Source: Candidatus Nomurabacteria bacterium (lineage in GTDB: Bacteria; Patescibacteriota; Minisyncoccia; Phycocordibacterales; UBA9973). Taken from it: a DNA stretch of 64,000 bases. The stretch spans positions 466,444 through 530,443 of the forward strand of contig CP060230.1 of the NCBI GenBank assembly GCA_023898605.1, given 5' to 3'. Below are positions 1-64,000 of this stretch, in pieces. The position numbers and the translations under genes are program-made. How positions within the stretch are numbered: position 1 is the stretch's first letter; the number at the start of each line of letters is the position of its first letter. The notes under the pieces are model-generated. The model ran no database searches and had not been told where the DNA came from. It saw only the letters and a list, made by a program, of their open reading frames with translations.

Positions 1-150
1 CAAATATATACTTTTTTAGAGTTTCTTGTTTTAAGTACAGAGTAAAAACCCCTATCAAAGAAACAAGGCTAACGAGGATTATACTCAGGAAAGAGGCTGT
101 TATTGTGTTTATCATGTTGATTTTTTTATTTGGATAAATTTGTTTAGAAT

Positions 151-165
151 TGCAACATTGTTGCA
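151..165. promoter_or_regulatory. 7-1-7 palindrome TGCAACA-t-TGTTGCA overlapping the putative -35/spacer of the Fur-like gene; candidate Fur/Zur operator for autoregulation
   Basis: Inverted repeat read directly at 151-165. TTGCAA (150-155) and TTATAG-like -10 (about 174-180) lie just upstream of ATG 187. Confidence 0.4.
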
Positions 166-180
166 TTTATGCCATTATAG

Positions 181-612
181 GTGCATATGGGAGAAAAGTC
201 AACAAAACATATCGTCTCAGAGGTATTCGAAAAAAGTAATATAAAACAAACTCTTTCCCGAGAAAAAGTTTTGAGCATACTGATTGAGTCTCGGAAACCT
301 CTTTGCGTACAAGACATAAGAAATCTTTCCGGAGGAGAATTGGATAGAGTTTCTATATATAGAAACCTGGAATGTTTTTTGTCACGTGGAATAATTTACA
401 GATCAGACTTTAGAAAAGGTCGTGCCTTTTTTGAGTATCAAACAAATCACCATCACCACATAACTTGTACGATTTGTGGAGATAGAGAATCTATAGATTT
501 TTGTATAAGTGATAAATTAGATAAAATAAAAAGTAGTTTGAAAAAGTTTAATTCTCCATCAAACCATATATTAGAATTTTTTGGAAAATGTAAAAAATGC
601 GAAAACAAATAA
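181..612 (+). CDS. Fur family metal-responsive transcriptional regulator (Fur/Zur-like); probable true start at ATG 187
   Basis: Winged-helix N-terminus, HHHH-x-TCTICG and C-terminal CKKC motifs typical of Fur/Zur; length 141-143 aa. Confidence 0.75.
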   Translation: MHMGEKSTKHIVSEVFEKSNIKQTLSREKVLSILIESRKPLCVQDIRNLSGGELDRVSIYRNLECFLSRGIIYRSDFRKGRAFFEYQTNHHHHITCTICGDRESIDFCISDKLDKIKSSLKKFNSPSNHILEFFGKCKKCENK

Positions 613-1736
613 AAACAATACTAATCTTACTTATTGTTCTTGTTCCCTTTTTTAATTCTAGTGCTCAAGAAGTAGTAGAAACAAACACAACAATAAAAGG
701 AAGGGTTGTTGAAATACTAGACCAAGAAACAAGAAACGTCCCTGGAACAAACACTCCGCACACATATCAGACAATAACAGCCGAAATTCTAAGCGGAGAA
801 AAAGAAGGTCAAATAATAACAATAGAAAATGATTTTCTTGAAATGAAACCCGGTAGTGTTTTTTATGCAAATCACTTTTCAGATATAGACGGCAGAGATT
901 ACTACTCAATAATAAATATAGAAAGAAAAAATGGGCTTATAATTCTAACGCTTATTTTTGTTTTATCTGTTGTACTTTTAAGTGGCTGGCAGGGGGCGAG
1001 ATCTATAATTGCACTTATCGGAAGCTTTTTGGCAATATTTTATATTCTAATACCAGGAATGCTTGCTGGGTGGAGTCCCGTTTTGGCAAGCTCTCTTGTT
1101 GCTGGTAGTGTCTTATTTTTCGCTATATTTTTTACACACGGATTCAATAGAGAGTCTTTTGTGGCGTACATAGGAACGATTCTTTCTGTTGTACTAACAA
1201 TACTTTTGGCAAAATTTGCCATAAATATAACGAGTTTATCTGGGATAGCAACAGAAGAGTCTGTTTATCTAAACTTCAACACACAAGGATCGATCAATTT
1301 TGTTGAGCTTCTTTTGGGTGGAATAATAATTGGTATTCTGGGAGTTCTAGATGATATATCAATAACACAAGTTGCCGTTGTTAGGGAGCTATATGACAGC
1401 AATAAAAATATGACTAAAAAAGAAGCTTACAAAAGATCTATTCGTGTCGGAAAAGAACACGTTAGTGCGCTTGTAAACACTCTTATTTTGGCATATACGG
1501 GAACATCACTACCACTCCTTCTTTTGTTTTCATCGTCAGGAAGTGATATGGGTTTTTCTATGGTAAATTTGGAAATATTTGCAACAGAAGTTGTAAGAAC
1601 AATGGTTGGAAGCATAGGAATAATAATGACAGTTCCAATAGTAACTCTACTTGCTGTAGTTTATCTAAAAAACAAAAAGCATAGCAAAAGTTTCCATGTG
1701 CACAGTCATGCTCATGCGCACGATCATTCTTATTAA
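597..1736 (+). CDS. YibE/F-like polytopic membrane protein with a C-terminal His-rich tail (HVHSHAHAHDH)
   Basis: N-terminal signal/TM, multiple TM helices, His-rich metal-binding-like C-terminus; 16-bp overlap with the upstream Fur-like gene suggests translational coupling. Confidence 0.55.
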   Translation: MRKQIKTILILLIVLVPFFNSSAQEVVETNTTIKGRVVEILDQETRNVPGTNTPHTYQTITAEILSGEKEGQIITIENDFLEMKPGSVFYANHFSDIDGRDYYSIINIERKNGLIILTLIFVLSVVLLSGWQGARSIIALIGSFLAIFYILIPGMLAGWSPVLASSLVAGSVLFFAIFFTHGFNRESFVAYIGTILSVVLTILLAKFAINITSLSGIATEESVYLNFNTQGSINFVELLLGGIIIGILGVLDDISITQVAVVRELYDSNKNMTKKEAYKRSIRVGKEHVSALVNTLILAYTGTSLPLLLLFSSSGSDMGFSMVNLEIFATEVVRTMVGSIGIIMTVPIVTLLAVVYLKNKKHSKSFHVHSHAHAHDHSY

Positions 1737-1740
1737 AATG

Positions 1741-1813
1741 CGACCCTGGTAGGAATCGAACCTACATTACGACTTCCGCAAAGTCGCGTCCTATCCATTG
1801 AACGACAGAGTCT
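1741..1813 (-). tRNA. tRNA-Arg (anticodon GCG as folded by hand), no encoded CCA
   Basis: Cloverleaf folded manually: acceptor GACTCTG/CAGGGTC (one G-U), D stem GTTC/GGAC, anticodon stem CGACT/AGTCG with loop TTGCGGA, T arm GTAGG-TTCGATT-CCTAC. Confidence 0.65.
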
Positions 1814-1853
1814 TGCCTCGAAAAAAGAGATTAACACAAAACAGGCTTTGTAT

Positions 1854-2315
1854 CTAGAACCCAATTCTGTCCATGAAAGACTCGGCGAGCGGGTGTTCTA
1901 GCTCCTCTTTTTGTATGTATTGAGACAATATTTGATCTATTTGTTCCATCGAAACACTTTCAGAGATTATTGTAGAAACAACAGGAAGAACAAATCTATT
2001 TATATGCAAAAGAAGTACGTTATAGTCTGGTCTTTCCTGCAAGTCAAAAGATTTTATCGAATCAAACGTGAAAAGTTTGTCGTGCAAAACAACCCCTTGA
2101 TCTGTTATTCTAACGTTTAGAATCTCTGCTTTCTTGGTCGAATAGTAGAACATCAGTATAGAAGATATAAGTAGAAAGATAGCAAAGAAAAAATTTCTAT
2201 CTAATACAGAAAGTACTATCCCTACAACAAAAAGACCGCCAACGACCCAAAACCAGTCGACGTTCTTTTTCCTTTCTATAAATTCTGGTGCTTCCCAAGA
2301 AAGTAATTCTTGCAT
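1854..2315 (-). CDS. hypothetical membrane protein (2 predicted TM helices)
   Basis: ORF with hydrophobic segments VVGGLFVVGIVLSVL and FFAIFLLISSILMFYY; no recognisable family. Confidence 0.4.
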   Translation of the reverse strand: MQELLSWEAPEFIERKKNVDWFWVVGGLFVVGIVLSVLDRNFFFAIFLLISSILMFYYSTKKAEILNVRITDQGVVLHDKLFTFDSIKSFDLQERPDYNVLLLHINRFVLPVVSTIISESVSMEQIDQILSQYIQKEELEHPLAESFMDRIGF

Positions 2316-2364
2316 ATAGATATTGTACTACAAGAATACTTTGTTTTATATATTTTTGAACAGA

Positions 2365-2625
2365 CTACTCTCCTTTTGCCCAAGCAAGTAGACCTTCGTA
2401 GTCTTCTCCTCCACAAATCCACTTTCCGCTTTCTTCGTTGAAAAAATAAGGCACTCCCCCACAATTGCCATTATCACAAGCTTCCATCATTTTTAGATTT
2501 TCTTCGTTGTGCCAAACTTCTAGTTTTTCGACAGAAAGACCTTCTTCTTTTTCTAGCTTTTCTATAAGAGGCATCATGTGTTCGCAGTGCGGACACTCAT
2601 TACCATAAAACATTTTTAGTGACAT
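2365..2625 (-). CDS. glutaredoxin-like/thioredoxin-fold small redox protein
   Basis: CPHC active-site motif near the N-terminus, 86 aa, thioredoxin-fold length. Confidence 0.6.
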   Translation of the reverse strand: MSLKMFYGNECPHCEHMMPLIEKLEKEEGLSVEKLEVWHNEENLKMMEACDNGNCGGVPYFFNEESGKWICGGEDYEGLLAWAKGE

Positions 2626-2714
2626 ATTTTATAAACTTTATTTAACCTAACAATATCTTTGATTCTAACTTTTTTACTAAAATAATACAAAAGTCGGGTT
2701 ACCCCGACTTTTGA

Positions 2715-2981
2715 TTACTTTGCTTTTGCTTCTTTTACAATTCTAGAGACTTTTGACTTTCTTCTAGCTGCTGTGTTTTTCTTGATGATTCCAGTTTTTG
2801 CAGCCTTGTCTATAGCTTTGTATGTAGCACTGATCATATTTTGTGCTTCTTTTGGATCAGTTTTAGCTGTTTTTGTTATTTTCTTTATTGCCTCCTTCAT
2901 GGTCTTCTTTTTTCTATCGTTAACTATCTTTTTCTTTTGAGAACCACGAAGCGCTTTCTTTGCTGATTTTGTAATTGGCAT
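2715..2981 (-). CDS. rpsT: 30S ribosomal protein S20
   Basis: MPITKSAKKALR...AARRKSKVSRIV, basic, 88 aa, classic S20 N-terminus. Confidence 0.8.
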   Translation of the reverse strand: MPITKSAKKALRGSQKKKIVNDRKKKTMKEAIKKITKTAKTDPKEAQNMISATYKAIDKAAKTGIIKKNTAARRKSKVSRIVKEAKAK

Positions 2982-3101
2982 AATCGCTTTTATTTAAATA
3001 ATAATAGACACTTAATATTGCGAACCCTAGGATAATAACACAATTTTTAACTCTTGCAAGAAGAAGATAAAAGATTTTAGTTTGTGATAGAATTGACCTA
3101 T

Positions 3102-3668
3102 ATGATCGGAGTAATAAGAGGAGAAATTATAGAAAAAGACGGAAAAAGAATAATCGTAGATACAGGAGGTGTTGGATATAGTATCTACATGACAGAGACG
3201 GATATAATTAGCACCAAAATAGGAGAATCTGTTTTTTTGTATACCTACATGGCGGTCAAAGAAAACGCCATAGAGTTATATGGATTCTTTGAAGAGGGTG
3301 ACAAAGAAATATTTGAAAGACTCTTGAGTGTGTCAGGAATAGGGCCAAGGTCTGCTCTTTCTATATTGGGGATTGCACCCAGAGAAACACTCCTCCGTGC
3401 TATTTCTTCTGGAGACTCATCTTACCTGACACAAGTTTCAGGAATAGGTAAAAAAACAGCAGAAAAAATAGTTCTGGAACTAAGAGATCAGTTGAAAGAT
3501 ATACAAATAGACGAAGGATTGAGAGGAAAAACAGACGCACTAGAAGCACTGATTTCTCTTGGGTATAAAAAAGAAGAGGCTCGTGATGCAATAAAAAGTG
3601 TTTCAGAAGAAATAGAAGATCTGAACGAAATGATACGAGAAGCACTAAAAATAATAAGTAAGTCTTAA
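3102..3668 (+). CDS. ruvA: Holliday junction branch migration protein RuvA (ORF track starts 3084; MIGVIRG start at 3102 matches RuvA N-termini)
   Basis: Two helix-hairpin-helix motifs (VSGIGPRSALSILG, VSGIGKKTAEKIV) and a C-terminal RuvB-interaction domain. Confidence 0.85.
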   Translation: MIGVIRGEIIEKDGKRIIVDTGGVGYSIYMTETDIISTKIGESVFLYTYMAVKENAIELYGFFEEGDKEIFERLLSVSGIGPRSALSILGIAPRETLLRAISSGDSSYLTQVSGIGKKTAEKIVLELRDQLKDIQIDEGLRGKTDALEALISLGYKKEEARDAIKSVSEEIEDLNEMIREALKIISKS

Positions 3669-3671
3669 CCT

Positions 3672-4583
3672 ATGCCTGAACTTCCAGAAGTAACGACAAC
3701 TGTTTTGGGGTTAAACAAAACAGTAAAAGGCAAAACAATAAAAGATGTTTGGACAGAATACAAAAGTTCTTACAAACCACACAAAAACACAATAAAAGAT
3801 CCAAAATATTTTCTAGAGTTCAAGAAAAAAATAGTCGGCAAGAAAATCCTAGGCGCAGAAAGGATTGGAAAAAACATACTTATACACCTTTCTAGTAAAG
3901 AAAGCATATTGATACACATGAAAATGACTGGTCACCTTATGTATGGTGAGTACGTTTTTGATAAGAAGAAAAAATCATGGTCACCTGAGAAGAAAAGTCC
4001 TGCCCCGCTACATGACCCATATAATAGATTTATAAGACTTGTTTTTACTTTGTCTGATGGCAAAGAATTGGTTCTTTGTGACTCCCGAAAATTTGCAAAA
4101 GTAGTTTTACTCGATGACAAAATCACAAACGAAAAACACATAGGATTTATAGGATTAGATCCGCTAGACCCAAAACTTTCCCTAGAAACATTTATAGAGC
4201 GTGTTTCAAGAAAGAAGAGTACAAAAATAAAAACAGCTCTTTTGGATCAAACACTTATCTCTGGTATAGGAAATATATATTCGGACGAAGCGCTTTTTCT
4301 GTCTGGAATATCACCTAAAAGGATTGTGAGGGAAATAAAAAAAGAAGAGTGGAAGAAACTTTTCCAAAACACAAAAAAGGTTCTAGAGAAAGGTATAGAT
4401 TTCGGTGGAGATTCTACGAGTGATTACAGAAACATCTATGGAGAACCTGGAAAATTCCAACATAAACACAATGTATATAGAAGAAAGGGAGAGCGTTGTA
4501 GTAAAAAGGGTTGCAGTGGTGTTATTATAAGAGAAGTTATAGGCGGCAGAAGCTCCCACTTCTGTCCAAAACATCAAAAATAG
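3672..4583 (+). CDS. mutM: formamidopyrimidine-DNA glycosylase (Fpg/MutM)
   Basis: N-terminal MPELPEV (catalytic Pro2, Glu3), H2TH region, C-terminal zinc finger C-x2-C...C-x2-H (CSKKGC...HFCPKH). Confidence 0.85.
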   Translation: MPELPEVTTTVLGLNKTVKGKTIKDVWTEYKSSYKPHKNTIKDPKYFLEFKKKIVGKKILGAERIGKNILIHLSSKESILIHMKMTGHLMYGEYVFDKKKKSWSPEKKSPAPLHDPYNRFIRLVFTLSDGKELVLCDSRKFAKVVLLDDKITNEKHIGFIGLDPLDPKLSLETFIERVSRKKSTKIKTALLDQTLISGIGNIYSDEALFLSGISPKRIVREIKKEEWKKLFQNTKKVLEKGIDFGGDSTSDYRNIYGEPGKFQHKHNVYRRKGERCSKKGCSGVIIREVIGGRSSHFCPKHQK

Positions 4584-4748
4584 TTATGTTAGGAAAACCA
4601 AAAAACGATATAGATTTTATATTCTGGATACTGGGTGTTCTTTTGCTTATATGGATTATTTGGGTTATAACCGGTGGTCCACAAAAGTTCGAAGAAAAAA
4701 ATCAACCATTCATAGAGTCACCAATCCAAGACGCGCACGTAGAATAAT

Positions 4749-5225
4749 CTATTTATCGAAAAGTCTGAAAAGCAAAACTCCTCCCGCAACAGAAACATTG
4801 AGAGATTCTTTTTCTCCTTTCATTGGTATTTCCAGTATGACATCAGAAATATTTAAAACTTCTTTTGAAACACCATCCACTTCGCTCCCCAAAACTATTG
4901 CTATTTTTTCTGGAGCATCAAAAGACTTGTAATCAATTGACCTTTCGTCTTGTTCAAGAGAGGCCACCTTGAAACCATCTTCTTTTAACTTTTTTACAAT
5001 ATCCGAAGAACTAGCCACATGCTCCCAAGGAATACTTTTTTCAGCGCCGAGTGAAGCTTTTGAGATGTCTTTTCTATATCTACCAAATCTATCTACTGGA
5101 TCTGGTGTGATGCCAGCTATATATATCTTATCTATACCTACGGCATCAGAAGATCTAAAAATAGACCCGACATTTTGGGCACTTCTTATATTTTCTAGAA
5201 TTAAGATTTTAGTATATTGTTTCAC
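4749..5225 (-). CDS. SpoU/TrmH-family RNA 2'-O-methyltransferase (TrmL/TrmH-like)
   Basis: ENIRSAQNVGSIFRSSDAVG motif 1 and IVLGSEVDGVS motif of SPOUT methyltransferases, 158 aa. Confidence 0.7.
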   Translation of the reverse strand: MKQYTKILILENIRSAQNVGSIFRSSDAVGIDKIYIAGITPDPVDRFGRYRKDISKASLGAEKSIPWEHVASSSDIVKKLKEDGFKVASLEQDERSIDYKSFDAPEKIAIVLGSEVDGVSKEVLNISDVILEIPMKGEKESLNVSVAGGVLLFRLFDK

Positions 5226-5239
5226 GTCTGTTTAAGTAA

Positions 5240-5400
5240 AACTATGAGCCTTTTTGGTCACAAGTTACTAAGTCTGCTCGTCCTTCACAAGTTCAGGACT
5301 GTGCGAACTAAGTACTTTCGACCCCGCCTCGCCCGTCGCAAAGCGACATGGCTGTGGCTGACATCAAGCACAAAAATAAAAAGCAGTTTTTGTTTTTGTG
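5240..5400 (-). ncRNA. GC-rich structured region immediately downstream (minus strand) of tRNA-Lys; candidate small RNA, possibly SRP-RNA-like (GGAC-GAGCAG resembles the helix-8 GGAAGCAG), unassigned
   Basis: Local GC content far above the window background; hairpin GTCGC-TTT-GCGAC; GUCC...GGACGAGCAG segment; no ORF support. Confidence 0.15.
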
Positions 5401-5406
5401 TCTTTC

Positions 5407-5480
5407 TGTCCCCTCGGCAGGATTCGAACCTGCGACCATCTCCTTAAAAGGGAGCTGCTCTACCAACTGAGCTACAAGGG
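5407..5480 (-). tRNA. tRNA-Lys (anticodon TTT)
   Basis: Manual fold: acceptor CCCCTTG/CGAGGGG, D arm GCTC-AGTTGGTA-GAGC, anticodon loop CTTTTAA, T arm GCAGG-TTCGAAT-CCTGC. Confidence 0.8.
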
Positions 5481-5547
5481 GATATTTCTATTTTTATCTT
5501 TTGTTTATTTCGAGATTAAAAATCTTTGAAGCGTCTATTTTACCAAA

Positions 5548-5630
5548 GCCGACGATTCTGTCGGCTCCCCGACCTCCTTGCGTGGCAAGGACGTCGGGGC
5601 TGATCCCTACAAGGGGATTCCTTTATCGGT
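5548..5630. other. cluster of three consecutive GC-rich hairpins, including a 15-bp stem CCCCGACCTCCTTGC-gtg-GCAAGGACGTCGGGG; unassigned structured element upstream (minus strand) of tRNA-Lys
   Basis: Inverted repeats read directly: AGCCGAC-gattct-GTCGGCT; CCCCGACCTCCTTGC/GCAAGGACGTCGGGG; GATCCC...GGGGAT. Confidence 0.25.
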
Positions 5631-5716
5631 ACAAGCAAAATAACACAAAAAAGATATTTATGCAACGCTAAAAACGGGCTTTTATCTGGACGATTTTTGT
5701 TTTAATATAGATAAAT

Positions 5717-6094
5717 ATGAAAAAGAAAGAACTTATAGTAACAATCATTTCAATTTTAGTAGTGGCGGTGGTCGTTATTTGGGCCGGAGCAAAAAGTGGC
5801 ACCGGTGGAAAATATGACGCGTTCGCAAGTTGTATAGCAGAAAGCGGTACAGAGTTTTATGGAGCTTTTTGGTGTCCACACTGCCAAGCGCAAAAGAAGG
5901 CTTTTGGTTCATCACAAAAACTTCTCCCATATATAGAATGCTCTACTCCAGACGGACAAGGGCAACTAGAAATATGTACTGAAAAAGGTATAGAAGGTTA
6001 TCCAACATGGATATTCCCGGACGGAGAAAGATTGAGTGGCGAAGTTGAATTGGATATTTTGGCAGAAAAAACTAGTTGTGAATTGCCACAATAA
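5717..6094 (+). CDS. membrane-anchored thioredoxin-like thiol:disulfide oxidoreductase (BdbD/DsbA-like)
   Basis: N-terminal TM anchor, CPHC active site, immediately upstream of the DsbB/BdbC homolog. Confidence 0.6.
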   Translation: MKKKELIVTIISILVVAVVVIWAGAKSGTGGKYDAFASCIAESGTEFYGAFWCPHCQAQKKAFGSSQKLLPYIECSTPDGQGQLEICTEKGIEGYPTWIFPDGERLSGEVELDILAEKTSCELPQ

Positions 6095-6097
6095 TAT

Positions 6098-6646
6098 ATG
6101 TCTTTTGAAGAAGTAAATATATTGAATAACATCATAGCTATCGGGATAATAATTCTCGGTATTTCTTCCCTACTGCTATCGCTTGAACTTTTTGGAATAA
6201 AAATACTACCTAAAAAAATAAAAAGTTTTATGACAAAAAATCTTCTTTGGATTGGTTTTTCTGTTTCTCTTGGCGCTATGGCTTTCTCTATGATTTATTC
6301 TACAGTAGTAGGGTATCCACCATGTGACCTTTGTTGGTATCAGAGAATATTTATGTACCCACTTGTTTTTATTTTTGGAATGATGGCACTCAAAAAAGAA
6401 TACGAGAGCCGAGGACTGTGGGTTCTTGGAAGAAACCTATCTTTTGTTGGTATAACAATAGCTATATACCAAAACCTTATAACGTGGTTCGATGTTTCTA
6501 GTATATGTTCTTCTGGCTCTGATTGTACAAAACTTCTAGTAAACTCGTTTGGTTTTGTAACAATCCCCCTTATGTCCTTTGTGGGATTTCTCTTTTTGAT
6601 TGTTTTGTTTTACTGGAATAAAAATTTTAGATCCTCTCTAGGATAA
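6098..6646 (+). CDS. disulfide bond formation protein B (DsbB/BdbC family)
   Basis: 4 TM helices, first periplasmic loop PPCDLCWYQRIFMYP (BdbC C-x-L-C-W-Y-Q-R signature), second Cys pair CSSGSDC. Confidence 0.75.
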   Translation: MSFEEVNILNNIIAIGIIILGISSLLLSLELFGIKILPKKIKSFMTKNLLWIGFSVSLGAMAFSMIYSTVVGYPPCDLCWYQRIFMYPLVFIFGMMALKKEYESRGLWVLGRNLSFVGITIAIYQNLITWFDVSSICSSGSDCTKLLVNSFGFVTIPLMSFVGFLFLIVLFYWNKNFRSSLG

Positions 6647-7325
6647 ACCTTTCCATCGTTTCAGAAAGAGGAATATTTCTACTTCTAGAATAATCTGGTA
6701 GAGACACCCAGTCTTTTATTATTTTCTTTAGTTCATCTTTCTCAAAAAGACTAGTGGATTTTTTCAAAATAGAGTATTGGAAGGGTTTTAGATTGAACTC
6801 GTTTTGTTTCTTTTCAAAATAAACCATTGATATATTTTTCATCTGCCACCATAAAAGTCCGTGAATGGCCTCGGCGCTCTCTCCCCCTTTTAGGGTTTTC
6901 AAGAAAAGAAGCCATAGATTTTTTCTATCTCGAGAGATAAGTGCGTTTGTCAAAGAATAATCTTTTTTCCATTCTTCTTTCTTTTTAGAAAAATCTAAAA
7001 CCTCTCCACCTATTTTTGTAATTACTTTTTCCGCATCTTTATCTATTTTTTCTTCTACAAAAAAGATTGTTTTATCACTGTTTTTGTTTTCTTCCAGAAA
7101 TTTTAGTATGTGATCTTTATCTAAAAAACCTTCTAGAATAAGAACTTTTTTGATTTCAAAAAGCGCCTCACCTTTGATATGAGAAATGAGTATATCTTCT
7201 GGACTTTCTACGTCTTTATAAGAAACTCTTTCGAAAGAAAAACCTTTCTTTGAAAAGTCTTTTTTATAGACGTCTATTTTTTTATTTTTTGCGACAAGGT
7301 CTGTCCCGATGAAAACTATTATCAT
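6627..7325 (-). CDS. hypothetical protein, possibly a short DNA polymerase III delta subunit (HolA-like)
   Basis: Located adjacent to polA; weak resemblance to HolA (IVFIGTD start, helical C-terminal region); not confidently assignable. Confidence 0.3.
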   Translation of the reverse strand: MIIVFIGTDLVAKNKKIDVYKKDFSKKGFSFERVSYKDVESPEDILISHIKGEALFEIKKVLILEGFLDKDHILKFLEENKNSDKTIFFVEEKIDKDAEKVITKIGGEVLDFSKKKEEWKKDYSLTNALISRDRKNLWLLFLKTLKGGESAEAIHGLLWWQMKNISMVYFEKKQNEFNLKPFQYSILKKSTSLFEKDELKKIIKDWVSLPDYSRSRNIPLSETMERFILERI

Positions 7326-7328
7326 AAA

Positions 7329-7808
7329 CTAAAACCACCTTCTAACCTTTTCTCTGTACTGTCTATATGATTCTCCGTATTTTTTTTCCAAATACTCATC
7401 CTGCTTGTCTAGAAAAATAGTTTGAGAAACAAGAAAAGAAAGGAATATAGTAACTAATATAAATAGTGAGTTTATGAGTAGTGCTACTCCGACAATCATA
7501 AAAAGTAGACCAAGGTGGGTTGGACTCCTAGAAAATTTATATGGCCCTTTATAGAAATCCATAACAGTCTGATTATTGTCGCTTCTCTCGTCTTTACTCC
7601 CTCTTGTTGTGTTCTGTGCCCAAAATACAAATATCGTACCGATTAGTATCAGAAAAAACCCAACATCTGGATAAGAATTATTTTCAAAAATAGGATATTT
7701 GAAGAAAAGGTGTAGAACTATACCCAAAATCATCCCAAAATAAAAAGAGGTGTAAGAGTATGATAGTGCGTAGTGAACGCCAGCTTTTTGTTTTTCTAGT
7801 TCTCCCAT
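7329..7808 (-). CDS. isoprenylcysteine carboxyl methyltransferase (ICMT)/phospholipid methyltransferase family membrane protein
   Basis: GPYKFSRSPTHLG matches the ICMT/PEMT GPY-R-HP-YLG motif; 4-5 TM helices. Confidence 0.6.
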   Translation of the reverse strand: MGELEKQKAGVHYALSYSYTSFYFGMILGIVLHLFFKYPIFENNSYPDVGFFLILIGTIFVFWAQNTTRGSKDERSDNNQTVMDFYKGPYKFSRSPTHLGLLFMIVGVALLINSLFILVTIFLSFLVSQTIFLDKQDEYLEKKYGESYRQYREKVRRWF

Positions 7809-7854
7809 ATTTAGTCTTTGATTCTATTTATAATTATACTCTCTCCTATAATTC

Positions 7855-10242
7855 TTAAGCAAGTTTACCCCAAGAGTCCCCTTCTGAGCTATTTACTACA
7901 ATTGGTATATTGGGATATCCTTCCAAAAATTTCTCTGGTATCGGGTTTGTCATTGCATCTTCTATAACTTTCTTTGCTTTTTCTAAAGATTCTTTTTTTA
8001 CCTCGAAAATAAGTTCGTCGTGTATCTGCAGGATCAAGAAAACATCTTTTTCTAACCCTGACTCTTTGATTTTCTGAGAAACGTTTTTTATAGCTATTTT
8101 GATTATGTCAGCAGATGTTCCTTGTATCGGTGCGTTTATCGCCATCCTTTCTGCCATAGCAACTATGTATGGAATTCTAGATTTTAGTTCCGGAAACCAT
8201 CTACGTCTTCCAAACAAGGTTGTAGTGAAACCATTTTTCTTAGCATAAGTTTTCACTTCTTCTAGATAGTTTTTTATTTCTGGAAACTCTTCAAAATAGT
8301 TGTTATAAAATTCTTCTGCTTCTTTTCTTGTTGTTTTTAGATTTTTTTGAAGAGCGGTTATTCCCATACCATAAAGAATTCCAAAGTTTATAACCTTGGC
8401 CCGTCTTCTCATTTCATAAGTTACGTCCTCTTCTTTTAAGCCAAACATTTTGGAAGCAACAGCGCTGTGAACGTCTTTGCCGCTAGAAAAAACTCCTCCA
8501 AAAAACTCATCTTTTGATAAAAGCGCAGCTATTCGAAGTTCGATTTGTGAATAGTCAAAAGACAAAAAAGTATATCCCTCTGTGGCAACAAAAGCATTTC
8601 TTATATTTTTCCCTAGTTCGCTTTTGATTGGAAGATTCTGCATGTTTGGATCTTGGGAAGAAAACCTACCCGTAGTGGTGCCACACTGATTAAACTTTGC
8701 GTGGACTCTTCCATCTTCTTTTATAAAACTTGGAATTGTGTCTACATATGTCGACAAGAGTTTTTGGAGCTCTCTGTATTCAAATATTTTTTCTATTATA
8801 GGGTGTGAGTCTAATAATTTTTCAAGTTCAGATTCTCTTGTTGATCTTGCCCCACCACTTGTTTTGCTTATTCTTTTTCCAGAAGAAGGAACTAGCCCCA
8901 TCTTGTCGTATATAACTTCGCCAAGTTGCTTTGGTGAGTTTATGTTGAATTCAATGTCAGACAGTTTCCATATTTCCTTTTCTAGTTTATCGAGTTTTTT
9001 GTGGTAATCGACACTTAACTTGGAAAGATACTCTTTGTCTACAAGTATTCCTCTTTCTTCCATGCTTTTGACTATTTTTGTTATAGGGAGCTCTATCTCG
9101 CCCAAAACATATTCTAGTCCTGATTTTTTTATCTCTGATATTATTTCTCTTTCTGCTTCTTTTATGTCGTATACTTTATAGGTTGCGTATATATCTTCTA
9201 GTGTAGGTTTTGTCTTTTGAGAATCTATAAGCCAAAATGCTATCTGTAATTTTTCTAGCAAAATCTCGTCTATATTTATATTTTCTTTTGTAGTTATAAC
9301 TTCTCCATCTTCACCTTTTTGTCCAAAAAGATTATTTACTCTTGTGGTCAAAGACTTGAACTCAAACTCTAGGAAAACTTGTTTTATCTTTTCAAGATCA
9401 AGAGATTCGTCGAAAACCTTGTTTGGAAAAACAAACTTTATCTCCGCATCTTTTCTTATTGTTGCGAGTTCTTTTGAAAAAAATGCTTCTTCTTTTGAGT
9501 CTAGAAGGAGATTTATTATCCTTTCTTTTATTCCAAGTTTATCTAGTGCACTTTTGTCTTTTTCTATTTTTTTATATATAGACTCGAGATCGCCAACTCC
9601 GCTTATTAGAGTTTCTGCTGTTTTTTCTCCTATACCCCTCACTCCAGGGATGTTGTCAGATGGATCTCCACGAAGACCTTTGTAATCTGGAAGTAGTTCT
9701 GGTGAAAAACCAAATCTTTCTTTTACAGCTTTTTCGTCGTACAAAACTGTGTCAGTTATTCCTTTTCTGAGTGTATAAACTTTGACCCTCCCTTTTTCTA
9801 CAAGCTGTAGCGTATCCATGTCACCAGAGGCGATTATTATATCTGTGTCGGATTTCTCTGTTTGTTTGCAAATAGTTCCTATAATATCGTCCGCCTCAAA
9901 TCCAGGTGCTTCATAAATCGGCACACCAAAAGCTGCAAAAATCTTTCTAGAGTCATCTATTTGTCTTATGAGATCTGGTTCGGCCTTACCTCTACCCGCT
10001 TTGTAGTCGTCAAACTTTTCGTGGCGAAATGTGCCGCCAGGAAGATCATATGCGGCAACAATATAGTCAGGAGAAAAATCCTGAATTATTTTGATAAGCA
10101 TGTTTGAGACACCATAAAGAGCTCCGGTTGGAACACCGCTTCTGGTAGAAAAGTCCGGAAGAGCGTGATAAGCCCTATGAATGATTGCATGAGAATCCAG
10201 AACAACCATTGTTTTCCTTTGTTTTTTGGGGGTTTTTGGCAT
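7855..10242 (-). CDS. polA: DNA polymerase I (5'-3' exonuclease + polymerase; shortened central 3'-5' exonuclease-like region)
   Basis: N-terminal FEN/5'-3' exo domain (VLDSHAIIHRAYHA), family A polymerase motifs (DYSQIELRIAA, RRRAKVINFGILYG, QIHDELIFE), 795 aa. Confidence 0.9.
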   Translation of the reverse strand: MPKTPKKQRKTMVVLDSHAIIHRAYHALPDFSTRSGVPTGALYGVSNMLIKIIQDFSPDYIVAAYDLPGGTFRHEKFDDYKAGRGKAEPDLIRQIDDSRKIFAAFGVPIYEAPGFEADDIIGTICKQTEKSDTDIIIASGDMDTLQLVEKGRVKVYTLRKGITDTVLYDEKAVKERFGFSPELLPDYKGLRGDPSDNIPGVRGIGEKTAETLISGVGDLESIYKKIEKDKSALDKLGIKERIINLLLDSKEEAFFSKELATIRKDAEIKFVFPNKVFDESLDLEKIKQVFLEFEFKSLTTRVNNLFGQKGEDGEVITTKENINIDEILLEKLQIAFWLIDSQKTKPTLEDIYATYKVYDIKEAEREIISEIKKSGLEYVLGEIELPITKIVKSMEERGILVDKEYLSKLSVDYHKKLDKLEKEIWKLSDIEFNINSPKQLGEVIYDKMGLVPSSGKRISKTSGGARSTRESELEKLLDSHPIIEKIFEYRELQKLLSTYVDTIPSFIKEDGRVHAKFNQCGTTTGRFSSQDPNMQNLPIKSELGKNIRNAFVATEGYTFLSFDYSQIELRIAALLSKDEFFGGVFSSGKDVHSAVASKMFGLKEEDVTYEMRRRAKVINFGILYGMGITALQKNLKTTRKEAEEFYNNYFEEFPEIKNYLEEVKTYAKKNGFTTTLFGRRRWFPELKSRIPYIVAMAERMAINAPIQGTSADIIKIAIKNVSQKIKESGLEKDVFLILQIHDELIFEVKKESLEKAKKVIEDAMTNPIPEKFLEGYPNIPIVVNSSEGDSWGKLA

Positions 10243-10293
10243 TTCTAAACTACATTATAACCCGCAAAATACCTTTTTGAAACAAAGAAAAAA

Positions 10294-10317
10294 AGCGTTG
10301 CCGAAGCAACGCTTTTG
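10294..10317. terminator. Rho-independent terminator hairpin AGCGTTGC-cgaa-GCAACGCT flanked by A and T runs (bidirectional)
   Basis: Perfect 8-bp GC-rich stem with T-run on both strands, directly downstream of minus-strand gene 10323-10796. Confidence 0.6.
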
Positions 10318-10322
10318 TAATT

Positions 10323-10796
10323 TCAGAGAGAGGAAAGTTCTTCCTTTTTGGCCCTTTCTTGTAGCCTTACAAAAAAATACCACTCTTTAGTCGTCATTTT
10401 TCCTCCATCTCTGGCAAGCATCTCTGTGACTTCTCCGGTAAAAAGAGAGACTTTTAGAAACAGCCACGGCCCCCACTCATTCTCAGGGTTAGGGTGGACC
10501 ACATACAGAAAGTCTGTAGTGGTCTGTGATTCACAGCCTCCAGAAGGAACACTATAAATCATATTCCACGAAGTATCCCCCAAAACAGTGTTATAGTAAT
10601 AAAACTCTGCTGTTGCCTTTCGGTAAAGCATTGCTGCTCCTTCTTTTTGGCAATCAACTGGAAAAATCCAGTTTCCCGTCTTCCTTTGTTCTTTCATACT
10701 CATATCGGGAGAAACCTCTTCAAAAGAGAGTGTTGCCGTCTGCGCATTGGCACAAACAGCAAAAATCATCGCAAAGATGAAAAAAATATTTTTCAT
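10323..10796 (-). CDS. secreted hypothetical protein (signal peptide)
   Basis: N-terminal MKNIFFIFAMIFAVCANAQT signal peptide; Cys and Trp-containing globular domain; no family recognised. Confidence 0.4.
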   Translation of the reverse strand: MKNIFFIFAMIFAVCANAQTATLSFEEVSPDMSMKEQRKTGNWIFPVDCQKEGAAMLYRKATAEFYYYNTVLGDTSWNMIYSVPSGGCESQTTTDFLYVVHPNPENEWGPWLFLKVSLFTGEVTEMLARDGGKMTTKEWYFFVRLQERAKKEELSSL

Positions 10797-10852
10797 GGTT
10801 CGTGTATTTTATTTGCCTATATTATATAACTTTTTAGAAAAAAGTCAAAGGT

Positions 10853-11308
10853 TTATTTGAACACTATTTCCCTTTCGTTTTCACCCTTTATTTCTAGCCT
10901 TATCCATAGTGCACTCTCTGGAAGATGCTCTTTTATAAGTTCTGGCCACTCTATAACAACAAAATTCTTTTCGTTTTTCATAATCTTGCCAAAGTCTAGA
11001 ACCTCTAGGTTTTTTTCTTCTGCGAGTCTATATGCATCCATGTGAACCATGGTGTCTAGTTCATAAGAAGAATTTTTTATCTCATATCTTTTTTGTATAA
11101 CAAATGTCGGTGAGGCGATCTTTTCTTCTATACCAAAAACTTTGCCTATATTTTGAACAAGGGTAGTTTTACCGGCGCCGAGTTCTCCTTCTAGAAGAAG
11201 TATTGTTGCAAAACCATCTATTTTTTTCTCTATAGCTTTTTTTATCAAACTTTCTGCTACAGATTTTATTTCATCTAAACTATATTCCATAGACAAAGTA
11301 TACAACAA
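10853..11308 (-). CDS. tsaE: tRNA threonylcarbamoyladenosine biosynthesis protein TsaE (YjeE)
   Basis: P-loop GELGAGKTTLV, SPTFVI and HMDAYRL motifs characteristic of TsaE. Confidence 0.8.
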   Translation of the reverse strand: MLYTLSMEYSLDEIKSVAESLIKKAIEKKIDGFATILLLEGELGAGKTTLVQNIGKVFGIEEKIASPTFVIQKRYEIKNSSYELDTMVHMDAYRLAEEKNLEVLDFGKIMKNEKNFVVIEWPELIKEHLPESALWIRLEIKGENEREIVFK

Positions 11309-11312
11309 AAAA

Positions 11313-11339
11313 CCAGCCCTTTAGTAGGACTGGTTTTTT
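11313..11339. terminator. Rho-independent terminator (CCAGCCC...GGACTGG stem plus T6)
   Basis: 7-bp stem with one G-U followed by TTTTTT on both orientations, between gene 11353-13599 and tsaE. Confidence 0.5.
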
Positions 11340-11352
11340 GAGTTTGTAGTTA

Positions 11353-13599
11353 TTACATTCTAGCTCCTGGTAGGTTTGTTGGGCCAGAGTTGTTTCTATC
11401 ATTTGAAACTACTACTGGTGCTAGCTTGTCTTCGTCTTTCTTGTAGAAAGTTCTAACAATTATGATTATAGCTAGTATTAGTAGAGCGATAATCAACCAA
11501 CCAATAAGTGTGCTTGGTAGGAAGCTGTTTCCAAAGAGAGCAAATGCTCCTAGTGCGCTTCCACATCTTGATACATCTTGAAGCTCATATGCTATCACGT
11601 CTTCTTGAGCTCTAGTCTCAGAATCTGTAAATGCCATAAGCGCTGTAGTAACTAGTGGTTCTTGTGTTTCTAGTCTGTCAGTCATAGAAAGAGTTATAGT
11701 CATTCTTCCATCTTCACCTCTATCTAGGTTTCCTATTTCGTAGATAATCATGTGATCGTCATTGATATAGTCACCTCTTGAAGTGTCAACAAACTTTACA
11801 CCTTTTTGAAGAGCGATTTGTAGTACAGCGTCGTCTAGATCTCTTCCTGAGATATTTTCCCATTCGATTACATAGTCAACTTCATCTCTGTAACATACAT
11901 CACTTTCGCCTGCTTCGATTGTAAGCATAAGTAGGTTTGAACCGTTGCCATTTCCAGTAGAAACTCCCGCTACAACACCTGTGTTTATAACAACTGGGTT
12001 TGTAACAACTGGACTAGAAACTGTTACAACAGGTAGTCCAAGAGTTCTAAATGTAAGGATGTCTCCACAATCTGTTCCTTCGCCGTTTTTTGCACAAGCT
12101 CTAAAGTAGTAAGTTGTGTTTGGTGCAAGTCCTGTAACTGTGTTCCAGAAAGAAACATCATCGTCATCACCTAGTGTTTGATCAAAAGTAGTAAACGCTA
12201 GTGTTGTAGATGGTCCCCATTCGAAGAATCCGTAGCTAGTTTCTCCACCAGCGTCAACCATAAGACCGTTTAGCTGAGCAGAGTTTGCTGTTATACTTTT
12301 TGCGATTGTTGTTACAACTTGTGGAGCATCATCTCCGCTAGAATATGATGAACCGTTGTTGTCATCTGTTCTGAAGTCTTCGATAGATCCACACTCTTCA
12401 TCTCCATCATCGTCTTCTGCACAGAATCTGTAGTAATAAACTTCGTCACTATCTAGACCAGTTAGAGTTTCCTCTACTGTTTCAGTGTCTCCGTCATTTA
12501 CAGAACAGTCTGCATATTTTGTGTAATCTAGGTCAGAGATACTATCGTCATATCCCCATTCGAACCAACAACTATCGACATCATAGTCTCCGGCATAAAC
12601 CTTTCCTCTAAGATCAGCTCTGTCGTCTTCTATAGAGTTTGCTGATAGAGTGTCTACGTCGAAATCTTGGTTGTCATCTCCACTACCTGATCCGTCGTAT
12701 GAGATGTAAAAGCTCTTGATAGTACCGTAATCAGTACCTGAGCCCGTAGAGGCAACAGCTTGGAAGTAGTAAGTTGTGCCTTCAGAAAGTCCGGTTATTT
12801 CTTTTGAGAAAGAACCTGTAGAGTATTTTGTTGAAGTACTTGTTGTGTTTGTAAGAGAACCTGTAGATGTTCCCCATTTGAAGTAAACACTTGCAGAAGA
12901 AGCCCCTCCTAGGGATGTAAGACTCCCATTTAGAGTTGTATCACTAGAGTCAACACTTGTTGCACTCTCTGTTACAACTTCTGGAGCAGTTGTGCTACCG
13001 CTAACTGTATATTGAACAACAAGAGAACCTTGGTGCGCCCAACCAGTACCGATAGTACCCACGCTTCCACCTGAAGCACTAAACAAATCGTACTCTGAGA
13101 ATGGAAGTGTTGTGTAAGTATCTAGTTGATCAGGATACCACTTTGCAGATCCGGGCTTGTAAACAAGCTTTCCTCCTCCAGAGATATTTACTGTAACTGT
13201 TTGTGATATAGCAGATGCGTTGTCCGCAACCACTGTACCTTTCACAGTAACAGAAGAAGATGTCTCAGAAACTCCACTTGGTGTATCAAGTAGGAATCTA
13301 AGATCGTCTGCAGCTACAGGACCAGTTACGTGGTAGTAGAAAGCAATAGCAATAGTATCGCCATCTTCTGCGCTTGTAACACTAGACCAGTCAGCACAGT
13401 CTGTACAACCACCACCGACAGTAGAGTTTCTAACTGTAACAGTATCGAAATCTGCTGGATCAGTGTTTAGGTATGTCCAAGTAGCGCTAGCTACTCCGGC
13501 TTGTCCAAAAAGGGCCATGATGACCATTGGGACAAAAACGAATTTTTTGATAATTTTTTTCATAAATAAAAATAATAATAAGGCTTCTAATTTCTTCAA
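11353..13599 (-). CDS. large cell-surface protein with three fibronectin-type-III-like repeats, N-terminal signal peptide and C-terminal TM anchor
   Basis: Recurrent GL..xTTYYF(Q/R)A.A.(N/T)G.G(T)D(Y/C)G motif typical of FN3 domains; C-terminal LIGWLIIALLILAIIIIV anchor followed by a basic stretch. Confidence 0.5.
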   Translation of the reverse strand: MKKLEALLLFLFMKKIIKKFVFVPMVIMALFGQAGVASATWTYLNTDPADFDTVTVRNSTVGGGCTDCADWSSVTSAEDGDTIAIAFYYHVTGPVAADDLRFLLDTPSGVSETSSSVTVKGTVVADNASAISQTVTVNISGGGKLVYKPGSAKWYPDQLDTYTTLPFSEYDLFSASGGSVGTIGTGWAHQGSLVVQYTVSGSTTAPEVVTESATSVDSSDTTLNGSLTSLGGASSASVYFKWGTSTGSLTNTTSTSTKYSTGSFSKEITGLSEGTTYYFQAVASTGSGTDYGTIKSFYISYDGSGSGDDNQDFDVDTLSANSIEDDRADLRGKVYAGDYDVDSCWFEWGYDDSISDLDYTKYADCSVNDGDTETVEETLTGLDSDEVYYYRFCAEDDDGDEECGSIEDFRTDDNNGSSYSSGDDAPQVVTTIAKSITANSAQLNGLMVDAGGETSYGFFEWGPSTTLAFTTFDQTLGDDDDVSFWNTVTGLAPNTTYYFRACAKNGEGTDCGDILTFRTLGLPVVTVSSPVVTNPVVINTGVVAGVSTGNGNGSNLLMLTIEAGESDVCYRDEVDYVIEWENISGRDLDDAVLQIALQKGVKFVDTSRGDYINDDHMIIYEIGNLDRGEDGRMTITLSMTDRLETQEPLVTTALMAFTDSETRAQEDVIAYELQDVSRCGSALGAFALFGNSFLPSTLIGWLIIALLILAIIIIVRTFYKKDEDKLAPVVVSNDRNNSGPTNLPGARM

Positions 13600-13731
13600 C
13601 CTATAAGTATATTATACCACTATATTATAGTGGCGTCAATACCCTCTCTTTAAACTTTCTTTTGTCAAAAAAAGCTTAAAAAAGGGTCCCTTCCAGCATA
13701 TCTTGCGACATTCTGGAAGAGACTTTTGGGC

Positions 13732-15627
13732 TCATCTTATTACCCGATTGCTTTGGTTCCTCGGCTGAGTTGCCCAAACCTGCTTTTGCTGGTTTTGGTT
13801 CCTCGGCTGAGTTGCCCAAACCTGCTTTTGCTGTTCCTGGTACCGAGCCGAAGGAAGAGAAGTGGAATAATTATTCCTTTCTCTTGTTTCCTTCATTGTG
13901 GGATCCGGATCGTATGCCTGTCTATCTCGAGTAGAATACTCGGTGTTTGGTACGTATTTAGGCACATAATTATCCCTTGTGGGATTTTCTGTGTTCTCCA
14001 AATTCATCGCCAAGCTTGGATCAACCGTGCGAACACCTGCATCCTGATAAGGAGTGCTGGTGCCCATGGAAGCCAAACCACTACCCAGATACTTTTCGGG
14101 AGAAACTATTGTCACTCCTGATACACCAACACTGGGATTCATTGATGCCATTCCAGACCGGTCAATAAATTGACTGGGTGGAACTACGGTCGGAACCGAT
14201 TCTGTAGAAACCTGATAGCTCGTCTGGTTTGTACCAGGACGACCACCTTGATCCCCTATTGGAATAACGGGGCTGACCGTTGCAACTTCACCACGAGGGG
14301 TAATATTGCCGAACTGAAGACCGGAACTGCTCTCAAACTGGTTTTTACCTGCCAGGTTGTCTTGCTCGACAATCTGTATAGGATGAGCCACAGACTCCTT
14401 ATTGGCTGATTCGTTACGAACCTTGCCAGAAAGATTGCCTGCAAACTGACCAAACCTTCCATTATCATCTGGTATGTTTCCGTCTCCAGTTGATCCAGAA
14501 TCTCCTCCGGATCCACCAGAAACATCTCCAGCATCACCAATATCGTCCGGGATATCAGGATTCCAAACAATAGGATCGTCAGGAACATCAACAACTGTGT
14601 CTCCACCACCGGAACCGCCACCATTGTTGTGCCAGTTCCAATTCCAGTTCCAATGATCACCACCGTTGTAGGTGTAATCATCATCACTGTAATTGTACGT
14701 GTAGTTGTAGGTGTAGTTACCTCCATAGTACGACGGCGTACTGTAGTAAGGACTGCAGTAGTTTCCGTAACCAGAAGGATAACAATTGTTCCACCCATAA
14801 CCCCACGAAGAACCGCATCCGTTCCACCCGTAGCCCCAGCCAAAACTGGAACCAAAGTAGGATGAACATCCGTAGTTCAAGCCGTAGCCTGCCTGGAAAT
14901 ATCCGTTACCGTAGGTAGTAGGATATCCATAACCGTCATAACCACCATAGTAGTTATTGGTTACCTGTTGAGGAAACCCGGTGACAGTTGCACTGGCTGT
15001 AGCGGTAGCTGTAGCCTTGGCATCCCCAGAGGTCGATGTTTTTTCAACTTCCCCGTCGCCAGAAGGCGGTGGGATTGTTGCGAGCTGTCGATCCTCTTTA
15101 AGGAAGGAGTAGTCAGTGTGGTTGGCACAAGATATCTTGTCCAACACCACTGTTACAATCTTACCCGTCTGATCTTTGATATCTACCACAGCAAACGCTG
15201 TAGTTTCATCAAAATCAGGTCTGTCAGAGTAATCAACCAGGCCATTTTTGTAACCGGCGATTTTTGGGTTGTCTGATGGGTCAAGGTAAGCCACGTAGGC
15301 ATTCCTGATCGCATCCAAGACGACGTCCTTTGTGATAACGCCAACACCTACAAGCTTGTGGGTGTTTACCGCCTTTTGGAGATTTTTTTGGATCTCTTCA
15401 AGGTACTTATCGCGAGGTTGACGAATCTTCCAGGTGGTTTTACCCAAAACCTGGTCCTGCCATGCATTAAAAGTAAGTGTCTCGGCAGAAAACGCATATT
15501 GCGAATTCTGCGCGTTGGTCAGCTCTGCCAATCCGAGGCAGAAAAAGACCATAAAGATGAGTTTTTTCATTGTGCAAGTTTTGTTTTTATTCGAGAGGAT
15601 ATTATCACATTTATAGCTTTGTGTCAA
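13732..15627 (-). CDS. secreted protein with N-terminal globular domain, central G/Y/N/W/S low-complexity region and C-terminal 14-aa tandem repeats
   Basis: Signal peptide MKKLIFMVFFCLGLAELTNA; segment GYGWNGCGSSWGYGWNNCY...NYTYNYTYNY...WNWNWNWH; C-terminal QQKQVWATQPRNQ(N/S) x2. Confidence 0.5.
   Translation of the reverse strand: MTQSYKCDNILSNKNKTCTMKKLIFMVFFCLGLAELTNAQNSQYAFSAETLTFNAWQDQVLGKTTWKIRQPRDKYLEEIQKNLQKAVNTHKLVGVGVITKDVVLDAIRNAYVAYLDPSDNPKIAGYKNGLVDYSDRPDFDETTAFAVVDIKDQTGKIVTVVLDKISCANHTDYSFLKEDRQLATIPPPSGDGEVEKTSTSGDAKATATATASATVTGFPQQVTNNYYGGYDGYGYPTTYGNGYFQAGYGLNYGCSSYFGSSFGWGYGWNGCGSSWGYGWNNCYPSGYGNYCSPYYSTPSYYGGNYTYNYTYNYSDDDYTYNGGDHWNWNWNWHNNGGGSGGGDTVVDVPDDPIVWNPDIPDDIGDAGDVSGGSGGDSGSTGDGNIPDDNGRFGQFAGNLSGKVRNESANKESVAHPIQIVEQDNLAGKNQFESSSGLQFGNITPRGEVATVSPVIPIGDQGGRPGTNQTSYQVSTESVPTVVPPSQFIDRSGMASMNPSVGVSGVTIVSPEKYLGSGLASMGTSTPYQDAGVRTVDPSLAMNLENTENPTRDNYVPKYVPNTEYSTRDRQAYDPDPTMKETRERNNYSTSLPSARYQEQQKQVWATQPRNQNQQKQVWATQPRNQSNRVIR
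13754..13837. repeat. perfect 42-bp direct tandem repeat (2 copies) inside the 3' end of CDS 13732-15627 (encodes QQKQVWATQPRNQ x2)
   Basis: tggttcctcggctgagttgcccaaacctgcttttgc occurs at 13754 and again at 13796. Confidence 0.8.
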
Positions 15628-15698
15628 GGAGAGTGGTATCCCCTATCACACCAAGTAAAAAGCCCTAAAAACAAGGCTTTTTGTGATAAAATAAACCC

Positions 15699-17399
15699 AT
15701 GCCACTTGGTGATAGTGATATACAACTCAAAAAACTAAATGACTTAAAAAAAGAAGAAGAAGAGGATCTTGTGAAGGTCTTGGCCGAGGCCAAGTACAAT
15801 CTTCCCTATATGAATTTGAGAGAAGTTGTTGTAGACAACGCAGCACTTCGTTTTGTTGATGAAAAAGAAGCAAAAGAGTCTGGCGTTGCTCCTTTTAAAC
15901 TAATAGGAAAAAATATTTATCTAGGTGTTCTGTCTCCAAACAATGAAAACATCTCAAAAATAGTTGAATCAATCGAAAGAAAAAACTACACAGTTTATCT
16001 ATACATGATTAGTCACGCCTCTGCAGAAAAAGTTTGGGAAAGATACAAAGAACTTTCTATTTCCAAAGAAACTCGAGGTGGAAGTTTAGACATATCTGGA
16101 GAAACCCTACTCTCATACAGAGAAAGAATTTCTTCTGTTTCAGATATACCAAAAATCCTAGAGGAAGCATCCAAAGACAAGCTTCACAAGGTTTCTCTTA
16201 TTTTGGAAATAATTCTTGGTGGAGCAATCGCGACAAATGCTTCTGACATACACATAGAACCAGAAGAAGAAATGGTAAAGATAAGATACAGACTAGACGG
16301 TGCACTAAACGATATACACTACATAAGCCATGATATATACAAGCTTCTAAACTCTAGAATCAAACTTCTTTCTGGAGTAAAGCTAACACTCAAATCAATC
16401 GCCCAAGACGGAAGATTTAGTATAAACATCGAAGAGAAAGAAATAAATATAAGAACCTCTATAATCCCCGGAGCATATGGAGAATCTATTGTTATGAGAC
16501 TTCTTGACCCAGACACAATCAAAACAAAACTAGAGGACCTCGGAATAGACAAAAGATTGTTCACTATAATCGAGAAAGAAATCGCAAAACCAAACGGACT
16601 AATACTCTTAACTGGTCCAACTGGTTCTGGTAAAACAACAACACTATACGCGTTCTTGCAGAGAATATACTCTCCTGAGAAAAAAATAATAACAATAGAA
16701 GACCCTATCGAGTATCACTTGCGTGGAATAACACAAACACAAGTAGACAATAAAAAAGGTTATACGTTTCTAGAGGGACTTCGAAGTTCGCTTAGACAAG
16801 ACCCAGACATAATCATGGTTGGTGAGATAAGAGATGCCGAGACTGCAAAAATAGCAGTAGAGTCTTCTCTTACTGGGCACCTTGTTTTCTCAACACTACA
16901 CACAAACAACGCTGCTGGTGTTGTACCTAGACTTATTGATCTTGAGGTAAACCCAAAAACAATCCCGTCTTCTCTAAACCTATCTATCGCCCAAAGACTT
17001 GTAAGAAAGCTTTGTGAAAACTGCAAGAAAGAAGTTTCTCTAGACGAAGAAAAAGAAAACCTGGTTAGAGGAATAATAAAAGACGGTATATCAGAAGGAA
17101 AAAACTTTTCTGACTATGGAATAAATGAAAATATGGAAATAAAGGTTTACCAACCTGTTGGTTGTGATAAATGCAGTGGCATAGGCTACAAAGGTAGAAT
17201 TGGTATTTTTGAAGCCATGTATATGGGAGACCCTGAACTAGAAAAAATAATCCCAAACAACCCAAGCGAGAGAGAAATAAAAGAAATATCTGATAAACAA
17301 GGCTTATTGGACATGAAAGAAGACGGGATAATAAAGGTTCTTCTTGGGGTAACTAGTTTTGAAGAGGTGGCAGAAACAGTTGATTTGTATAAGGATTAA
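15699..17399 (+). CDS. pilB: type IV pilus assembly / type II secretion ATPase (PilB/GspE family)
   Basis: Walker A GPTGSGKTTT, Asp box, Walker B and His box (GEIRD...STLHTNNAAG), tetracysteine motif CENC...CDKC, 566 aa. Confidence 0.85.
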   Translation: MPLGDSDIQLKKLNDLKKEEEEDLVKVLAEAKYNLPYMNLREVVVDNAALRFVDEKEAKESGVAPFKLIGKNIYLGVLSPNNENISKIVESIERKNYTVYLYMISHASAEKVWERYKELSISKETRGGSLDISGETLLSYRERISSVSDIPKILEEASKDKLHKVSLILEIILGGAIATNASDIHIEPEEEMVKIRYRLDGALNDIHYISHDIYKLLNSRIKLLSGVKLTLKSIAQDGRFSINIEEKEINIRTSIIPGAYGESIVMRLLDPDTIKTKLEDLGIDKRLFTIIEKEIAKPNGLILLTGPTGSGKTTTLYAFLQRIYSPEKKIITIEDPIEYHLRGITQTQVDNKKGYTFLEGLRSSLRQDPDIIMVGEIRDAETAKIAVESSLTGHLVFSTLHTNNAAGVVPRLIDLEVNPKTIPSSLNLSIAQRLVRKLCENCKKEVSLDEEKENLVRGIIKDGISEGKNFSDYGINENMEIKVYQPVGCDKCSGIGYKGRIGIFEAMYMGDPELEKIIPNNPSEREIKEISDKQGLLDMKEDGIIKVLLGVTSFEEVAETVDLYKD

Positions 17400-17401
17400 G
17401 A

Positions 17402-17436
17402 CTTGACAAGAATCATTCTATTTGCTATACTGTGTA
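17402..17436 (+). promoter_or_regulatory. sigma-70-like promoter TTGACA-17 nt-TATACT
   Basis: Consensus -35 TTGACA at 17402-17407, 17-nt spacer, -10 TATACT; just downstream of the pilB stop. Confidence 0.4.
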
Positions 17437-17518
17437 AGTAAATAAATATTTTGTTGTTTTCCACAAGAATATTGGTTTCTCCACAGAGATTCCACAAACA
17501 TATAAACTTTTAGATTTT

Positions 17519-17548
17519 GTCAATTATTTGACAAGATTTTATACTTAT
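17519..17548 (+). promoter_or_regulatory. second sigma-70-like promoter TTGTCA-17 nt-TATACT
   Basis: Read directly; would initiate near 17556, at the 5' arm of the long inverted repeat. Confidence 0.35.
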
Positions 17549-17555
17549 ATGGCTT

Positions 17556-17727
17556 TTATTTTTTGAAGAGATCGTAAATCTCTAAGCAATCAGGCCTTGC
17601 CTCTACAGTTTCAAGGAGGACGTCTTGGTGAGAATTAATTTTCTTTCCTGGGACTATCCTTTGAGACACTGTTACTTAGTTTCGCAGAAGCAGATTAAGG
17701 ATTGTTTAGAGATTTACGGTTTTTTCT
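17556..17727 (+). ncRNA. candidate structured small RNA (about 170 nt) whose 5' and 3' ends form a roughly 22-bp closing stem followed by a U-run; 6S-RNA-like architecture, identity unconfirmed
   Basis: gatcgtaaatctctaagcaatc (17571-17594) pairs with gattgtttagagatttacgg (17697-17720) followed by ttttttcttttt; preceded by two consensus promoters; no ORF. Confidence 0.3.
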
Positions 17728-17769
17728 TTTTGGGTGAAAGGTTATTTTTTCGTGATACAATTTACCCAT

Positions 17770-18735
17770 ATGAAAGAAAACGATCATCTAGACACAGTAC
17801 TTCGGCCATCAAATTGGGAAGAATATATAGGCCAAGAATCTATAAAACAAAACCTGAAAATACTACTCAAAGCAGCAGAAGAGCGCGGTCACACAGCTGA
17901 ACATATTTTGTTTTATGGTGCACCGGGTTTGGGTAAAACAACCCTCGCACACCTTATCGCAAAAGAAACTGGAAGAAATCTCAAAATAACTTCTGGTCCT
18001 GCAATAGAAAAAGTTGGAGACTTGGCTTCACTTCTTACAAACCTTGCTGAGGGAGATATTTTGTTTATAGACGAGATACACAGACTAAACAAAATGATAG
18101 AAGAGGTTCTATACCCCGCTATGGAGTCTGGTGTTTTAGATATAATAATCGGCAAAGGTCCGTCTGCAAGAAGTATTCAGCTTGACCTGCCACCCTTTAC
18201 TCTTGTTGCAGCAACCACAAGAGTTGCATTACTTTCTGCCCCACTTAGATCTAGGTTTGGCGGAGGATCTTTTAGATTGGATTTTTACAAAACAGAAGAA
18301 ATAGCAGAAATCATAAAAAGGTCTGCAAAAATACTTGGTATAGAAATAGAAGAAGAAGCTTTGTTGGAAATCGCCAAAAGATCTCGTTTTACACCGAGAA
18401 CAGCAAACTACTTTTTAAAAAGGTGTCGTGATTACGCCCAGGTTCACAAAAAATCACTCGACAAAAAAACTGTTTTTCTAGCGCTATCACTTCTAGGGAT
18501 AGACGAGTATGGACTTTCTGAACTCGACAGAAAAGTTCTAGAAATAATAATCGACAAGTTTTCTGGTGGACCAGTAGGACTAACAACAATCGCAACTGCT
18601 CTGTCGGAAGATGAAGCCACAATAGAAGATGTTGTTGAGCCATATCTAATACAAGAAGGTTTTATAGAAAAAACTCCAAGAGGTCGTGTCGCGACAAAGA
18701 AAGCTTTTCAGCACTTGGGTTTTGAAAAAAAATAA
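17770..18735 (+). CDS. ruvB: Holliday junction DNA helicase RuvB (ORF track start 17734; ATG 17770 follows an extended -10 TGATACAAT, possibly leaderless)
   Basis: AAA+ Walker [12 protein letters not shown], Walker [11 protein letters not shown], sensor and winged-helix C-terminal domains. Confidence 0.9.
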
Positions 18736-18736
18736 T

Positions 18737-19225
18737 ATGAAAATAATGGGCATAGATCCAGGTTTTGATCGTCTTGGTTTTGCTTTTATAGAAAAAAACC
18801 CTGGTCAAAAAGAAGTTATTCTAAACTCTGGAACAATAACTACAGATAAAAAAGAAACTCATCCAAAAAGATTTTCTTACATAAGAAGCGAGCTTGTAAA
18901 AATACTTGAAAAAGAAAAACCGGATATTGTTGGTGTAGAAAGTATTCTTTTTTCAAACAATCAAAAAACTGCTGTTTTAGTAAGTGGTGTAAGGGGTGTG
19001 ATACTCGAGGTTTTGGGTTCTTATGATTTTGATGTAATAGAGGTAAACCCAAAAACAGTGAAACTTTCTGTGACAGGCTCTGGGTCCTCTGATAAAAAGG
19101 CGATTTTAAAAATACTTCCAAAAATAATAGCTTTTCCAGAAAAAAAGATGCTTGACGACGAGGTTGACGCCATAGCGATAGCGCTTACAACCAGTACTCT
19201 TTCGACTTTTCCACAAAAAGCATAG
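18737..19225 (+). CDS. ruvC: crossover junction endodeoxyribonuclease RuvC
   Basis: MKIMGIDPGFDRLGFAFIE (catalytic Asp in GIDPG), RNase-H-like fold length; ORF-track start 18686 overlaps ruvB, ATG 18737 is more plausible. Confidence 0.85.
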   Translation: MKIMGIDPGFDRLGFAFIEKNPGQKEVILNSGTITTDKKETHPKRFSYIRSELVKILEKEKPDIVGVESILFSNNQKTAVLVSGVRGVILEVLGSYDFDVIEVNPKTVKLSVTGSGSSDKKAILKILPKIIAFPEKKMLDDEVDAIAIALTTSTLSTFPQKA

Positions 19226-19303
19226 ACTCGACTTGCCAAGCTTTTTTGGTTTTGGTACAAAATAGTTTATCGAGTTATTAATAAAATAATTTTTCAAAAA
19301 AAC

Positions 19304-19486
19304 ATGAGCGATTTTGAAGAAAATTACAACGAAGATCAAGAGTTGAACCCAGAAATGGAAGAACTGGATTCTGAGCTTGAAGACGATGAATTAGAAAGTG
19401 ACGATCTTGATGAAGAATCTGAAGACATGGGAGATGATGAAGACGACGACATGGACTTTGGAGGAGACGACGAGGACGAAGACTAA
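19304..19486 (+). CDS. extremely acidic 60-aa peptide (D/E about 60%)
   Basis: MSDFEENYNEDQELNPEMEELDSELEDDELESDDLDEESEDMGDDEDDDMDFGGDDEDED; followed directly by a strong terminator. Confidence 0.4.
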   Translation: MSDFEENYNEDQELNPEMEELDSELEDDELESDDLDEESEDMGDDEDDDMDFGGDDEDED

Positions 19487-19496
19487 TACAAAATAA

Positions 19497-19520
19497 AAAG
19501 ACCCCGATCGGGGTCTTTTT
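19497..19520. terminator. bidirectional Rho-independent terminator GACCCCGATCGGGGTC flanked by A5/T5
   Basis: Perfect palindromic GC-rich stem with A-run upstream and T-run downstream; sits between converging acidic-peptide ORF and tyrS. Confidence 0.8.
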
Positions 19521-20859
19521 ATTTTATTTCTACAAAGTTCTTTGCGCCTATTTTGTATTTTTTTCCTTCTTTCAAGTCTTCTATATTTTCTATCTTTTGA
19601 TCGCTTTCTATATCTTTTATGGCACCCTGTGATACAAGCCTTCTAAGGTCGCTTCTAGAAGAAACTATTTGTTTTTCTAGTAAAGATTCAACTATGGAGT
19701 CCTTATTTATTTCTATGAAATTATCTATATTGTCTTTCTTTTGAAATTTATTTATGAAGTCTTGTTCTGCTTTTTTGGCCTTTTCTTCTCCGTGATATAT
19801 AGAAACTATTTCTCTCGCTAATCTCATTTTTAACTCTTTTGGATTTTCTCCGGCTTCAACTTGTTTTTTTATTTGTTCTATGTCAGAAAGTGGTGTAAAT
19901 GTGCAAAGCTCAAAATACTCACCTATCAAAGAGTCTCCAATAGACATTATTTTTCCATACATATCCCAAGGCTCATCTGTAATAGCGATATAGTTATCTA
20001 GACTTTTTGACATTTTTTCTTTACCGTCTGTTCCAACCAAAACATTCATGGCCATGACAGCTTGGGGTGACTGATTGTTCATTTTCATAACATCTCGTCC
20101 AATCATCATATTGAATGTTTGGTCATTTCCCCCTATTTCTAGATCACATGACCCATATATTTTTGAGAGGGCGTACGAGTCTACACCCTGAAGAACTGGG
20201 TACATCATCTCGTGCATAAAAAGCTCATCACCTTTATTGAGTCTGTCTTGGAACATGTCCCTTTCTATAAGTCTTGCGTGTGTTAGTTTTCTGAGGGTTC
20301 TCAAGAAAGATGCCATTGTTATAGTTAATATTTCTTTTTTGTTCAGAACTTTCTTTTGCATCCTTGTTTCGCTAAACAGAATTGTTTTACCAACCAAAGA
20401 TTTTGGGTTTATTCCCCTGTTTAAAATCCTTATCAATATTCCATCTTTTGGCTCTATGTCGGCAGGTGACAGAAACCAGTCGGAGTTTCTAATCCATGAA
20501 AAAACTTTTTTATCTGTTTTTAGTATTTTCCCAACTTGAGCAAGATATGTCTTCATATTCTTCTCAACCTCTTTCTGGTCTATCTCGGGTCTAACTTTGC
20601 TTTTTCCTGTTGGGTCTCCAATAAGAGAGGTGAAGTCTCCAATAAGAAAAATAACCTTTGCGCCAAGATCTTGCATTTTTCTAAGCTTCAACAAAACCAC
20701 CGCGTGGCCCAGATGAATGTCTGGCCTTGTTGGATCAACTCCAAATTTTATAACTACCTTTTCTGGACTATTGGTCAATTTTTCTTTGAAATCTCCGTTT
20801 GGGTCTATAAATGATGAAATACCCCTTTCAAAAATATCCTCTTTTATCTTCTGTGACAT
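19519..20859 (-). CDS. tyrS: tyrosine--tRNA ligase
   Basis: HIGH motif (PDIHLGHAV), KMSKS motif, C-terminal S4-like domain; 446 aa. Confidence 0.85.
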   Translation of the reverse strand: MSQKIKEDIFERGISSFIDPNGDFKEKLTNSPEKVVIKFGVDPTRPDIHLGHAVVLLKLRKMQDLGAKVIFLIGDFTSLIGDPTGKSKVRPEIDQKEVEKNMKTYLAQVGKILKTDKKVFSWIRNSDWFLSPADIEPKDGILIRILNRGINPKSLVGKTILFSETRMQKKVLNKKEILTITMASFLRTLRKLTHARLIERDMFQDRLNKGDELFMHEMMYPVLQGVDSYALSKIYGSCDLEIGGNDQTFNMMIGRDVMKMNNQSPQAVMAMNVLVGTDGKEKMSKSLDNYIAITDEPWDMYGKIMSIGDSLIGEYFELCTFTPLSDIEQIKKQVEAGENPKELKMRLAREIVSIYHGEEKAKKAEQDFINKFQKKDNIDNFIEINKDSIVESLLEKQIVSSRSDLRRLVSQGAIKDIESDQKIENIEDLKEGKKYKIGAKNFVEIK

Positions 20860-20895
20860 AAGGAAAATATATCATATTCGTGGTATATTTTCCTT

Positions 20896-23406
20896 ATGCA
20901 AAGAAAAAAGTCTAAGTTAAGACATGGTTTGGAGATCCTTTTTTTTGGATTTGGAAGCTTTGTCCTTTTTGGAATAGCCTCTAGTATTATCTGGGCTTCT
21001 ACAATGGAAATACCTGATTTTGGCGCTTTTGAAGAGAGAAAAGTGGCTAGTTCAACAAAAATATATGACTCAACTGGAGAGGTTCTCCTTTATGATGTAA
21101 ATAAAGATATAAGAAGAACGGTTATACCTTTTGAGGAAATGGGTGACAATATAAAAAATGCAACTGTGGCAATAGAAGACTGGAAATTTTATGAACACTC
21201 CGGTATAAGACCAACGTCTATAATAAGAGCTCTTTTTGCAAACCTGAGCAGTGGCTCTCTTTCTCAAGGAGGATCAACTATTACTCAGCAAATTGTAAAA
21301 AACACACTTCTTACAACAGATAAGAAAATTTCTAGAAAAATAAAAGAGGTTATTTTGGCAGTAAAAGTTGAACAAAAACTTTCAAAAGATGAAATCTTAA
21401 CCATATATCTAAACGAAGCACCTTATGGTGGTGTTGTTTATGGAATAAAAGAAGCCTCTGAAACATTTTATGGGAAGGATCCAGCTGAACTAACTATAGC
21501 TGAGTCTGCTTATCTGGCAGCAATACCGCAGGCTCCTACATACTATTCACCAAGGGGTGAACATAGAGACAGATTAGAAGAGAGAAAAAATCTTGTTCTA
21601 AGTAGAATGTTAGACCTAAATTATATAACAAGGGAAGAATATGACGCGGCAATAACAGAAGAAGTTGCCTTCATCCCACAAGAACCAAACAGTATAAAGG
21701 CTCCTCATTTTGTTTTTATGATTAAGTCTCTTTTGGAAGAAAAATATGGAACAGATATGGTTGAGTCTGGTGGATTAAAAGTTATAACTACACTAGATTG
21801 GGAGCTTCAGAAAAAAGTTGAAGAGACAGTAAAAGAAAATGCTATAAAAAACGAAGAATCTTGGGGTGCTGAGAATCAAGCTGCTGTTGCTATAGATCCA
21901 AAGACTGGTTATATATTGGCACTTACTGGTTCTAGAGATTATTTCGACAAAGAAATAGATGGTAGTTTCAACGTCGCTACTGCTTACAGACAACCTGGTT
22001 CATCATTCAAGCCGTTCGTATACGCAACAGCCTTTAAAAAGGGTTATACGCCTGATACAGCGATTTTTGATGTACCTACAGAGTTCCAGGCTGGTTGTGA
22101 CGCATATGGCAACGCTGTGACTGTTTCTCAAGACAAGTGTTATAAACCAAGCAACTATGATGGCGCTTATTTAGGGCCACTTACTTTGAGAAATGCTTTG
22201 GCTCAATCAAGAAACATTCCAGCGGTAAAAATGCTTTATTTGGTTGGTGTTACTGACTCCCTAAAAACAGCAAAAGAAATGGGTATAACATCTCTCGGAG
22301 AAAAAGATCAGTATGGACTTACTCTTGTTTTGGGAGGTGGTGAAGTTTCCCCTCTTGAAATGGCTTCTGCATATGGAGTATTTGCAAACGCAGGTGTTAG
22401 AAATCCTTATACAGGAATACTAAGTGTAGAAAGAAAAGATGGAACAGTTTTGGAATCTTACGCTCCAAAACCAGAAACAGTTCTAGATAGAAACGTAGCT
22501 GCTCTTATAAACGATGTTTTGTCAGACAACGTTGCTAGAACACCTCTTTTTGGTCCAACATCATTCCTATATTTTGGAGATAGACCAGTAGCTGGTAAAA
22601 CAGGTACCACAAACAACAACAGAGACGCTTGGCTTGTTGGTTATACTCCGGATGTTGTAGTTGCTGTGTGGAGTGGTAACAACGACAACACCTCTATGAA
22701 AAAAGGTTCTTCTATATCTGGTCCGTCTTTCAACGCTATTATGAATGAATATTTGAAAGATAAACCTATAGCTTATTTTGATGAACCTATTATTTCTTAT
22801 AATGAAACAACTAAACCTATAATTAGAGGTTATTGGCAGGGTGGAGAATCATTCTTTATCGACACAATATCTGGAGGACTAGCAACAAACTTAACCCCTG
22901 AAGAAACAAAGGAAGAAAAAATAATAACAAATGTTCATACAATACTTCATTGGATAAATAAAAGTGATCCAACGGGGCCATCTCCTATAAATCCAGAAAG
23001 TGACTCACAATATAGTCGTTGGGAAACTGCTGTTCAAAACTGGTGGGCTCAAAATGCTTATAAATATCCAGAAGTTTTTTCTGGAGATAAACCGGGATTC
23101 TTTGATGATGTACACACTGAGGCAAACATACCTGATATAGAAATATCAAACATAAATAATTATCAAATATTCTCAAACACTAGTAATGTAAAAATAGATG
23201 TCGATACCGACTCTAAATATCCAATAGATTCTGTTAGCTTTTTTGTAAATGGTATTTTCTTGGGAGTAGATGAAACAAAACCTTACAGCTATTCATTCTC
23301 ACCTATGGACTTTGGTTTTAGTGGTGATGTAAAAATATCCGTTTCTGCAACGGACTCTGTTTATAACAAGGTTTCTGATGAGAAATATATAACTGTTATA
23401 AATTAG
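20896..23406 (+). CDS. class A penicillin-binding protein (bifunctional glycosyltransferase/transpeptidase, PBP1A-like) with C-terminal extra domain
   Basis: N-terminal TM, GT51 motifs (EDWKFYEHSGI, GGSTITQQ), transpeptidase SxxK (SSFKP), SxN, KTGT; 836 aa. Confidence 0.85.
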   Translation: MQRKKSKLRHGLEILFFGFGSFVLFGIASSIIWASTMEIPDFGAFEERKVASSTKIYDSTGEVLLYDVNKDIRRTVIPFEEMGDNIKNATVAIEDWKFYEHSGIRPTSIIRALFANLSSGSLSQGGSTITQQIVKNTLLTTDKKISRKIKEVILAVKVEQKLSKDEILTIYLNEAPYGGVVYGIKEASETFYGKDPAELTIAESAYLAAIPQAPTYYSPRGEHRDRLEERKNLVLSRMLDLNYITREEYDAAITEEVAFIPQEPNSIKAPHFVFMIKSLLEEKYGTDMVESGGLKVITTLDWELQKKVEETVKENAIKNEESWGAENQAAVAIDPKTGYILALTGSRDYFDKEIDGSFNVATAYRQPGSSFKPFVYATAFKKGYTPDTAIFDVPTEFQAGCDAYGNAVTVSQDKCYKPSNYDGAYLGPLTLRNALAQSRNIPAVKMLYLVGVTDSLKTAKEMGITSLGEKDQYGLTLVLGGGEVSPLEMASAYGVFANAGVRNPYTGILSVERKDGTVLESYAPKPETVLDRNVAALINDVLSDNVARTPLFGPTSFLYFGDRPVAGKTGTTNNNRDAWLVGYTPDVVVAVWSGNNDNTSMKKGSSISGPSFNAIMNEYLKDKPIAYFDEPIISYNETTKPIIRGYWQGGESFFIDTISGGLATNLTPEETKEEKIITNVHTILHWINKSDPTGPSPINPESDSQYSRWETAVQNWWAQNAYKYPEVFSGDKPGFFDDVHTEANIPDIEISNINNYQIFSNTSNVKIDVDTDSKYPIDSVSFFVNGIFLGVDETKPYSYSFSPMDFGFSGDVKISVSATDSVYNKVSDEKYITVIN

Positions 23407-23408
23407 TT

Positions 23409-23684
23409 TTATAAAATATCTAAAACAAAATATTCTTTCTCGGTTTTGTTTTTTAGATTTTTTATAATCTCATCTTTTTTTGTTTTTAGAAAAACTTTTT
23501 CTGGTCCTGAAAAAATTTTTATAGAAATAACTCCATCTTTTATTTTGATATCTTTTATTTTTTGATCTATTTCAAAACCTAGTTGGTTTTTTATTTCATT
23601 TAAAATAATTTCTTTATCTTTAGAATAATAATTTATTCTTTGTTTTATTTTTTTTAAAAAAGATTCTATGTGTTCTTCTTTCAT
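23409..23684 (-). CDS. small hypothetical protein directly downstream of dnaN; possibly DUF721-like
   Basis: 91 aa, 1-nt gap after dnaN; weak resemblance to DUF721 small proteins often found in dnaN neighbourhoods. Confidence 0.3.
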   Translation of the reverse strand: MKEEHIESFLKKIKQRINYYSKDKEIILNEIKNQLGFEIDQKIKDIKIKDGVISIKIFSGPEKVFLKTKKDEIIKNLKNKTEKEYFVLDIL

Positions 23685-23685
23685 T

Positions 23686-24783
23686 TTATCTATTGAGTGG
23701 CATTACTAGATAAAGAAAACTTTTATCAGAATTTCCTTTTATAACCATTGGTTTATTTTCATCCATAAAAGAGATAATAATAGAGTCATCTTCTATAAAA
23801 GATAGTGAATCTAATATGTATTTATAATTATAACTAGCTTCTAATTTGTCTCCTTTTATAACAGCGTCTATTTCTATAACACTATCTCCAACGTCTGGGT
23901 TTTTTGTTTCTACTACAAATTTTTTATCTGTTGGAAGAATTTTAATATTTATATTATTGAATTTATCTGTAAAATAAGTCGATGTTTTTAATGCATCTAT
24001 AAAATCTTTTTTCAAAATAGTTGCACTTGTTTTAGAGTCTTTTGGAATTATTTGTCTATAATCAGGAAATACTCCGTCTATAATCCTGGTTGTAAAATAT
24101 ATTTTTTCAGATTTTATAGATATTTGATTTTTAGAAATAATAAGTTCAACATCACTATTTATTTCTTCTAAAATTCTAAGTAATTCTCCACAGTTTTTTA
24201 TAGGAATAATTATCCCTTCTATGTCATCTGTTTTTTTAAGTAGTGTTTTTTTCTCAGCTAATCTAAAAGAATCTGTAGCGGTGGATATAAGATGTCCATT
24301 TTCTATATAAATATAAACACTGGCTATTTCTGGTTTTATATCACTAAGTGATGCACTAAAAGATACTGATTTTATAACTTCATAAAGTTTTTTACTAGAA
24401 ATAATTATATTTTGACCCTCTACTTTTGGAAGTATTGGAAACTCATCATCCTCAAGTACTTTTATATTTGAATTTTGAGCTTTTGTAGATATTTTAAGAA
24501 TTGAATCTTTTTTCTCTAATGTTATATTTTCTTTTGCTTTTAAATTTGATATAGCTCCGCTCAAAGTGACGCCATGAACAACTGTTTCTCCTTCTTTTTC
24601 TATTTGACCGTCTATTTCATATTCAACACCAATATTTAAATTTGTTGCTTTAAGTATTATTTTATTTTTCTTTACTTCTATTTTAATACCAGAAAGTATT
24701 GGTAATGTAAGATTTTTACCTGTAACTCTTTCTACCATCGATACTGCTTTTTGGATATCTTCACTTTTAACAATACATTTCAT
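23686..24783 (-). CDS. dnaN: DNA polymerase III beta subunit (sliding clamp)
   Basis: Three-domain clamp length (365 aa), N-terminal MKCIVKSEDIQKAVSMVERVTGKN...LPILSGIKIEV typical of DnaN; position downstream of dnaA. Confidence 0.85.
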   Translation of the reverse strand: MKCIVKSEDIQKAVSMVERVTGKNLTLPILSGIKIEVKKNKIILKATNLNIGVEYEIDGQIEKEGETVVHGVTLSGAISNLKAKENITLEKKDSILKISTKAQNSNIKVLEDDEFPILPKVEGQNIIISSKKLYEVIKSVSFSASLSDIKPEIASVYIYIENGHLISTATDSFRLAEKKTLLKKTDDIEGIIIPIKNCGELLRILEEINSDVELIISKNQISIKSEKIYFTTRIIDGVFPDYRQIIPKDSKTSATILKKDFIDALKTSTYFTDKFNNINIKILPTDKKFVVETKNPDVGDSVIEIDAVIKGDKLEASYNYKYILDSLSFIEDDSIIISFMDENKPMVIKGNSDKSFLYLVMPLNR

Positions 24784-24979
24784 AATTCTTTATATATAAA
24801 TTTATTATTACTATTAAGGGTGTTTATATGTGTATATCTTTTTTAATTCTTATAATTCAACACTTTTTTTAAAATCTATATGTTAATTCTTTTATAAAAA
24901 TTTTTTAACAAACACTGACTTATATTTTTTTATTTTTTTTATTAACATTTATAAAAAATTTTTAACATAATTATTAACA
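24784..24979. promoter_or_regulatory. candidate oriC / DNA unwinding element: 196-bp extremely AT-rich dnaA-dnaN spacer with two TTATTAACA (degenerate DnaA-box-like) copies
   Basis: Very AT-rich spacer; TTATTAACA at 24939 and 24971; classic dnaA-dnaN location of bacterial origins. Confidence 0.35.
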
Positions 24980-26329
24980 CTATTTAAACAATAAACGCAG
25001 TCTTTCTACTTCATCAACTAATTCTGGATCTTTACTTAAATCGTTTTTTATCTTTGTACACGAGTGAATTACTGTTGTATGGTCTTTTCCACCAAGTTTT
25101 TGTCCTATATGAGGGAATGAAATATTGAAATCTTCTCTCAATATATACATAATCACCTGCCTCGCTTTAACAATCTCTTTTCTTCTAGTTCTATCATAAA
25201 TAGAACTAGTTTCTATATTATAAAAATCAGAAACAATAAAAACTATATCATCTATAGATATATTCTTTTTTGGCTTTATATTGTTTTTTAAGAGGTTTTT
25301 TATCTCTTTTTGAGACAAAGGCTTATTTTTGATTTTTTGACTACAAAGAATCGAATTAAAACACCCTTCCAACTCTCTTATGTTTCCAGAAATACTTTGA
25401 GCAATAACATCTATTATTTCATCTTCTATCAACTCCTCTTGCTCTTCTGCTTTTTTTCTAAGTATTGCCACTCTAGATTCATACTCAGGTTCATTTATAT
25501 TTACAGTCATTCCTTGAGAAAACCTTGATTTTAAACGATCTTCTAATCCTGTTATAAAATGAGGGTGTTTATCTGAAGAAAATATAATTTGCTTATTGTT
25601 TTCATAAAGTTCATTGAATAAATGAAACAACTCTTCTTGAGTTTTATCTTTTCCAGAGATAAATTGAATATCATCCATTATTAAAACATCATATTTTCTA
25701 TATTTTTCTTTAAAAAGATTTGCTTTATTGTTTTGTACTGAGTTTATATAGTCTACAGAAAATCTCTCAAGTGTTGTATAAAAAACTCTTTTTTCTGCAA
25801 AATTTGTTTTTATAGTATTCCCTACTGCTTGTATAAGGTGTGTTTTTCCTAAACCAGTATCTCCATAGATGAAAAACGGATTATATATTTGTCCCGGTTG
25901 TTTAACTATAGCTTGAGAAGCCGCGTGTGCTAATTCATTGAAACCACCAACAATAAAAGAATCAAAAGTATATCTAGGATTCAAATTATCTTCCTTGTTT
26001 ATATAAAGATCTTTTAGAGGAAGTTCTTTTTTTACAATCTCATCCAAGGTTTCTTTTTTTATTTCTTTCTTAGGAGATTGACCAGCTTTTACTATTTGGA
26101 ATTCAATAGATCTTATTCCAGCATCGACATTATCTATCATACTCTTCAAAATCAGAGATTGATATTTATTTGAAAGCCACTCTTTTACAAATTCATTTGG
26201 AACACCAACATAAACAGTTCCCCCATCTTGTTTAACAATTGAGGTGTGTTTGAACCAAGTACTAAAATTAGCGCGAGATACGCTAGTTTCTATTTGCTTT
26301 AAGCATTGGTTCCAAATAGTGTTATCCAT
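24980..26329 (-). CDS. dnaA: chromosomal replication initiator protein DnaA
   Basis: AAA+ Walker A GDTGLGKTHL, Walker B VLIMDDIQF, C-terminal DNA-binding domain; 449 aa. Confidence 0.9.
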   Translation of the reverse strand: MDNTIWNQCLKQIETSVSRANFSTWFKHTSIVKQDGGTVYVGVPNEFVKEWLSNKYQSLILKSMIDNVDAGIRSIEFQIVKAGQSPKKEIKKETLDEIVKKELPLKDLYINKEDNLNPRYTFDSFIVGGFNELAHAASQAIVKQPGQIYNPFFIYGDTGLGKTHLIQAVGNTIKTNFAEKRVFYTTLERFSVDYINSVQNNKANLFKEKYRKYDVLIMDDIQFISGKDKTQEELFHLFNELYENNKQIIFSSDKHPHFITGLEDRLKSRFSQGMTVNINEPEYESRVAILRKKAEEQEELIEDEIIDVIAQSISGNIRELEGCFNSILCSQKIKNKPLSQKEIKNLLKNNIKPKKNISIDDIVFIVSDFYNIETSSIYDRTRRKEIVKARQVIMYILREDFNISFPHIGQKLGGKDHTTVIHSCTKIKNDLSKDPELVDEVERLRLLFK

Positions 26330-26493
26330 AAAAATATATTTGTAATTATAATCGTTAATTTAAAAACTAAGTAATTTGTCTAAAATGTTAAAAACATGTT
26401 TATAACTGTGGAAAACTTTTATAACAAAGAATATCTTAAAAAAAGACTTCTGTATATAGACATTTCTAAAAAACCAGTGTATACTTCGCCCAT

Positions 26494-26628
26494 ATGTCAG
26501 TAACATATCAACCAAAAAAGAGAAAAAGAGCAAAAACTCACGGATTTCTAACTAGAACTAAGACCTCTACTGGGAAAAAAGTACTACAAGCTAGAAGAAG
26601 AAAAGGTAGAGCAAAACTTGCTGTTTAG
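26494..26628 (+). CDS. rpmH: 50S ribosomal protein L34 (below the 60-aa ORF-track cutoff)
   Basis: Translates to [44 protein letters not shown], a near-canonical L34; immediately upstream of rnpA. Confidence 0.8.
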
Positions 26629-26630
26629 GC

Positions 26631-26963
26631 ATGTTAAATAAGATTTTTAGACTAAAAAGTGTAGATTTTGATCAAAAATTCGTATTTTTTTACGAAAATG
26701 ACGTTTTTTCTCTAAAAAAGACCAGGGAACCCAAGGAATTGGGTTTTTCTGTTGTAATACCTAAAAAAATCATAAAAAGCGCGGTAAAAAGACACAGAAT
26801 AAAGAGAATTGTTTTGGCTGAAGTTTCAAAAAACCTATATAAAATAAGGCTAAAAAACAAAATACTTATTTTTATAAAGAAAGAAATAAACAATAAGACA
26901 GAAAATGAAACAAAAACAGAAATAGAGAAAATGGTTCATTTTTTAATAAACCAAAATGTCTAA
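26631..26963 (+). CDS. rnpA: ribonuclease P protein component
   Basis: 110 aa basic protein with KKIIKSAVKRHRIKRIV (RNR-like motif); rpmH-rnpA-yidD-yidC synteny. Confidence 0.8.
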   Translation: MLNKIFRLKSVDFDQKFVFFYENDVFSLKKTREPKELGFSVVIPKKIIKSAVKRHRIKRIVLAEVSKNLYKIRLKNKILIFIKKEINNKTENETKTEIEKMVHFLINQNV

Positions 26964-27183
26964 AATAGCTATTATTTTTATAGATTTTTACCAAAAAATC
27001 AAAAAAACCCTTATAAAACAAGGCATTTTGAGTGGTAATAGAGTTTGCAGGTTTTACCCAACTTGTTCACAGTATACAAAAGAGGCCCTTCAAAAACATG
27101 GTTTTTTCAAAGGGCTTTTTCTTGGTGTTAGAAGGGTTTTGAAATGCCACCCTTTCTCAGAACACAAAATAGATAAAATATAA
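26956..27183 (+). CDS. yidD: membrane protein insertion efficiency factor YidD
   Basis: CRFYPTCSQY conserved YidD motif; 75 aa. Confidence 0.8.
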   Translation: MSKIAIIFIDFYQKIKKTLIKQGILSGNRVCRFYPTCSQYTKEALQKHGFFKGLFLGVRRVLKCHPFSEHKIDKI

Positions 27184-27221
27184 GTTTGATATATATAGAT
27201 ATTTTAATATAATATATCCCT

Positions 27222-27926
27222 ATGGGGATATGGAATAATTTGTTTTTTGAGCCGCTTTACAACGCTCTTATTTTTTTAATAAATATTTTACCAGATGCTG
27301 GTTTGGCGATAGTTTCTTTGACGATAGTTGTAAAACTAATACTCTTCCCCATTCAAACCAAATCTATAAAAAGCCAGATTGAGCTCAAAAAAATAGAGCC
27401 AGAAGTTCAAAAAATAAAAGAAGAATATAAAGACAAAGAAGAGCAAGCCAAAAAAACATTTGAACTATATAAAAATAAAAAAATAAACCCATTTTCAGGT
27501 TGTTTACTGCTTCTTATACAACTTCCTATAATTATCGCTCTTTACCAAGTATTTTTACAAGATTTCTCCGCCGACCACAGCTATCTATATAACTTTTTAT
27601 CCTTTCCAGAAAATATAAACTATACATTTTTAGGTTTTCTTGATATAAGAGAAAAGAGTATAGTTTTGGCGGTTCTTACCGGACTCAGCCAATTCTTCCA
27701 AACAAGGCTAATGATGGGAAGGACAGCATCTAGTTCTCCTTCTGGATCAGGTTTTGGGCAAGATCTTGCAAAGACAATGAATATGCAGATGAAATACTTC
27801 CTACCTGTTTTTATTGCATTTGTAGCAAGCAGATTACCTAGTGCGGTTGCGCTGTATTGGACAACAAGTAACCTTTTTGGAGTTCTTCACGAGTGGTATT
27901 TGAAGAAAAAAAGCGAAAAAGAATAA
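27222..27926 (+). CDS. yidC: membrane protein insertase YidC (short Oxa1-like form)
   Basis: 5-TM core, conserved PILFPL/LYW regions of YidC/Oxa1; 234 aa. Confidence 0.8.
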   Translation: MGIWNNLFFEPLYNALIFLINILPDAGLAIVSLTIVVKLILFPIQTKSIKSQIELKKIEPEVQKIKEEYKDKEEQAKKTFELYKNKKINPFSGCLLLLIQLPIIIALYQVFLQDFSADHSYLYNFLSFPENINYTFLGFLDIREKSIVLAVLTGLSQFFQTRLMMGRTASSSPSGSGFGQDLAKTMNMQMKYFLPVFIAFVASRLPSAVALYWTTSNLFGVLHEWYLKKKSEKE

Positions 27927-27927
27927 T

Positions 27928-28407
27928 ATGGAAAAAATTATAGAACAAACAGCAAAAGAAATAGTAGAAAAAAGTGGACTAAAGCCAGTATCTGAGCAGT
28001 TTATTTATGATGAAGAAAGTAATACATATTGGTATTCTATCGAGGGATCTCTTGGTAATCAAAAGATAAAAGATCAAGAAATATTGAGCTCCCTGAACCA
28101 TCTTCTCAGAAGAATAATAGAAACAAAAATAACAAAAGAAAATACTAGTGGGCAGGAAATAAAAGTTCCTATGGCACTTTTTGACATAAACGGTGCCCAA
28201 AGAAAAAAGATAGAAAATCTAAAAACAATAGCTCATATGATGGCAGAAAGAGCGAGATATTTCAAAAGTAAAATAGCAGTTGATCCTATGTCGCCGTATG
28301 ACAGAAGGATAATACACGAATTTCTTTCTACTAAACCAGACATAAAAACAGAGTCTGACGGCGAGGGTAGATCAAGACATGTTGTAATTTACTACACAGG
28401 AAAGTAG
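27928..28407 (+). CDS. Jag/KhpB-like RNA-binding protein (KH + R3H domains)
   Basis: C-terminal R3H motif (YDRRIIHEFL...GEGRSRHVVIY); located after yidC as in spoIIIJ-jag operons. Confidence 0.7.
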   Translation: MEKIIEQTAKEIVEKSGLKPVSEQFIYDEESNTYWYSIEGSLGNQKIKDQEILSSLNHLLRRIIETKITKENTSGQEIKVPMALFDINGAQRKKIENLKTIAHMMAERARYFKSKIAVDPMSPYDRRIIHEFLSTKPDIKTESDGEGRSRHVVIYYTGK

Positions 28408-28417
28408 TAATATATTT

Positions 28418-29698
28418 CTATATTTTCAGAAGCCAGAGACTCTGGTCTTTTTTATTTATAAACAAAAGATTATTTTCTTCTTCGTTTAGTTTCAAATTAA
28501 CACCATCTATTTGCGAACCAGATGTTTTTGAAAGGTTTTCGTTTAATATGTAAAGTCCTGTGTTTATATCGAACTTCCAAATATTATCACTCCAAGAAAT
28601 TTGCCCTTTATACCAAGCGTCTGGATATATAGGACCCAAAGAAACATTTTGAGGAACAGAACACCATGCGACAGTGCTGTCTTTTGACCACACACATTTT
28701 TCCGGGAGAGTTTTTAGTCCTGTATTTGTTACGGTTCCGTTTTCGTTTACCACAGAAAGCTCTAGTTTGTTGTTGAAATATGTTGATATGAGTGCAAGTT
28801 TTCCGTTTTCACTAACAAGTGATGTTAGACCACTAACTCCACCTATTATTTTTTCCATAATCTTTGTATTCTCGTTTATTTTATATGAATACCCAGAAGC
28901 CAACCCAGAAGCCTTGCTTGTTATAGACACAGTACTTGTCCCAACAGCTAGAACTTGTCCCAACCACTCAGAAAAAGGAGAAGAGAACGATTGTTTTTGA
29001 TTTGTGCCGTCAAAATTACTAGAAATACCAACAGATTCAGTACCTATTTTATATATATAGAAATATTTTGAACCATCTTTTGATATAGAGAAACTAGATA
29101 TATTATCAACCAAAAACTCTCCTTCTAGTGAACCAGCTCCACCCTCTACTTCTGTAATTTTTCCGATATATGTTTTTATGTTTCCATTGTCATCTAGATA
29201 CCTAAGAGCTACATAGTCTTCGTGGCCTATATAAGCCTCATAGACGCGAGGAATTGTTGTTCCTGACACTCTTGTTGTTATGCCAGTAGAAAGGTCTAGA
29301 TCGTAAACGTGGCCCGTTTCTTGTTCTACAAACCTGACGAAATCTTTTGTTTCCAAAATAGTTGTTTCTAGTCCGTTTTCATCGAGTCCTAAAATAGCTT
29401 CTTCTTTTTGATAAAAACCAGCCCCAGCCACAGGTTTCGAATATATTTTTGTTAGATTTTGTATATTTATACTAGATGGTGATTCTTCCCCATTGTCTCC
29501 AGTTGTTGAGTCTGGCAACGTCCCCGTATTTTCTCCATTTTGACCATTTTGAGAGAAAGGAAAAATATTTCTTGTCGTGTCCACAAAAACCTCGTTTGGA
29601 GTTTTGCCCGTTTGCTCGCTTCTTAGTATCAAATACCCAACTCCAGAAAGGATCGCTATAAGTATTATTACAATGATTCTAAAAAATGTTTTATTCAT
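28418..29698 (-). CDS. membrane-anchored extracytoplasmic hypothetical protein (possibly beta-propeller-like); last gene of the VirB4 operon
   Basis: N-terminal TM IIVIILIAILSGVGYLIL; no motifs recognised; 2-bp gap to the upstream gene. Confidence 0.4.
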   Translation of the reverse strand: MNKTFFRIIVIILIAILSGVGYLILRSEQTGKTPNEVFVDTTRNIFPFSQNGQNGENTGTLPDSTTGDNGEESPSSINIQNLTKIYSKPVAGAGFYQKEEAILGLDENGLETTILETKDFVRFVEQETGHVYDLDLSTGITTRVSGTTIPRVYEAYIGHEDYVALRYLDDNGNIKTYIGKITEVEGGAGSLEGEFLVDNISSFSISKDGSKYFYIYKIGTESVGISSNFDGTNQKQSFSSPFSEWLGQVLAVGTSTVSITSKASGLASGYSYKINENTKIMEKIIGGVSGLTSLVSENGKLALISTYFNNKLELSVVNENGTVTNTGLKTLPEKCVWSKDSTVAWCSVPQNVSLGPIYPDAWYKGQISWSDNIWKFDINTGLYILNENLSKTSGSQIDGVNLKLNEEENNLLFINKKDQSLWLLKI

Positions 29699-29699
29699 A

Positions 29700-30686
29700 C
29701 TAAGATACTGGAATTATATGTTTTAAACAGTTCTTATATTTATAAGAGTCCAAAGGTCTGTTTATTGTTGTTGCGTTTCCGATTGACCCAGTTGGGCCAT
29801 GAACATCTGCTATTAACCCAGAACCCGTATATACAACAACGTGTCCACCTTCCGCCAAATCACACTCCTCAGCTTTCCAGCCCAAAAGATCTCCAGGCTG
29901 GAGTGTAATACCATTAACCATGGTACTTGTTATGGAGAATATTTCTGAAGAATAATCTTCGGTAAACATTGTTGCTGTCCTACCATTTCCTGTTGGTATA
30001 GGAGTAAGACCCGCACATTGTCTAACCATGTTTGCATAACTAGAACAATCCAAATATATAGTTCCAGCTGGGCCAGGCTGTGTTCTTTGAGTTTGATCGT
30101 ATGTTACATTTCCATAAAAACTATCTGCTATAGATTTTATATAAGAAGAACCACCGCCTTCCGGGCAATAAATATCTGTCGGTATAGCAATGTCGTCAAA
30201 AGCCAAAGTAAAACTTGCATTATCATCGCCGGCTATTTCAATCTCCACCTTGTTCAAGGAAAGTTTAAAGTCTACGAGGTCTGGATCTAGTGTGTTTAGT
30301 AAGACATACGCACCAAGCAAAACCCCGAGTCCCAATAGTGCGTTTTCTATCATGTTTCGCCCATCACTTTTTTTGGTGACCACCTCACTTCCCATATACT
30401 GGATACCACCTACTACTATCATCACAACAGCTAGCGCCCCAGCAATACCTATTATTATCCCAAGAACCCCATTGAAGTAGCTACCAAAACTAGTGTCCTC
30501 TCCATCGAACCTGGTTTCAAATCCTGGAAGTGGTTGTAAAAAACAATAGCCAGTATCACCGTCTTTACAAATTGTTTCTGCTTGAGTTTCAAATTCAGTC
30601 TGCGCTTTTGTTGATCCACCAAAAAACAAGGAAAAAATAACAAATATAGAACCCAGTGCTATTAATATGTTTCTTTTTGTTTTCAT
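29700..30686 (-). CDS. NlpC/P60-family cell-wall hydrolase fused to an N-terminal signal peptide plus hydrophobic segment (CwlT/PrgK-like T4SS-associated hydrolase)
   Basis: Signal peptide, hydrophobic GVLGIIIGIAGALAVVMIVVGG, C-terminal NlpC/P60 signature (LDCSSYANMV catalytic Cys, PGDLLGW, GHVVVYTG His). Confidence 0.6.
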   Translation of the reverse strand: MKTKRNILIALGSIFVIFSLFFGGSTKAQTEFETQAETICKDGDTGYCFLQPLPGFETRFDGEDTSFGSYFNGVLGIIIGIAGALAVVMIVVGGIQYMGSEVVTKKSDGRNMIENALLGLGVLLGAYVLLNTLDPDLVDFKLSLNKVEIEIAGDDNASFTLAFDDIAIPTDIYCPEGGGSSYIKSIADSFYGNVTYDQTQRTQPGPAGTIYLDCSSYANMVRQCAGLTPIPTGNGRTATMFTEDYSSEIFSITSTMVNGITLQPGDLLGWKAEECDLAEGGHVVVYTGSGLIADVHGPTGSIGNATTINRPLDSYKYKNCLKHIIPVS

Positions 30687-30689
30687 TTT

Positions 30690-31694
30690 CTAAAATTCTA
30701 TATTAAGAATACCACTTATTTTTTGGAAAACAGTGTTTGGGTTTGTAACAGATATCTCTACAGAAGAAGTTCCGCTAACCCCATCTGGTTTTTGTAGTGT
30801 GATTTGATTTCTGGTTCCAGAACTGTTTGCAGAAGAACCATTTATTTTCCAAGAAATATTATTTGAAGACCTAGATATGTTTTTGTAATTTGTGCTTATA
30901 AAATATGGTTCACCAACGATGTTTATTTCATCAGAGGTTAGATTTGTATTTGTTCCAAGGGCTTGATTATATAGAATACCCTTGAGCGGTTCATATTTAT
31001 AGAAAACAACCTCTGAAGAAGACGGTCTTATAGTTAACTCTTTTTGAGATGAAACTGAACCGTCTCTAGATGTTATTGTTACAGAAATCTTATCTTCTTT
31101 GTCTAGAAACGCGTTTTTGTATGTGTAAGAATTTTTTCCATAACCAGAATAATCTTGCATGTTGTTGTAGTTTTGCTTCCAGTTATATACAAGGTCTCCA
31201 GAGTTTATGTTTTGGCCAATAGTGTTTTTGAAGTGTGGTATTGCAACTATTCTAACAATCGCCTCTCTTCCAGGAAGGGCTTTTCCCCTATAAAACGGTG
31301 GTGTGTATGAATCTACCGCTTCCCACAATATGTCTACATCTTGTGGTGTTATAAAGATATTTCTTTCTACTGCTATACCATTTCCAGTTGTTATAACAAC
31401 TTTTATTTCTAGTGTTTGTCCAGCAGCTGGTGCTTTTGTACTAAAGCTTTTTCTTCCATATCCAGACAAGACAGTTTCTCCGCCGACTTGCCAAGAAATA
31501 TTTGCCCGGTTTAGATCAGTAGAAAAGCTAGTTAGATTTATTGTCACACTTTCTCCTGGAGCCGGGTTTTCTGGAACAGAGTCTATACCTATCGTTATTG
31601 TGTCTGCCGGGTTTACTGTTTGTGCAGAAGAAAAACCCCAAAAACCAAAAACAAGCATAAAAATAAAACTTATTTGCCCGAATACTTTCATCAT
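30690..31694 (-). CDS. secreted hypothetical protein (signal peptide) within the VirB4 operon
   Basis: MMKVFGQISFIFMLVFGFWGFSSAQT signal peptide; beta-rich, possibly Ig-like repeats; 3-bp gap to the downstream gene. Confidence 0.4.
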   Translation of the reverse strand: MMKVFGQISFIFMLVFGFWGFSSAQTVNPADTITIGIDSVPENPAPGESVTINLTSFSTDLNRANISWQVGGETVLSGYGRKSFSTKAPAAGQTLEIKVVITTGNGIAVERNIFITPQDVDILWEAVDSYTPPFYRGKALPGREAIVRIVAIPHFKNTIGQNINSGDLVYNWKQNYNNMQDYSGYGKNSYTYKNAFLDKEDKISVTITSRDGSVSSQKELTIRPSSSEVVFYKYEPLKGILYNQALGTNTNLTSDEINIVGEPYFISTNYKNISRSSNNISWKINGSSANSSGTRNQITLQKPDGVSGTSSVEISVTNPNTVFQKISGILNIEF

Positions 31695-31729
31695 ATTTAT
31701 GGCTAAATTATATCACAAAAGGCCTTCTC

Positions 31730-33568
31730 TTAAGCCTTTATTCCAGAGTTTTCCTCGAATTCTTGTTTTGATCTTTTTATTGCTAGAACTTGTGCTGGGT
31801 CAGATGTGATTATTTGTTCTTCTGTATATGAAGCTATGATTTTTATCGCTACGTGTTTTAGTCCGGCAAAGAATATTCCCTCTCCCACTCCAGACTCTAG
31901 TAGTAGATATTTTTCTTCATCTGTAAGATTAAATGTCTTCTGGAGTGATTCTATGGTTGACGGAGACTGTTTCAAAAGTAGTTGTATAGAGGAGTTGGTT
32001 ATTATTGGAACTCCATATGGGGACCGCATAAAGTCGTCCACGTCTTGGGTTATAGTTGCAAGACCAAGCCAGTATTTTCTACATCTTTTTGCAATTCCAT
32101 AAAGGAAAGAAGCTGTATCTTCCGATTTCATCATCCACCACGCCTCGTCGACAACAAGAATTCTTTTTCTCTTCTCTCTTCTTATTGCGTTCCATATAAA
32201 GTGAGTAACTATATACATTGCGACCGGCTTAAGCTCGTCTTCCATGTCTCGAACAGAGAAAACAATAAACTTTTTGTTTATATCTATGTTGGTTGGTTGG
32301 TTTATAAAAGTTGACCAACTACCACGTGTGAATTTCTGAAGCTTCTGGAGTATAGAGTCTGTGTTTTCCATACCAGAAAGAACCATTTCAAAATCTGACA
32401 AAAGAGGTGCCTCAATTTTAGAAAAATCAGAATCTCCGTTTATATCTTTTATGGCGTATGTTTCTGTTATTGCCTTGTCTACAATCGCGTCTTCTTCTGG
32501 AGTTAGACCACCAAGCATGATTCTAAAAAGCCCAACAAGGTTTATAACGTTTGATCTCAGCACATCTGCGCCAGACTCATCTTCTGTCGGAAGTGGCAAA
32601 TCAAACGGGTTTATATGGTGATCTGAAGAAAGTGATATGTTGAAATATCTTCCACCAACAGCCTCTGCAAGATACTCATACTCTTTTTCTGGGTCTAGAA
32701 CCATAACTTCTATATCAAACATAAGAGAACGTAGTATTTCTAGTTTTGTCGCAAAGCTTTTTCCTGCACCGGCCTTTGCAAAAATAACAGAGTTATAGTT
32801 TTCCATAGAGAATCTATCGAACACCACCATGCTGGCATTGTGCCTATTGATTCCGAAAAGTATTCCTTTGTCAGAAGTTAGATCAAAAGAAACAAAAGGA
32901 AAAAGAGAAGAAAGCGGCGCAGAGTTTAGTTTCTGATGAACAGAAAGTAGGTCGTCCCCTATTGGAATAGTGCTTTTGAAGCCTTCTGATTGTTGGAAAA
33001 GAGCAGGTTTTAGATAAACAAGCTTTGCGTCTAGTATAGACTTGATTTCATTCTCTGTTTTGTATAGTTCTGACTCATTTTCTGCGTATATTGTTATATA
33101 AAGACCTACATCAAAAAGCTTTTCTTGTGCTTGTTGCAAATTGTCACGAAGCTCTTCTAGATCTCTGTACGCAGTGTCTAGCACAGGGTCTCTCACAAGC
33201 CCCTTCTGCTCTCTTATAGATATCTGGCTTGCAACTTCGGCAACTTTTTTCTGGAAGTGCTTTAGAACAGAAGATGTGTCTACGGGGTGTATAAAAATAG
33301 ATACATCAAATATCTTGTCGAGGTTTATTATGGGCGTGAACCAGTTGTCAGAAAGATATCTCGGATAAGAAATAACAAAAAATGTCTTTGCTATCTTGTC
33401 TCCCAAGTTCAAACTCTTTGAAGAAATTTCTAGTGCAGAAGGTGCTATATAGTCTTGCAATTCCAAAGTTGCAGCTTCGTAGATTTCTTTTGGCAAAATA
33501 GGAGAAAGAGAAACATCTGGCTCTTGTTTCGCGCTTTTTTTATTCAAGATAGAGTCTAGTAATCCCAT
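31730..33568 (-). CDS. VirB4/TrbE/CagE-family type IV secretion ATPase (Gram-positive ConE/PrgJ/TcpF-like)
   Basis: N-terminal ...FFVISYPRYLSDNWF...DVSIFIHPVD domain, Walker A AKAGAGKS, Walker B RILVVDEAWWMM, C-terminal GLATITQ motif; 612 aa. Confidence 0.8.
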   Translation of the reverse strand: MGLLDSILNKKSAKQEPDVSLSPILPKEIYEAATLELQDYIAPSALEISSKSLNLGDKIAKTFFVISYPRYLSDNWFTPIINLDKIFDVSIFIHPVDTSSVLKHFQKKVAEVASQISIREQKGLVRDPVLDTAYRDLEELRDNLQQAQEKLFDVGLYITIYAENESELYKTENEIKSILDAKLVYLKPALFQQSEGFKSTIPIGDDLLSVHQKLNSAPLSSLFPFVSFDLTSDKGILFGINRHNASMVVFDRFSMENYNSVIFAKAGAGKSFATKLEILRSLMFDIEVMVLDPEKEYEYLAEAVGGRYFNISLSSDHHINPFDLPLPTEDESGADVLRSNVINLVGLFRIMLGGLTPEEDAIVDKAITETYAIKDINGDSDFSKIEAPLLSDFEMVLSGMENTDSILQKLQKFTRGSWSTFINQPTNIDINKKFIVFSVRDMEDELKPVAMYIVTHFIWNAIRREKRKRILVVDEAWWMMKSEDTASFLYGIAKRCRKYWLGLATITQDVDDFMRSPYGVPIITNSSIQLLLKQSPSTIESLQKTFNLTDEEKYLLLESGVGEGIFFAGLKHVAIKIIASYTEEQIITSDPAQVLAIKRSKQEFEENSGIKA

Positions 33569-33641
33569 AATTTTTTTATCTTCATATATTATAACCCATT
33601 TTTATTTTAATATAATTAAAATAGGTTATAATTATCTACAT

Positions 33642-34298
33642 ATGGCACAAATCGGGGCACCAACACAACAATTTGTCCCAATAAAAGAAATACGAGACGG
33701 TGTGGTTGTTTTGAAAGACGGCTCTCTTAGGGCGGTTCTTCTTGCTTCTTCTGTAAACCTTTCTTTGAAGTCTTATGATGAAGAGCAGGCTATAATAGGG
33801 CAATTTCAAGCTTTTTTGAACTCGCTAGACTTTTCTCTTCAGATAATAGTGCAATCTAGAAGATATGACGTAAGACCATATCTTTTATCTCTAGAAGAAA
33901 GGATGAGAGAACAGACAGAACCTCTACTCAAGGTTCAAACCAAAGAGTATATAGAATTTATACGTTCTTTTACAGAGCAAAATGCGATAATGAAGAAATA
34001 TTTCTACCTAGTTGTCCCTTATAACTCTGTTGTTTTAAATACAAAAGGTGCCGCCGGAAAACTAGAACAGTTTCTACCTTCTAGTCTCAAGGGCTCTGCT
34101 CCCAAAAAAGAAGGCGCTACTGAGTTTGAAGAAATGAAGTCTCAACTTGAACAAAGACTCACCGTTGTAGAAGAAGGAATGGCAAGAGTTGGTATAAGAT
34201 CTGCTAGGCTTGGAACAGAAGAGTTGATAGAAGTTTTCTACAAATGGTTCAATCCAGGAGATTCTGCACAAAGTGGTGTGGCAGATAATTTGGCATAA
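33642..34298 (+). CDS. hypothetical soluble protein divergent from the VirB4 gene; weak resemblance to VirB4 N-terminal-domain-like sequences
   Basis: 218 aa, no TM; DGSLRAVLL...FLNSLDFSLQIIVQS pattern; 2-bp gap to the following small membrane protein. Confidence 0.3.
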   Translation: MAQIGAPTQQFVPIKEIRDGVVVLKDGSLRAVLLASSVNLSLKSYDEEQAIIGQFQAFLNSLDFSLQIIVQSRRYDVRPYLLSLEERMREQTEPLLKVQTKEYIEFIRSFTEQNAIMKKYFYLVVPYNSVVLNTKGAAGKLEQFLPSSLKGSAPKKEGATEFEEMKSQLEQRLTVVEEGMARVGIRSARLGTEELIEVFYKWFNPGDSAQSGVADNLA

Positions 34299-34300
34299 TT

Positions 34301-34723
34301 ATGAATTTCAAAGTTCCACAATTTATAGAAGTTGAAGATAAGGTTTTTGGACCACTTACATTCAAGCAGTTTATATATCTTGCGGGTGGTGCAGGTCTCT
34401 GCTTTATATTGTGGAGACTCCTACCCCACTTTCTAGCTATTATATTTATAGCACCTGTTGCTGGTTTTGCTGCGGCGTTAACTTTCCTCAAAATAAATCA
34501 AAAGCCTTTTATCCAAATAGTTGAAGCGTTTTTGAATTATCAAATCGCATCTAAATTATATGTCTGGAAAAAAGAACCTAAAAAGATAAAGCCTAAAAAA
34601 GAAGAAGACATAATACCAAACACAGGATACCTCCCAAAAATGTCCGAGAGTAAGCTCAAAGACCTTGCTTGGAGCTTGGATGTTCTCGATTCCTCTACAC
34701 AAAACAAAGAATTAAAACAATAA
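34301..34723 (+). CDS. small 2-TM membrane protein, VirB3/PrgI-like candidate
   Basis: 140 aa, hairpin of two TM helices (FIYLAGGAGLCFILWRLL / LAIIFIAPVAGFAAALTFL) with a charged C-tail; location within the T4SS-like module. Confidence 0.35.
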   Translation: MNFKVPQFIEVEDKVFGPLTFKQFIYLAGGAGLCFILWRLLPHFLAIIFIAPVAGFAAALTFLKINQKPFIQIVEAFLNYQIASKLYVWKKEPKKIKPKKEEDIIPNTGYLPKMSESKLKDLAWSLDVLDSSTQNKELKQ

Positions 34724-34747
34724 AAATCCCGCTGAGTGCGGGATTTT

Positions 34748-35437
34748 TTATACTTCTTCTCTGTATGGATCCAAACCATGATATGAGCCGGTTTTTGGAG
34801 GCTTGATCTCTTTTCCGATACTTGGTAGAGATCTGTCGCTAACTTCTGTTCTCATGGTTGTCGGTGCAGAAAGTTTTTCTTTCAAAAAGCTTGGTTTTTC
34901 TTGTCCTCTGTCTGGTTCACCAGTAGGAAGTTTTATTTTAAGGTCGTCCTCTATCGATACTTCGTTTGGCTTCTCGTCTTCTGTTTTTTTAGTTTCTACT
35001 ACAGGACTACTTACTATCTCTGGTTCTTTTTTCTCGTATATCTCAACCCCTGATTTTTCTAAAACATTTTTTTCTTCTGGAGATATTTCTTCTTTGTCTT
35101 CTACCTCGTTCATGATTTCTGTTAGTTCTATCTCTCGCTCTCTTATAGGGTTAAATATGTTTGAGTTTAGGTTTTCTATGACAGACAAAACTTTGTCTTT
35201 TGGGATACCGTTTATGGCGTTTATTTCTACACGAAGTTCATCTGTTGATAGTAGTCCTACTGTTGCAAGATCCACCACGTCGAAAAGATCTTTTCCGGTA
35301 TCTAAGTGTAGCCCCTCTTTTTCTACAAGATCTTTTATTCTTTCTGGAACGTTTACATCCAAAACAGCCTCTTTTGTTGTAACGGGCAAGTTTTCAAATG
35401 CTTCTATTATTTGGTCTGGAGTGAATTTTTTGATCAT
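34748..35437 (-). CDS. hypothetical acidic soluble protein (last gene of the VirB6 operon)
   Basis: 229 aa, E/D/K-rich, no TM; 17-bp gap after the VirB6-like gene. Confidence 0.35.
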   Translation of the reverse strand: MIKKFTPDQIIEAFENLPVTTKEAVLDVNVPERIKDLVEKEGLHLDTGKDLFDVVDLATVGLLSTDELRVEINAINGIPKDKVLSVIENLNSNIFNPIREREIELTEIMNEVEDKEEISPEEKNVLEKSGVEIYEKKEPEIVSSPVVETKKTEDEKPNEVSIEDDLKIKLPTGEPDRGQEKPSFLKEKLSAPTTMRTEVSDRSLPSIGKEIKPPKTGSYHGLDPYREEV

Positions 35438-35454
35438 ATATTATAAATTATACA

Positions 35455-38400
35455 TTATTTTTTAGTCTCCCCACTAGATGGATTGGAACCACCACCCTCT
35501 TCTCGGTTTAATTTAGTGTCAACTTCTGCCAAGTCATTCTTATTTTTTTCGTAATCTTCTATTGTCTTGGCCTCTACTTCATGTTCTCCAATTTCTCTAT
35601 AAAGATCTCTTATTTCTCCATTAATTCTATCTTTTTCTGCGGTATCATTTGTCGCGTTGTGTTTTGCCCTAAGTAATTTAACCATATCTCTCTTTAGATC
35701 CATGTCGGCTTTTTTGTTTTGCTTTTCTACATTTAATATATAACTTCTTTTTTCTGCTTCATTTAATTCTCTACCTTTTCTTTCACCCTCTAATCTTACT
35801 AGTTCTGCCATCTTTTCACCTTCTTTCGTTGTTACGTCAAGAAGTTTTTTCAATGTTTCTTCTACTTTTCCTACTTTTTCTTGTAGTCTGTCGCGTTTTT
35901 CTTTCAACTTGTCTTTAGCACCCTTGGAACTCTCTTTCTTATCATATTTTTCTCCCACAGCCTTTGCTGCAGCAACTTCCGCCCTTCTGTCTAGACTTTG
36001 ACCACCAACTCCTTGAGGGTTTCTTAGTAACATATTTCCTGTTTTCTTCCAACCATCAGTACTCTTTCTTCTGTCTAGGTATTGATTTCGTAGGTCTTTG
36101 TTTAGATCATCTACATTGTCTTTTACAGAAACAGTTTTACCTCTTTGTTTTTCAAATTTTTCAACAGCATCTTTTTCTTCAAAATTAATTCTTTTGGCTA
36201 ATGACGCAAGTGCTAATGGATCACGGACTGTTTTTGTGTCTATATTTTGCCCTTTTTCTCTCGCAAGTTTTATTATTTGATCTTCTATAAATCTCTGCTT
36301 ATCTTTATTGTATTTTTCCAACTTCTTTTCTTGATAAAGAACACCTCTCTTCTTCTTGTTTCCATCTTTATCCGTTAGTTCTTCCTCGAACCAGTCTTTG
36401 CTCATCTTCCTAGACTCTATATGAGACTCCATTTCTTTGATCTTTGCTTTCTTCTTTCTCTTTTCAATTGCAGCTAGGCCACCCTTGCCGGCGTTTGAAC
36501 CGAAACCTATTCCCTTTTGATCGAAGTTTACACCAGCGCCAAGATTTTTACCTAGACTAGACTGCAATTTACCGCCGAGTCCAGTTTGTCTCAGGTCAAA
36601 ACTAGATTCTTTTGCAGCTTTACCAGTTTTTGTAATACCTGTACCGATTTGACGAGTGAAGAAGTTCTTGCTGTTTGCCCACTTCTTGGCAGTTTCACTT
36701 TCTCCTGCAGTTGCAGCAATTCTACCAGCAGTTGCCCGCAAACCAAATGCGGTTGCTCCAAGAGCTACACCACCAGCAACACCAAGAGCTGTTCCGACAA
36801 GTTTTGTTCCAGTTTCTACCACCTGTTTTCCAAATTTTCCTGACATATCTATGGTTATATCCCGAGCTTGTTTTAGAAGTGCTATCACAATCAAGAACTG
36901 GAGTGCTATCGAAAGCATAAGTTCGTAGAAGTTAAGATTTTCTGATTTTACTAGTCCCCCTATAAAGTCACTGTTTATGAAAAGTATTATTAGATACAAG
37001 AAGAACAAAAATAGTGGCGCCAAAAACGTTAACCTTACAAGACTATAAGACCACTTTTTCATACCAAACTCTCCACTTGCAATAGATCCTTGGTCCAGAG
37101 CTTTGCTTAGAAAGGCAAACGGAGAAGCAATCATCATGACCCAGAGACCAACAATTCTACCCAAGAAAACCATCGCAACTTTTATGAAAATAAATATAAG
37201 TGTGATATTTAGTATTATTCCAAAAATTATAATTATTGCGGGAACAGCCCAAGTAGAAGCTCCTCCAAAATCCCCCTGCCTCAAAGCAGAAACCGTTTCT
37301 CTTGAAAATATTGTTTGAATTTTTGTTCCCTGTACAACACCGGCAGAAAGAGACTTTGTCTGACCTATACTGTCAGTAGAAGTTACGGTATTTATGGGAT
37401 CGCCGGTAATTGATATTTGGTTATAGAATATTTTTGCGAGAACATTACCCGCATCTATTACTACTTGTGTGAAGAATAAACTGAAGTTTATAAGTAGTCC
37501 AAATATTATTACATTTACTATTACTTTTCTGACATTTGTTCTTCCCCCCAGTATTGTAGATATTCCAGCCCAAACCAGAGTGAGTATAAAACCTATGTTT
37601 GCAAAGTTTTTTATTATTCTCCATCCTTCCTGTACAAAGCTCGGGTCTTTGTATATATAACTTGATATTGAGAAAGATAGAAACGCATCAAAAAATGATC
37701 CAACAACATAAAGAAGTGTTGCTGACGGCATATATACAACATAATAAAGGGTTATTATGATACAAGATTGAAAATTACTTTCCTTTCCACCAAGAGCCGC
37801 CGTTCCAAAACCACAGTCTAGTCCAGAAAGTATTATGTTTCTATCGTTTTGTTCAAAAGAGGATGTTTCATATATATAACTGTCTTCAGAGAGCGGCGCA
37901 GCTTCTCCGGCCGGAGTCACAAATGTTTTAAGTGGACCAAAACCAACTCTTTGGTCTGTTCCAGAAAGACCAGCGTCTTCTACTATAACAAGCTGCGCAT
38001 AATATGGTTTTCCTGGTTCTAAGTTTGGAACTGTAAATACAAAACTATTTATATTTGTTATTTCTGTTGCATCTATGGCGCCGACGGTTAACTGTGAAAA
38101 CGTAGGAGAAATGGGTATTACTCTTTGATTTTTCGACGCCTCGTAAGTATCTTCAGTTGGAATATTTGCTATTTCAAAGTTTTTATAATTATCCCAACCA
38201 GCTTCTCCCATTTCTGACAAAAGAACAAATTCTGGCGTTGTTTCAAAATTAATTTCTCCACCTCCCGCAAAACCTAATTCTCCTAGTGTTCCTCCTGTCC
38301 ACGGACAATCATCCAGTTCTTCTGAGTTTTCAAAAAAACAATCAATAGTTTGAATCGTAGTTGGTATATATCCATCTCCGGTACCAGGAGCACTATTTAC

Positions 38401-38937
38401 AAGTTTTTTTGAGTCATCTGTATTTCCAAGGTTTACCGGGGATCCTTCTGCTTCAAAATAATTATAAAGAGTTGTTTTGCTTTGTGATACAACTAAAAAT
38501 ATTCCGTTTTTTCTACCCAAAAAACCTCCACCATATCTTGTTTCCCACTTGTCATCTGCCCCACTAACAAACAGCGAATCCCATCCATGATAATCACCGA
38601 AGCCAGTAGGGACTCCTGCTGTTGCATTTACAACCGCACCCGGAGTAGAGTCATTCGAGAAGCCCAAAGAAAATTCAAAAAGTGCTGAACTTGGCTGAAC
38701 ATTTGAAACACTCAAGTTAGTGTTTCTTACTGGGTATATGTTTATAAAATTACTTAATACTTTCCAGTTATCAAATGTCCCATAATCTCCAAGAATACTA
38801 GGATCTCCCCAAAAAACGTCTTCCATTTCCCATGTTGACGCAGAAGCCTTATTCAAAGGAAAAAGCACCAAAATAGAAAAGGTAAAGGCAAAAAGCAGAA
38901 TATTTCTTATTGAAGAATTTCTGAAAATACTTGGCAT
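35455..38937 (-). CDS. giant VirB6/TrbL-like polytopic membrane protein with large N-terminal extracytoplasmic domain and roughly 440-aa charged/coiled-coil C-terminal tail
   Basis: Signal peptide; roughly 390-aa exo-domain; at least 7 TM helices between residues about 390-720; Gly-rich segment; K/E-rich heptad-like tail (KRKKKAKIKEMESHIESRK...). Confidence 0.55.
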   Translation of the reverse strand: MPSIFRNSSIRNILLFAFTFSILVLFPLNKASASTWEMEDVFWGDPSILGDYGTFDNWKVLSNFINIYPVRNTNLSVSNVQPSSALFEFSLGFSNDSTPGAVVNATAGVPTGFGDYHGWDSLFVSGADDKWETRYGGGFLGRKNGIFLVVSQSKTTLYNYFEAEGSPVNLGNTDDSKKLVNSAPGTGDGYIPTTIQTIDCFFENSEELDDCPWTGGTLGELGFAGGGEINFETTPEFVLLSEMGEAGWDNYKNFEIANIPTEDTYEASKNQRVIPISPTFSQLTVGAIDATEITNINSFVFTVPNLEPGKPYYAQLVIVEDAGLSGTDQRVGFGPLKTFVTPAGEAAPLSEDSYIYETSSFEQNDRNIILSGLDCGFGTAALGGKESNFQSCIIITLYYVVYMPSATLLYVVGSFFDAFLSFSISSYIYKDPSFVQEGWRIIKNFANIGFILTLVWAGISTILGGRTNVRKVIVNVIIFGLLINFSLFFTQVVIDAGNVLAKIFYNQISITGDPINTVTSTDSIGQTKSLSAGVVQGTKIQTIFSRETVSALRQGDFGGASTWAVPAIIIIFGIILNITLIFIFIKVAMVFLGRIVGLWVMMIASPFAFLSKALDQGSIASGEFGMKKWSYSLVRLTFLAPLFLFFLYLIILFINSDFIGGLVKSENLNFYELMLSIALQFLIVIALLKQARDITIDMSGKFGKQVVETGTKLVGTALGVAGGVALGATAFGLRATAGRIAATAGESETAKKWANSKNFFTRQIGTGITKTGKAAKESSFDLRQTGLGGKLQSSLGKNLGAGVNFDQKGIGFGSNAGKGGLAAIEKRKKKAKIKEMESHIESRKMSKDWFEEELTDKDGNKKKRGVLYQEKKLEKYNKDKQRFIEDQIIKLAREKGQNIDTKTVRDPLALASLAKRINFEEKDAVEKFEKQRGKTVSVKDNVDDLNKDLRNQYLDRRKSTDGWKKTGNMLLRNPQGVGGQSLDRRAEVAAAKAVGEKYDKKESSKGAKDKLKEKRDRLQEKVGKVEETLKKLLDVTTKEGEKMAELVRLEGERKGRELNEAEKRSYILNVEKQNKKADMDLKRDMVKLLRAKHNATNDTAEKDRINGEIRDLYREIGEHEVEAKTIEDYEKNKNDLAEVDTKLNREEGGGSNPSSGETKK

Positions 38938-39007
38938 AATATATAGATAAATTATACCTCATTTATATGAAATTACTCTATTTTTTTCCTAAATATCAAC
39001 AGAGTTT

Positions 39008-42000
39008 CTAGTATCCGTAATCTGGATTTTCGTAAGAGTTAATCCAGGGATTTATAAGAACTGGTCCCCAATAATTTTCATCTCCAAGCTGTGCCCCAAG
39101 TTTTGCCCCATACGCACGTGCCTCAAAGCTCAGGTGGTATTGCCATATGTTTTGAGCAATATCGTTTATACCACCATCTATTACTATAGGTTCTGATCCA
39201 GATGTTGGGTCATATATTTGATAGAAGCCCCAAGGATTGTAAGGAGGGTTTCTAAATGGATAGTATATAGAGTATGGATTTGCAGATACGTCTAGTGGGT
39301 ATAGTGATTTTGTATCGTATAGATATATTCTCCAAATATTATTTTTTACATTATCTATAGTATTTCCCACGCCTTTTGATTGAAGGTTTGCATAAGAACA
39401 TATACTACTTGCAGAAGACCCATCTGGCATAACTGTTGTTCTCATATTTATTCCGTCTGGATAGCATTGTCTTACAACTTGGTATAGCGAATCATATACC
39501 CAGCTATCGCTGGCTATGCTTATAGAATAATCTGTATCCATATAATTTCTAAGAAGGTGACTTTTTACATCTCCTGCTATCGCGCCTATGTCTGGATTTT
39601 CTATATAGTTCACGCACCCCCAATTTCCCCAACCACAAGTTTTTATTTCACTTTCTATTTTTGGAATTATATCGCCAGTAGATTCTAGGTCTACTTGAGC
39701 ATAAGAAAGATCTGTCTTGAGTGAAGTTATAACGTCGTCTGTTACCAGAAACGGCTGAGCAAATGAATATATGTACTGTAGTCTTTCTAGTGCAGTCTGA
39801 TTCTCGGCAGTGTTTTGTTGTGCGTAAGGTATTTTGTCTAATTCATCGGCTATGTACTGGAGTCTATACAAGTTTGAAACTTGTTCGATGTATTTTGATC
39901 TGTATTCTTCTAGAAGATCTTTATAAGCAGGTATTTTTTGAGTTTGGGCTCTTCCAAGAGATGCACTTGGTAGGTTGAAGTTGTCTATATCGTATTGGAT
40001 ACGAGACATCTCGTTTTGGTATACAAGATCTATGCTATTCAAAAGGTTTCTTCTTTTTTCCTCTATATTACACTCCCAACAGAATCCGAGTGCGTGTGAT
40101 ATTCCTGCGACAACTCCAGAAAGAGGTAGTGCATAAAGTGCATTTACTATATCAAGGACTGTTTCATCTGCTGTCATGATTTCTTCTCTTTGTGTTAGGT
40201 ATTGATCAGTCACCCTCGCTTGCCAACCTTGGTCTGGTTCCGGCATAACTTTGTCTAGTTGTTGGAGTTTTGGTAGTAGAACTAACTGTATATAGTCTAT
40301 GTTTTGCTTCAAGATTTCTATATACTCTTCTGTTACAGCAATGTCAGTTCTACAAGGAGCATCGCTTGAGAAATCTATTGTCCCAGAAAGTGATCCTCTT
40401 GGTCCAAATAGTTCTGTTGTTAGTGCTCCTGCCCCTCCAAAAATTATTCCACCACCTTCTATCCCTATACCATCGTCAAATATTCCTCCTCCAACATCTA
40501 CTCCTCCGCCGACTCCGTCAAGGCCAGATTCGATAACATCTCCTGTGTCGGGATCAGCTATCCCGCCAGCGAGTATATCATCTAGGCTTATAGTTGTTAT
40601 GTCTCCGGTTCCTATTACACCACCGCCAAAGAGGTTTCTTCCACCAATGTCTGCCCCAGATATTATATTTCCATACTTTACACACTGAAGTTTATAGTAT
40701 AGGTCTACGGGGGAGAATGGGTCTTGATACCAAGTGCTTCCCTCACCGTTTAGGTAGTATGAAGTGTTTACACCATAACCACCTGTCTGGTCTGTTGTAA
40801 CAGACGCAGTTGTAAGAGATGTGACACCTTGGTATATAAGTTGTTGCATAAGCGCATCGAAAATAGCCCCCAGAGATTCGTTTAGTTCGTCTGCGAGTTC
40901 TAGTTGTTTTACAGATGATCCAAGAGATATGTTTAGTTGATCTGCGAGTACACCTCCTGGTGTTGTTGTTTCGTATCTCGTACAGTTGTCAACCTCTCCC
41001 GCCCAAGCATATTCGTAGTTTCCATCAAGCAAGTTTGAACCTCCTCCGCCCAGTAGCGGGTTACTGCTAACAGCTAGTCCTTCAGGGAGGCCCTCGGCTG
41101 TGTTTGTTGTTTCGGCGGTATTTCCACTTACAGCCGTTGTATAGGTTACACCTCCAACCGTTTGTTTGTACTCAACACATTTTCTCAAGTTTAGAAAACC
41201 ATTATTTTGTAGAAGCTCATCTTTTATACTACTTTGTTTTTGTTCTATTCTCTTATTTATTTCTTGAGAAGCTAGAAAGTTAAATCCGATAGGAGAGTTT
41301 GCTGGGTTTTGTGTCATGGCAAGCCAGCCGTTCCACCCGCCAACAGAGAAGTCTGTAGCAAAGTCTTCCCAGTTTTCTCCTATATCGTCTGCAAGTGTAA
41401 ATACTGCGGTGCTTTCGAAATCTTGACCATCATATATTGCCGCCAAACTCGCACCAATTTCTGCGCCGAACGGATACTTCACAGGGTCATTGAGTTCTGA
41501 AACGAATGCATAAACCTCTTGATCAGCAAGAGTTTTCAAGAAAGATATAGGTTCGCTTAGAAAAAGAGGGTTTCCCTCGAAACCTGTGTTTATCCAGTTT
41601 ACCGTATCTCTTGTTATGGCTGCCAAGACGCTTTTCGCAGCAGCATAACCTATGGCGTCAAGACACTTTTCTTTTTGTGTGTATTCCCTACTTATTTTAA
41701 TTGATTCAGCATCCTTAACAGGAACAAACTGAAGTGATGCATTTGTTGTACCAACTGCCTTGTCAAAAATATTATTTAATGCACCACTTATTTTACTATC
41801 TGTCCCAGTGCAGCCAAGTAGTGCTAAACCGACACCGGAAGCTATTGGGGAGTTTTGATCATAATATAAACTACCTTGATTAGATGAAGGCTGGTTATAC
41901 TGTGCCCTTGCAACAGAAACCGGACCCAAAATGTATGCAAAAACAAAAGATAGATTCAAAAAAATAGAAACAAATAATTTTATGTTTTTATTGAGTTTTT

Positions 42001-42019
42001 TTGATTTTGGGGTAGGCAT
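39008..42019 (-). CDS. large (1003 aa) secreted/membrane-anchored protein of unknown function with Gly/Asp-rich segment
   Basis: N-terminal TM/signal (FVSIFLNLSFVFAYILGPVSVARA); GGIADPDTGDVIESGLDGVGGGVDVGGGIFDDGIGIEGGG segment; many Trp/Tyr; 9-bp gap to the upstream gene. Confidence 0.45.
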   Translation of the reverse strand: MPTPKSKKLNKNIKLFVSIFLNLSFVFAYILGPVSVARAQYNQPSSNQGSLYYDQNSPIASGVGLALLGCTGTDSKISGALNNIFDKAVGTTNASLQFVPVKDAESIKISREYTQKEKCLDAIGYAAAKSVLAAITRDTVNWINTGFEGNPLFLSEPISFLKTLADQEVYAFVSELNDPVKYPFGAEIGASLAAIYDGQDFESTAVFTLADDIGENWEDFATDFSVGGWNGWLAMTQNPANSPIGFNFLASQEINKRIEQKQSSIKDELLQNNGFLNLRKCVEYKQTVGGVTYTTAVSGNTAETTNTAEGLPEGLAVSSNPLLGGGGSNLLDGNYEYAWAGEVDNCTRYETTTPGGVLADQLNISLGSSVKQLELADELNESLGAIFDALMQQLIYQGVTSLTTASVTTDQTGGYGVNTSYYLNGEGSTWYQDPFSPVDLYYKLQCVKYGNIISGADIGGRNLFGGGVIGTGDITTISLDDILAGGIADPDTGDVIESGLDGVGGGVDVGGGIFDDGIGIEGGGIIFGGAGALTTELFGPRGSLSGTIDFSSDAPCRTDIAVTEEYIEILKQNIDYIQLVLLPKLQQLDKVMPEPDQGWQARVTDQYLTQREEIMTADETVLDIVNALYALPLSGVVAGISHALGFCWECNIEEKRRNLLNSIDLVYQNEMSRIQYDIDNFNLPSASLGRAQTQKIPAYKDLLEEYRSKYIEQVSNLYRLQYIADELDKIPYAQQNTAENQTALERLQYIYSFAQPFLVTDDVITSLKTDLSYAQVDLESTGDIIPKIESEIKTCGWGNWGCVNYIENPDIGAIAGDVKSHLLRNYMDTDYSISIASDSWVYDSLYQVVRQCYPDGINMRTTVMPDGSSASSICSYANLQSKGVGNTIDNVKNNIWRIYLYDTKSLYPLDVSANPYSIYYPFRNPPYNPWGFYQIYDPTSGSEPIVIDGGINDIAQNIWQYHLSFEARAYGAKLGAQLGDENYWGPVLINPWINSYENPDYGY

Positions 42020-42028
42020 TTTTTATCA

Positions 42029-42976
42029 CTAAATTATACCATAAGAAGAAAAGTAGCTTGTAATTTTATCAAGGGCACTTTCCCCAGATTCTTGTGAGGC
42101 CCTGTATGTTGCAAGACCTCTTGTTCCGAGAACTGGGTCTATCCAAAGGTTTAGTAGATCTATAAGGCCACGCTTGCTTCCAGAAATTGCGTTTAAGAAA
42201 GCTAAATGATATTCGCTTGCCGTTCTAGGCACGTTTATTTTCTTTAGCTCTTCTTCTACGTGTGTGTAAGACTCTATTGCCCCCTGTATCCCAATAAGAG
42301 ATGCTTTATCTCCACCATCTATTCCCACAAAGTTTCCCAAGTATGAAACTTCATCTCCTAGAAGTAGCGCTTGATCACTCGCATATATTGCAGCTAGTTT
42401 GTTGTAGTAGCTCAAAACCTCTGCCTCAGAACTACCTACAATATTTATATCGTCTAAACTATAAGTTGCAGCGTATGTTGTTTCGAAAAATGATTCGCTC
42501 ATAGTCAGGGCGAGATTATTTACAGCTTCACTCGTTAGAACGCCCGCTTCTTGTAGGGAAATAAGTGTTGCAAAGTATTCTCTGGCAAAGATTTCTGTTT
42601 GTGTGTCTGCTGTGTCAGCCGAAGCGCCTGTTTTTTCTCGAAGTTCTGCCCTTTTTTGTTCTATATATACGCCATCTGTTTGTCCGTCTCCATCTGTATC
42701 TTTGCTATCTGGGTTTGTGCCCCATAAGTATTCCTCCCAGTCTTGTACACCATCCCCATCTGTATCTACATATGCAAGGTCACTAACCAAAACTTGTTTT
42801 AAGTCTCTTTTGGCTATTTTTTTCTTTATATCATTTTCGGTCGGTTTTTTGAGAAGTTCTTTGCCCACAAAAAACAAAACTATACATCCACAAACAATAC
42901 TCACTTTTATAAGTAGTTTTTTACTGGGCATGTATGGTGCAACACTTTTTATTTTTTGTTTTATTTTTTTGAACAT
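42029..42976 (-). CDS. membrane-anchored protein with thrombospondin-type-3-like calcium-binding repeats (DTDGDG)
   Basis: N-terminal TM; DTDGDGVQDWEE...DTDGDGQTDG and DGDGVQDWEEYLWGTNPD motifs; 315 aa. Confidence 0.45.
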   Translation of the reverse strand: MFKKIKQKIKSVAPYMPSKKLLIKVSIVCGCIVLFFVGKELLKKPTENDIKKKIAKRDLKQVLVSDLAYVDTDGDGVQDWEEYLWGTNPDSKDTDGDGQTDGVYIEQKRAELREKTGASADTADTQTEIFAREYFATLISLQEAGVLTSEAVNNLALTMSESFFETTYAATYSLDDINIVGSSEAEVLSYYNKLAAIYASDQALLLGDEVSYLGNFVGIDGGDKASLIGIQGAIESYTHVEEELKKINVPRTASEYHLAFLNAISGSKRGLIDLLNLWIDPVLGTRGLATYRASQESGESALDKITSYFSSYGII

Positions 42977-42977
42977 T

Positions 42978-43358
42978 TTATTTTGGGAGTGAAGATCCGG
43001 ATGAGCCTATTAGGCTTATTGGGAATGTTAGATACGGAGTCGCCGTTTCTACCTGTATACACCCTGGCGCCGTACTAAGAGTTCTTCTGTATAGACCCAA
43101 AACATAAGATCCAGTCCTTATGCTTTGAAGCCCGCCTGTTCCTGGGATTATTCCATAAGGAGTTGACGGCATTGTTATAGATGCAGGAGCTATTGTTAGT
43201 GGGCTTGTTAGATTAGGGCATTCGACAACCCCTGACATGCCAGTCATAAGAACTTTTCCACCAAATCCAACCGGTTGAAGAAAGGCATTTGTACTATAGA
43301 CGAGACCAAACATTAAAAACAAGCTGAAAATAGCTAGAAATATTTTTACTTTTTTCAT
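42978..43358 (-). CDS. small secreted protein (signal peptide), Gly/Pro/Thr-rich; first gene of the module
   Basis: MKKVKIFLAIFSLFLMFGLVYSTNAF signal peptide; 126 aa; 1-bp gap to the next gene. Confidence 0.4.
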   Translation of the reverse strand: MKKVKIFLAIFSLFLMFGLVYSTNAFLQPVGFGGKVLMTGMSGVVECPNLTSPLTIAPASITMPSTPYGIIPGTGGLQSIRTGSYVLGLYRRTLSTAPGCIQVETATPYLTFPISLIGSSGSSLPK

Positions 43359-43377
43359 GTTTATATGATAGCACGAT

Positions 43378-44181
43378 TTACCTTCGTGCTCTCGAGATAG
43401 AAATCCACTTATCTAGATTTATCTCTTCTGGTCTATGGTTTTCTTCTAGGCCCAGCTTGTCCCAAATCTCCTTTAGATTTTCTTCGTCGTAAAGATCCTC
43501 AATGTTTTTTATAGCCTTTTTTCTTTTGTGTAGAAATGCAGTTTTTATGAGCTCAAAAAACCCCTCTTCTTCTTTGTGGTTTTTGAAATTTTTCTTGCTT
43601 ATGTTTTTTATAGAAATAATTGCCGATTCTACCTTTGGCACAGGTCTAAATGCTTCTTTTGGAACTTTTGTTATATATTCTGGTGTTCCATATACCCAAA
43701 CAGAAAGAGCTAGTATGCTTTCGCCCTCTTCTCTTTTTACTATTCTTTTTGCAACCTCGTTTTGAACCAGAAGAGACATTGTTTGTGGTTGAAAATCAGA
43801 AGACAAAAATTTTCGTATTATAAGGCCCGTTATATAGTACGGAATGTTTGCTACTACTTTATAAGATTTTGCTAGTTTTTTTATTTTTGATATATCGAAA
43901 TCTGCGACATCCTCGCTTACAAGATGAAGCTTCCCGTCCGCTATTTCTTTTTTGAACTTTTCTTTTAGATGTAGAACGATAGCATCATCTTTTTCTATTG
44001 CCAGAACCTTGAATCCTCTAGCCAAGACTTCTTCTGTTATGGCTCCATAACCCGGTCCGATTTCTAGAACCAAGTCCCCAGTCTTTAGATCTGCAGAATC
44101 TATGATTTTGGTTACAAATCTTTTTTGTTTCAAAAAGTTTTGCCCTAATGATTTTTTTGGTCTTGGCATAATGTTAGTCAA
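43378..44181 (-). CDS. rsmA: 16S rRNA (adenine1518/1519-N6)-dimethyltransferase
   Basis: KSLGQNFL start, SAM motif LEIGPGYGAITE, NIPYYIT motif; 267 aa. Confidence 0.85.
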   Translation of the reverse strand: MTNIMPRPKKSLGQNFLKQKRFVTKIIDSADLKTGDLVLEIGPGYGAITEEVLARGFKVLAIEKDDAIVLHLKEKFKKEIADGKLHLVSEDVADFDISKIKKLAKSYKVVANIPYYITGLIIRKFLSSDFQPQTMSLLVQNEVAKRIVKREEGESILALSVWVYGTPEYITKVPKEAFRPVPKVESAIISIKNISKKNFKNHKEEEGFFELIKTAFLHKRKKAIKNIEDLYDEENLKEIWDKLGLEENHRPEEINLDKWISISRARR

Positions 44182-46081
44182 AGTATATAGATTTTTCGTC
44201 CATATCCAAATAATCTGTTTTTCCTATGTGGAATGTTTTTATAATATCTTTTTCTGGTATATCCATAACAAACCTAGACATATTGTGTATTTCTTTGCTT
44301 CCGAAAACATTTCTGACTGTTGCATAAGTCAGGACAAGCCACTCTCTTGCTCTAGTTACAGCAACATACATAAGTCGCCTCTCTTCTTCTTCGTCTTTGT
44401 CTTCATTTTTTCTATCGTGCGGGAAAAGTCCTTCTTCTAATCCTGTCACAAAAATAACTCTAAACTCTAGACCCTTTGATGCGTGTATTGTCATAAGTTT
44501 TACTGAGTCTACTGTTTCATCCATGTTGTCTTGTTCTCCAGAAAGAAATGCTTCATCTAGAAATGTAAGTAGCCCACCCTCTCTCATGTTGTACTCAGTT
44601 GCAACAGAAACAAGTTCTTCTAGGTTTTCTATTCTAGACAGAGAATCTTCATCCCCTTTGTTTTGATAATCTTCGTATATACCAGAGCGCTCTATTGCAA
44701 ACCTTACTGTTTCTGAAACACTATTTTTTTCTGAAAAATCTTTTATATCAGAAAGTATTTTTTTTAGGCTCGCTATTTTTTCTTTTGTTTTTTCTGTTAT
44801 GCCTGATTCTTCTCCTTCGATTAGTTTCTCTAGAGTTTTTTCTCCTATTCCACGCTTAGGAACATTGGCAATTCTACGTAAGTCTCCGAGAGAGTTTTTG
44901 TCTATAGATGCTCTTATATATGAAAGTATGTCTTTTACTTCTTTTCTAGAAAAAAACTTTGTACCCAAAACTTGATATGGAATCCTTTGTTTCAAAAGCC
45001 CCTCTTCTAGGACTCTAGATTGTGCGTTTGATCTATATAGTACAGCGATATCTTTGGGGCTTATTCCTGACTCAATAAAATCGAAAATCTTTTCTGCAAC
45101 AAAAGCTGCTTCACTTTTTTCGTCATAGCACTCGCATATGATTATCGGATTACCCTTTTTGTTTTGAGAATAAAGTTTCTTTTCTGTTCTTTTTTCATTC
45201 TTTTCTATTATAGCGTTTGCTGCGTCGAGAATATTTTGTGACGAACGATAATTTTCTTCCAGAAGAACAATTTTTGCTTTGGGATAATCTTTTTCAAACC
45301 CCAAAATATTTTCTATCTTTGCACCTCTCCATGTATATATAGTCTGATCACTGTCTCCAACTACACATATATTTTGTTTTTCTCCAACTAAGTGTTTGAT
45401 TATGTCGTATTGGAGCCTGTTTGTGTCTTGGTACTCATCTATATGTATGTACTCAAACATTTTTTGATATTTTTCTTTGATATGCGCTTTTTCTTTCAAA
45501 ACTTTTTCTGTATAGAAAAGGAGGTCGTCGAAGTCGAGCATGTTTTCTGCCTTCATTCTTTCTTGATAAACTCTCCAGATTTCAGAAATAGATTTTTCTC
45601 TATGACTTTCTATTTTGTCTAAATATTCAAAACTTTTTCCATCGCCCTTCCTTCTAGAAATCATAGAAAGAACTTTTTTGGGTTCCAGTTTATCTTCGTC
45701 GAAACCGAGTAGTTTTATTGCACTTTTTATATATTGGAGCGATATGCCCTCGTCAGCAATAGAAAATGTTTTTCTTATACCAATCTCTTCCCCGTCTCTT
45801 CTCAATATATAAAGTGACAGTGCGTGAAATGTTCCTATAAAAGGATGGATATGCATGTCGCCCGCTATTTTTGAAACACGATCTTTCATTTCTCGTGCGG
45901 CCTTGTTGGTAAATGTAACTGCCAGTATCCGGTGAGGTAGGACACCTTCTCTTATGAGATTTGCGATCCTCTCTGTTATGACACGAGTTTTTCCAGAACC
46001 AGCTCCAGCCACAATCAAAAGAGGCCCATCCTTGTGGAGTACGGCCTCTTTTTGTTTTTCGTTTAGCAGGTCTAGACTCAT
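44174..46081 (-). CDS. ATP-dependent DNA helicase UvrD/PcrA family (compact, 635 aa)
   Basis: Motif I AGAGSGKTRV, Ia, II (DEYQDTN), III, IV, V, VI (VAVTRAR) of SF1A helicases; overlaps rsmA by 8 bp. Confidence 0.85.
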   Translation of the reverse strand: MSLDLLNEKQKEAVLHKDGPLLIVAGAGSGKTRVITERIANLIREGVLPHRILAVTFTNKAAREMKDRVSKIAGDMHIHPFIGTFHALSLYILRRDGEEIGIRKTFSIADEGISLQYIKSAIKLLGFDEDKLEPKKVLSMISRRKGDGKSFEYLDKIESHREKSISEIWRVYQERMKAENMLDFDDLLFYTEKVLKEKAHIKEKYQKMFEYIHIDEYQDTNRLQYDIIKHLVGEKQNICVVGDSDQTIYTWRGAKIENILGFEKDYPKAKIVLLEENYRSSQNILDAANAIIEKNEKRTEKKLYSQNKKGNPIIICECYDEKSEAAFVAEKIFDFIESGISPKDIAVLYRSNAQSRVLEEGLLKQRIPYQVLGTKFFSRKEVKDILSYIRASIDKNSLGDLRRIANVPKRGIGEKTLEKLIEGEESGITEKTKEKIASLKKILSDIKDFSEKNSVSETVRFAIERSGIYEDYQNKGDEDSLSRIENLEELVSVATEYNMREGGLLTFLDEAFLSGEQDNMDETVDSVKLMTIHASKGLEFRVIFVTGLEEGLFPHDRKNEDKDEEEERRLMYVAVTRAREWLVLTYATVRNVFGSKEIHNMSRFVMDIPEKDIIKTFHIGKTDYLDMDEKSIYFD

Positions 46082-46543
46082 TACTGGTCTATTTTACTAC
46101 AAATCTTATTCCATTTCTTCTTCTTGTCTTTTCATTTCAGAATTTACCTCTTTGGCAAAACTTCCATCTGGAAGTTTGAAGTCTTCCGGGTTTTCTATTT
46201 TTTCGACATCCGCGTCTTCTGGAGATTGAGCCCCACTTATACTATTTTTTGGTTCGTTTTCTAGCATGTTTTTTGGCGTTAATTTATATATTGTGATTAT
46301 ATAATAAAAAGATACATATTGTCAAATTTATGTTCTAATTTTTGACCTGTTCCTAAACATATTGACCTTATATGCCTTAGTGCTAACATTATATTTGTAC
46401 CGATAGAGAGGCATTTTAGCCCCATATATTCTGTGACGACCGTAACGCGAGTTCGAAAAAACCTTTTAAAACTCGCATAAAATTGGCTTATAACAAAAAA
46501 AGATCAAGATCCTCTGCCCCAAAAATACTCTAAAAAAGGCAAG

Positions 46544-47614
46544 GTGAACATAACGAAAAAGAAACTAGTGGGATTTTTAGCCTTTACAGTTTTTGTCTTT
46601 TCTGGTGTTTTGATTTCTTCAAAAGACGTGCTTGCGGGGTTCCTTTCTATTTTCCCAACCAAAGAAACTGAAGCCAAAGAACCAGAGGTTCAAAATATCC
46701 AAAACCTCGGCCTTCTCTCTTCAAATATCTCTGTAAAAAAGGATGACGATCACACAACTGAGGACCTTCTCGCTGTTGAAGGTGGAGCGCTTGTCCCCGG
46801 ACAAGGTCCTAGTGGTGGAGCGAGTGGAGTGTTTGTTCCAGCATCTTCTGACGACATTTCTCTATATATAGTAAGAAATGGAGATACTCTTTCTGAAATC
46901 GCCAAGATGTATAACGTTTCTGTAAATACAATAATCTGGGCAAACGACCTAAAAGGTAAATCTATAAGACCAGGACAAGAACTCGTTATTTTGCCAGTTA
47001 GCGGAATAAGACACATAGTAAAAAGCGGCGACACCCTAAAGAAGATCGCAAGCATGTATTCTGGTGACGAAGCCGACATCGCGCTATATAACGGTCTTTC
47101 TACTGGACAATCTCTAACAATCGGAATGGAAATAATCGTACCAAACGGTGAAGTTGTAGAAGTTCAAAAACCAACAGTTGCAAAAAGTTCTTCAAGTACT
47201 AAGTCTTCTGCTTCTAGTGCCAAAACTAGTTCCCTTCCAAACAAGAACAGCATGTTTATAAGACCTCTAGCGGGCGGAACAAGAACACAGGGTTACCACG
47301 GGAAAAACGCAGTTGATATTGGTGCACCGACAGGAACACCTATATATGCTGCAGCATCTGGACGTGTTATCTTGGCGGACGCTGTAGGATATAACGGAGG
47401 TTATGGTGAATATGTGATTATCGATCATGGAAATGGAGTAAAGACTCTGTACGCTCACATGTCACGTGTTGCAACAGTTACCGGAGCAAACGTTTCTCAG
47501 GGTGAAGTTATCGGTTATGTTGGATCAACTGGTAGATCTACTGGTCCACACCTCCACTGGGAAGTAAACGGAGCAAAGAATCCAATCGCCAGCGATCCAA
47601 GATTCGGACTATAA
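46544..47614 (+). CDS. secreted LysM-domain (x2) M23 family metallopeptidase (peptidoglycan endopeptidase)
   Basis: N-terminal TM/signal, two LysM motifs (YIVRNGDTLSEIA..., HIVKSGDTLKKIA...), M23 HxxxD/HxH motifs (DIGAPTGTP...GYVGSTGRSTGPHLHWEV). Confidence 0.8.
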   Translation: MNITKKKLVGFLAFTVFVFSGVLISSKDVLAGFLSIFPTKETEAKEPEVQNIQNLGLLSSNISVKKDDDHTTEDLLAVEGGALVPGQGPSGGASGVFVPASSDDISLYIVRNGDTLSEIAKMYNVSVNTIIWANDLKGKSIRPGQELVILPVSGIRHIVKSGDTLKKIASMYSGDEADIALYNGLSTGQSLTIGMEIIVPNGEVVEVQKPTVAKSSSSTKSSASSAKTSSLPNKNSMFIRPLAGGTRTQGYHGKNAVDIGAPTGTPIYAAASGRVILADAVGYNGGYGEYVIIDHGNGVKTLYAHMSRVATVTGANVSQGEVIGYVGSTGRSTGPHLHWEVNGAKNPIASDPRFGL

Positions 47615-47629
47615 AATTTTTATAAAACA

Positions 47630-47654
47630 AACCCCGCCACTCGGCGGGGTTTTT
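47630..47654 (+). terminator. Rho-independent terminator CCCCGCC-actc-GGCGGGG + T5
   Basis: Perfect 7-bp GC stem followed by TTTTT, 16 nt after the LysM-M23 stop. Confidence 0.75.
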
Positions 47655-47679
47655 CATTGCCTAAAAAATTAACAAACAA

Positions 47680-47718
47680 AAGGTAACACAAAACTACGAT
47701 CGTGAAATGTGTTACCTT
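47680..47718 (-). terminator. terminator-like hairpin (AAAGGTAACACA...TGTGTTACCTTT, 12-bp stem) followed by T-rich tract on the minus strand
   Basis: Long inverted repeat downstream of the comM-like stop. Confidence 0.5.
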
Positions 47719-47742
47719 TTGTTTGTTTATTTGAAGGCTTGT

Positions 47743-49284
47743 TTAGAATTTTGGTCGATATTGAAGTGCTTCCAATAAGTGTGCTTCTTTTATGTCTTCT
47801 TCACCTTCTAAGTCCGCAATTGTTCTAGCTATTTTTTGTACGCGATGAAAAGCCCGCGCAGAAAGTCCCAGCTTCTCTGCACTTTTGACCAAAATGTTTT
47901 TTAAATTTTCGTCGAGCTTTGCATAAACCTCTAGATCTTTTACATTCATGTCGGAGTTTAGAAAAACTTTTTTTCCATCTTTTTCGAAACGATTTTTTTG
48001 AGCTTTTCTAGCAAGCGAAACTCTTTCTTTTACCGAAGAAGTTTTTTCTGCGTTTTCGTCTTTGTCGCCAAGTTTTGCTAGATCTATATCACCAACAAGG
48101 ATCCACATATCTACACGATCCATGATTGGTCCAGATATTTTTCTTTTGTATCTTTCTATGTCACTTTGTCTACAAATACACCTTTTCTTTGTTGAAGTTA
48201 GGTTTCCGCAAGGACATGGATTCATAGCTGCGATAAGCATAAAGTTTGACGGAAATATTGCTCGTCCGCTTGCTCGTGTTATAGAAACTATGTTGTCTTC
48301 AAGTGGTTGACGCATGGCCTCTAAAACTTTCTTGTCGAACTCGGGAAGTTCGTCCATAAAAAGTACACCTCTATGAGCGAGTGTTACTTCTCCGGGTTTT
48401 GGTTTTGCCCCACCACCGATTAGTGAAACATAAGAAGCAGTGTGATGCGGTGATCGAAATGGTGGCATTGTCACAAAGTCTTCATCTAGTACTCCAGAGA
48501 CAGAGTGTATCCCCGTAACTTCTATAACTTCTTCGTTTGAAAGTGGTGGCAAAAGTGATCGGAAAACTTTTGCAAGCATTGTTTTTCCTGTGCCGGGTGG
48601 CCCATAAAGTGCGATGTTGTGCCCTCCCGCTGCGGCGATTTCAAGTCCCCTCTTTGCACTTTCTTGTCCTCTTATGTCACTTATGTCGAAAATACTTTGA
48701 GCACTTTCTTGGTAAACAATTTCCGTTTCTTTTTCTGGAGTAAGAGAAAATATTTTTTCTTCACTTTCTTTTATGTGCTCAACCAGGTCTTTCAGTTTCT
48801 CCACTCCGTATATAGTTATACCTCTTACGAGCCCCGCTTCTTTTACATTTTGTTTCGGGACAAACACTTCTGTGAAACCAGAATTCTTTGCGGCTATTAC
48901 AAGTGGTAGGGTGCCTCGAATAGGTTTGATTTCTCCATTGAGCGACAACTCTCCCAAGAAAATCATATTGTCTGTACTTGCTTTGATTTGAGAGCTAGAT
49001 AGTAAGTATGATATAGCTATCGCAATATCGAAAGAAGAGCCGTCTTTCTTTATGTCGGCTGGAGACAGTGAAACAACTATTTTTTGATTACTTTGTTTTG
49101 GACTGTGAAACCCAGAATTCTTGAGCGCAGATGAAACACGATCTTTTGCTTCGTCTACAGATTTTTCCGCAAGACCAACTATCGAAAAAGCATGAAGTGT
49201 GTTTGGGGTTATGTCTGTCTCTACTGTGATTATTCCAGCATCAAGAAGATCTGGTTGTGCCGAGTAGACTCTAGAAAATGCCAT
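47743..49284 (-). CDS. YifB/ComM-family Mg-chelatase-like AAA+ ATPase
   Basis: Lon-like N-domain, Walker A YGPPGTGKTMLA, Walker B VLFMDELPEF, C-terminal ChlI-like domain; 513 aa. Confidence 0.8.
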   Translation of the reverse strand: MAFSRVYSAQPDLLDAGIITVETDITPNTLHAFSIVGLAEKSVDEAKDRVSSALKNSGFHSPKQSNQKIVVSLSPADIKKDGSSFDIAIAISYLLSSSQIKASTDNMIFLGELSLNGEIKPIRGTLPLVIAAKNSGFTEVFVPKQNVKEAGLVRGITIYGVEKLKDLVEHIKESEEKIFSLTPEKETEIVYQESAQSIFDISDIRGQESAKRGLEIAAAGGHNIALYGPPGTGKTMLAKVFRSLLPPLSNEEVIEVTGIHSVSGVLDEDFVTMPPFRSPHHTASYVSLIGGGAKPKPGEVTLAHRGVLFMDELPEFDKKVLEAMRQPLEDNIVSITRASGRAIFPSNFMLIAAMNPCPCGNLTSTKKRCICRQSDIERYKRKISGPIMDRVDMWILVGDIDLAKLGDKDENAEKTSSVKERVSLARKAQKNRFEKDGKKVFLNSDMNVKDLEVYAKLDENLKNILVKSAEKLGLSARAFHRVQKIARTIADLEGEEDIKEAHLLEALQYRPKF

Positions 49285-49324
49285 AAATTTATTCTAACAA
49301 TTATTTTTGTTTACAAAAGAAAAA

Positions 49325-49350
49325 ATCCCCGATGTTCGGGGGTTTTTTTA
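49325..49350. terminator. bidirectional Rho-independent terminator ATCCCCGATGTTCGGGGGT flanked by A6/T7; overlaps the stop codon of the DksA/TraR-like gene
   Basis: CCCCG-atgtt-CGGGG stem with A/T runs on both sides. Confidence 0.75.
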
Positions 49351-49698
49351 ATTCATGTGAGCTTTACATGTGTCTGCTGCGGGATTTGCACCAAGTCTGT
49401 CTTCTTCTATTTTTTCTCCACAAACACTGCATGTTCCGTATGTTCCATTCTCGATTCTTTTTAGAGCTCCTTCTACACTCATCCATCTTGCTTCGAGCAC
49501 TGCAAGTTCTCCACTTCTTTCTCCGAAGTCTTCGAACCTGTCTGCAACATCGTTTAGGTCTGCTGTGTCGTCACCTATGTTTTGCGGTACGGCTTCCCAG
49601 TCTCCAGTCTTTTCATTGTAGACAGCGATCTCTCTTAGTTCTTTGTCTAGTGTTGCTCTTTCTTCCAAAAGCGCATTTTTGTATGTATCTGTATTCAT
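49348..49698 (-). CDS. DksA/TraR-family C4-type zinc-finger protein
   Basis: Coiled-coil N-terminal region plus C-terminal CSVCGEKI...C..H zinc finger characteristic of the DksA/TraR/YteA family; 116 aa. Confidence 0.6.
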   Translation of the reverse strand: MNTDTYKNALLEERATLDKELREIAVYNEKTGDWEAVPQNIGDDTADLNDVADRFEDFGERSGELAVLEARWMSVEGALKRIENGTYGTCSVCGEKIEEDRLGANPAADTCKAHMN

Positions 49699-49740
49699 GT
49701 TCTAATTATACGAAATATCTCGGTGTCAGTAAACCAGCTT

Positions 49741-50655
49741 CTAAAAGGCTTTGTTTCTTACTCTTTCAGCAAGGATATCAAAAACTTTTTTACTTCGAGT
49801 TATGATAACTGTGTTAGAGTTCACAAAACCGTACAACAAAACTTCCTCACCCTCTATCTCGAAAATCCTTAGATCTATATTTTGGTATAAATCATCCACC
49901 CACTCACCAGAAGAACTTTTGTTTATGGTTGTTTTGTCTATCAAGAAAAATTCTCCAGCAGAAGTTACTATGTTTTTTTCCCAATCCAGCATCCCCGCAA
50001 AAAGATCATCTCTAGAATCTGTTTGTATTATGAGTGACACACCGTTTGATTCTTGATATACATCTCTTGCAAACGTGAAACTGTTGGCAGAACTCCGAGT
50101 TACGATAAGCGGAATCTTTAGATCAAAGAACCTCCCTATTTGTGAAAGGTCTGCAACTTTTTCTCCTTCGAAACTTGTATAAGAAAAAATTATGTCAGAT
50201 ATTCCTGGTGTTTGAATTTTTCTTATGTTTTCTATTTGAGTTTCTTTGTCGTTTTCAAGTTTTATAATTTTTGTATTTTCTGTATATATTTTTTCTTCGT
50301 CCGGCGTGTTTTGAGAAGAAGAATCTTTTTTTAGTTTCGGTATGAGATATGCTGCTCCTAAAACCATCATTCCAAGAACTGCAACGAGAAGTGAAGCCTT
50401 GGCCCAAGAATTTGTAGTTTTGTTTTCTCTACCAGAGTTTCTCCTAGCCCTTTCTTCACTTTCGGCTATCTTGATTACCGAACCTTTCTTTTCTTTTATT
50501 GCTCTAGCAAGATCACTAGAGTATGTTCTCAAAACCTCGTTTTTTATAACAGGTTTTGGAAGTGGAGATTTTTCTATTTCACTAGTTTCTAGTTTGGTAG
50601 AAAGGTCATCCAGATTTTGTCTTGGATATATGATATTTTTCTGGAATTCATCCAT
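49741..50655 (-). CDS. hypothetical single-pass membrane protein
   Basis: Cytoplasmic charged N-terminus, one TM (LLVAVLGMMVLGAAYLI), extracytoplasmic C-terminal domain; 304 aa. Confidence 0.4.
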   Translation of the reverse strand: MDEFQKNIIYPRQNLDDLSTKLETSEIEKSPLPKPVIKNEVLRTYSSDLARAIKEKKGSVIKIAESEERARRNSGRENKTTNSWAKASLLVAVLGMMVLGAAYLIPKLKKDSSSQNTPDEEKIYTENTKIIKLENDKETQIENIRKIQTPGISDIIFSYTSFEGEKVADLSQIGRFFDLKIPLIVTRSSANSFTFARDVYQESNGVSLIIQTDSRDDLFAGMLDWEKNIVTSAGEFFLIDKTTINKSSSGEWVDDLYQNIDLRIFEIEGEEVLLYGFVNSNTVIITRSKKVFDILAERVRNKAF

Positions 50656-50694
50656 TTGTTATATTTTACCCTCCTTTCGGTTTTGATAAAAGGA

Positions 50695-52815
50695 TTATTT
50701 TTCTTCTTTTTTGAAGAATTTTTCGTTTGCTTGTTTTATAGATAGAGATATTCTGTTTTTCATCTTGTCTACTTCTAGAACTTTTACAGGCACAGTCATA
50801 CCTTCTTTCAATAGGTCTGTAACTTTTTCTACTCTCCAAGGAGCTATTTCTGATATATGCACCAATCCTTCTGAGAATGGAGATATTTTTACTATTGCTC
50901 CAACTTCTATAACTTTTACAACTTGTCCATCTATTAGGTCACCTCTCTGCCACTCGCGTGTCATAGATCTGATTATTTCTATTGCGCTATCTGCTGACCC
51001 GCCTGTACCTGTAGCATACACAGTACCGTCGTCTTCTATCGTTATTTCTGCTCCAGTTTTGTCTTTGATTTCGTTGATTGTTTTTCCTCCAGAACCGATA
51101 ACCATTCCGATTTTCTCAACTGGAATATTTGTTGTAACTATTTTTGGTGCCTTTGGAGATATATCTTCTCTAGGACCAGCTATTTCCTTTTTGATTGTTT
51201 CTAGTATATGGAGTCTTGCCTCTTTTGCATTTACAAGAGCTTCTTTTAGAACATTTACTGGAACACCAGATAGTTTTATATCTAGTTGTATAGCTGTTAT
51301 TCCATTTTGTGTTCCAGCAACTTTGAAGTCCATGTCTCCATAGTGGTCTTCTGGACCTTGGATATCAGTAAGTATCTTGTAGTTTTGTTTGTTTTCTGTG
51401 TCTAGAAATAGTCCCATGGCGATTCCTGCAACAGGAGAACTAATAGGTACACCGGCATCCATAAGAGATACAGTCGAAGCACATATAGAAGCTTGAGAAG
51501 TTGATCCGTTTGAAGCAACACATTCAGAAACAACTCTTATTGTGTAAGGAAAATCTTCTTTGCTTGGCATAACTGGAACAAGCGCTTTTTCTACAAGAAA
51601 TCCGTGTCCCATTTCTCTTCTGTTTAGTCCACCAACTCTTCCTGTTTCTCCACCAGAATATGGCGGGAAGTTGTAGTGGTGCATAAATCTTCTCTGGTAT
51701 TCTGACTCCATACCTTCAACCATTTGTTTTGTGTCTGGCCCAGCAAGAGTTGTAAAACTCATAACGTGAGTCTCACCTCGATAAAAGATACCGCTTCCGT
51801 GAACTTCTTCTGAGATGCCTCCAGCTTTTGCAAACAAAGACCTAACCTCTTTGAAGTCTCTACCGTCTACTCTTTTGCCTTTTTCTAGTCCTAGTTTGTG
51901 AACGATTTCGTCTGTTTCTTTTTCGGCATAGTCTTTGGCTATGTTTTTCATTTCGTCGTCTTCTCCGAACTTTTCTTCTAGGATTTCAGACCAGAGGTTT
52001 TCAGCTTCCTTGAAATCTTCTTTTGATAATGGGAATTTTTCCAAGATTGGTACAATCTTTTCTTTGAAAAGATTTTTTATTTCTTCATCTAGATCTTTCT
52101 TTTCAAAAGTTATTTTTTCTTCTCCGATTTCTTGAACTATCTTTTTCTGCCAAGACTCTATTTCTGTTATGTTTTCCATTGCCAGTGTGAACATCTCCCC
52201 CATGTCTTCGTCAGTAAGTTCTTTTGCCATAGATTCGATCATGACTATTTCACCTTCTTTACCACAGACAGTTAGATCTAGGTCGTAAACACTGTCTTCT
52301 TGTTGTGGTAGGTAATTGTTTATTTTTGTTTCAGTTTGTCCAACTTCTCTAGAGACGTGTACACAAGCGACAGGTCCAGCGAACGGTATTTTTGAAGTTG
52401 CGATTGCAAGTGACGCCGCGTTTACTGCCAAGATTTTTGGATCAAAAGAACCGAGAGCTAAAACAGTTGTTATGACCTGAACTGGATTTTTGATACTGTG
52501 ATCAAAAAGAGGCCTTATTGTTCTGTCGATTATCCTACTGGCTAGGATCGCTTGGTCAGAAGGCCTACCTTCTCTTTTGTTGTATTGTCCACCAAGGATT
52601 TTACCTCTAGCGTAGAACCTCTCTATATATTCAACTGTCAGGTTGAAGTAACCAGGATTTCCCTTGGTGCTACTTCCTATAACTGATGTTGTGAGTACAA
52701 CTGTTCCATCGCAAGAAAGCATAACGCTTCCACTTGCTTGTTCTGCCAAATCAGAAAAGACTGCTTTTATTTCTTTTCCTCCAATAGATAAACTATATTC
52801 TTTTTTTATTTTCAT
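50695..52815 (-). CDS. pnp: polyribonucleotide nucleotidyltransferase (PNPase)
   Basis: Two RNase PH domains, KH (KIGMVIGSGGKTINEI) and S1 C-terminal domains; 706 aa. Confidence 0.9.
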   Translation of the reverse strand: MKIKKEYSLSIGGKEIKAVFSDLAEQASGSVMLSCDGTVVLTTSVIGSSTKGNPGYFNLTVEYIERFYARGKILGGQYNKREGRPSDQAILASRIIDRTIRPLFDHSIKNPVQVITTVLALGSFDPKILAVNAASLAIATSKIPFAGPVACVHVSREVGQTETKINNYLPQQEDSVYDLDLTVCGKEGEIVMIESMAKELTDEDMGEMFTLAMENITEIESWQKKIVQEIGEEKITFEKKDLDEEIKNLFKEKIVPILEKFPLSKEDFKEAENLWSEILEEKFGEDDEMKNIAKDYAEKETDEIVHKLGLEKGKRVDGRDFKEVRSLFAKAGGISEEVHGSGIFYRGETHVMSFTTLAGPDTKQMVEGMESEYQRRFMHHYNFPPYSGGETGRVGGLNRREMGHGFLVEKALVPVMPSKEDFPYTIRVVSECVASNGSTSQASICASTVSLMDAGVPISSPVAGIAMGLFLDTENKQNYKILTDIQGPEDHYGDMDFKVAGTQNGITAIQLDIKLSGVPVNVLKEALVNAKEARLHILETIKKEIAGPREDISPKAPKIVTTNIPVEKIGMVIGSGGKTINEIKDKTGAEITIEDDGTVYATGTGGSADSAIEIIRSMTREWQRGDLIDGQVVKVIEVGAIVKISPFSEGLVHISEIAPWRVEKVTDLLKEGMTVPVKVLEVDKMKNRISLSIKQANEKFFKKEEK

Positions 52816-52942
52816 ACTTTTGTATGATCTTCAGACTGTAGTACTGAAATCTATATTTCACCACTAATTGTCCAAAGACCATAGATTAAGCTTTTAATAT
52901 TAGAAGATTAGCAGAAAAAAATTATTTTTCAAATAAAATAAA

Positions 52943-52960
52943 ACAGGCCTTTCGGCCTGT
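52943..52960. terminator. terminator hairpin ACAGGCC-tttc-GGCCTGT adjoining the stop of gene 52963-53283
   Basis: Perfect 7-bp stem; T/A-rich flanks on the minus-strand side. Confidence 0.6.
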
Positions 52961-52962
52961 GG

Positions 52963-53283
52963 TTATCTTCGCTCTAGCTGGACTTTGTATTGTCTTTGTG
53001 CCCATTCGCAGATTTCGAACGCATAATTTTCTTGTGAAGCTTCAGTCACGCTACTGAAAATAGCAATTCTTCCTTTTCCGTTTTCATCGTTTTTTATCTC
53101 CACAAAAACACGATCTTCTTCTTCGTGTCCGGGCCTTCCGACATTGAGTCGGTATTTACCGTCTTCGTTTTCATCTTTTACACAGAAGCGCTTCTTGTTT
53201 TTAAGATACTCCAGAAGGATTTTTTCTCCAGAAGTTCCCAAATATACAATCGTAGATTTCATATACAGATCTTTTTCTTTCAA
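52963..53283 (-). CDS. hypothetical small protein
   Basis: 106-aa ORF bounded by terminators on both sides; no recognisable family. Confidence 0.35.
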   Translation of the reverse strand: MKEKDLYMKSTIVYLGTSGEKILLEYLKNKKRFCVKDENEDGKYRLNVGRPGHEEEDRVFVEIKNDENGKGRIAIFSSVTEASQENYAFEICEWAQRQYKVQLERR

Positions 53284-53319
53284 TTTACACGAAATTTGAT
53301 TTTCTGCAACAAAAACAAA

Positions 53320-53339
53320 AGCGAGGCCTTTGCCTCACT
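53320..53339. terminator. terminator-like hairpin AGCGAGGC-cttt-GCCTCACT with T-runs on both strands
   Basis: 7/8-bp stem; located after the NYN-domain gene stop. Confidence 0.5.
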
Positions 53340-53353
53340 TTTGTTTTTTGTTT

Positions 53354-53857
53354 TTATCTACCTATAAGATATCTTCTAGGATTTTCTGATAGATCGATAA
53401 AGTCGTCTGTAATTTCTTTTAGTTTTTGAGATGTTGATTTACCAAAAGATGCAACTTCAACCTGTGTTGTCGAAGAAAGATAATCGACAAGCGGTACGAA
53501 GTCTCCGTCTCCAGAAACGATAACAATCGCATCGACTTTTGGAGCTGCGGTAATCGCATCTATCGCAAGTCCGACATCCCAGTCACCCTTCTTGGCACCG
53601 TCACCGAAAACTTGCAAATCTTTTGTCTTTGTTTCTATGCCTATGTTTGTTAGTGCATCGAAAAACGCTTGTTCGTCTCCAGATTCTGTTGTTATGACAT
53701 ATGCTGTTGCCCTAACTAGTCTTCTTCCGGCCACGACGTCTTTCAATATGTTTCCAAAATTTACTTTTCTCTTATAGAGATTCTTTGCGCTGTGATAGAG
53801 GTTTTGTGTATCTATAAAAACAGCGACTCTTTGTTCTTTGTGTTTAATTATACTCAT
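53354..53857 (-). CDS. NYN/LabA-like (PIN-fold) domain protein
   Basis: RVAVFIDTQNLYHSAK N-terminus and DGD...IVSGDGDF acidic motifs of LabA/NYN ribonuclease-like domains; 167 aa. Confidence 0.7.
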   Translation of the reverse strand: MSIIKHKEQRVAVFIDTQNLYHSAKNLYKRKVNFGNILKDVVAGRRLVRATAYVITTESGDEQAFFDALTNIGIETKTKDLQVFGDGAKKGDWDVGLAIDAITAAPKVDAIVIVSGDGDFVPLVDYLSSTTQVEVASFGKSTSQKLKEITDDFIDLSENPRRYLIGR

Positions 53858-54065
53858 AAAATGTTTGTTTAATTATTATTTTAAAATCTAAATATTTTTT
53901 AGACTACCATCTTCTCGCCCCGTTTTTTGAGTCAGTTACTGACGAAAAAGTTAGGGGTGTTTGATTATACTCATAAAAAAATATTCTCTTATTAAAATTT
54001 CTTATAAAAATGCTTAGTTGTTATAAAAATGTACTTTTGTATTATAAAACTTTTTCAAAAAAACA

Positions 54066-54092
54066 AAATTGACCCCGTGAAGGGTCAATTTT
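54066..54092. terminator. Rho-independent terminator TTGACCC-cgtgaa-GGGTCAA + T5 downstream of rpsO
   Basis: Perfect stem flanked by A/T runs, 10 nt after the rpsO stop. Confidence 0.7.
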
Positions 54093-54101
54093 TGATTTTG
54101 A

Positions 54102-54323
54102 TTATTTCAAATTTTTTTCGTGCTTTCTTCTTTCGGCAACCATCTTGAGAAGTCCTTTTCTAGAAGAGTTATCCTTCTTGTGTTTCTTGAGGTGGCTAGA
54201 AAGCTCGTTGATCCTTTCGTTTAAAATTGCAACCTGAACCTTGGTAGAACCAGTATCAGTATCGTGCACCTGTGCGGTTTTTATTACTTTTTCTTTTTTC
54301 TTCTTACTAAGCATAGTGGGCAT
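54102..54323 (-). CDS. rpsO: 30S ribosomal protein S15 (unusually short, 70-73 aa)
   Basis: [45 protein letters not shown] matches the S15 core; C-terminal about 16 residues absent; terminator follows immediately. Confidence 0.8.
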
Positions 54324-54352
54324 ACTATATCATAAAACTCAAATATTTGCAA
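54324..54352 (-). promoter_or_regulatory. sigma-70-like promoter TTGCAA-17 nt-TATAGT abutting the rpsO start codon (implies a leaderless or near-leaderless rpsO mRNA)
   Basis: -10 TATAGT lies directly 5' of the annotated ATG; a second in-frame ATG sits 9 nt downstream. Confidence 0.35.
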
Positions 54353-54404
54353 CCCCATTTCTGGTCCCCTTTTAACGCCTCTTTTTGGGCCTTTGTACAA
54401 AAAG

Positions 54405-54608
54405 TTAGACCCCGCTTGTGGCAGGGTCTTCGTAATAATGTGCTTTATTTTTGATTGTGATTTTTTTGATCTTTTTGTGTTTTACACTTTTGCGCTGGGC
54501 GTTTGTTTTTGGTGAGGCAGTTGCCTCGAGTTTGTTTTTTGGAGAGGATTTATTTATTTTTTTTGATTTCGCCCTCCACGCCATTTGTAAAAAGACTTCT
54601 CGTCTCAC
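54405..54608 (-). CDS. small highly basic hypothetical protein (67 aa)
   Basis: K/R-rich ORF whose last codons and stop lie inside a GACCC...GGGTC terminator hairpin followed by a T-run; could be spurious. Confidence 0.3.
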   Translation of the reverse strand: MRREVFLQMAWRAKSKKINKSSPKNKLEATASPKTNAQRKSVKHKKIKKITIKNKAHYYEDPATSGV

Positions 54609-54718
54609 AACGTGTATGTTACCGAACTATGCTTGGCTCTATTATAACACAAACAAAAAATAGTCAACAAAAATTTCCTGTGGATTAAAAAAGTCCTGCG
54701 GTGTGCAGGACTGTGCGG

Positions 54719-54994
54719 TTACTCTTTTTCCATCTCACTGATGGTTTTTTGGGGCGGAAATATGAAATACTTCAACCCAAGAATTACGAAGTAATAAACC
54801 CGCAGGCCTACTTCTTCAAGCTTCAAACCAAGCGAGACACATACCAGAGGGAACAGAACCGAAATAATCATGGTTGGCCACCTTCCCCATTCCGGATCTA
54901 TATACTCTGTGGGTATTCCAAATTTGATCAGAATTTTGAGTAAAAGAAAGACTATTGTGGCTATAGATATATAGCCGAGTATCTTGTTTTTCAT
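54719..54994 (-). CDS. small 2-TM membrane protein, hypothetical
   Basis: 91 aa, two hydrophobic helices; no family recognised. Confidence 0.3.
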   Translation of the reverse strand: MKNKILGYISIATIVFLLLKILIKFGIPTEYIDPEWGRWPTMIISVLFPLVCVSLGLKLEEVGLRVYYFVILGLKYFIFPPQKTISEMEKE

Positions 54995-55103
54995 TTTTCT
55001 TGTACTTGTTTACTCTATTTATAGTACATACACCCTGTTTTTACAAGATTTTGAGATATTCACTATATTTTGCGACTACCTATGCTAAAATATAGATAAT
55101 TAT

Positions 55104-56015
55104 ATGAGTGAAATAGAAAGATATCTAAGAGAGTTTCTAGAATACAAAGAGATCGAAAAGGGTCAAAGTCTAAAAACAGTCGAAAATTATGAAAGATACA
55201 TAAGTAGATTCTTGGATTTCTCAAAGATATCTTCAGCCAAGGATATAAACGAAGACATTTTGCGAGAATACAGACTTTTCTTGAATAGACTCCCGGGGAT
55301 GAAGGTTCGTGGACAAACTAGGGCAAATCTCAAGAAAAATACACAAAATTACCACCTTATTGCCCTAAGAGCGTTTCTAAAATACCTATCAAAAAGGGGG
55401 GTAAAGACAGTTTCTCCCGAAAAAATAGAGCTAGCCAAGACAGGTGGTAGAGAGTTGGATCTGGTTTCTTCTGCGGAGCTAGATAGACTACTGTCTTCTC
55501 CAGACGAAACAACGGAAAAAGGCTTACGAGACAAGGCTATTTTGGAGCTCTTCTTTTCTACTGGTCTTCGTCTTTCGGAGCTCTGTTCTCTCAATAGAGA
55601 TCTGGATTTATCCAAAGATGAATTTTCTATAAGAGGAAAGGGTGAAAAAGTAAGGGTCGTTTTTCTTTCTAGTGCAGCTAAAACGGCCATAAAAAAGTAT
55701 CTTGATAAAAGAAAAGACATGAAAGAGCCACTTTTTGTACAGAATTCGTTTAGAAAGACAGATGACGGAAGACTTTCTCCTAGATCCATAGAAAGAATGG
55801 TAAAAACTTACGCTACAAAAGCCGGAATTTCCAAAAAAGTCACTCCCCACGTTCTAAGACACGGTTTTGCAACTGACTTACTTTCAAATGGTGCTGATAT
55901 AAGAAGTGTTCAGATGATGCTTGGGCACGCAAATATTGCTACAACTCAGGTATATACTCACCTTACAGACAAAAAACTCCGAGAAATACATAAGAAGTTT
56001 CATAGTAGGAAATAA
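55104..56015 (+). CDS. tyrosine site-specific recombinase XerC/XerD family
   Basis: N-terminal SAM-like core-binding domain; catalytic R...HVLRHGFAT...GHANIATTQVYTH with Tyr; 303 aa. Confidence 0.8.
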   Translation: MSEIERYLREFLEYKEIEKGQSLKTVENYERYISRFLDFSKISSAKDINEDILREYRLFLNRLPGMKVRGQTRANLKKNTQNYHLIALRAFLKYLSKRGVKTVSPEKIELAKTGGRELDLVSSAELDRLLSSPDETTEKGLRDKAILELFFSTGLRLSELCSLNRDLDLSKDEFSIRGKGEKVRVVFLSSAAKTAIKKYLDKRKDMKEPLFVQNSFRKTDDGRLSPRSIERMVKTYATKAGISKKVTPHVLRHGFATDLLSNGADIRSVQMMLGHANIATTQVYTHLTDKKLREIHKKFHSRK

Positions 56016-56025
56016 AAAGCGCTAC

Positions 56026-56418
56026 CTAATGGTAGCGCGGTGAATTTTCGTATTTCAGTTCGCTGAAAGCAACCCCCAAAAAAAGAGATACAAATGTCGT
56101 AAGTATTACAACACCTGTTTTCATTGGTGTGGCAACCAACATCAAACCAAAGATGATCAGAAATACAAGTCTCCCGGTATAGAAGACAAATTTTTCTTTT
56201 CCAAAACTGGTTTTGTTGGTTTCCGAGGTGATGAAAATTATCAAGAAAGAGATAATTACGCCCACTAGCGCCACTTCTTTTCCATATTCCCACGTGTTGT
56301 TGTAGAAAGTGTTTGACACCACGGGTGAAATAAGTGCAATCACGAACATAAAAATCGATCCTATTGCGAGCTCCCTTGTCAGCGGACAAAAGGTTCGCAT
56401 GATTATATTCCTATCCAT
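56026..56418 (-). CDS. hypothetical 4-TM membrane protein
   Basis: 130 aa, four hydrophobic segments; converges with the xer gene. Confidence 0.35.
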   Translation of the reverse strand: MDRNIIMRTFCPLTRELAIGSIFMFVIALISPVVSNTFYNNTWEYGKEVALVGVIISFLIIFITSETNKTSFGKEKFVFYTGRLVFLIIFGLMLVATPMKTGVVILTTFVSLFLGVAFSELKYENSPRYH

Positions 56419-56527
56419 AAGAGCTGGTTTTTCCGTATTCTTACTCTAATCATATTTTTTGTCAATAACTTACATTATTTTTCAATAAATTTTTTAAATT
56501 ATTGTTATAATAAAAAAGTAAAACTTT

Positions 56528-57700
56528 ATGGCAGCACAGAAAGTCCTTATGTTCGGATGGGAGTTCCCCCCTTTCAATAGTGGGGGTCTTGGTGTTGCGT
56601 GTGAGGCGATTGTAAAGGGTCTTTTGTCAGAAGGAAAAGAAGTAACCTTTGTTTTGCCTAAAAAAACAGACCTTTCTTATGATGGAAAAACAAAAATCGT
56701 TTTTGCAGACGACGACAACCTACATCTAAGGCCAATTGGCTCCCCTCTTACTCCATATATTATGTCCGGACTAGGTAACGCCGGTAAGTTTTTCGGTTTT
56801 TCTCTTGCAGAAGAAGTTATCGCCTATGCCAAAAACGCAGCAAAAGTAGCGTCTTCTCTAGAGTTCGACATAATCCACGCGCACGACTGGCTTTCTTTTG
56901 GAGCAGGTCTTATGGCTAGAGAAGTATCAGGTAAACCGATGATTGCTCATATACACTCGACCGAATACGACAGAAATGCTGGGCAAGGAATCAATGAATT
57001 TATATATAAACTAGAAAAAGAGGGCCTAGAAAAAGCCGACTATATAATAGCGGTTAGTAATTTTACAAAAAACATAGTGGTAGAAAAATACGGAATAGAT
57101 GAAAACAAGATTTCCGTTGTTCACAACGGAGGAGATCCTGTATATAGAGAAGAATCTGGATCTTCATACGATAGATTCCAAGAACTAAAATCTCAGGGTT
57201 ACAAAATAGTTTTGTATAACGGGAGAATAACAATACAGAAAGGTCCAGATTATTTTGTAAAAGCTGCAAAGAGAGTTTTGGAGAAATATCCAAAAACATT
57301 ATTTTTTGTTTCTGGTTCTGGAGATATGATGGGAGAGATTATGAATCTGGCTGCAACTCTCGGTATTGCAGAAAATATTTCATTTCTCGGTTTTACTAGA
57401 GGAGAAGATCTAAAGAGTCTATACAAAAGTGCGGATCTTTTCGTAATGCCAAGTGTTTCGGAGCCGTTTGGTATAGTTCCACTAGAATCACTTCACGAAG
57501 GAACTCCGGTTCTTATTTCTCACCAGTCTGGAGTTTCAGAGGTTCTATCGCACGCTTTAAAAACTGACTTCTGGGATATAGATGATATGGCGAGTAAGAT
57601 AATCGCAGCACTCCACTACCCCGCACTGTCACAGCAACTTTCTCGAGAAGGAAAAAGTGAAGCAATGTCAGTAACTTGGCAAAAAGCTTCAAAAAAATAA
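56528..57700 (+). CDS. glycosyltransferase, glycogen/alpha-glucan synthase-like (GT4/GT5-type)
   Basis: N-terminal FGWEFPP...GGLG motif typical of glycogen(starch) synthases; C-terminal GT1-like domain with E...E motif; 390 aa. Confidence 0.65.
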   Translation: MAAQKVLMFGWEFPPFNSGGLGVACEAIVKGLLSEGKEVTFVLPKKTDLSYDGKTKIVFADDDNLHLRPIGSPLTPYIMSGLGNAGKFFGFSLAEEVIAYAKNAAKVASSLEFDIIHAHDWLSFGAGLMAREVSGKPMIAHIHSTEYDRNAGQGINEFIYKLEKEGLEKADYIIAVSNFTKNIVVEKYGIDENKISVVHNGGDPVYREESGSSYDRFQELKSQGYKIVLYNGRITIQKGPDYFVKAAKRVLEKYPKTLFFVSGSGDMMGEIMNLAATLGIAENISFLGFTRGEDLKSLYKSADLFVMPSVSEPFGIVPLESLHEGTPVLISHQSGVSEVLSHALKTDFWDIDDMASKIIAALHYPALSQQLSREGKSEAMSVTWQKASKK

Positions 57701-57749
57701 TTGAGATTTATAATAAGGTTATAGAAATTTTTAAGAGGAAAAAATAGTT

Positions 57750-58955
57750 ATGATGTCCATTTGTTTATATCTTCACGTGCACCAACCATTTCGTATCAAA
57801 AAGTACAATGCTTTTTCTATAGGAAACGACAGAGATTATTTTGGTGATTTTTCTGATACAAGTTTGAACAACGAAAAAGTTTTGTATAAAGTTGCCGAGA
57901 AATCATATATACCCACAAACAAAGTTTTACTCGAACTTCTAAACAAACACCCAGAGTTTAGATTTTCTATGTCTATATCTGGCACCGTTCTAGAACAATT
58001 TGAAAAATATCATCCAGAAGTTTTGAAATCTTTTCAAGACCTAGTCAAAACAGGAAGAGTAGAACTTGTTGCAGATACTTTTTATCACTCACTCGCCTTT
58101 TTCTACTCGAGAGAAGAGTTTGAAAGACAAGTAGATGAACATCATAAAATCTTGAAAAGACTTTTCAAAAAAACACCAAAAGTTTTCAGAAATACAGAAC
58201 TTTCTTATAACAATGAACTTGCCAAGTGGGCTGACCAAAAAGGTTATAAAGCAATACTTGCAGAGGGGTGGGATCCTATACTGGGCTGGAGAAGTCCAAA
58301 CTTTGTATATAGACCAAAAGGAACCAAGAAAATAAAGCTTCTTATGAAAAACTATAGACTTTCTGACGATATTGCATTTCGATTCGGAGAGAAAAGCTGG
58401 GCTGGCTGGCCACTAGATGCATCGAAGTTCGCTTCTTGGGTTTTGGCAAACCACGGTTCCGGTGAAACTATAAATCTGTTTATGGACTACGAAACATTTG
58501 GAGAACACCAGTGGGAAGATACAGGTATATTTGATTTTCTGCGACATTTTCCAGGAGAGATACTTTCTCACCAAGATACTACATTTAGAACTATTTCTGA
58601 AACAGCAAAAGTGTATCAAGTTCGTGATGAAGTTGATGTTCCACACACTATAACTTGGGCCGATACTGAGAGAGACCTGACTGCATGGATCGGAAACGAT
58701 ATACAAAGAGCGGCACTCGAATCTATATACAAACTTGAACAAGATATTTTGAAAACAAAAAATAAAGAACTGATAAAAGATTGGAAATATCTTCAAACAT
58801 CCGATCACTTTTATTATATGTGTACCAAGTGGTGGAAAGATGGAGATGTGCACGCATACTTTAGTCCGTATTCTTCCCCATATGATGCATATATCTCTTT
58901 TATGAATGTAATAAATGATGTAAAATTAAGATTGGAAGAATTAAAAGCCAGCTAA
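57750..58955 (+). CDS. glycoside hydrolase family 57 protein (alpha-amylase / 4-alpha-glucanotransferase-like)
   Basis: N-terminal LHVHQP motif of GH57; (beta/alpha)7 barrel length; 401 aa. Confidence 0.7.
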   Translation: MMSICLYLHVHQPFRIKKYNAFSIGNDRDYFGDFSDTSLNNEKVLYKVAEKSYIPTNKVLLELLNKHPEFRFSMSISGTVLEQFEKYHPEVLKSFQDLVKTGRVELVADTFYHSLAFFYSREEFERQVDEHHKILKRLFKKTPKVFRNTELSYNNELAKWADQKGYKAILAEGWDPILGWRSPNFVYRPKGTKKIKLLMKNYRLSDDIAFRFGEKSWAGWPLDASKFASWVLANHGSGETINLFMDYETFGEHQWEDTGIFDFLRHFPGEILSHQDTTFRTISETAKVYQVRDEVDVPHTITWADTERDLTAWIGNDIQRAALESIYKLEQDILKTKNKELIKDWKYLQTSDHFYYMCTKWWKDGDVHAYFSPYSSPYDAYISFMNVINDVKLRLEELKAS

Positions 58956-58968
58956 TTATTATAAGCTT

Positions 58969-59337
58969 ATGTTTTTTAATTTTATGAAATCAAAAAGTTC
59001 TACAAAAAAAACAACAACAAAGAAAGCTGCGACAAAAAAAGTTTCCAAGAGAACTTCTAGGTCTTCAAAAAAGCCACTAGTTGTTTCTGGTGGAGAGTTC
59101 GCATTTTGGTCGAATGATGGAAGAGTACTATCTAGTCTACTAGATTTGTACAACGCACTAGATGAGATGAGTGACGATACTTATTCTTACCATGTAAATC
59201 CAGAGAAAAACGACTTTTCTATCTGGGTTGCTGAAGTTTTGTGTGACAAAAGTTGCGCAAGAGACCTTTCCAAGGCAAAAACTCGAAATTCTGCAAGAAC
59301 TTCCATCAAAAAACATCTTTCTGGCTACTCTATATAA
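58969..59337 (+). CDS. hypothetical protein with Lys/Thr-rich basic N-terminus
   Basis: 122 aa; KSSTKKTTTKKAATKKVSKRTSR tail then a small globular domain; sits between GH57 and GH15 genes. Confidence 0.35.
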   Translation: MFFNFMKSKSSTKKTTTKKAATKKVSKRTSRSSKKPLVVSGGEFAFWSNDGRVLSSLLDLYNALDEMSDDTYSYHVNPEKNDFSIWVAEVLCDKSCARDLSKAKTRNSARTSIKKHLSGYSI

Positions 59338-59344
59338 ATAACGT

Positions 59345-61321
59345 ATGGCAAGATCAATCGTTCTAGGAAACGGAAACATCTTGGTTGGTCTGGACACAGA
59401 AGGTCTTGTAAAAGATTTTTATTTTCCATATGTAGGTTTAGAGAATCATATCGCTGAAGAAAATACCCATCGAATCGGTATATGGGTCGATGGATATTTT
59501 AGTTGGATAAATAGTGATTCATGGCATACATCTATAGACTGTTTCAAGGACTCTCTTACCGGTGTTATGACCAAAACAAACAATGATCTAGGTATAGTTC
59601 TACACTTTACAGATGTTGTATATAACGAAAAGAATATTTTTATAAGAAAAATTGTAATAGAGAACAAATTTGAACAAAAAAGAAGCGTAAGAATGTTTTT
59701 TGGGCAAGAATTTGAAATAAAAGAGTCCAAGAAGGGTGATACAGCTTATTTCGACACAAAATCAAACACCATAATTCACTACAAAGGTAGAAATGTGTTT
59801 TTGATGAACGCAAAAACACAAGACAAACCAGGTTTTGACTACTACACAACTGGTGTTTATGGAATAGACGGAAAAAGAGGAAGTTTTATAGACGCAGAGG
59901 ACGGAGAATTGTCACAAAATCCAATTGAACATGGTCCAGTAGACTCTGTTTTGGGTGTTTCTCTAGAAATAGAGCCCCTTTCTGAAGAAACTGTATTTTA
60001 TTGGGTTTGTGTAGCCCCTTCTATGCAAGATGCAAGGGATTTGAACACTTATACTCTAAACAAAACTCCAGAATATCTTATAAAATCAACAAATCACTAC
60101 TGGAGAGCATGGATAAACAAGTATATTTTCGACTTCCGAGGACTCGATGATGTAAGTATAAACTCTTTCAAGAAATCACTTTTTTATATAAGAGCACACG
60201 CTGATCAGCGCGGAGCGATAATCGCATCTTCTGACACACAGATGCTAAACGGCGGTAAAGATACATACTCATATATGTGGCCAAGAGACGCATCATACTC
60301 TGCTATCGCCATGGACAGAGCCGGAGACCAAAACGTTGCCCAGAGGTATTTCTCATTTTGTCGAGATATCATAACTGAAGACGGATATTTCATGCACAAG
60401 TTTTTGCCAGATGGTTCGCTCGGATCTTCTTGGCACCCGTGGATTATGGACGGCAAAGAAATACTTCCTATCCAAGAAGACGAAACAGCAACAGTACTTT
60501 TCTCACTATGGTCTCACTACGAATACTCTCGAGACCTAGAGTTTATAGAGGAGCTTTATAATCCACTTATCAAAAAAGCGGCTGATTTCATGTGTGATTA
60601 CCGCAACAAAAAAACAGGTCTTCCCCTACCGAGCTATGATTTGTGGGAAGAAAAATACGGAGTACATACATACACCGCTGCTTCTGTGTACGGTGCACTT
60701 ATGGCGGCATCTAGATTTGCAGATATACTTGGAAAAAACAACGAAAAAACAAAATACGAAAAAGCAGCCCTAGAGGTGAAAAATGCGATAGTAAAATATC
60801 TTTTCGATAAAAGATCAAAATACTTTATCAAGAGAATAGACGCCTCAGGCAAGAAAGATCAAACTCTGGATGCATCTAGTGTATATGGAATATATTATTT
60901 TGGAGTTTTGGATGGAGAAGATCCTATGGTTGAGTCTTCTATGAAAAAAACAGAAAGAGAGTTGTGGTGCCAAGGTAACATAGGGGGAATCGCAAGGTAC
61001 GAAGGTGACAAATACTACAAAGTTCGCGATGGTTACCCAGGAAATCCATGGTTTGTTACGACACTTTGGATGGGACAGTATTATGCACAGAAAGCAAAGA
61101 ACGAAAAAGACCTAAACAAGGTGTTAGAATATATAAGTTGGGCTGCAAGAAAAGCTGGTCCTTCTGGTGTGATGCCAGAACAACTAGATCCTCTTACAGG
61201 AGACTTTCTTTCTGCGACACCACTTGTGTGGAGTCATGCAGAATATGTCAAAACAGTCTTTGCTTATTTTGATGCACTAGAGAGATTAGATATCTGCATC
61301 GCCTGCAACCCAGTAAATTAA
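59345..61321 (+). CDS. glycoside hydrolase family 15 glucoamylase/glucodextranase (archaeal-type)
   Basis: N-terminal beta-sandwich domain and (alpha/alpha)6 barrel with YDLWEEKYGVHTYT catalytic region; 658 aa. Confidence 0.75.
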   Translation: MARSIVLGNGNILVGLDTEGLVKDFYFPYVGLENHIAEENTHRIGIWVDGYFSWINSDSWHTSIDCFKDSLTGVMTKTNNDLGIVLHFTDVVYNEKNIFIRKIVIENKFEQKRSVRMFFGQEFEIKESKKGDTAYFDTKSNTIIHYKGRNVFLMNAKTQDKPGFDYYTTGVYGIDGKRGSFIDAEDGELSQNPIEHGPVDSVLGVSLEIEPLSEETVFYWVCVAPSMQDARDLNTYTLNKTPEYLIKSTNHYWRAWINKYIFDFRGLDDVSINSFKKSLFYIRAHADQRGAIIASSDTQMLNGGKDTYSYMWPRDASYSAIAMDRAGDQNVAQRYFSFCRDIITEDGYFMHKFLPDGSLGSSWHPWIMDGKEILPIQEDETATVLFSLWSHYEYSRDLEFIEELYNPLIKKAADFMCDYRNKKTGLPLPSYDLWEEKYGVHTYTAASVYGALMAASRFADILGKNNEKTKYEKAALEVKNAIVKYLFDKRSKYFIKRIDASGKKDQTLDASSVYGIYYFGVLDGEDPMVESSMKKTERELWCQGNIGGIARYEGDKYYKVRDGYPGNPWFVTTLWMGQYYAQKAKNEKDLNKVLEYISWAARKAGPSGVMPEQLDPLTGDFLSATPLVWSHAEYVKTVFAYFDALERLDICIACNPVN

Positions 61322-61332
61322 TTTTTGAAAAT

Positions 61333-62295
61333 ATGGATCAAATCAATAAGATAATTTCCGAAATCGGAAAAAAGAATTTAATAGTTCAAAACAGAGAAAA
61401 TCTGAACCTCGAGATAAACAAGGTTGTTCTTTTAGGTATGGGGGGCTCTCACATGGGCGCTGATATATATAATTCTTTTGCTATGCACGGCATCGATATA
61501 ATAAAGGGTTATATCAAGGAGTACCCTAGTCTTCTAGAAGAAAATGCTCTTTTTATACTCTCTTCTTTTTCTGGAAACACTGAAGAAATCGTTTCTTCTT
61601 ATAAAATTCTCCTAGAAAAAGGAAAAAATTTAGCCGTTATTTCAAACGGTGGAGAGCTTCTAGAAATGGCAAAGAAAAACAACACACCATATGTATTTCT
61701 AGAGTCTACTGGCATGCAACCGAGATATACTAGCCTTATTTCTGCAATGTCTATTGCCAAGATTTTGGGAAATGAGGAATTTGTAAATACTCTATCTAAT
61801 TCTTCACTTGGTTTCGACATAAAAGCTACAAAATCTACAGGAGACAACCTTTCTGACAAACTATATGGTCACATACCAGTCTTTTATTCTTCCAATAAAA
61901 ATAAATTTGTTTCGGAATTTTTCAAGATTTTTCTAAACGAAACAGTTAAAATACCTGCTTTTTCAAATACTCTTTCTGAAATGAATCACAATGAAATGCA
62001 GTCTTATCAGAAAAGTGAAAACCACAAACTCGGAAAAGATATAGCAGTAGTTTTGGTAAAAGATGAATCTGACATAGTCGAAGTCAAAAAAAGATTTTCC
62101 GCCCTAGAAGAAGTTCTAAAAGAACAAGGTGTCAAAGTCATATCTCTAGACATAACCTCAGATAGTAGGATGACATCGGTTTTGAAAGGGTTTGCGCTGC
62201 CTATACTTCTAGCTTCTACTTTAGGTGAGAGATATGGTGCAGAACTTTTCGAGGTGCCGATGATAGAAGATTTCAAAAAAAGATTAAGAAAATAA
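61333..62295 (+). CDS. SIS-domain sugar isomerase, bifunctional phosphoglucose/phosphomannose isomerase-like
   Basis: GMGGSHMGADI SIS motif and two SIS lobes; 320 aa. Confidence 0.6.
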   Translation: MDQINKIISEIGKKNLIVQNRENLNLEINKVVLLGMGGSHMGADIYNSFAMHGIDIIKGYIKEYPSLLEENALFILSSFSGNTEEIVSSYKILLEKGKNLAVISNGGELLEMAKKNNTPYVFLESTGMQPRYTSLISAMSIAKILGNEEFVNTLSNSSLGFDIKATKSTGDNLSDKLYGHIPVFYSSNKNKFVSEFFKIFLNETVKIPAFSNTLSEMNHNEMQSYQKSENHKLGKDIAVVLVKDESDIVEVKKRFSALEEVLKEQGVKVISLDITSDSRMTSVLKGFALPILLASTLGERYGAELFEVPMIEDFKKRLRK

Positions 62296-62298
62296 TTT

Positions 62299-63138
62299 AT
62301 GTACGTATATTTTGACATAGGAGGAACAAATCTAAGATGCGGTATTTCTTCGTCTCTGGAAAAAATAGACAAAGTTATCGAACAGAAAACACCAAAAGAT
62401 TTCTTCGAAGCAAAAAGACAGGTAGATACAATACTAAGGACAAACACAAATCCAGAAGAAATAAAATACATAATAGTTGGCATTGCTGGAGTTTTAGATG
62501 AAACAAAGAAAAGACTTGTTAAGGCGCCCCATCTTTCTTCTTGGGAAGATGAATCTATAGCTTTTCTTTTTGGAGATGCAAAAAATGCAAAAATAATAAT
62601 CGAGAACGATACTGCAATGGTTGGACTCGGAGAACTTTATTATGGTTCTGGCGCAGGATCCAAGATAATGGCTTATATCTCTCTTGGTACAGGACTTGGT
62701 GGATGTAGATTTGTAAATGGGAAAATAGATAACTCTACACATGGGTTTGAGCCGGGGCACCACTACATAACAGAAAACAAAACTTTTGAACAAATAGTTT
62801 CTGGAACGGCAGTTCTAGAAAAGTTTGGCATACAAGATATAACCCTTGCACCAGAAAGGGTTTGGGATGAACTCGCCGTACCTCTCGCAAGAGGCTTGTA
62901 TAACACTACTCTTTTCTGGTCCCCAGACACTATTGTCGTTGGTGGATCTATGGCTACAAAGAAGGTTGTAGTTTCTTGGGACAAAACTCTAGAAGAGTAT
63001 GCAAAGTTGCCAAAAATTTTCTCTCAAATGCCAACTTTGCAGAAGGCAAAACTTGGAAGTATCGGTGGACTCTATGGAGGTATGGCACTCGTGAATCAAC
63101 TTGTAGAAGAAGAAAAACAAAACAATATCCAGAAATAA
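62299..63138 (+). CDS. ROK-family sugar kinase (glucokinase-like)
   Basis: N-terminal DIGGTNLRCG ATP-binding motif; ROK GxGxGG-like segment LGTGLGG; 279 aa. Confidence 0.7.
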   Translation: MYVYFDIGGTNLRCGISSSLEKIDKVIEQKTPKDFFEAKRQVDTILRTNTNPEEIKYIIVGIAGVLDETKKRLVKAPHLSSWEDESIAFLFGDAKNAKIIIENDTAMVGLGELYYGSGAGSKIMAYISLGTGLGGCRFVNGKIDNSTHGFEPGHHYITENKTFEQIVSGTAVLEKFGIQDITLAPERVWDELAVPLARGLYNTTLFWSPDTIVVGGSMATKKVVVSWDKTLEEYAKLPKIFSQMPTLQKAKLGSIGGLYGGMALVNQLVEEEKQNNIQK

Positions 63139-63141
63139 AAA

Positions 63142-63165
63142 AGCCGCGAATGTTTCGCGGCTTTT
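63142..63165. terminator. bidirectional Rho-independent terminator AGCCGCGAA-tgt-TTCGCGGCT with A/T flanks
   Basis: 9-bp stem between converging ROK kinase and response-regulator genes. Confidence 0.75.
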
Positions 63166-63172
63166 GGTTTGT

Positions 63173-63562
63173 TTAACCTCTTCTGGGATACCTTGCTTCA
63201 AGGTACCTCTCGTGTGCTTTTTGGAGCTCTTCTGCGTCGAGTGCTTCATGTGCCCCAGCCTTGATCCCTTTATCGTTTGTATCGGGGCTGTCACTGGTCA
63301 TGATAATTTTTGCCTCCGGGCTGCAATCTTTTATGGCCTGGATAAGATCTACTCCATTTCCAGGATTAAGGTTACCGTCTAAGTAGACGATGTCCCAATC
63401 TATAGGAGAGTAAATTTTATTCTTGGCGTCTTCGTAGGTCTTGCATAAAAAAATCTCTATTTCTCCAGGGTTTTGGTTTTTTGCCAGAAAAATCAACGCT
63501 TCACCCTTGTGAATGGCGTTGTCTTCAATGATAAGAACCATTGTTGTTCCTCGTGTTGCCAT
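63173..63562 (-). CDS. response regulator receiver (CheY-like) domain protein, stand-alone
   Basis: MVLIIEDNAIHKGEA...IYLDGNLNPGNG...(K) receiver-domain motifs; 129 aa with no output domain. Confidence 0.6.
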   Translation of the reverse strand: MATRGTTMVLIIEDNAIHKGEALIFLAKNQNPGEIEIFLCKTYEDAKNKIYSPIDWDIVYLDGNLNPGNGVDLIQAIKDCSPEAKIIMTSDSPDTNDKGIKAGAHEALDAEELQKAHERYLEARYPRRG

Positions 63563-63657
63563 ATATAGTGCTTTTATTCCAATACTTTATATATCTATAT
63601 ATTATTTTTGTCAAAGATAAATAGTAAAAAGTCTATAAATAATCTACAATATGTAAT

Positions 63658-64000
63658 ATGAATTACGAACTTCAAAAAAAGTTTTTCAAAACAGCTTATA
63701 CGACAGGATCAGATACATGGAGCACTATTTCCAAAGACTCTGACATAGAAAGTTTCCTGGGTATATTGCCCAAAAGCGCTCTACTACTAGACCTCGGAAG
63801 CGGACGAGGAAGACTAGCATTTTCTATCGCCAAAATGGGGTTTAGAATAATCGGCCTAGACTATATAGAAGATATAAACGAGAAAAATAACAAAGAAGCC
63901 AAAGAAGAAGGTCTAGAAGGAAAACTAAAGTTTTTTTCTGGAGACGCACTGGATATACCTTTTACACGAGAAAGCTTCGACGGGGCTATCGATATCTCTC
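63658..64000 (+). CDS. class I SAM-dependent methyltransferase (3' partial, runs off the window)
   Basis: LDLGSGRGRLAFSIA glycine-rich SAM-binding motif I, acidic motif II (GLDYIEDI). Confidence 0.5.
   Translation, partial: MNYELQKKFFKTAYTTGSDTWSTISKDSDIESFLGILPKSALLLDLGSGRGRLAFSIAKMGFRIIGLDYIEDINEKNNKEAKEEGLEGKLKFFSGDALDIPFTRESFDGAIDIS

Follow-up and report, generated by a model that had tools for sequence, protein, structure and literature searches.

A probable structured RNA gene of a previously undescribed family adjoining ruvB in Paceibacteria-type bacteria

Results

The pilB-ruvB intergenic region

The window analyzed here is a stretch of 64,000 nucleotides from Candidatus Nomurabacteria bacterium (assembly GCA_023898605.1, contig CP060230.1, positions 466,444 to 530,443). 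Within it, pilB (T2SSE; 15699-17399) and ruvB (ATG at 17770, extending to 18735) flank an RNA element, and ruvC is also a neighbor. The conserved core of the element, a four-way junction composed of helices P1 to P4, occupies 17565..17726 on the + strand and is defined by its fold, by a covariance model (CM) score of 134 bits and by covariation. The segment had been described as free of open reading frames, which is roughly correct: the frames that overlap it are short, comprising frames of 37 aa and 30 aa on the - strand and a 91-aa frame with a TTG start (17625-17900) that enters ruvB out of frame, and are taken to be spurious.

The original prediction placed two near-consensus promoters at 17402 and 17519. 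Both are present, at the corrected positions 17403-17431 and 17517-17545, respectively. The distal promoter, TTGACA-17-(TGC)TATACT (17403..17431, + strand), scores 11/12, carries a TG extension and has a predicted start near 17438. The proximal promoter-like site, TTGTCA-17-TATACT (17517..17545, + strand), scores 10/12 with a predicted start near 17552, which is 13 nt before P1. It is a putative, species-specific promoter without support from conservation; four relatives (L014, L086, L108, L136) also possess a second promoter-like site, but at differing positions. Promoter-like sites in the 1.4-kb region are not more numerous than expected by chance (4 observed vs 3.2±1.5 expected). Support for the distal promoter instead derives from its conservation among relatives, as a strong sigma-70-type promoter, TTGACA-16/17-TGnTAnnnT, in the RNA sense is kept upstream of P1 in 83/98 copies. 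The distance from this promoter to P1, and hence the leader length, ranges from 7 to 216 nt across the family. The leader in the window (17438..17564, + strand) is non-conserved, and includes three TTCCACA-type repeats (17457-17500) and a TTGTCAA/TTGACAA palindrome; homology of the leader and trailer to those of relatives was sought and none was found. The repeats suggested a replication origin or DnaA-box cluster, which was discarded when 16 DnaA-box-like sites were counted in the window compared to 17.6 expected; dnaA, dnaN and the likely origin are 9 kb away at about 24-27 kb.

A further candidate promoter, GTGAAA-16-(TGa)TACAAT (17734..17761, + strand; 9/12 with TG), lies between the RNA element and ruvB. 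As this site is only 8 nt from the ATG at 17770, the spacing suggests that the ruvB mRNA may be leaderless or near-leaderless, and independent of the RNA gene. The RNA element is single-copy in the window and at each locus sampled: a 19-nt core of the inverted repeat occurs at just two sites in the 64 kb, its own arms, compared to 0.03 expected. A weak CM match at 47666-47737 was rejected as a second copy since it corresponds to an unrelated 20-bp terminator hairpin.

Fold of the RNA element

The + strand of 17565-17726 folds with a minimum free energy of -72.4 kcal/mol (z -8.35), a value matched by 0/200 shuffled sequences, whereas the fold of the - strand is weaker (-47.3 kcal/mol, z -5.2). 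The same core also forms within a 298-nt long transcript. The overall fold is a 27-bp closing helix, P1, that encloses three hairpins. An inverted repeat of ~22 bp had been claimed for the ends of the segment; the repeat is genuine and longer, with 27-nt arms at 17565-17591 and 17700-17726 that surround ~108 bp and are 85% Watson-Crick complementary, the remainder being G-U pairs. The inner half of the P1 5′ arm (17565..17591, + strand), AAAUCUCUAAGCAAUC, is sequence-conserved in the main family, and the 3′ arm (17700..17726, + strand) covaries with its partner.

On the 5′ side of the junction, the P2 hairpin AGGC-CUU-GCCU (17592..17602, + strand) directly follows P1. The long P3 hairpin (17605..17672, + strand; 68 nt) has internal loops and a variable apex, and is distinguished by a nearly invariant AGGA/UCCU helix in which 17617-17620 pair with 17657-17660 (alignment pairs 73-76/120-123), by a C / UA internal loop (C17621; U17655, A17656) and by tandem U-G/G-U pairs. 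The P4 hairpin (17675..17699, + strand) forms the 3′ side of the junction. Across the family P1 comprises 27-30 bp, P3 about 25 bp and P4 9-11 bp, with P2 short, and the modeled element, consisting of the core with short flanks, has a median length of 171 nt. The helices of the consensus meet in a near-perfect four-way junction whose unpaired bases number 0/3/3/0. The large central bubble for which folding was suggested as a check is absent: the 5′ side of the junction has a median of 16 nt and, in place of a single-stranded bulge, is occupied by P2, flanked by unpaired bases that number 0 and 3 in the median. All three hairpins (P2, P3 and P4) have variable loops, which disfavors a function mediated by loop base pairing.

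Conservation and covariation

Searches with nhmmer and the CM detected the RNA upstream of ruvB in each of the 23 closest species-level genomes (L001-L023; 60-143 bits), and a pattern scan located at least 120 metagenome loci. A CM search of 74 metagenome loci and the genome loci yielded 98 matches. Overall, the RNA adjoins ruvB in >140 genomes of ultra-small bacteria of the CPR/Paceibacteria type. The sampling of relatives is biased in that L001-L080 were obtained via ruvB and L081-L200 via a pattern that only sequences with the conserved P1 and P3 core can match. Five distant variants (L026, L035, L057, L061, L073) display the same architecture in the same position and on the same strand relative to ruvB. 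The inverted repeat whose conservation was to be checked is thus kept in relatives, with covariation.

In an alignment made with MAFFT only, compensatory changes were evident in 31/45 pairs predicted by RNAalifold. In the 98-sequence alignment 47/56 modeled pairs had compensatory changes, a count that leans to the model structure because this alignment was fitted to it; the bias is mitigated by the MAFFT-only alignment and by slid and chimera controls. Paired cells in the 98 sequences amounted to 87.8% compared to 38-52% when the partners were slid, and 0/500 shuffles reached any of the measures. Within P1 (helix 1), compensatory changes are found in 23 of the 27 pairs and 94% of cells are paired, P4 (helix 5) shows such changes at 8/8 pairs, and helices 2-4, within P3, also covary. 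As the MAFFT and CM alignments do not register the variable P2 hairpin, P2 was assessed by folding of each sequence with shuffle and chimera controls: a hairpin of at least 3 bp forms in 96% of the 98 RNAs, as 74 distinct sequences. Chimeric hairpins were less stable than the real ones for P2 (-1.4 vs -3.2 kcal/mol), the P3 apex (-0.7 vs -3.1 kcal/mol) and P4 (-1.75 vs -5.7 kcal/mol), which indicates that these hairpins are maintained through sequence-specific complementarity. Moreover, 13.1% of cells are G-U pairs as against 3.2% A-C pairs, and this ratio of 4:1 fixes the strand of the RNA. This conservation and covariation lend strong support to the proposal that the element is a discrete, structured small RNA equipped with a promoter and terminator of its own.

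The 3′ end

The U run described after the closing stem is present at 17721-17732 on the + strand (TTTTTTCTTTTT, UUUUUUCUUUUU). Its first six U residues and C17726 pair with GAAGAGA (17565-17571) inside the P1 helix, and the run together with P1 resembles the 3′ end of an intrinsic terminator. P1 probably terminates transcription, because the combination of hairpin and U run is seen both in the window and in 51/98 relatives, in which the run comes straight after P1. P1 is without a U run in the other 47/98, many of which have a separate terminator hairpin further downstream. The RNA is predicted to be ~165 nt, or ~182 nt if counted from the proximal start through the U run; the transcript with its ends and its abundance are predictions from sequence signals.

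These features could denote nothing more than an elaborate intrinsic terminator, or an insulator, that separates pilB from ruvB, acts bidirectionally in relatives and has no function as a free RNA. The terminator-like pairing of P1 with a U run accords with this explanation, as does the A-rich 5′ flank in those relatives that were read, which specifies a U-rich tail on the other strand. However, the explanation is very unlikely. It is at odds with the 47 relatives in which the U run is missing at P1 and with the separate downstream terminators, and it renders superfluous the three internal covarying hairpins, the near-invariant AGGA/UCCU helix and junction bases, and the dedicated promoter. 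The conserved covarying interior and the promoter exceed what a terminator comprises.

Orientation of the RNA gene relative to ruvB and pilB

The RNA gene is opposite in strand to ruvB, in a head-to-head arrangement, in 139/140 loci in which ruvB is on the contig. Co-directionality with ruvB is confined to the species represented by the window, in which the whole intergenic module is inverted and the RNA runs toward ruvB. This inverted arrangement recurs in eight independent assemblies, with the 370-bp intergenic region identical in seven and bearing one mismatch in the eighth, which rules out misassembly as the source of the unusual orientation. Viewed in the window, the element could pass for a 5′ leader, attenuator or riboswitch of ruvB, as it shares the strand of the gene, lies directly upstream of it and has a terminator-like hairpin at its end. 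The proposal that it is a cis-acting leader or attenuator is contradicted by the relatives: a leader would share the strand of ruvB throughout, whereas in 139/140 loci the 5′ end of the RNA faces ruvB and transcription proceeds away from the gene. Even in the window the separate candidate ruvB promoter stands between the U run and the ATG, and the leader explanation is effectively refuted. Nor is the RNA a leader of pilB in those genomes, because pilB is convergent on the opposite strand and the RNA runs toward it.

The inversion in the species of the window, along with the 27-bp terminal inverted repeats around about 108 bp, also evokes an element that operates at the DNA level, such as a miniature inverted-repeat transposable element (MITE), a promoter that switches by inversion or an inverted repeat that binds a protein. 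This proposition is hardly credible. The window and each locus contain a single copy, which invariably occupies the same syntenic site, and the collections of viral contigs, phages and plasmids contained no matches to it; it is chromosomal rather than mobile. The asymmetry of G-U pairing between the strands and the stronger fold of the + strand also oppose a DNA-level role. Furthermore, the inversion is not a flip between the arms because it includes the promoter and leader outside the repeats, and the locus is not a switch of mixed orientation because the arrangement is fixed and essentially identical in the eight assemblies.

The spacing between the RNA gene and ruvB is compact. The -35 hexamer of the RNA promoter is a median of 33 nt from the ruvB start, and <40 nt away in 64% of loci. 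In L004, L006 and L008 the ruvB ATG overlaps the -35 hexamer, with a ruvB-sense -10 motif, TGCTATACT or TGCTATAAT, placed inside the RNA leader. On the other side, pilB is convergent and ≤600 nt away in 106/122 loci with pilB on the contig piece; in about 12% of loci adjacency to pilB has been lost and the RNA persists. In roughly two thirds of loci ruvC comes after ruvB, at a distance of up to about 3 kb. Divergent promoters that interlock and overlap offer the simplest account of why the RNA gene stays so tightly linked to ruvB, although near-absolute linkage could also reflect a function related to ruvB.

The same layout is the principal attraction of a model in which the RNA gene regulates ruvB and/or pilB in cis. 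Here, the very strong RNA promoter overlaps or faces that of ruvB and would act by exclusion or collision, transcripts of the long-leader variants would be antisense at their 5′ ends, and read-through would be antisense to the pilB 3′ UTR. The divergent orientation in 139/140 loci, distant variants included, the short spacing to ruvB with the three overlapping cases, and the convergence with pilB are all as this model anticipates. Nevertheless, it is considered quite unlikely. A promoter alone suffices for interference, which leaves a covarying four-way junction of 165 nt unexplained, and the conserved core lacks complementarity to ruvB. The transcripts do not overlap in the short-leader variants, the RNA is intact (134 bits) in the species of the window despite inversion of the module, and it is retained where adjacency to pilB is lost.

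Searches for known RNA families

None of the 4227 Rfam families matched the RNA in the window or in 13 close and eight divergent relatives, either at gathering thresholds or at permissive cut-offs (E<=10 in 17350-17800; E<=5 in the 21 relatives). Chance matches only were returned (PyrG leader, snoRNAs, miRNAs), none of which was at the RNA in relatives. The search proposed for 6S RNA, with RF00013, 6S-Flavo and the other models of the clan, was negative in the same way: no match reached the gathering score in the window, and the permissive cut-offs (E<=10 for 17350-17800, E<=5 for the 21 relatives) yielded none. ARAGORN identified 0 tRNA or tmRNA genes in 17000-18200, and the Rfam tRNA model matched the window at 1741-1812 and 5409-5481 only; a tRNA or tmRNA was ruled out on the basis of ARAGORN and the Rfam models. 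The hallmark of SRP RNA (4.5S / ffs) is a conserved helix-8 motif with a GNAR apical tetraloop. This candidate was dismissed since there was no Rfam SRP match and the apical loops are not conserved. A Y RNA (YrlA) was likewise rejected in view of the lack of an Rfam match, the variable P2, P3 and P4 loops and the neighboring genes pilB, ruvB and ruvC; no TROVE domain (Ro60) was found among the 37 window ORFs scanned, which extend up to 46.5 kb. A literature search on 6S RNA or structured RNAs in CPR/Patescibacteria found nothing relevant.

Discussion

The sequence data argue that the pilB-ruvB intergenic region very probably harbors an independent gene for a structured RNA of a new family. The family is previously undescribed and is found in CPR bacteria of the Paceibacteria/Parcubacteria type; no new mechanism is demonstrated. 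In the proposed scheme, the variable leader and trailer would be trimmed back to P1, which would shield both ends of the RNA, and in about half of the family P1 with the U run would double as a terminator. A purine-rich (A-rich) flank 5′ of P1, noted in the handful of relatives' sequences that were read, may make P1 a bidirectional terminator that serves the convergent pilB in relatives. The mature RNA would then bind a protein in trans through its sequence-conserved faces, which are the inner half of P1, the junction and, within P3, the AGGA/UCCU helix along with the C/UA loop. An even chance is assigned to a trans-acting, protein-binding role.

One bold version of this role is that the RNA mimics a Holliday junction and binds or titrates RuvA, RuvB or RuvC, in the manner that 6S RNA mimics an open promoter. 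Points noted in this connection are the 0/3/3/0 four-way junction, the disposition of two long (P1, P3) and two short (P2, P4) arms with the members of each pair opposite, and the head-to-head association with ruvB in 139/140 loci across two divergent subfamilies. The idea is extremely doubtful. In a less radical version, the molecule could be the RNA of an abundant, CPR-specific ribonucleoprotein whose new partner might be RNA polymerase, the ribosome or RNase III, among others.

CPR bacteria, or Patescibacteria, account for a large share of bacterial diversity and have genomes of about 1 Mb or less with very little dispensable DNA. To our knowledge, almost nothing is known of their non-coding RNAs beyond rRNA, tRNA, tmRNA, RNase P RNA and SRP RNA. 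The RNA is likely to do something important because it is universal in the sampled members of a large Paceibacteria clade and has been kept beside ruvB across deep divergence. If it is a functional analog of 6S RNA, the regulation of RNA polymerase by RNA extends to the CPR with a new architecture, and if another partner is bound, a new ribonucleoprotein is defined. With the alignment, model and loci from the analysis, both possibilities become directly testable.

Comparison with known RNAs

The assignment to 6S RNA in the original prediction invites the closest comparison. In this reading, the RNA would either serve these bacteria as their 6S RNA or be a functional analog; it would bind the housekeeping RNA polymerase holoenzyme by mimicry of promoter DNA, with P1 and P3 as the two duplex arms and P2 and P4 as folded versions of the bubble strands. 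As in 6S RNA (ssrS; RF00013), a small RNA of ~150-200 nt is preceded by a strong promoter of the housekeeping type, a long closing stem is formed by the two ends, internal loops interrupt a long apical stem (here P3), and conserved sequence is located around the center and not in the loops; at ~165 nt, with a family median of 171 nt, the RNA has the size of a 6S RNA. Firmicutes 6S RNAs, e.g., those of Bacillus and Lactobacillales, normally carry a hairpin across from the 5′ bulge, and P4 sits in this place on the 3′ side of the center (PMC8414754). The occurrence of a single copy at every locus sampled, presence in all 23 closest species-level genomes, and the lack of an Rfam 6S match in any sequence searched (the window and the loci of relatives) are also compatible with the RNA filling the 6S role. 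However, canonical 6S RNA requires a large single-stranded 5′ central bulge that holds the start site of the product RNA (PMC8414754), whereas the 5′ side here is a covarying hairpin with about three unpaired bases and no large bulge able to template product RNA. At the center the helices meet in a tight four-way junction, the closing stem is nearly free of imperfections where that of 6S is typically bulged, and no 6S covariance model matches. With neither a model match nor a 5′ bulge, and with P2 in place of the latter, the 6S assignment is unsupported and the broader 6S reading is judged unlikely.

The tRNA cloverleaf is similarly a four-way junction with few unpaired junction bases (0/3/3/0 here), but the equivalent of the acceptor helix in the RNA described here is 27-30 bp, and conserved D-, T- or anticodon-loop sequences are absent. 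Bacterial Y RNAs (YrlA / Yrn1) are stable, protein-binding RNAs that are partners of Ro60/Rsr and whose genes adjoin rsr. They resemble the RNA in having a multi-branched, tRNA-like (four-way) domain that is closed by a long stem of the two RNA ends. Unlike Y RNAs, the RNA has no Rfam match, is bordered by pilB and ruvB rather than rsr, and is without a conserved T-loop-like hairpin loop because all of its loops vary. The raiA motif RNA is an orphan structured bacterial RNA known from comparative genomics alone. Like such orphan RNAs, the RNA beside ruvB has a covarying, multi-helix fold, is restricted to a clade, has no obvious downstream target gene and has a function that is not deducible from sequence. 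It shares no sequence or structure homology with the raiA motif, from which it is further set apart by its CPR clade, its different architecture and its near-absolute synteny with ruvB.

A predicted RNA gene between pilB and ruvB

The 370-bp gap between pilB (T2SSE ATPase; 15699-17399, + strand) and ruvB (ATG 17770-18735, + strand, followed by ruvC) contains an inverted repeat with 27-nt arms at 17565-17591 and 17700-17726, and the run TTTTTTCTTTTT at 17721-17732. A near-consensus distal promoter, TTGACA-17-TGC-TATACT, is located at 17403-17431 and a second promoter-like site, TTGTCA-17-TATACT, at 17517-17545. The promoters and inverted repeat of the original prediction were confirmed, with slightly shifted promoter coordinates and a closing helix longer than had been stated. 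The + strand of 17560-17735 folds with -72.4 kcal/mol (z -8.35), which was equaled by none of 200 shuffles, whereas the - strand reaches only -47.3 kcal/mol; G-U pairs account for the difference. The closing helix (P1) encloses three hairpins on the + strand, P2 (17592-17602), P3 (17605-17672), and P4 (17675-17699), instead of forming a rod with a bubble, and the identical core fold forms within a 298-nt transcript predicted to start at the distal promoter.

No further copy of the arm sequence was found elsewhere in the 64 kb. Searches of the whole window with Rfam 15 (4227 families) at gathering score returned two tRNAs and nothing else, there was no plausible match at E<=10 in 17350-17800, and ARAGORN detected neither tRNA nor tmRNA in the pilB-ruvB region. 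The RNA model also matched weakly at 47666-47737 (20.6 bits, E 0.064), a site that was rejected as a second copy: it is a perfect ~20 bp hairpin unrelated to the RNA family that lies between convergent genes (46544-47614, +; 47743-49284, -) and looks like a bidirectional terminator.

Distribution and covariation

With RuvB as anchor, 80 species-representative genome loci (L001-L080) were recovered, the best RuvB matches being in Paceibacteria/Parcubacteria-type CPR genomes at 66-80% identity. Every locus from L001 to L023 proved to have the element immediately upstream of ruvB in searches with nhmmer and then with a covariance model from 15 sequences (60-143 bits). At least 120 additional loci were retrieved from metagenome contigs, but none from viral contigs, with a degenerate pattern for the conserved P1 and P3 core, and BLAST of phage and plasmid collections produced no match to the element. 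The relatives considered here are loci reached either through ruvB or through the conserved core. Distant versions, in genomes whose RuvB is only ~58-62% identical, have a related P1 (CUGUAGACAAUUGG) and agree with the main family in their four-helix layout and in where and on which strand they lie relative to ruvB. This divergent second subfamily is on the strand opposite ruvB in L026 (1-156), L035 (2514-2657), L057 (about 2700-2960), L061 (2674-2828), and L073 (2318-2473). The P2 loop UUCUAUCUUUU is conserved in three of these five loci and could pair alternatively with the AAGAUA that begins P3, as a pseudoknot or alternative fold. The Uhr-, Buchanan-, Doudna-, Falkow-, and Saccharibacteria-type loci that were inspected showed no equivalent upstream of ruvB.

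Compensatory changes were evident in 31 of 45 RNAalifold pairs in an alignment made with MAFFT only, and both sides changed in 47 of 56 pairs in the 98-sequence alignment A3, which is model-based and biased toward the modeled structure. Standard pairs occupied 87.8% of A3 cells compared to 38-52% when the 3′ partners were slid by 1-3 columns, and none of 500 shuffles attained any of five measures. Covariation extends to 23 of the 27 pairs of P1. Nearly invariant features are the inner helix AGGA/UCCU of P3 with an unpaired C opposite U-A, a tandem U-G/G-U, and one G-C pair. As P2, the P3 apex, and P4 are too variable in length to be registered by alignments, they were examined sequence by sequence. 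P2 forms a hairpin with 3 bp or more in 96% of the RNAs and occurs as 74 distinct sequences. Most of the stability was lost in chimeras whose 5′ and 3′ halves came from different RNAs (real versus chimeric: P2, -3.2 and -1.4; P3 apex, -3.1 and -0.7; P4, -5.7 and -1.75 kcal/mol). The four strands of the junction had medians of 0, 3, 3, and 0 unpaired bases, which describes a near-perfect four-way junction. Paired cells included 13.1% G-U but only 3.2% A-C, which marks the + strand of the window as the functional strand.

Promoter, terminator, and flanking sequences

In 83 of the 98 copies, TTGACA in RNA sense is separated by 16-17 bp from an extended -10 (TGnTAnnnT), at 7 to 216 nt upstream of P1. 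A U run directly follows P1 in 51 of 98, and many copies that lack it have a separate terminator hairpin slightly downstream; in roughly half of the family, P1 would thus also act as the terminator hairpin. No sequence conservation was found in the leader and trailer outside P1. The conserved unit thus is P1-P4, with variable flanks that presumably are trimmed off. In several relatives P1 is preceded on its 5′ side by purine-rich (A-rich) sequence, and there it would accordingly terminate the convergent pilB too.

The sequence CAATTGACA, a -35-like TTGACA with an A-rich stretch upstream, follows an A-tract on the RNA-sense strand 30-70 nt beyond the 3′ end of the RNA at nine loci (L009, L010, L011, L021, L089, L112, L135, L140, and L148), and suggests another conserved promoter for the gene after the RNA in those genomes. 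The non-conserved leader in the window includes three TTCCACA-type direct repeats at 17457-17503 (TTTTCCACA, TTCTCCACA, and GATTCCACA) that resemble DnaA boxes. A perfect DnaA-type box, TGTGGATAA, is present near the RNA 3′ end in L002 and L117, with a one-mismatch version, AGTGGATAA, in L135. DnaA-box-like sites are not enriched across the window (16 observed, 17.6 expected).

Association with ruvB

In 139 of the 140 loci whose contig piece includes ruvB, the RNA is encoded on the strand opposite ruvB, with its 5′ end toward the ruvB start and nearly always within 600 nt. This orientation refutes the proposal that the element is a ruvB leader or attenuator. Adjacency in the metagenome loci (at least 120) is no selection artifact as these were chosen by RNA pattern alone. 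The convergent pilB is close in most loci but displaced in about 12%, and the link to ruvB therefore is the stronger.

The median distance between the -35 of the RNA promoter and the start of the ruvB coding sequence is 33 nt. In L004, L006, and L008 the hexamer is overlapped by the ruvB ATG: ATGTCAAGC, the reverse complement of GCTTGACAT, encodes the RuvB N-terminus Met-Ser-Ser (about 2955-2975), and a ruvB-sense -10 element, TGCTATACT or TGCTATAAT, is situated within the RNA leader. The predicted promoter regions of the RNA and ruvB are thus interlocked. A candidate ruvB promoter in the window, TGaTACAAT (17753-17761), ends 8 nt before the ATG, and TATACT in L001 (about 2960-2990) ends 6 nt before it; this proximity suggests that ruvB mRNA may be entirely or nearly leaderless. 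In the window, ruvA (3084-3668) adjoins fpg/mutM 14 kb from ruvB-ruvC, and the usual ruvAB operon is absent.

The window itself is the exception: the promoter borders the stop codon of pilB, and the RNA is directed toward ruvB. The intergenic module (17400-17769), comprising RNA promoter, leader, and RNA, is inverted compared to the 139 other loci, with the orientations of pilB and ruvB unchanged. Misassembly was ruled out by eight independent assemblies with identical RuvB (ENA, NCBI GCA_020428735.1, Logan). As the 370-bp region is identical in seven and has a single mismatch in the eighth, the inversion is real. The inverted RNA is intact (134 bits with the covariance model). No convincing inverted repeats flank the module; TTGTATAAGGA (17385-17395) and TCGTGATACAA (17750-17760) are complementary over 82% only. 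Interference with ruvB transcription is plausible as a side effect of interlocked promoters, but it leaves the conserved fold unexplained and has been dispensed with in the species of the window.

Other features of the window

The region 23686-28407 includes dnaN (23686-24783, -), dnaA (24980-26329, -), a gap of ~890 bp (26330-27221) in a low-GC stretch (0.26-0.30 in 2-kb windows, 24-28 kb), and then yidC and a jag/R3H gene. It probably represents the origin region of the chromosome, could accommodate rpmH and rnpA, and is separated by ~9 kb from the RNA gene. A TTG-initiated 631-aa ORF (13732-15627, -; 620 aa in public assemblies) is divergent from pilB, has no Pfam match, and is located in a stretch with a GC content of 0.45 compared to about 0.36 around it. 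A type IV secretion-like cluster (31730-42976) encodes a TraG/VirB4-type P-loop ATPase, a PrgI-family protein, and two giant ORFs (1160 and 1003 aa) without Pfam match, and resembles the Patescibacteria T4SS of bioRxiv 10.1101/2025.01.22.634366.

Identity of the RNA and comparison with 6S RNA

On the best-supported reading of the sequence data, the element is a gene whose product is a stable structured RNA from a family not described before. The RNA may act in trans by binding protein, a role to which the sequence-conserved helical faces and the housekeeping-type promoter point; the variable loops argue against loop-mediated base pairing and further support this role. A MITE, inverton, Y RNA, SRP RNA, and tRNA-like element were each rejected on their defining tests, and a pure terminator is very unlikely. 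The retention of a four-way-junction RNA beside Holliday-junction motor genes raises the idea that it mimics a Holliday junction, which we regard as highly improbable.

Full-text searches of the literature brought up no account of a 6S RNA or similar structured RNA in CPR/Patescibacteria. The canonical 6S architecture comprises an outer closing stem, an apical stem, and a large single-stranded 5′ central bulge that is the template for product RNA, often with a hairpin opposite the bulge (PMC8414754). The assignment as 6S RNA in the original prediction was not borne out, as 6S models matched none of 22 sequences and the 5′ side departs from the canonical form. A 6S-like function in a new architecture is unlikely. 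The RNA and 6S have in common the closing stem, apical stem, and 3′-side hairpin but, unlike in 6S, the 5′ side of the RNA is a covarying hairpin with ~3 free bases in place of the bulge.

Follow-up and report, generated by a model that had tools for sequence, protein, structure and literature searches.

Type IV secretion systems (T4SS) that have no relaxase, are encoded on the chromosome beside dnaA, dnaN, rnpA and ksgA, and are presumed to be non-conjugative have been described in several studies of Patescibacteria, or CPR (PMC12102498, PMC10633639, PMC7427843, PMC12857230). The system itself is already known: it was published in 2020 (McLean et al., PMC7427843), in 2023 (Wang et al., PMC10633639) and, in a phylum-wide survey, in 2025 (Quinonero-Coronel et al., PMC12102498).

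The window analysed here is a stretch of 64 kb from the genome, of about 0.6 Mb, of a Candidatus Nomurabacteria bacterium (Paceibacteria), an organism that had been recognised as CPR-like from the letters alone. Eleven ORFs at positions 28418-43358 of this chromosome, adjoining the replication origin, form what is very probably a chromosomal, non-conjugative T4SS typical of Patescibacteria. This concerns the identity of the system, not its cargo, and the likely membership in the published clade was judged by ranking VirB4 similarities. The ORF calls agree with the positions and strands that the sequence-only reading had given:

28418..29698, minus strand: 426-aa N-terminally anchored protein, TolB-like beta-propeller ectodomain (profile A3)
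29700..30686, minus strand: 328-aa predicted pilin-NlpC/P60 fusion (Pfam T4SS_pilin, PF00877, profile A7)
30690..31694, minus strand: 334-aa secreted protein, signal-peptide-like N-terminus
31730..33568, minus strand: 612-aa VirB4-family ATPase (NCBIfam, Pfam and PDB matches)
33569..33641, unstranded: virB4/trsD divergent intergenic region of 73 nt, with an AT-rich palindrome with 22-nt arms at 33588-33632
33642..34298, plus strand: 218-aa TrsD-like protein (NCBIfam TrsD, 9.5e-6; PF26593 TraC-like)
34301..34723, plus strand: 140-aa PrgI/VirB3-like membrane protein (PF12666 PrgI)
34722-34748, unstranded: bidirectional intrinsic-terminator hairpin, perfect 11-bp stem, T-runs on both strands
34748..35437, minus strand: 229-aa acidic protein (52 D+E versus 32 K+R)
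35455..38937, minus strand: 1160-aa extended VirB6-like polytopic channel protein (homologues and structure match)
39008..42019, minus strand: 1003-aa secreted or N-terminally anchored protein, conserved N-terminal domain, Gly-rich middle
42029..42976, minus strand: 315-aa bitopic membrane protein, TSP3-like calcium-binding motif, helical C-terminal domain
42978..43358, minus strand: 126-aa small secreted protein, signal peptide, mature N-terminus FGGK[V/I], two conserved Cys

The module totals 4,891 aa, of which about 3,700 aa are secreted or membrane-anchored; the roughly 5500 aa of secreted protein announced earlier was an overestimate. Annotation of the flanking genes bears out the housekeeping context (yidC/jag; rsmA/uvrD): dnaN, dnaA, rnpA, yidC and jag/R3H on one side, ending at 28407, and rsmA/ksgA (43378-44181) and uvrD (44174-46081) on the other. 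The operon picture holds as well: the terminator hairpin sits between the convergent genes for PrgI (plus strand) and the 229-aa protein (minus strand), and trsD and virB4 diverge from an intergenic region of putative regulatory role that contains a promoter-like site (33638-33609, minus strand). The base composition of the module does not depart from that of its surroundings.

The 612-aa protein scores above the cutoff of NCBIfam NF045971, conju_CD1110 (7.4e-110, 368 bits; cutoff 325), and matches Pfam P-loop_TraG (5e-27) and, in the PDB, the C-terminal domain of VirB4 (4AG5, 1e-44) and TrwK (1.7e-6). Both the Walker A (GAGKS) and the Walker B (VVDEAWWMM) motifs named earlier were located in it. 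Its assignment to the VirB4 family is thus upheld, and the CD1110 and 4AG5 matches rule out an FtsK/HerA identity. The alignment to CD1110 covers positions 183-732, without the first 180 or so positions of the profile; the 218-aa protein covers the complementary positions 1-119, matches positions 104-234 of NCBIfam VirB4_plasma (8.7e-10), and has a precomputed Pfam assignment to PF26593, TraC-like. Described simply as soluble in the sequence-only reading, it now receives a family: it is TrsD-like, a separately encoded homologue of the VirB4 N-terminal domain. The 140-aa protein, expected to be VirB3/PrgI-like, matches PF12666 PrgI (3.7e-11, 43.9 bits; cutoff 27) and has a hydrophobic hairpin at residues 30-66. 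The strand of PrgI and TrsD is flipped in the CP060230.1 genome and its closest relative. Nine contigs that come from independent samples, GCA_020428735.1 among them, encode an identical VirB4.

The 1160-aa protein consists of a signal or anchor, an ectodomain of about 350 aa, a TM core (385-715) and a C-terminal coiled coil of about 340 aa. It has no direct Pfam match, so the earlier VirB6-like label is carried by its relatives and its fold: 8 of 54 homologues match Pfam TrbL/VirB6 (best 2.2e-7), and the predicted structure, with a pLDDT of 85-95 in the TM core, has as best PDB match in Foldseek the TrwI/VirB6 of R388 (8rt9_F; probability 0.99, E 6.4e-3, TM-score 0.40 on the target). A weak profile match to TrwI (E 0.21) spans the same core. 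Residues W439, N484-F485-S486 (the NFS of the motif LLINFSLFFT), R594 and P606 are invariant. On homologues and structure match together, the protein is assigned, indirectly, as an extended VirB6. Its 229-aa neighbour has no Pfam or NCBIfam family match and no TM or hydrophobic segment, and is weakly conserved, being detectable in 14 of 80 loci.

The 328-aa protein combines a signal peptide, a VirB2-like T4SS pilin hairpin (about 45-140) and an extracytoplasmic NlpC/P60 endopeptidase domain (about 170-328). Its own match to Pfam T4SS_pilin lies slightly below the cutoff (2.1e-5, 25 bits; cutoff 26.6), and 34 of 49 syntenic orthologues match PF18895. What had been called a membrane domain is accordingly a pilin module, by these matches, and the NlpC/P60 part of the label stands: homologues bear PF00877, and profile A7 matches the DL-endopeptidase CwlO (3.6e-12) and other NlpC/P60 structures. 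We read the protein as a fusion of a VirB2-like pilin module to an NlpC/P60 domain whose catalytic motifs are intact, D213-C214-S215 and G281-H282 being invariant. No other pilin-like domain occurs in the 64-kb window. From one species to another, the hydrolase domain attached to the pilin module is exchanged, a detail that is possibly new.

The remaining proteins are surface or secreted. The 126-aa protein has no Pfam match; at least 13 other species genomes have a small homologous ORF at the same place, with rsmA on one side and the 315-aa gene on the other, and these homologues share FGG[KR][IV], Cys and G.[WY][IV]LG motifs. The 315-aa protein, syntenic in 39 of 44 loci, has one hydrophobic segment (residues 18-43), a TSP3-like motif DxDGDGxxDWEE, and weak matches to Pfam TSP3_bac (0.0063) and NCBIfam CglD (4e-5); in the orthologue alignment A5, D71 and E82 are invariant and D79, W80 and E81 nearly so. 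The 1003-aa protein contains a confident helical bundle (residues 555-795) and is a member of a family that is very large and has no annotation, again possibly a new detail. The 334-aa protein (43 of 44 loci) has no PDB sequence match and probably carries Ig/PKD-like beta domains, a few orthologues giving weak Ig_3, PKD_3 or ig matches. In the 426-aa protein (39 of 44 loci), with a single hydrophobic segment at residues 1-28, the orthologue profile A3 matches no PDB chains other than those of TolB (best 7mx5_A, 1.8e-4); 9 of 41 orthologues also have a PG_binding_1 domain.

A VirB6 relative is encoded in 398 species genomes. Synteny was assessed on 44 Paceibacteria loci whose 10-kb flanks were complete; about 40 of these species genomes (39-44) retain the order uvrD-rsmA-315-1003-VirB6-PrgI-TrsD-VirB4-334-328-426-jag/yidC-dnaA, with PrgI and TrsD each found in 43. 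Given this order, the undistinctive base composition and the lack of a tRNA next to the module, the locus is very probably passed down vertically beside the replication origin, and its reading as an ICE is rejected. The median identity of VirB4 is 75.9% across 99% of its length (65 species genomes), that of TrsD 56% (65 of 80 loci with a match) and that of PrgI 51% (71 of 80); in the same genomes uvrD, rsmA and yidC have medians of 48%, 47% and 45%, and in the same comparison the surface proteins reach 27-38%. VirB4 thus far exceeds nearby housekeeping genes in conservation (76% versus about 47%), possibly a new observation, and these identities indicate strong purifying selection on VirB4, TrsD and PrgI.

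These three proteins would form a cytoplasmic-membrane engine, with VirB6 as the conduit, and the pilin-hydrolase and other surface proteins would build and open a path through the peptidoglycan at the site of contact with the host cell. The machine may carry macromolecules other than conjugative DNA between epibiont and host; it could export proteins or take up material of the host, for example nucleic acid. Such host-directed transfer is a tentative proposal, to which we give somewhat less than an even chance. The role of the T4SS in Saccharibacteria has been termed "completely unknown" (PMC11665869); epibiotic growth of Southlakia needs T4SS genes (PMC10633639), and in an RNA-feeding patescibacterium, tubular structures, possibly T4SS pili, pierce the host envelope (bioRxiv 10.64898/2026.06.21.733656).

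A DNA-uptake (competence) machine, T4SS-derived and devoid of relaxase and coupling protein like Helicobacter ComB or archaeal Ced, is an unlikely competitor, in keeping with the absence of both genes from the window. A gene for the competence-associated helicase ComM lies 4.4 kb off (47743-49284), but uvrD, rsmA and an M23 peptidase gene separate it from the module, and ComM is within the flanks of just 7 of 44 loci. The weak similarity to NCBIfam CedB (7.3e-9) shows a shared VirB4 fold only, since its 34.8 bits fall far short of the cutoff, 700. The T4SS of class ABY1 co-localises with comF, recG and radA (PMC12102498), and organisms without nucleotide synthesis need nucleic-acid uptake (PMC11665869). 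However, Southlakia deleted for comEC can no longer be transformed yet is as viable as before, whereas its T4SS is essential (PMC12857230), so that the essentiality of the T4SS is independent of ComEC-dependent transformation.

Neither a relaxase nor a coupling protein was found in the 64-kb window, nor an integrase next to the module, as had been claimed from the letters; a VirB8-like component was not identified either. The pattern proposed earlier, with its presumed non-conjugative role, is already in the literature, which describes this system in the same surroundings and with the same genes missing (PMC12102498). That the locus is an ordinary active conjugative system, with relaxase and coupling protein encoded elsewhere in the genome, is very improbable. 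The inspected span is 64 kb, T4CP genes are often distant from virB4, and most patescibacterial genomes have VirD4-like proteins; but relaxases occur in only 103 of 3,035 of these genomes, the Southlakia T4CP homologue is non-essential where the T4SS is essential (PMC12102498), and the module occupies the same chromosomal site across species, unlike a transmissible element.

The likeness to a Gram-positive conjugation scaffold is real: the best plasmid relatives are CD1110-family VirB4 of Bacillota and Actinomycetota (identity at most 34.5%), and Clostridium botulinum pCDC3875, with the order VirD4-VirB6-PrgI-x-VirB4-x-hydrolase, is collinear with the locus except for VirD4. The non-conjugative T4SS very probably descends from monoderm (MPF-FATA) conjugation machinery, and either lost the relaxase and coupling protein or at no time retained them close by. 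That the locus is what remains of an integrated conjugative element, decayed or domesticated and no longer a working machine, is the least credible reading: this ancestry, the missing DNA-processing genes and a tyrosine recombinase gene 12 kb from the module (55104-56015) would suit it, but all eleven genes are intact, as are the catalytic motifs of VirB4 and the hydrolase, about 40 of 44 species genomes share the gene order, VirB4 identity exceeds that of adjoining housekeeping genes, no tRNA was found adjoining the module, the Southlakia orthologues are essential, and the recombinase gene is set among housekeeping genes, its architecture (Phage_integrase core, SAM-like N-terminal domain) also fitting a Xer-type chromosome-dimer resolvase.

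Among known systems, Bordetella Ptl, Brucella VirB, Helicobacter ComB and archaeal Ced are likewise powered by VirB4 and do without a relaxase and a dedicated coupling protein (PMC12857230, PMC12102498); however, the first three belong to diderms and have an outer-membrane core (VirB7/9/10), Ced is archaeal, and no sequence-level membership in this group was found for the Nomurabacteria locus. The Trs system of pGO1/pSK41, source of the TrsD family, shares a free-standing TrsD beside the ATPase, but the pGO1 subclass is a true conjugative plasmid system with no recognisable VirB6 (PMC12102498), whereas the locus described here has a VirB6 and lacks the DNA-processing genes.

Closer are the CTn2/CD1110-type MPF-FATA modules of Bacillota (pCDC3875), to which pCF10 Prg/Pcf and ICEBs1 Con are related: they share a VirB4 above the CD1110 equivalog cutoff and the collinear order VirB6-PrgI-x-VirB4-x-peptidoglycan hydrolase. 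The PrgK/CwlT hydrolases are membrane-anchored, like that of our locus. The slot upstream of VirB6 holds a VirD4-like coupling protein in CD1110-type modules and secreted proteins here; VirB4 has about 800 aa there, against about 610 aa plus a separate TrsD, and VirB6 about 260 aa, against 1160. The Nomurabacteria locus also has no relaxase, is chromosomally fixed rather than mobile, and its VirB4 is at most 34.5% identical.

The closest relative is the Patescibacteria-clade T4SS, as in Southlakia epibionticum (SEML1_0006-0019). Contrary to the published arrangement, PrgI and TrsD are flipped here, and Saccharibacteria have about six free-standing divergent pilin genes where the Paceibacteria-type locus has one pilin-like module, fused to a hydrolase. 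The 1003-, 315-, 334-, TolB-like 426- and 126-aa proteins were not found named in published descriptions of this clade. Both encode VirB4, TrsD, PrgI/VirB3, VirB6 and a VirB2-like pilin module; in both, genes for cell-wall hydrolases follow downstream of virB4 and no relaxase or T4CP lies nearby; and both have a chromosomal site by dnaA, dnaN, rnpA and ksgA, and a monoderm (MPF-FATA) ancestry.

The module comprises eleven ORFs between positions 28418 and 43358, whose products we name by their length. A reading made from the sequence alone had arranged them in two minus-strand operons with a divergent pair between, flanked by yidC/jag on one side and rsmA/uvrD on the other: operons and flanks are laid out as described, and all the coordinates and strands are exact. 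Its figure of roughly 5500 aa of secreted protein was overstated, the module totaling 4,891 aa, with about 3,700 aa secreted or membrane-anchored.

Features of the locus and its surroundings, in window coordinates
23686-24783, minus strand: dnaN
24980-26329, minus strand: dnaA
On the dnaA side of the module: rnpA, yidC (27222-27926), then a Jag/R3H gene ending at 28407
Minus-strand run: 612-, 334-, 328- and 426-aa genes
33588-33632: AT-rich palindrome, 22-nt arms 86% complementary and 1 nt apart, in the 73-nt AT-rich divergent region between virB4 (612 aa) and trsD (218 aa)
Plus-strand pair: 218- and 140-aa genes
34722-34748: bidirectional terminator hairpin, perfect over 11 bp, between the 140-aa and 229-aa genes, which converge
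Minus-strand run: 126-, 315-, 1003-, 1160- and 229-aa genes
43378-44181, minus strand: rsmA/ksgA
44174-46081, minus strand: uvrD
55104-56015: tyrosine recombinase, 303 aa, with a Phage_integrase core and a SAM-like N-terminal domain

The end of dnaA lies 2.1 kb from the module, and rsmA/ksgA abuts it with a gap of 19 nt; this dnaA/dnaN/rnpA/ksgA context is also found in the loci of relatives. DnaA boxes are no more numerous in the window than chance would give, and on this basis the origin could not be pinpointed. The genes uvrD, rsmA and the first of the T4SS (43358-46081) share one orientation and overlap or are separated by tiny gaps; consequently, the upstream operon of the module may share a transcript with housekeeping genes. 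The palindrome is a candidate operator or shared promoter element.

The 612-aa ATPase had been assigned to the VirB4 family, with FtsK/HerA named as the assignment that would speak against this. It is VirB4: it scores 368 bits against the NCBIfam model NF045971 conju_CD1110 (cutoff 325), and matches Pfam P-loop_TraG at 5e-27 and, in the PDB, 4AG5 (the C-terminal domain of VirB4; 1e-44) and TrwK (1.7e-6). Both Walker A and Walker B motifs are intact, and the matches to HerA/DUF87 are weaker, as expected for the superfamily. This protein spans only positions 183-732 of the 752 positions of the CD1110 profile. The 218-aa protein, described earlier as soluble, covers positions 1-119 of the same profile and 104-234 of a mycoplasma VirB4 profile, and matches NCBIfam NF041427 TrsD at 9.5e-6, as well as the TraC-like PF26593: coverage and match together identify it as TrsD, the N-terminal portion of VirB4 encoded by a gene of its own. 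Of the 44 related loci whose 10-kb flanks are complete, 43 have trsD adjoining virB4. As had been proposed, PrgI/VirB3 is the identity of the 140-aa protein, which matches Pfam PF12666 at 3.7e-11, above cutoff.

In a ranking by similarity, VirB4 is 72-85% identical to its counterparts in 65 Paceibacteria genomes, and an identical VirB4 occurs on nine contigs of independent samples, GCA_020428735.1 among them. Public annotation assigns the proteins of the module to Candidatus Nomurabacteria. Of 65 related loci, 60 have PrgI and TrsD on the same strand as VirB4. In four relatives (loci L008, L012, L013 and L049) only PrgI is reversed, and both genes are flipped in the window (33642-34723) and in its closest relative, L015, with positional order unchanged. 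This points to flips of single genes rather than to the inversion of one segment, a feature that may be new; a search of the flanks for inverted repeats that could explain them yielded nothing convincing.

Pfam and NCBIfam searches with the 1160-aa protein gave no family match, and phmmer none among PDB sequences. Three indirect lines of evidence nevertheless point to VirB6, in keeping with the earlier description of the protein as VirB6-like. Pfam TrbL/VirB6 (PF04610) is matched by 8 of 54 homologues; the transmembrane core of the AlphaFold model (residues 385-715, pLDDT 85-95) has R388 TrwI/VirB6 as its top PDB fold match, with probability 0.99; and the profile of the family aligns weakly to TrwI over the whole of that core (E 0.21). 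When the full-length VirB6 alignment was searched as a profile against the PDB, matches to coiled coils swamped the result. On the predicted model, this would be an "extended" VirB6, with an ectodomain of about 350 aa, poorly modelled, and a C-terminal coiled coil of about 340 aa.

In the 328-aa protein (29700-30686), a signal peptide is followed by a VirB2-like pilin hairpin and then by an NlpC/P60 domain. The hairpin matches PF18895 at 2.1e-5, with 25 bits, just below the cutoff of 26.6, and the same family is matched by 34 of 49 syntenic orthologues, at best with 5.6e-9: a borderline prediction of a VirB2-like pilin near virB4. Direct comparison of the protein itself gives no Pfam match for the NlpC/P60 domain, and phmmer gives no match among PDB sequences. 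The proposed NlpC/P60 hydrolase holds up when relatives are included, since PF00877 is present in close homologues, a profile matches CwlO at 3.6e-12 and at least 8 other NlpC/P60 structures, and the catalytic Cys214 (D-C214-S) and His282 (G-H282) are invariant.

The pilin-like domain fused to this hydrolase is the only one in the window. Among 80 related loci, 55 have one or more pilin domains, and 50 of these 55 have exactly one; nearly all the ORFs that carry a single one are longer than 250 aa. The enzyme domain found at this slot, between the 334-aa and 426-aa orthologues, changes from species to species in the related loci: in the 49 syntenic orthologues, we count VanY (8), NlpC/P60 (7), YkuD (4), SLT-type (4), M15_4 (2), Amidase_5 (2), Extensin-like_C (2) and Amidase_2 (1). 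Pilin-hydrolase fusions are not mentioned in the published literature searched; a sole pilin module fused to a hydrolase, with an enzyme domain swapped among species, may be new.

Direct Pfam and NCBIfam searches with the 1003-, 426-, 334-, 229- and 126-aa proteins were empty. For the 426-aa protein, all 12 PDB profile matches are TolB (best 1.8e-4), which identifies it as a TolB-like beta-propeller, anchored at its N-terminus; 9 of 41 orthologues have an additional peptidoglycan-binding domain. The 334-aa protein, for which a PDB sequence search gave no match, is secreted and probably Ig/PKD-like. A conserved calcium-binding motif, DxDGDGxxDWEE, marks the 315-aa product, which is a bitopic membrane protein. 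The 126-aa protein (42978-43358) is a member of a family of small secreted proteins, with a mature N-terminus FGG[KR][IV], two conserved cysteines and a G.[WY][IV]LG motif, which is present between rsmA and the 315-aa orthologue in 13 related loci, or only about one third of loci. Finally, the 1003-aa protein (39008-42019) has a family of 5,506 representatives at 50% clustering (E<=1e-3), 2,828 of them at 1e-30; neither Pfam nor NCBIfam has a model for this family, and it comes with no annotation and no informative structural match. A family of this size without annotation may also be new.

How would these parts work together? By analogy with R388 and Gram-positive models, TrsD and PrgI would dock a VirB4 hexamer at the membrane, and VirB6 would form the conduit. 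Both ends of the pilin-hydrolase fusion are expected to lie outside the membrane, which would make the enzyme extracytoplasmic, and the TolB-like and peptidoglycan-binding proteins would tie the assembly to the wall. The view to which we commit is that of a non-conjugative, host-contact translocation machine. That its role is host-directed macromolecule transfer is a more tentative proposal, to which we give somewhat less than an even chance. VirB1 remodels the bacterium's own wall. A bolder and, in our estimation, improbable extension is an enzyme-bearing piercing filament, its hydrolase tuned to the wall chemistry of each host, that breaches the host wall to open a feeding conduit such as recent cryo-EM of an RNA-feeding patescibacterium suggests; if this were true, the hydrolase would not merely remodel the wall of the bacterium itself.

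Among the alternatives, uptake of DNA by the classical competence route is disfavoured because Southlakia stays viable without comEC but not without the T4SS (PMC12857230). Membership of the Ced or ComB DNA-import systems is not supported: the matches to CedB (34.8 bits, cutoff 700) and CedD (15.3 bits, cutoff 600) are far under their cutoffs, and no VirB7/9/10-type components were found. An ordinary ICE or plasmid segment is rejected, with neither relaxase, coupling protein, adjacent integrase nor flanking tRNA gene in the 64 kb, and a fixed site in relatives.

The evidence on this last point is as follows. A Pfam scan of ORFs across the 64-kb window found no relaxase or coupling protein, and the unscanned ones, all shorter than 200 aa, are too short to encode either. 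The large unannotated ORF of 631 aa (13732-15627) has no P-loop; its product is a secreted protein of low complexity, rich in G/Y/N/W, whose C-terminus carries a 'QQKQVWATQPRNQ' repeat. No integrase lies beside the module, the sole tyrosine recombinase of the window being 12 kb away among housekeeping genes, and the nearest tRNA gene is more than 22 kb away. The absence of relaxase, coupling protein and adjacent integrase, claimed earlier, is borne out within the window. For the recombinase, a role as Xer-type dimer resolvase is more probable than one as the integrase of a mobile element. Upstream of it is a gene with an NYN domain (53354-53857), and downstream are genes of sugar metabolism; a glucan-metabolism cluster occupies 56528-63138 (GT4/GT5 glycosyltransferase, GH57, GH15 glucoamylase-like, bacterial PGI C-terminal domain protein and ROK glucokinase). 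The 631-aa ORF lies in a patch of higher G+C (11353-17399, 0.42-0.45 against about 0.36) of three genes, the others encoding a secreted protein of 748 aa that is fn3/PhoD_N-like and a T2SSE ATPase of the PilB type, a type IV pilus motor.

With one genome scanned per species, 398 genomes proved to have a VirB6 relative, and gene order was judged in those 44 loci whose 10-kb flanks are complete. Between 39 and 44 of the 44 keep the arrangement uvrD-rsmA-315-1003-VirB6-(229)-PrgI-TrsD-VirB4-334-328-426-jag/yidC-dnaA, and the site is the same in 43 of the 44 species genomes. Consequently, the locus is vertically inherited at a fixed chromosomal site. At 46544-49284 and 50695-52815, 3-9 kb from the module, are genes for an M23 peptidase of LysM-LysM-M23 architecture, for ComM, which is Mg-chelatase-like and associated with competence, and for polynucleotide phosphorylase; M23 and ComM are at the same position in some relatives.

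Conservation is uneven along the module. The median identity of VirB4 (31730-33568) is 75.9% over 99% of its length, that of TrsD 56% and that of PrgI 51%; housekeeping proteins of the same genomes are far below VirB4 (uvrD 48%, rsmA 47%, yidC 45%), and the extracellular parts are at 27-38%. An engine conserved above housekeeping level, together with fast-evolving surface parts, is the pattern expected of a host-contact organelle.

We now turn to known systems. Among 72,556 plasmids, the nearest VirB4s are of the CD1110 family, from Bacillota and Actinomycetota, with at most 34.5% identity; by similarity, this and the high identity to the Paceibacteria proteins are consistent with a place in the patescibacterial VirB4 clade nested in MPF-FATA. 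Plasmid pCDC3875 of Clostridium botulinum, with the order VirD4-VirB6-PrgI-x-VirB4-x-SLT hydrolase, is collinear with the module save for VirD4, which lies directly upstream of VirB6 in the plasmid and is absent here.

Closer likenesses are found in the patescibacteria, where VirB4, VirB6 and VirB2 with secreted proteins occur across Saccharibacteria and other CPR (McLean et al. 2020, PMC7427843). In Southlakia, the T4SS genes SEML1_0006-0019 adjoin the origin and are essential, and the system resembles Gram-positive conjugative ones, with pilins and without recognisable coupling protein and relaxase; its requirement for epibiotic growth is established by Tn-seq in Southlakia epibionticum only (Wang et al. 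2023, PMC10633639). Quinonero-Coronel et al. 2025 (PMC12102498) describe, in 3,035 genomes, a monophyletic patescibacterial VirB4 clade inside MPF-FATA, with TrsD, PrgI, VirB6 and VirB2-like pilins near virB4, relaxases in only 103 of the genomes, and a Paceibacteria locus near dnaA, dnaN, rnpA and ksgA; the accession of our genome is absent from the accessible part of their supplementary tables. A 2025 review and a 2024 perspective call the role of these systems unknown and mention effector delivery and nucleotide acquisition as suggestions (PMC12857230, PMC11665869). A June 2026 preprint reports that tubular structures, possibly T4SS pili, pierce the host envelope in an RNA-feeding patescibacterium (bioRxiv 10.64898/2026.06.21.733656). 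PNPase has been proposed, in a 2026 preprint, to process host RNA.

For a very large branch of bacteria, most of them uncultured, few machines are known that host-dependent life cannot do without, and the patescibacterial T4SS is one of them. The leads that this locus adds are a pilin-hydrolase with a swapped enzyme, a strongly constrained engine with fast surface parts, and the 1003-aa partner of VirB6. The sequence-only reading of a T4SS-like module without DNA processing was right on every point that could be checked, and amounts to the rediscovery of a published system: the locus shares with the patescibacterial T4SS a VirB4, TrsD, PrgI, VirB6, a VirB2-like pilin, no relaxase or coupling protein in the 64 kb, and the dnaA/ksgA locale. 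It is nothing categorically new, but it is a clean case from the Paceibacteria, with a layout of eleven genes that is fully conserved.

What the first reader, a model, noticed from the sequence alone, without database searches (positions are those of the whole stretch)
35455..38937. Giant VirB6-like membrane protein with a roughly 440-aa K/E-rich coiled-coil-like cytoplasmic tail
The protein has a signal peptide, a roughly 390-aa extracytoplasmic domain and at least 7 TM helices. It then carries a Gly-rich linker and a long tail of heptad-like charged repeats (KRKKKAKIKEMESHIESRK..., EKQNKKADMDLKRDMVKLLRAKH...) ending in GGGSNPSSGETKK. Canonical VirB6/TrbL proteins are about 300-400 aa. Giant VirB6-like proteins with added domains are known in a few obligate symbionts (established for Rickettsiales). 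The tail here could act as a cytoplasmic scaffold or stalk.
Basis: partly seen in the sequence, partly recalled or inferred. Interest (0 to 1): 0.55.

Follow-up and report, generated by a model that had tools for sequence, protein, structure and literature searches.

The report
Extended VirB6 subunit of a Patescibacteria T4SS
This is a real 1160-residue gene for the VirB6-like central subunit of the chromosomal type IV secretion system of a Nomurabacteria (CPR) bacterium; its long charged tail is standard for thousands of relatives in that group, and which side of the membrane the tail sits on is still open.

Summary
The ORF (35455-38937, minus strand, 1160 aa) is intact and built as described. 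It has an N-terminal signal/anchor segment, an acidic 357-aa ectodomain, a block of six hydrophobic helices, a Gly/Ala/Arg-rich segment and a 335-aa K/E-rich helical tail.

It is a VirB6/TrbL-type protein. The family core profile hits only TrwI/VirB6 in the PDB (E 2.6e-5). The AlphaFold core's best Foldseek match is TrwI. Two relatives pass Pfam TrbL. The gene lies between PrgI/VirB3, TrsD, VirB4 and pilin-like genes, next to dnaA-rnpA-yidC, the layout published for Patescibacteria T4SSs in 2025.

The size is not exceptional. Of 75 complete relatives from species genomes (522-1257 aa, median 835), 20 reach 1000 aa. All 135 new representatives carry a distal tail of at least 148 aa.

Only the Gly/Ala/Arg-rich segment, which TrwI shares, is conserved. 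The distal tail is unique in sequence and about 78% helical, with no significant heptad periodicity, no repeats and no fold match.

"Cytoplasmic" is unproven. Composition and classical VirB6 topology favour inside. C-terminal cell-surface Ig domains in a Sungbacteria subfamily, the R388 structure and surface-exposed Anaplasma extensions favour outside.

This is a new member of the known "extended VirB6" kind, of moderate interest.

The parts
35455..38937 (-). Whole ORF, 1160 aa plus stop codon: extended VirB6/TrbL-like T4SS subunit
   Evidence: ORF list and translation. 100% identical to P0001, a Candidatus Nomurabacteria MAG protein.
38839..38937 (-). aa 1-33: N-terminal signal peptide or signal anchor (R6, R11, hydrophobic 7-33, ...NKASAS/T)
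   Evidence: Hydropathy. Nearly all family members have one N-terminal hydrophobic segment ahead of a variable region. Cleavage is inferred from the sequence only.
37768..38838 (-). aa 34-390: lineage-specific acidic ectodomain (net charge -32, 4.8% K+R)
   Evidence: Composition. AlphaFold pLDDT is about 30 apart from a beta-hairpin at 311-340. There is no standalone homolog. Only aa ~250-390 is shared with a few close relatives.
36802..37767 (-). aa 391-712: conserved VirB6 core. Hydrophobic helices A (391-421), B (445-462), C (473-500), the 60-aa loop 501-562, D/E (563-612, with invariant R594), F (634-657) and G (673-692).
   Evidence: pLDDT above 90. Foldseek top hit is TrwI/VirB6, 8rt9_F, probability 0.98. 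hhalign aligns q567-731 to TrwI 142-296, E 4.2e-5. Invariant or near-invariant residues are W439, R443, D444, N447, N484, F485, R594, P606, W629 and P641. The B-C loop is conserved and basic.
36463..36801 (-). aa 713-825: conserved Gly/Ala/Arg-rich module (G.A.G.A.GG.A..GR.T.GR ... FD.R ... G), the last conserved part of the family
   Evidence: Tail realignment of 119 members. Aligns to the Gly/Ala/Arg-rich C-terminus of TrwI. G738 and R783 are near-invariant. pLDDT is 84-90 at aa 740-777.
35458..36462 (-). aa 826-1160: distal K/E-rich helical tail (25.7% K+R, 20.9% D+E, net charge +16), unique in sequence
   Evidence: No conservation beyond aa ~825. No standalone homolog among 301 family proteins. 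Tail-only AlphaFold model: pLDDT 71, pTM 0.29, 78% helix. No fold match, best E 2.1. No DNA repeats.
34748..35437 (-). 229-aa acidic soluble protein (net charge -20) encoded 17 nt downstream, last gene of the operon
   Evidence: A soluble acidic ORF follows the VirB6-like gene in 70 of 73 related loci. Weak N-terminal homology to the L001 counterpart, E 1.5e-8.
34722..34748 (.). Bidirectional terminator-like hairpin (11-bp stem) between the convergent operons
34301..34723 (+). PrgI / VirB3-like membrane protein (140 aa)
   Evidence: Pfam PrgI, E 3.7e-11, above the curated cut-off.
33642..34298 (+). TrsD-like protein (218 aa), homologous to the VirB4 N-terminal domain
   Evidence: NCBIfam VirB4_plasma N-terminal region E 8.7e-10 and TrsD E 9.5e-6, both far below their curated cut-offs (37 bits against 590, 25.6 against 200). 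Its counterparts in L001-L003 are annotated PF26593 TraC-like. TrsD is described for Patescibacteria in PMC12102498.
31730..33568 (-). VirB4-type ATPase (612 aa; the N-terminal domain is supplied separately by TrsD)
   Evidence: NCBIfam conju_CD1110, E 7.4e-110, above cut-off. Pfam P-loop_TraG, E 5.3e-27.
28418..31694 (-). Three exported or membrane proteins downstream of VirB4 (334, 328 and 426 aa). The 328-aa one (29700-30686) has a VirB2/T4SS_pilin-like segment.
   Evidence: Pfam T4SS_pilin, E 2.1e-5, 25.0 bits against a 26.6-bit cut-off, so just below threshold. N-terminal hydrophobic segments.
39008..43358 (-). Three exported proteins upstream in the same operon: 126 aa, 315 aa (with a TSP3-type repeat) and 1003 aa (Gly-rich). 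All are conserved in synteny.
   Evidence: The same order is seen in L001-L003 and L006.

Best explanation
The gene encodes the VirB6-like subunit of the chromosomal, origin-proximal, monoderm-type (MPF-FATA-related) type IV secretion system of a Nomurabacteria (Patescibacteria) cell. It has the 'extended VirB6' architecture.

Shown here:
- Homology of the core (aa ~430-830) to TrbL/VirB6.
- Linkage to the PrgI/VirB3, TrsD, VirB4 and pilin-like genes.
- Presence of a long charged tail throughout the family.

Inferred by homology with R388 TrwI and with Gram-positive PrgH:
- Five copies form the central platform or protochannel, on which the VirB2-like pilins encoded nearby assemble and through which substrate passes.
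- Helices B and C (aa 445-500, joined by a conserved basic loop) are the membrane legs, equivalent to TrwI alpha1/alpha2.
- The other hydrophobic helices build the dome.

The C-terminal region has two parts. The first is a conserved Gly/Ala/Arg-rich module that canonical VirB6 also has. The second is a fast-evolving, about 78% helical polyampholyte of 150-500 aa (335 aa here) that is kept for its length and composition, not its sequence.

My working mechanism for this distal tail: it projects from the pentamer as five flexible helical arms on the outer face. There it acts as a spacer or collar through the cell wall, in a system where VirB5, VirB8 and VirB10 homologs have not been detected or are rare. 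In some lineages it carries a tip domain (Ig).

Sub-confidences: VirB6 identity about 0.9; the tail being a family-wide trait about 0.95; tail outside the cytoplasm about 0.55.
For: Identity
- The core-only family profile (A2) finds TrwI/VirB6 as the only PDB sequence with E <= 1 (E 2.6e-5). The full-length profile also ranks TrwI first.
- hhalign against TrwI gives E 4.2e-5, probability 69.6%.
- The AlphaFold core has pLDDT above 90. Its best Foldseek PDB hits are TrwI/VirB6 chains, with probability 0.98 and 0.96 and TM-score 0.40-0.45 on the target. DotA is second.
- Family members P0106 and P0108 pass the Pfam TrbL gathering score.

Context
- PrgI, TrsD, VirB4 and a pilin-like gene are adjacent.
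- dnaA, rnpA, yidC and jag lie next to the cluster.
- The same gene order occurs in L001-L003 and L006.
- This matches the published description (PMC12102498).

Family-wide tail
- Median of 364 aa after the last hydrophobic helix in 120 homologs.
- 135 of 135 new cluster representatives have a distal tail of at least 148 aa, with median 20% K+R and 18% D+E.
- 75 complete ORFs span 522-1257 aa.
- The family holds 24,554 clusters at E <= 1e-3.

Tail outside
- Seven members of a Sungbacteria subfamily match the same core profile (E 1e-43 to 1e-53). Each ends its tail in a He_PIG Ig domain, with no hydrophobic segment in between.
- Other proteins found through that domain carry signal peptides.
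- In R388 only alpha1 and alpha2 of VirB6 cross the membrane.
- The C-terminal extensions of Anaplasma VirB6-3/-4 are surface exposed, and the F and SXT TraG C-domains act in mating-pair formation and entry exclusion.
- Pilins assemble on VirB6 pentamers in Gram-positive systems.
Against: - The query itself has no Pfam or NCBIfam hit. The PDB and hhalign statistics are moderate, and the TM-score to TrwI is only 0.40-0.45.
- Against an outside tail: its 25.7% K+R lies far outside the 5-10% seen in seven signal-peptide proteins of this window and in the protein's own ectodomain. It resembles the K-rich end of the cytoplasmic proteins.
- The segment just after the last hydrophobic helix is strongly basic (mean 11.8 K/R in about 66 aa).
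- Reporter-fusion studies put the C-terminus of A. tumefaciens, Brucella and H. pylori VirB6 homologs in the cytoplasm (as cited in PMC7648143).
- Gly-zipper-like hydrophobic segments in 17 of 135 tails are flanked by K/R on both sides.
- The Ig-tipped tails belong to a different subfamily with less charged tails.
- No topology predictor and no multimer model could be run.
Confidence: 0.5

Rival explanations
1. Same VirB6-like identity, but the tail is cytoplasmic. After the last hydrophobic helix or the Gly/Ala segment the chain is inside the cell. There the five basic, helical tails form a scaffold under the membrane. They would contact VirB4/TrsD, the conserved acidic soluble protein encoded just downstream, or an anionic substrate such as nucleic acid.
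For: - The tail's K+R (25.7%) matches cytoplasmic rather than exported proteins of this genome: 15 +/- 3.8% against 5-10%.
- The juxtamembrane module is conserved and basic, and is shared with TrwI.
- Classical topology maps of VirB6 homologs put the C-terminus in the cytoplasm.
- K/R flanks both sides of the late Gly-zipper segments.
- An acidic, signal-less ORF follows the gene in 70 of 73 loci, and 96% of these are net negative.
- TcpH of pCW3 has an analogous 400-aa K/E/N-rich C-terminal region.
Against: - He_PIG cell-surface Ig domains sit at the tail end in seven relatives, with no intervening hydrophobic segment.
- The R388 structure puts everything after alpha2 outside the membrane.
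- The C-terminal extensions of Anaplasma VirB6-3/-4 are experimentally surface exposed.
- There is no charge covariation between the tail and the downstream acidic protein (rho -0.15, p 0.21).
- By inference, about 250 kDa of tail mass would have to fit at the centre, above the VirB4 hexamer.
Confidence: 0.4
2. The distal tail has no specific role. It is a tolerated, drifting low-complexity extension of the conserved VirB6 C-terminus in AT-rich, K-rich genomes.
For: - No sequence conservation beyond aa ~825.
- No standalone homologs.
- No fold match and pTM 0.29.
- Composition typical of a low-GC genome (36% GC).
Against: - A distal tail of at least 148 aa is present in 135 of 135 new representatives, and a long tail was seen in almost all of the 120 first homologs (the few apparent exceptions carry a late hydrophobic segment). 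These come from genomes under strong reduction.
- Length and charge composition are maintained.
- Some lineages add a folded Ig domain or a Gly-zipper segment at a fixed place.
Confidence: 0.08
3. The long ORF is an assembly or annotation artefact that fuses a VirB6 gene with a separate downstream gene.
For: None found.
Against: - A single frame with no stop (one search gives the + strand reading only; searches give the ORF).
- The identical protein is on 4 contigs.
- Core and tail are contiguous in 75 complete ORFs from other genomes and in all 135 new representatives.
Confidence: 0.01

Closest known systems
TrwI (VirB6) of plasmid R388, and the Pfam TrbL/VirB6 family PF04610
   Same: - Homologous core. 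TrwI is the only PDB sequence hit of the family profile and the best fold match.
- The order of elements is the same: two N-proximal helices joined by a basic loop, a long hydrophilic loop, three hydrophobic helices, then a Gly/Ala/Arg-rich C-terminus.
- The gene is linked to VirB3 and VirB4.
   Different: - TrwI is 342 aa and ends about 70 aa after the last helix.
- This protein adds a signal/anchor segment plus a 357-aa ectodomain and an extra hydrophobic helix (A) at the N-terminus, and 335 aa of charged helices at the C-terminus.
- The query itself does not reach any Pfam threshold.
Patescibacteria T4SS (Quinonero-Coronel et al. 2025, PMC12102498; essential in Southlakia epibionticum per Wang et al. 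2023, as cited there)
   Same: The same system: VirB4 of the Patescibacteria clade with TrsD, PrgI/VirB3, VirB6 and VirB2-like genes, chromosomal and next to dnaA.
   Different: - That survey found VirB6 homologs for only 480 proteins and suggests extreme divergence.
- Its main text has no occurrence of 'tail' or 'coiled', and its one 'C-terminal' mention concerns VirB1, not VirB6.
- Here TrsD and PrgI lie on the opposite strand and in swapped order compared with three related loci.
'Extended VirB6' proteins: Rickettsiales VirB6 paralogs (Anaplasma VirB6-3/-4), F-plasmid TraG, and the MPF-FA Gram-positive homologs of 700-900 aa such as TcpH of pCW3
   Same: - A polytopic VirB6-type region plus large hydrophilic N- or C-terminal regions whose role is unknown (PMC12857230; PMC7648143).
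- TcpH has a hydrophobic block to about aa 431 followed by 400 aa rich in K, E and N.
   Different: - No detectable sequence relation to TcpH (hhalign probability 3.6%).
- The Anaplasma extensions are tandem repeats, and none are present here.
- The Patescibacteria VirB4 is reported to share ancestry with MPF-FATA, whose VirB6 proteins are about 300 aa. The extension here is therefore an independent or lineage-specific elaboration.
TolA domain II, ATP synthase subunit b, SMC coiled coils (long charged helices)
   Same: K/E/A-rich helical composition. These are the weak, compositional PDB hits of the tail part of the full-length profile (E 0.05-1).
   Different: No homology and no significant heptad pattern. 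The tail-only model has no fold match.

Membership tests
VirB6 / TrbL (PF04610) T4SS subunit | Sequence or profile similarity to TrbL/VirB6 | tested here: met
   The query alone has no Pfam hit. The evidence comes from the family:
- The family core profile hits only TrwI in the PDB, E 2.6e-5.
- hhalign gives E 4.2e-5, probability 69.6%.
- Relatives P0106 (27.4 bits) and P0108 (31.3 bits) exceed the 25.9-bit gathering score over profile positions 22-212 of 215. They are homologous to the query at E 1.8e-12 and 5.9e-11.
VirB6 / TrbL (PF04610) T4SS subunit | Polytopic protein with five or more hydrophobic alpha-helices | tested here: met
   Hydropathy. AlphaFold helices with pLDDT above 90. No dedicated topology predictor was available.
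VirB6 / TrbL (PF04610) T4SS subunit | Fold similar to a solved VirB6 | tested here: met
VirB6 / TrbL (PF04610) T4SS subunit | Encoded with VirB4 and VirB3 homologs | tested here: met
   VirB4 lies 1.9 kb away and PrgI 0.7 kb away. The same linkage is seen in L001-L003.
VirB6 / TrbL (PF04610) T4SS subunit | Forms a pentamer at the centre of the machine and seats the VirB2 pilins | not testable with these tools
   No multimer prediction was available. Inferred from R388 and from Gram-positive PrgH models.
Extended-VirB6 subtype | VirB6 hydrophobic core plus one or more large hydrophilic domains | tested here: met
   A 357-aa N-terminal and a roughly 430-aa C-terminal hydrophilic region. The definition is taken from PMC12857230.
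Coiled-coil protein (for the tail) | Sustained heptad periodicity of hydrophobic residues | tested here: not met
   - P(3.5) over aa 801-1150 gives p = 0.13 against shuffles.
- Only aa ~1007-1038 reaches 6 of 8 a/d positions, and 6% of shuffles do as well.
- The helices are amphipathic, with 22-32% hydrophobic residues.
- No COILS or DeepCoil run was possible.
VirB5-like or alpha-pore-forming helical tip (for the tail) | Fold similarity to VirB5/TraC/CagL or to ClyA-type bundles | tested here: not met
   The tail-only AlphaFold model (pLDDT 71, pTM 0.29) has no Foldseek PDB hit better than E 2.1, and none of the hits is a VirB5.
TcpH-type (MPF-FA) VirB6 homologs | Sequence relation to TcpH of pCW3 | tested here: not met
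   hhalign probability 3.6%. Only the architecture is analogous.

The most novel reading that the evidence does not exclude
The long tail is an extracellular device. Five helical arms would extend up to tens of nanometres from the VirB6 pentamer, through the wall and S-layer of an ultrasmall epibiont. They would stand in for VirB5, VirB8 and VirB10, which have not been detected or are rare in these systems, and would touch the host cell. Lineage-specific tips (an Ig domain in Sungbacteria, Gly-zipper membrane-active segments in others) and fast sequence turnover would be driven by host specificity. If so, the tail is part of how the T4SS, shown to be essential in one cultivated Patescibacterium, engages its host.
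Probability: 0.2. Interest if true: 0.7.

Novelty: new member of a known kind. Interest (0 to 1): 0.35.

Why it matters
The T4SS is the first secretion system shown to be essential for a Patescibacterium's epibiotic growth, and what it moves is unknown (PMC12857230). VirB6 sits at its centre. Reviews state that the role of extended-VirB6 appendages is not known.

This family is very large: 24,554 clusters at 50% identity. It has a constant architecture and a freely evolving tail. That offers a natural comparative data set, plus a sensitive core profile that detects members which Pfam misses.

The practical gain is modest:
- It files one 'hypothetical protein' correctly.
- It shows that the tail is a clade-wide trait rather than a curiosity.
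- It turns 'cytoplasmic scaffold' into an explicit, testable question of inside versus outside.

Tried and rejected
1. Fusion or frameshift artefact. Rejected: the architecture is contiguous in many independent genomes.
2. Tail made of repeats. Tandem Repeats Finder finds none.
3. Regular coiled coil or single alpha-helix. Heptad periodicity is not significant. E-to-K i+3/i+4 pairs give only z = 1.85. The helices are 22-32% hydrophobic, too much for a single alpha-helix domain.
4. Tail as a built-in VirB5-like or ClyA-like tip. The tail-only model has no fold match.
5. Homology to TcpH of pCW3. None.
6. Recognisable domains in the tails of 30 further relatives. Only He_PIG (Sungbacteria subfamily), plus compositional DUF1090 and phage-scaffold hits.
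7. Charge covariation between the tail and the conserved downstream acidic protein. None (rho -0.15, p 0.21).
8. Homologs of the ectodomain.
   - The large-database search returned nothing, not even the identical parent protein, so its sensitivity is doubtful.
   - A local phmmer search against 301 family proteins found only self.
9. A 'split VirB4 artefact'. Rejected: the 218-aa N-terminal-domain protein is the TrsD component known in these systems.
11. The higher-GC stretch at 12-16 kb is not rRNA. Rfam finds only two tRNAs in the window.

Full report
**Observation**

The coordinates hold a single open reading frame on the minus strand (35455-38937, 1160 aa). The plus-strand reading is full of stops.

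- A hydrophobic N-terminal segment at aa 7-33, preceded by R6 and R11 and followed by NKASAS/T.
- A hydrophilic, acidic region at aa 34-390 (17 K+R, 49 D+E).
- A block of hydrophobic helices at aa 391-692.
- A Gly/Ala segment at aa 713-731.
- A charged C-terminal region, with 86 K+R and 70 D+E in aa 826-1160.

AlphaFold2 with a 120-sequence alignment predicts aa 390-715 at pLDDT above 90, as six long helices. The ectodomain is at pLDDT about 30. The tail is helical with patchy confidence.

The ORF is not a fusion artefact:
- An identical protein is on record from a Candidatus Nomurabacteria MAG.
- Relatives of 1134 and 1159 aa align from the end of the ectodomain to near the C-terminus.
- 75 complete ORFs from species-representative genomes have the same layout.

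The 'heptad-like repeats' do not hold up:
- Periodicity at 3.5 residues over aa 801-1150 is not above shuffles (p = 0.13).
- Only aa ~1007-1038 looks like a heptad run, and 6% of shuffles match that.
- There is no DNA repeat.

**Identity**

The query has no Pfam or NCBIfam hit. Four independent lines still make it a VirB6/TrbL protein.

1. A profile of the family core (alignment A2, query aa 432-800) finds TrwI, the VirB6 of plasmid R388, as the only PDB sequence with E <= 1 (E 2.6e-5). The full-length profile also ranks TrwI first (E 0.0017). hhalign against TrwI fetched from R388 gives E 4.2e-5 and probability 69.6%, aligning q567-731 to TrwI 142-296.
2. The best Foldseek PDB matches of the model are TrwI/VirB6 chains (probability 0.98 and 0.96, target TM-score 0.40-0.45). 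DotA is second.
3. Relatives P0106 and P0108, homologous to the query at E ~1e-11 to 1e-12, pass the Pfam TrbL gathering score over nearly the whole model.
4. Gene context, detailed in the next section.

**Gene context**

The neighbouring genes are:
- PrgI/VirB3 at 34301-34723.
- A TrsD-like VirB4 N-domain protein at 33642-34298.
- A VirB4 ATPase at 31730-33568 (conju_CD1110, E 7e-110).
- A protein with a just-sub-threshold T4SS_pilin segment at 29700-30686.

The cluster abuts dnaA, rnpA, yidC and jag (24980-28407). On the other side lie rsmA, uvrD and a LysM-M23 peptidase.

Three distant relatives show the same order: LysM-M23, UvrD, RsmA, two exported proteins, VirB6-like, a small soluble protein, PrgI, TrsD, VirB4, small membrane proteins, then YidC.

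This is the Patescibacteria T4SS described in 2025. That paper reports a VirB4 clade sharing ancestry with MPF-FATA, accompanied by TrsD, PrgI, VirB6 and VirB2-like genes, often near dnaA and usually without a relaxase (PMC12102498).

**How unusual it is**

It is not unusual within its clade.
- The 120 first homologs are 653-1181 aa. The median stretch after the last hydrophobic helix is 364 aa, with 17% K+R and 14% D+E.
- An exhaustive profile search finds 24,554 clusters (50% identity) at E <= 1e-3 and 11,216 at E <= 1e-30.
- All 135 new representatives among the best 150 have at least 148 aa beyond the conserved region. The median is 283 aa, with 20% K+R and 18% D+E.
- In species-representative genomes, more than 520 encode a relative. 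The best 80 whose titles name a taxon are all Patescibacteria lineages (Nomurabacteria, Paceibacterota, Wolfebacteria, Yonathbacteria, assemblies labelled Saccharibacteria; several titles say only 'uncultured bacterium').
- 75 complete ORFs span 522-1257 aa with a median of 835, and 20 reach 1000 aa or more.
- What varies most is the N-terminal insert between the signal/anchor segment and helix A, from 10 to more than 400 aa.

**Anatomy of the C-terminal region**

Realigning 119 tails shows conservation only up to about aa 825. The conserved part is a Gly/Ala/Arg-rich module (G.A.G.A.GG.A..GR.T.GR ... FD.R ... G) with near-invariant G738 and R783. This module aligns with the Gly/Ala/Arg-rich C-terminus of TrwI.

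The distal 335 aa differ:
- They have no standalone homolog, even among 301 family proteins.
- Folded alone they give pLDDT 71, pTM 0.29 and 78% helix, including three helices of 36-52 residues.
- They have no fold match (best E 2.1).

Length and charge are therefore kept across the family while sequence is not.

**Topology**

Family-averaged loop charges are as follows:

| Segment (query aa) | Mean net charge |
|---|---|
| Before helix A (371-390) | -0.4 |
| A-B loop (422-444) | -0.5 |
| B-C loop (463-472) | +1.2 |
| 60-aa loop (501-562) | -0.9 |
| Turn at invariant R594 (591-596) | +1.0 |
| E-F loop (613-633) | +0.8 |
| F-G loop (658-672) | -0.6 |
| After helix G (693-713) | +1.2 |

TrwI shows the same pattern around its alpha1 and alpha2. 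In the R388 cryo-EM structure these are the only VirB6 helices that cross the membrane. The other predicted TM segments build the periplasmic base of the stalk. Residues 273-342 were not built into the model (PMC9259494).

I therefore equate helices B and C with alpha1 and alpha2. The universal N-terminal hydrophobic segment then reads as the export signal for an N-out start. 'At least 7 TM helices' counts hydrophobic helices, not proven spans.

**Which side the tail is on**

Evidence for the inside:
- Seven signal-peptide proteins in this window have 5-10% K+R. Thirty-five proteins without hydrophobic segments have 15 +/- 3.8%. The tail has 25.7%, and the protein's own ectodomain 4.8%.
- The juxtamembrane module is strongly basic.
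- Reporter fusions place the C-terminus of A. tumefaciens, Brucella and H. pylori VirB6 homologs in the cytoplasm (cited in PMC7648143).
- Late Gly-zipper-like segments in 17 of 135 tails have basic flanks on both sides.

Evidence for the outside:
- A Sungbacteria subfamily matches the same core profile at E 1e-43 to 1e-53 and shares the upstream synteny.
- Seven of its members end the tail in a He_PIG Ig domain. Four are above the Pfam gathering score, and no hydrophobic segment lies in between.
- Unrelated proteins retrieved through that domain are signal-peptide surface proteins.
- The C-terminal extensions of Anaplasma VirB6-3/-4 are trypsin-accessible on intact cells.
- The C-terminal domains of F and SXT TraG act in mating-pair formation and entry exclusion.
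- The R388 structure leaves everything after alpha2 outside.

I could not run a topology predictor or a multimer model. I rate outside at about 0.55 and inside at about 0.45.

**Mechanism**

Shown here: homology, linkage, and the family-wide architecture.

Inferred from R388 and from recent Gram-positive work: five copies form the central platform or protochannel above the VirB4 hexamer. VirB2-like pilins are recruited at the membrane helices and assemble on top, and substrate passes through.

For the distal tail I commit, with low confidence, to five flexible helical arms. Fully helical, 335 aa is about 50 nm. The arms would serve as a wall-spanning spacer or collar, and in some lineages as a tip carrier. 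VirB8 homologs are rare in these systems, and VirB5 and VirB10 were not found among the neighbours here.

The main rival is a cytoplasmic basic scaffold. A possible partner is the acidic soluble protein encoded 17 nt downstream. Such an ORF follows the gene in 70 of 73 loci, but I found no charge covariation (rho -0.15, p 0.21).

**Comparison and novelty**

The 'extended VirB6' subtype is established, and its appendages are explicitly of unknown function (PMC12857230). Examples:
- Rickettsiales paralogs, up to 9,935 aa and repeat-based.
- F TraG.
- MPF-FA homologs of 700-900 aa. TcpH of pCW3 has an analogous K/E/N-rich 400-aa C-terminus but no detectable homology.

Patescibacteria VirB6 homologs are also published. 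The main text of that survey has no occurrence of 'tail' or 'coiled', and its one 'C-terminal' mention concerns VirB1. It detected only 480 of them.

The finding is therefore a new member of a known kind, with three small additions:
- The tail is a clade-wide trait.
- Only the Gly/Ala/Arg module is conserved.
- Ig-tipped variants question the cytoplasmic assignment.

Interest 0.35.

Noticed in passing
window 33642-34723 (+), compared with L001 14048-15104, L002 10784-11905 and L003 10705-11741: Here TrsD and PrgI lie on the strand opposite to VirB4 and VirB6, in the order TrsD then PrgI. In three related loci the order is PrgI then TrsD, on the same strand as VirB4. A simple inversion would not keep PrgI next to the VirB6 side, so the rearrangement is more complex.
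   Followed up: partly
window 34722-34748: A strong bidirectional terminator-like hairpin (11-bp stem, AAAAATCCCGC...GCGGGATTTTT) sits exactly between the convergent ends of prgI (+) and the 229-aa gene (-).
   Followed up: no
window 34748-35437 (-); related loci L007-L086: A small acidic protein with no signal peptide and no hydrophobic segment follows the VirB6-like gene in 70 of 73 related loci, and 96% of these are net negative (mean -12.6). Here it is 229 aa with net charge -20. No family match, function unknown. It is a possible T4SS component that the published surveys do not name.
   Followed up: partly
window 39008-43358 (-); L001, L002, L003, L006: Three exported proteins precede the VirB6-like gene in the same operon, in conserved order: 126 aa, 315 aa with a TSP3-type calcium-binding repeat, and 1003 aa that is Gly-rich. 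None has a family assignment. They are candidates for the unidentified cell-wall part of this T4SS.
   Followed up: partly
P0115, P0133, P0137, P0145, P0150, P0143, P0148 (Sungbacteria-type relatives); locus L006: Seven VirB6-like relatives end in a He_PIG (PF05345) Ig-like domain after a Pro/Gly-rich linker, at the extreme C-terminus of the tail. I found no mention of a VirB6 with a cell-surface Ig tip in the papers I read.
   Followed up: yes
P0008, P0027, P0050, P0099, P0012, P0037, and 17 of the 135 new representatives: Some tails carry a 30-35-residue Gly/Ala-rich hydrophobic (glycine-zipper-like) segment 110-290 aa into the distal tail. It has basic residues on both sides and is followed by another charged stretch.
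   Followed up: partly
window 24980-28407: dnaA (-), rnpA, yidC and jag/R3H (+) lie immediately next to the T4SS cluster. The window therefore spans the replication-origin region, and the T4SS sits at the origin, as reported for many Patescibacteria.
   Followed up: yes
window 31730-33568 (-) and 33642-34298 (+): The VirB4 ATPase (612 aa) matches the reference models from about position 183 onward, so it lacks the N-terminal domain. That domain is encoded separately as TrsD. A reader could mistake this for a broken gene.
   Followed up: yes
window 12001-16000: G+C rises to 0.42-0.45 against about 0.36 elsewhere. The stretch holds a 736-aa surface protein (fn3/PhoD_N/DUF11 hits, C-terminal hydrophobic segment) and a 612-aa ORF with no family hit and low K+R. 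It is not rRNA: Rfam finds only two tRNAs in the window.
   Followed up: partly
(query window:37768-38838:-): The large-database homolog search with the ectodomain alone returned no hit at all, not even the identical parent protein found. That null result says little about whether the ectodomain has relatives.
   Followed up: partly
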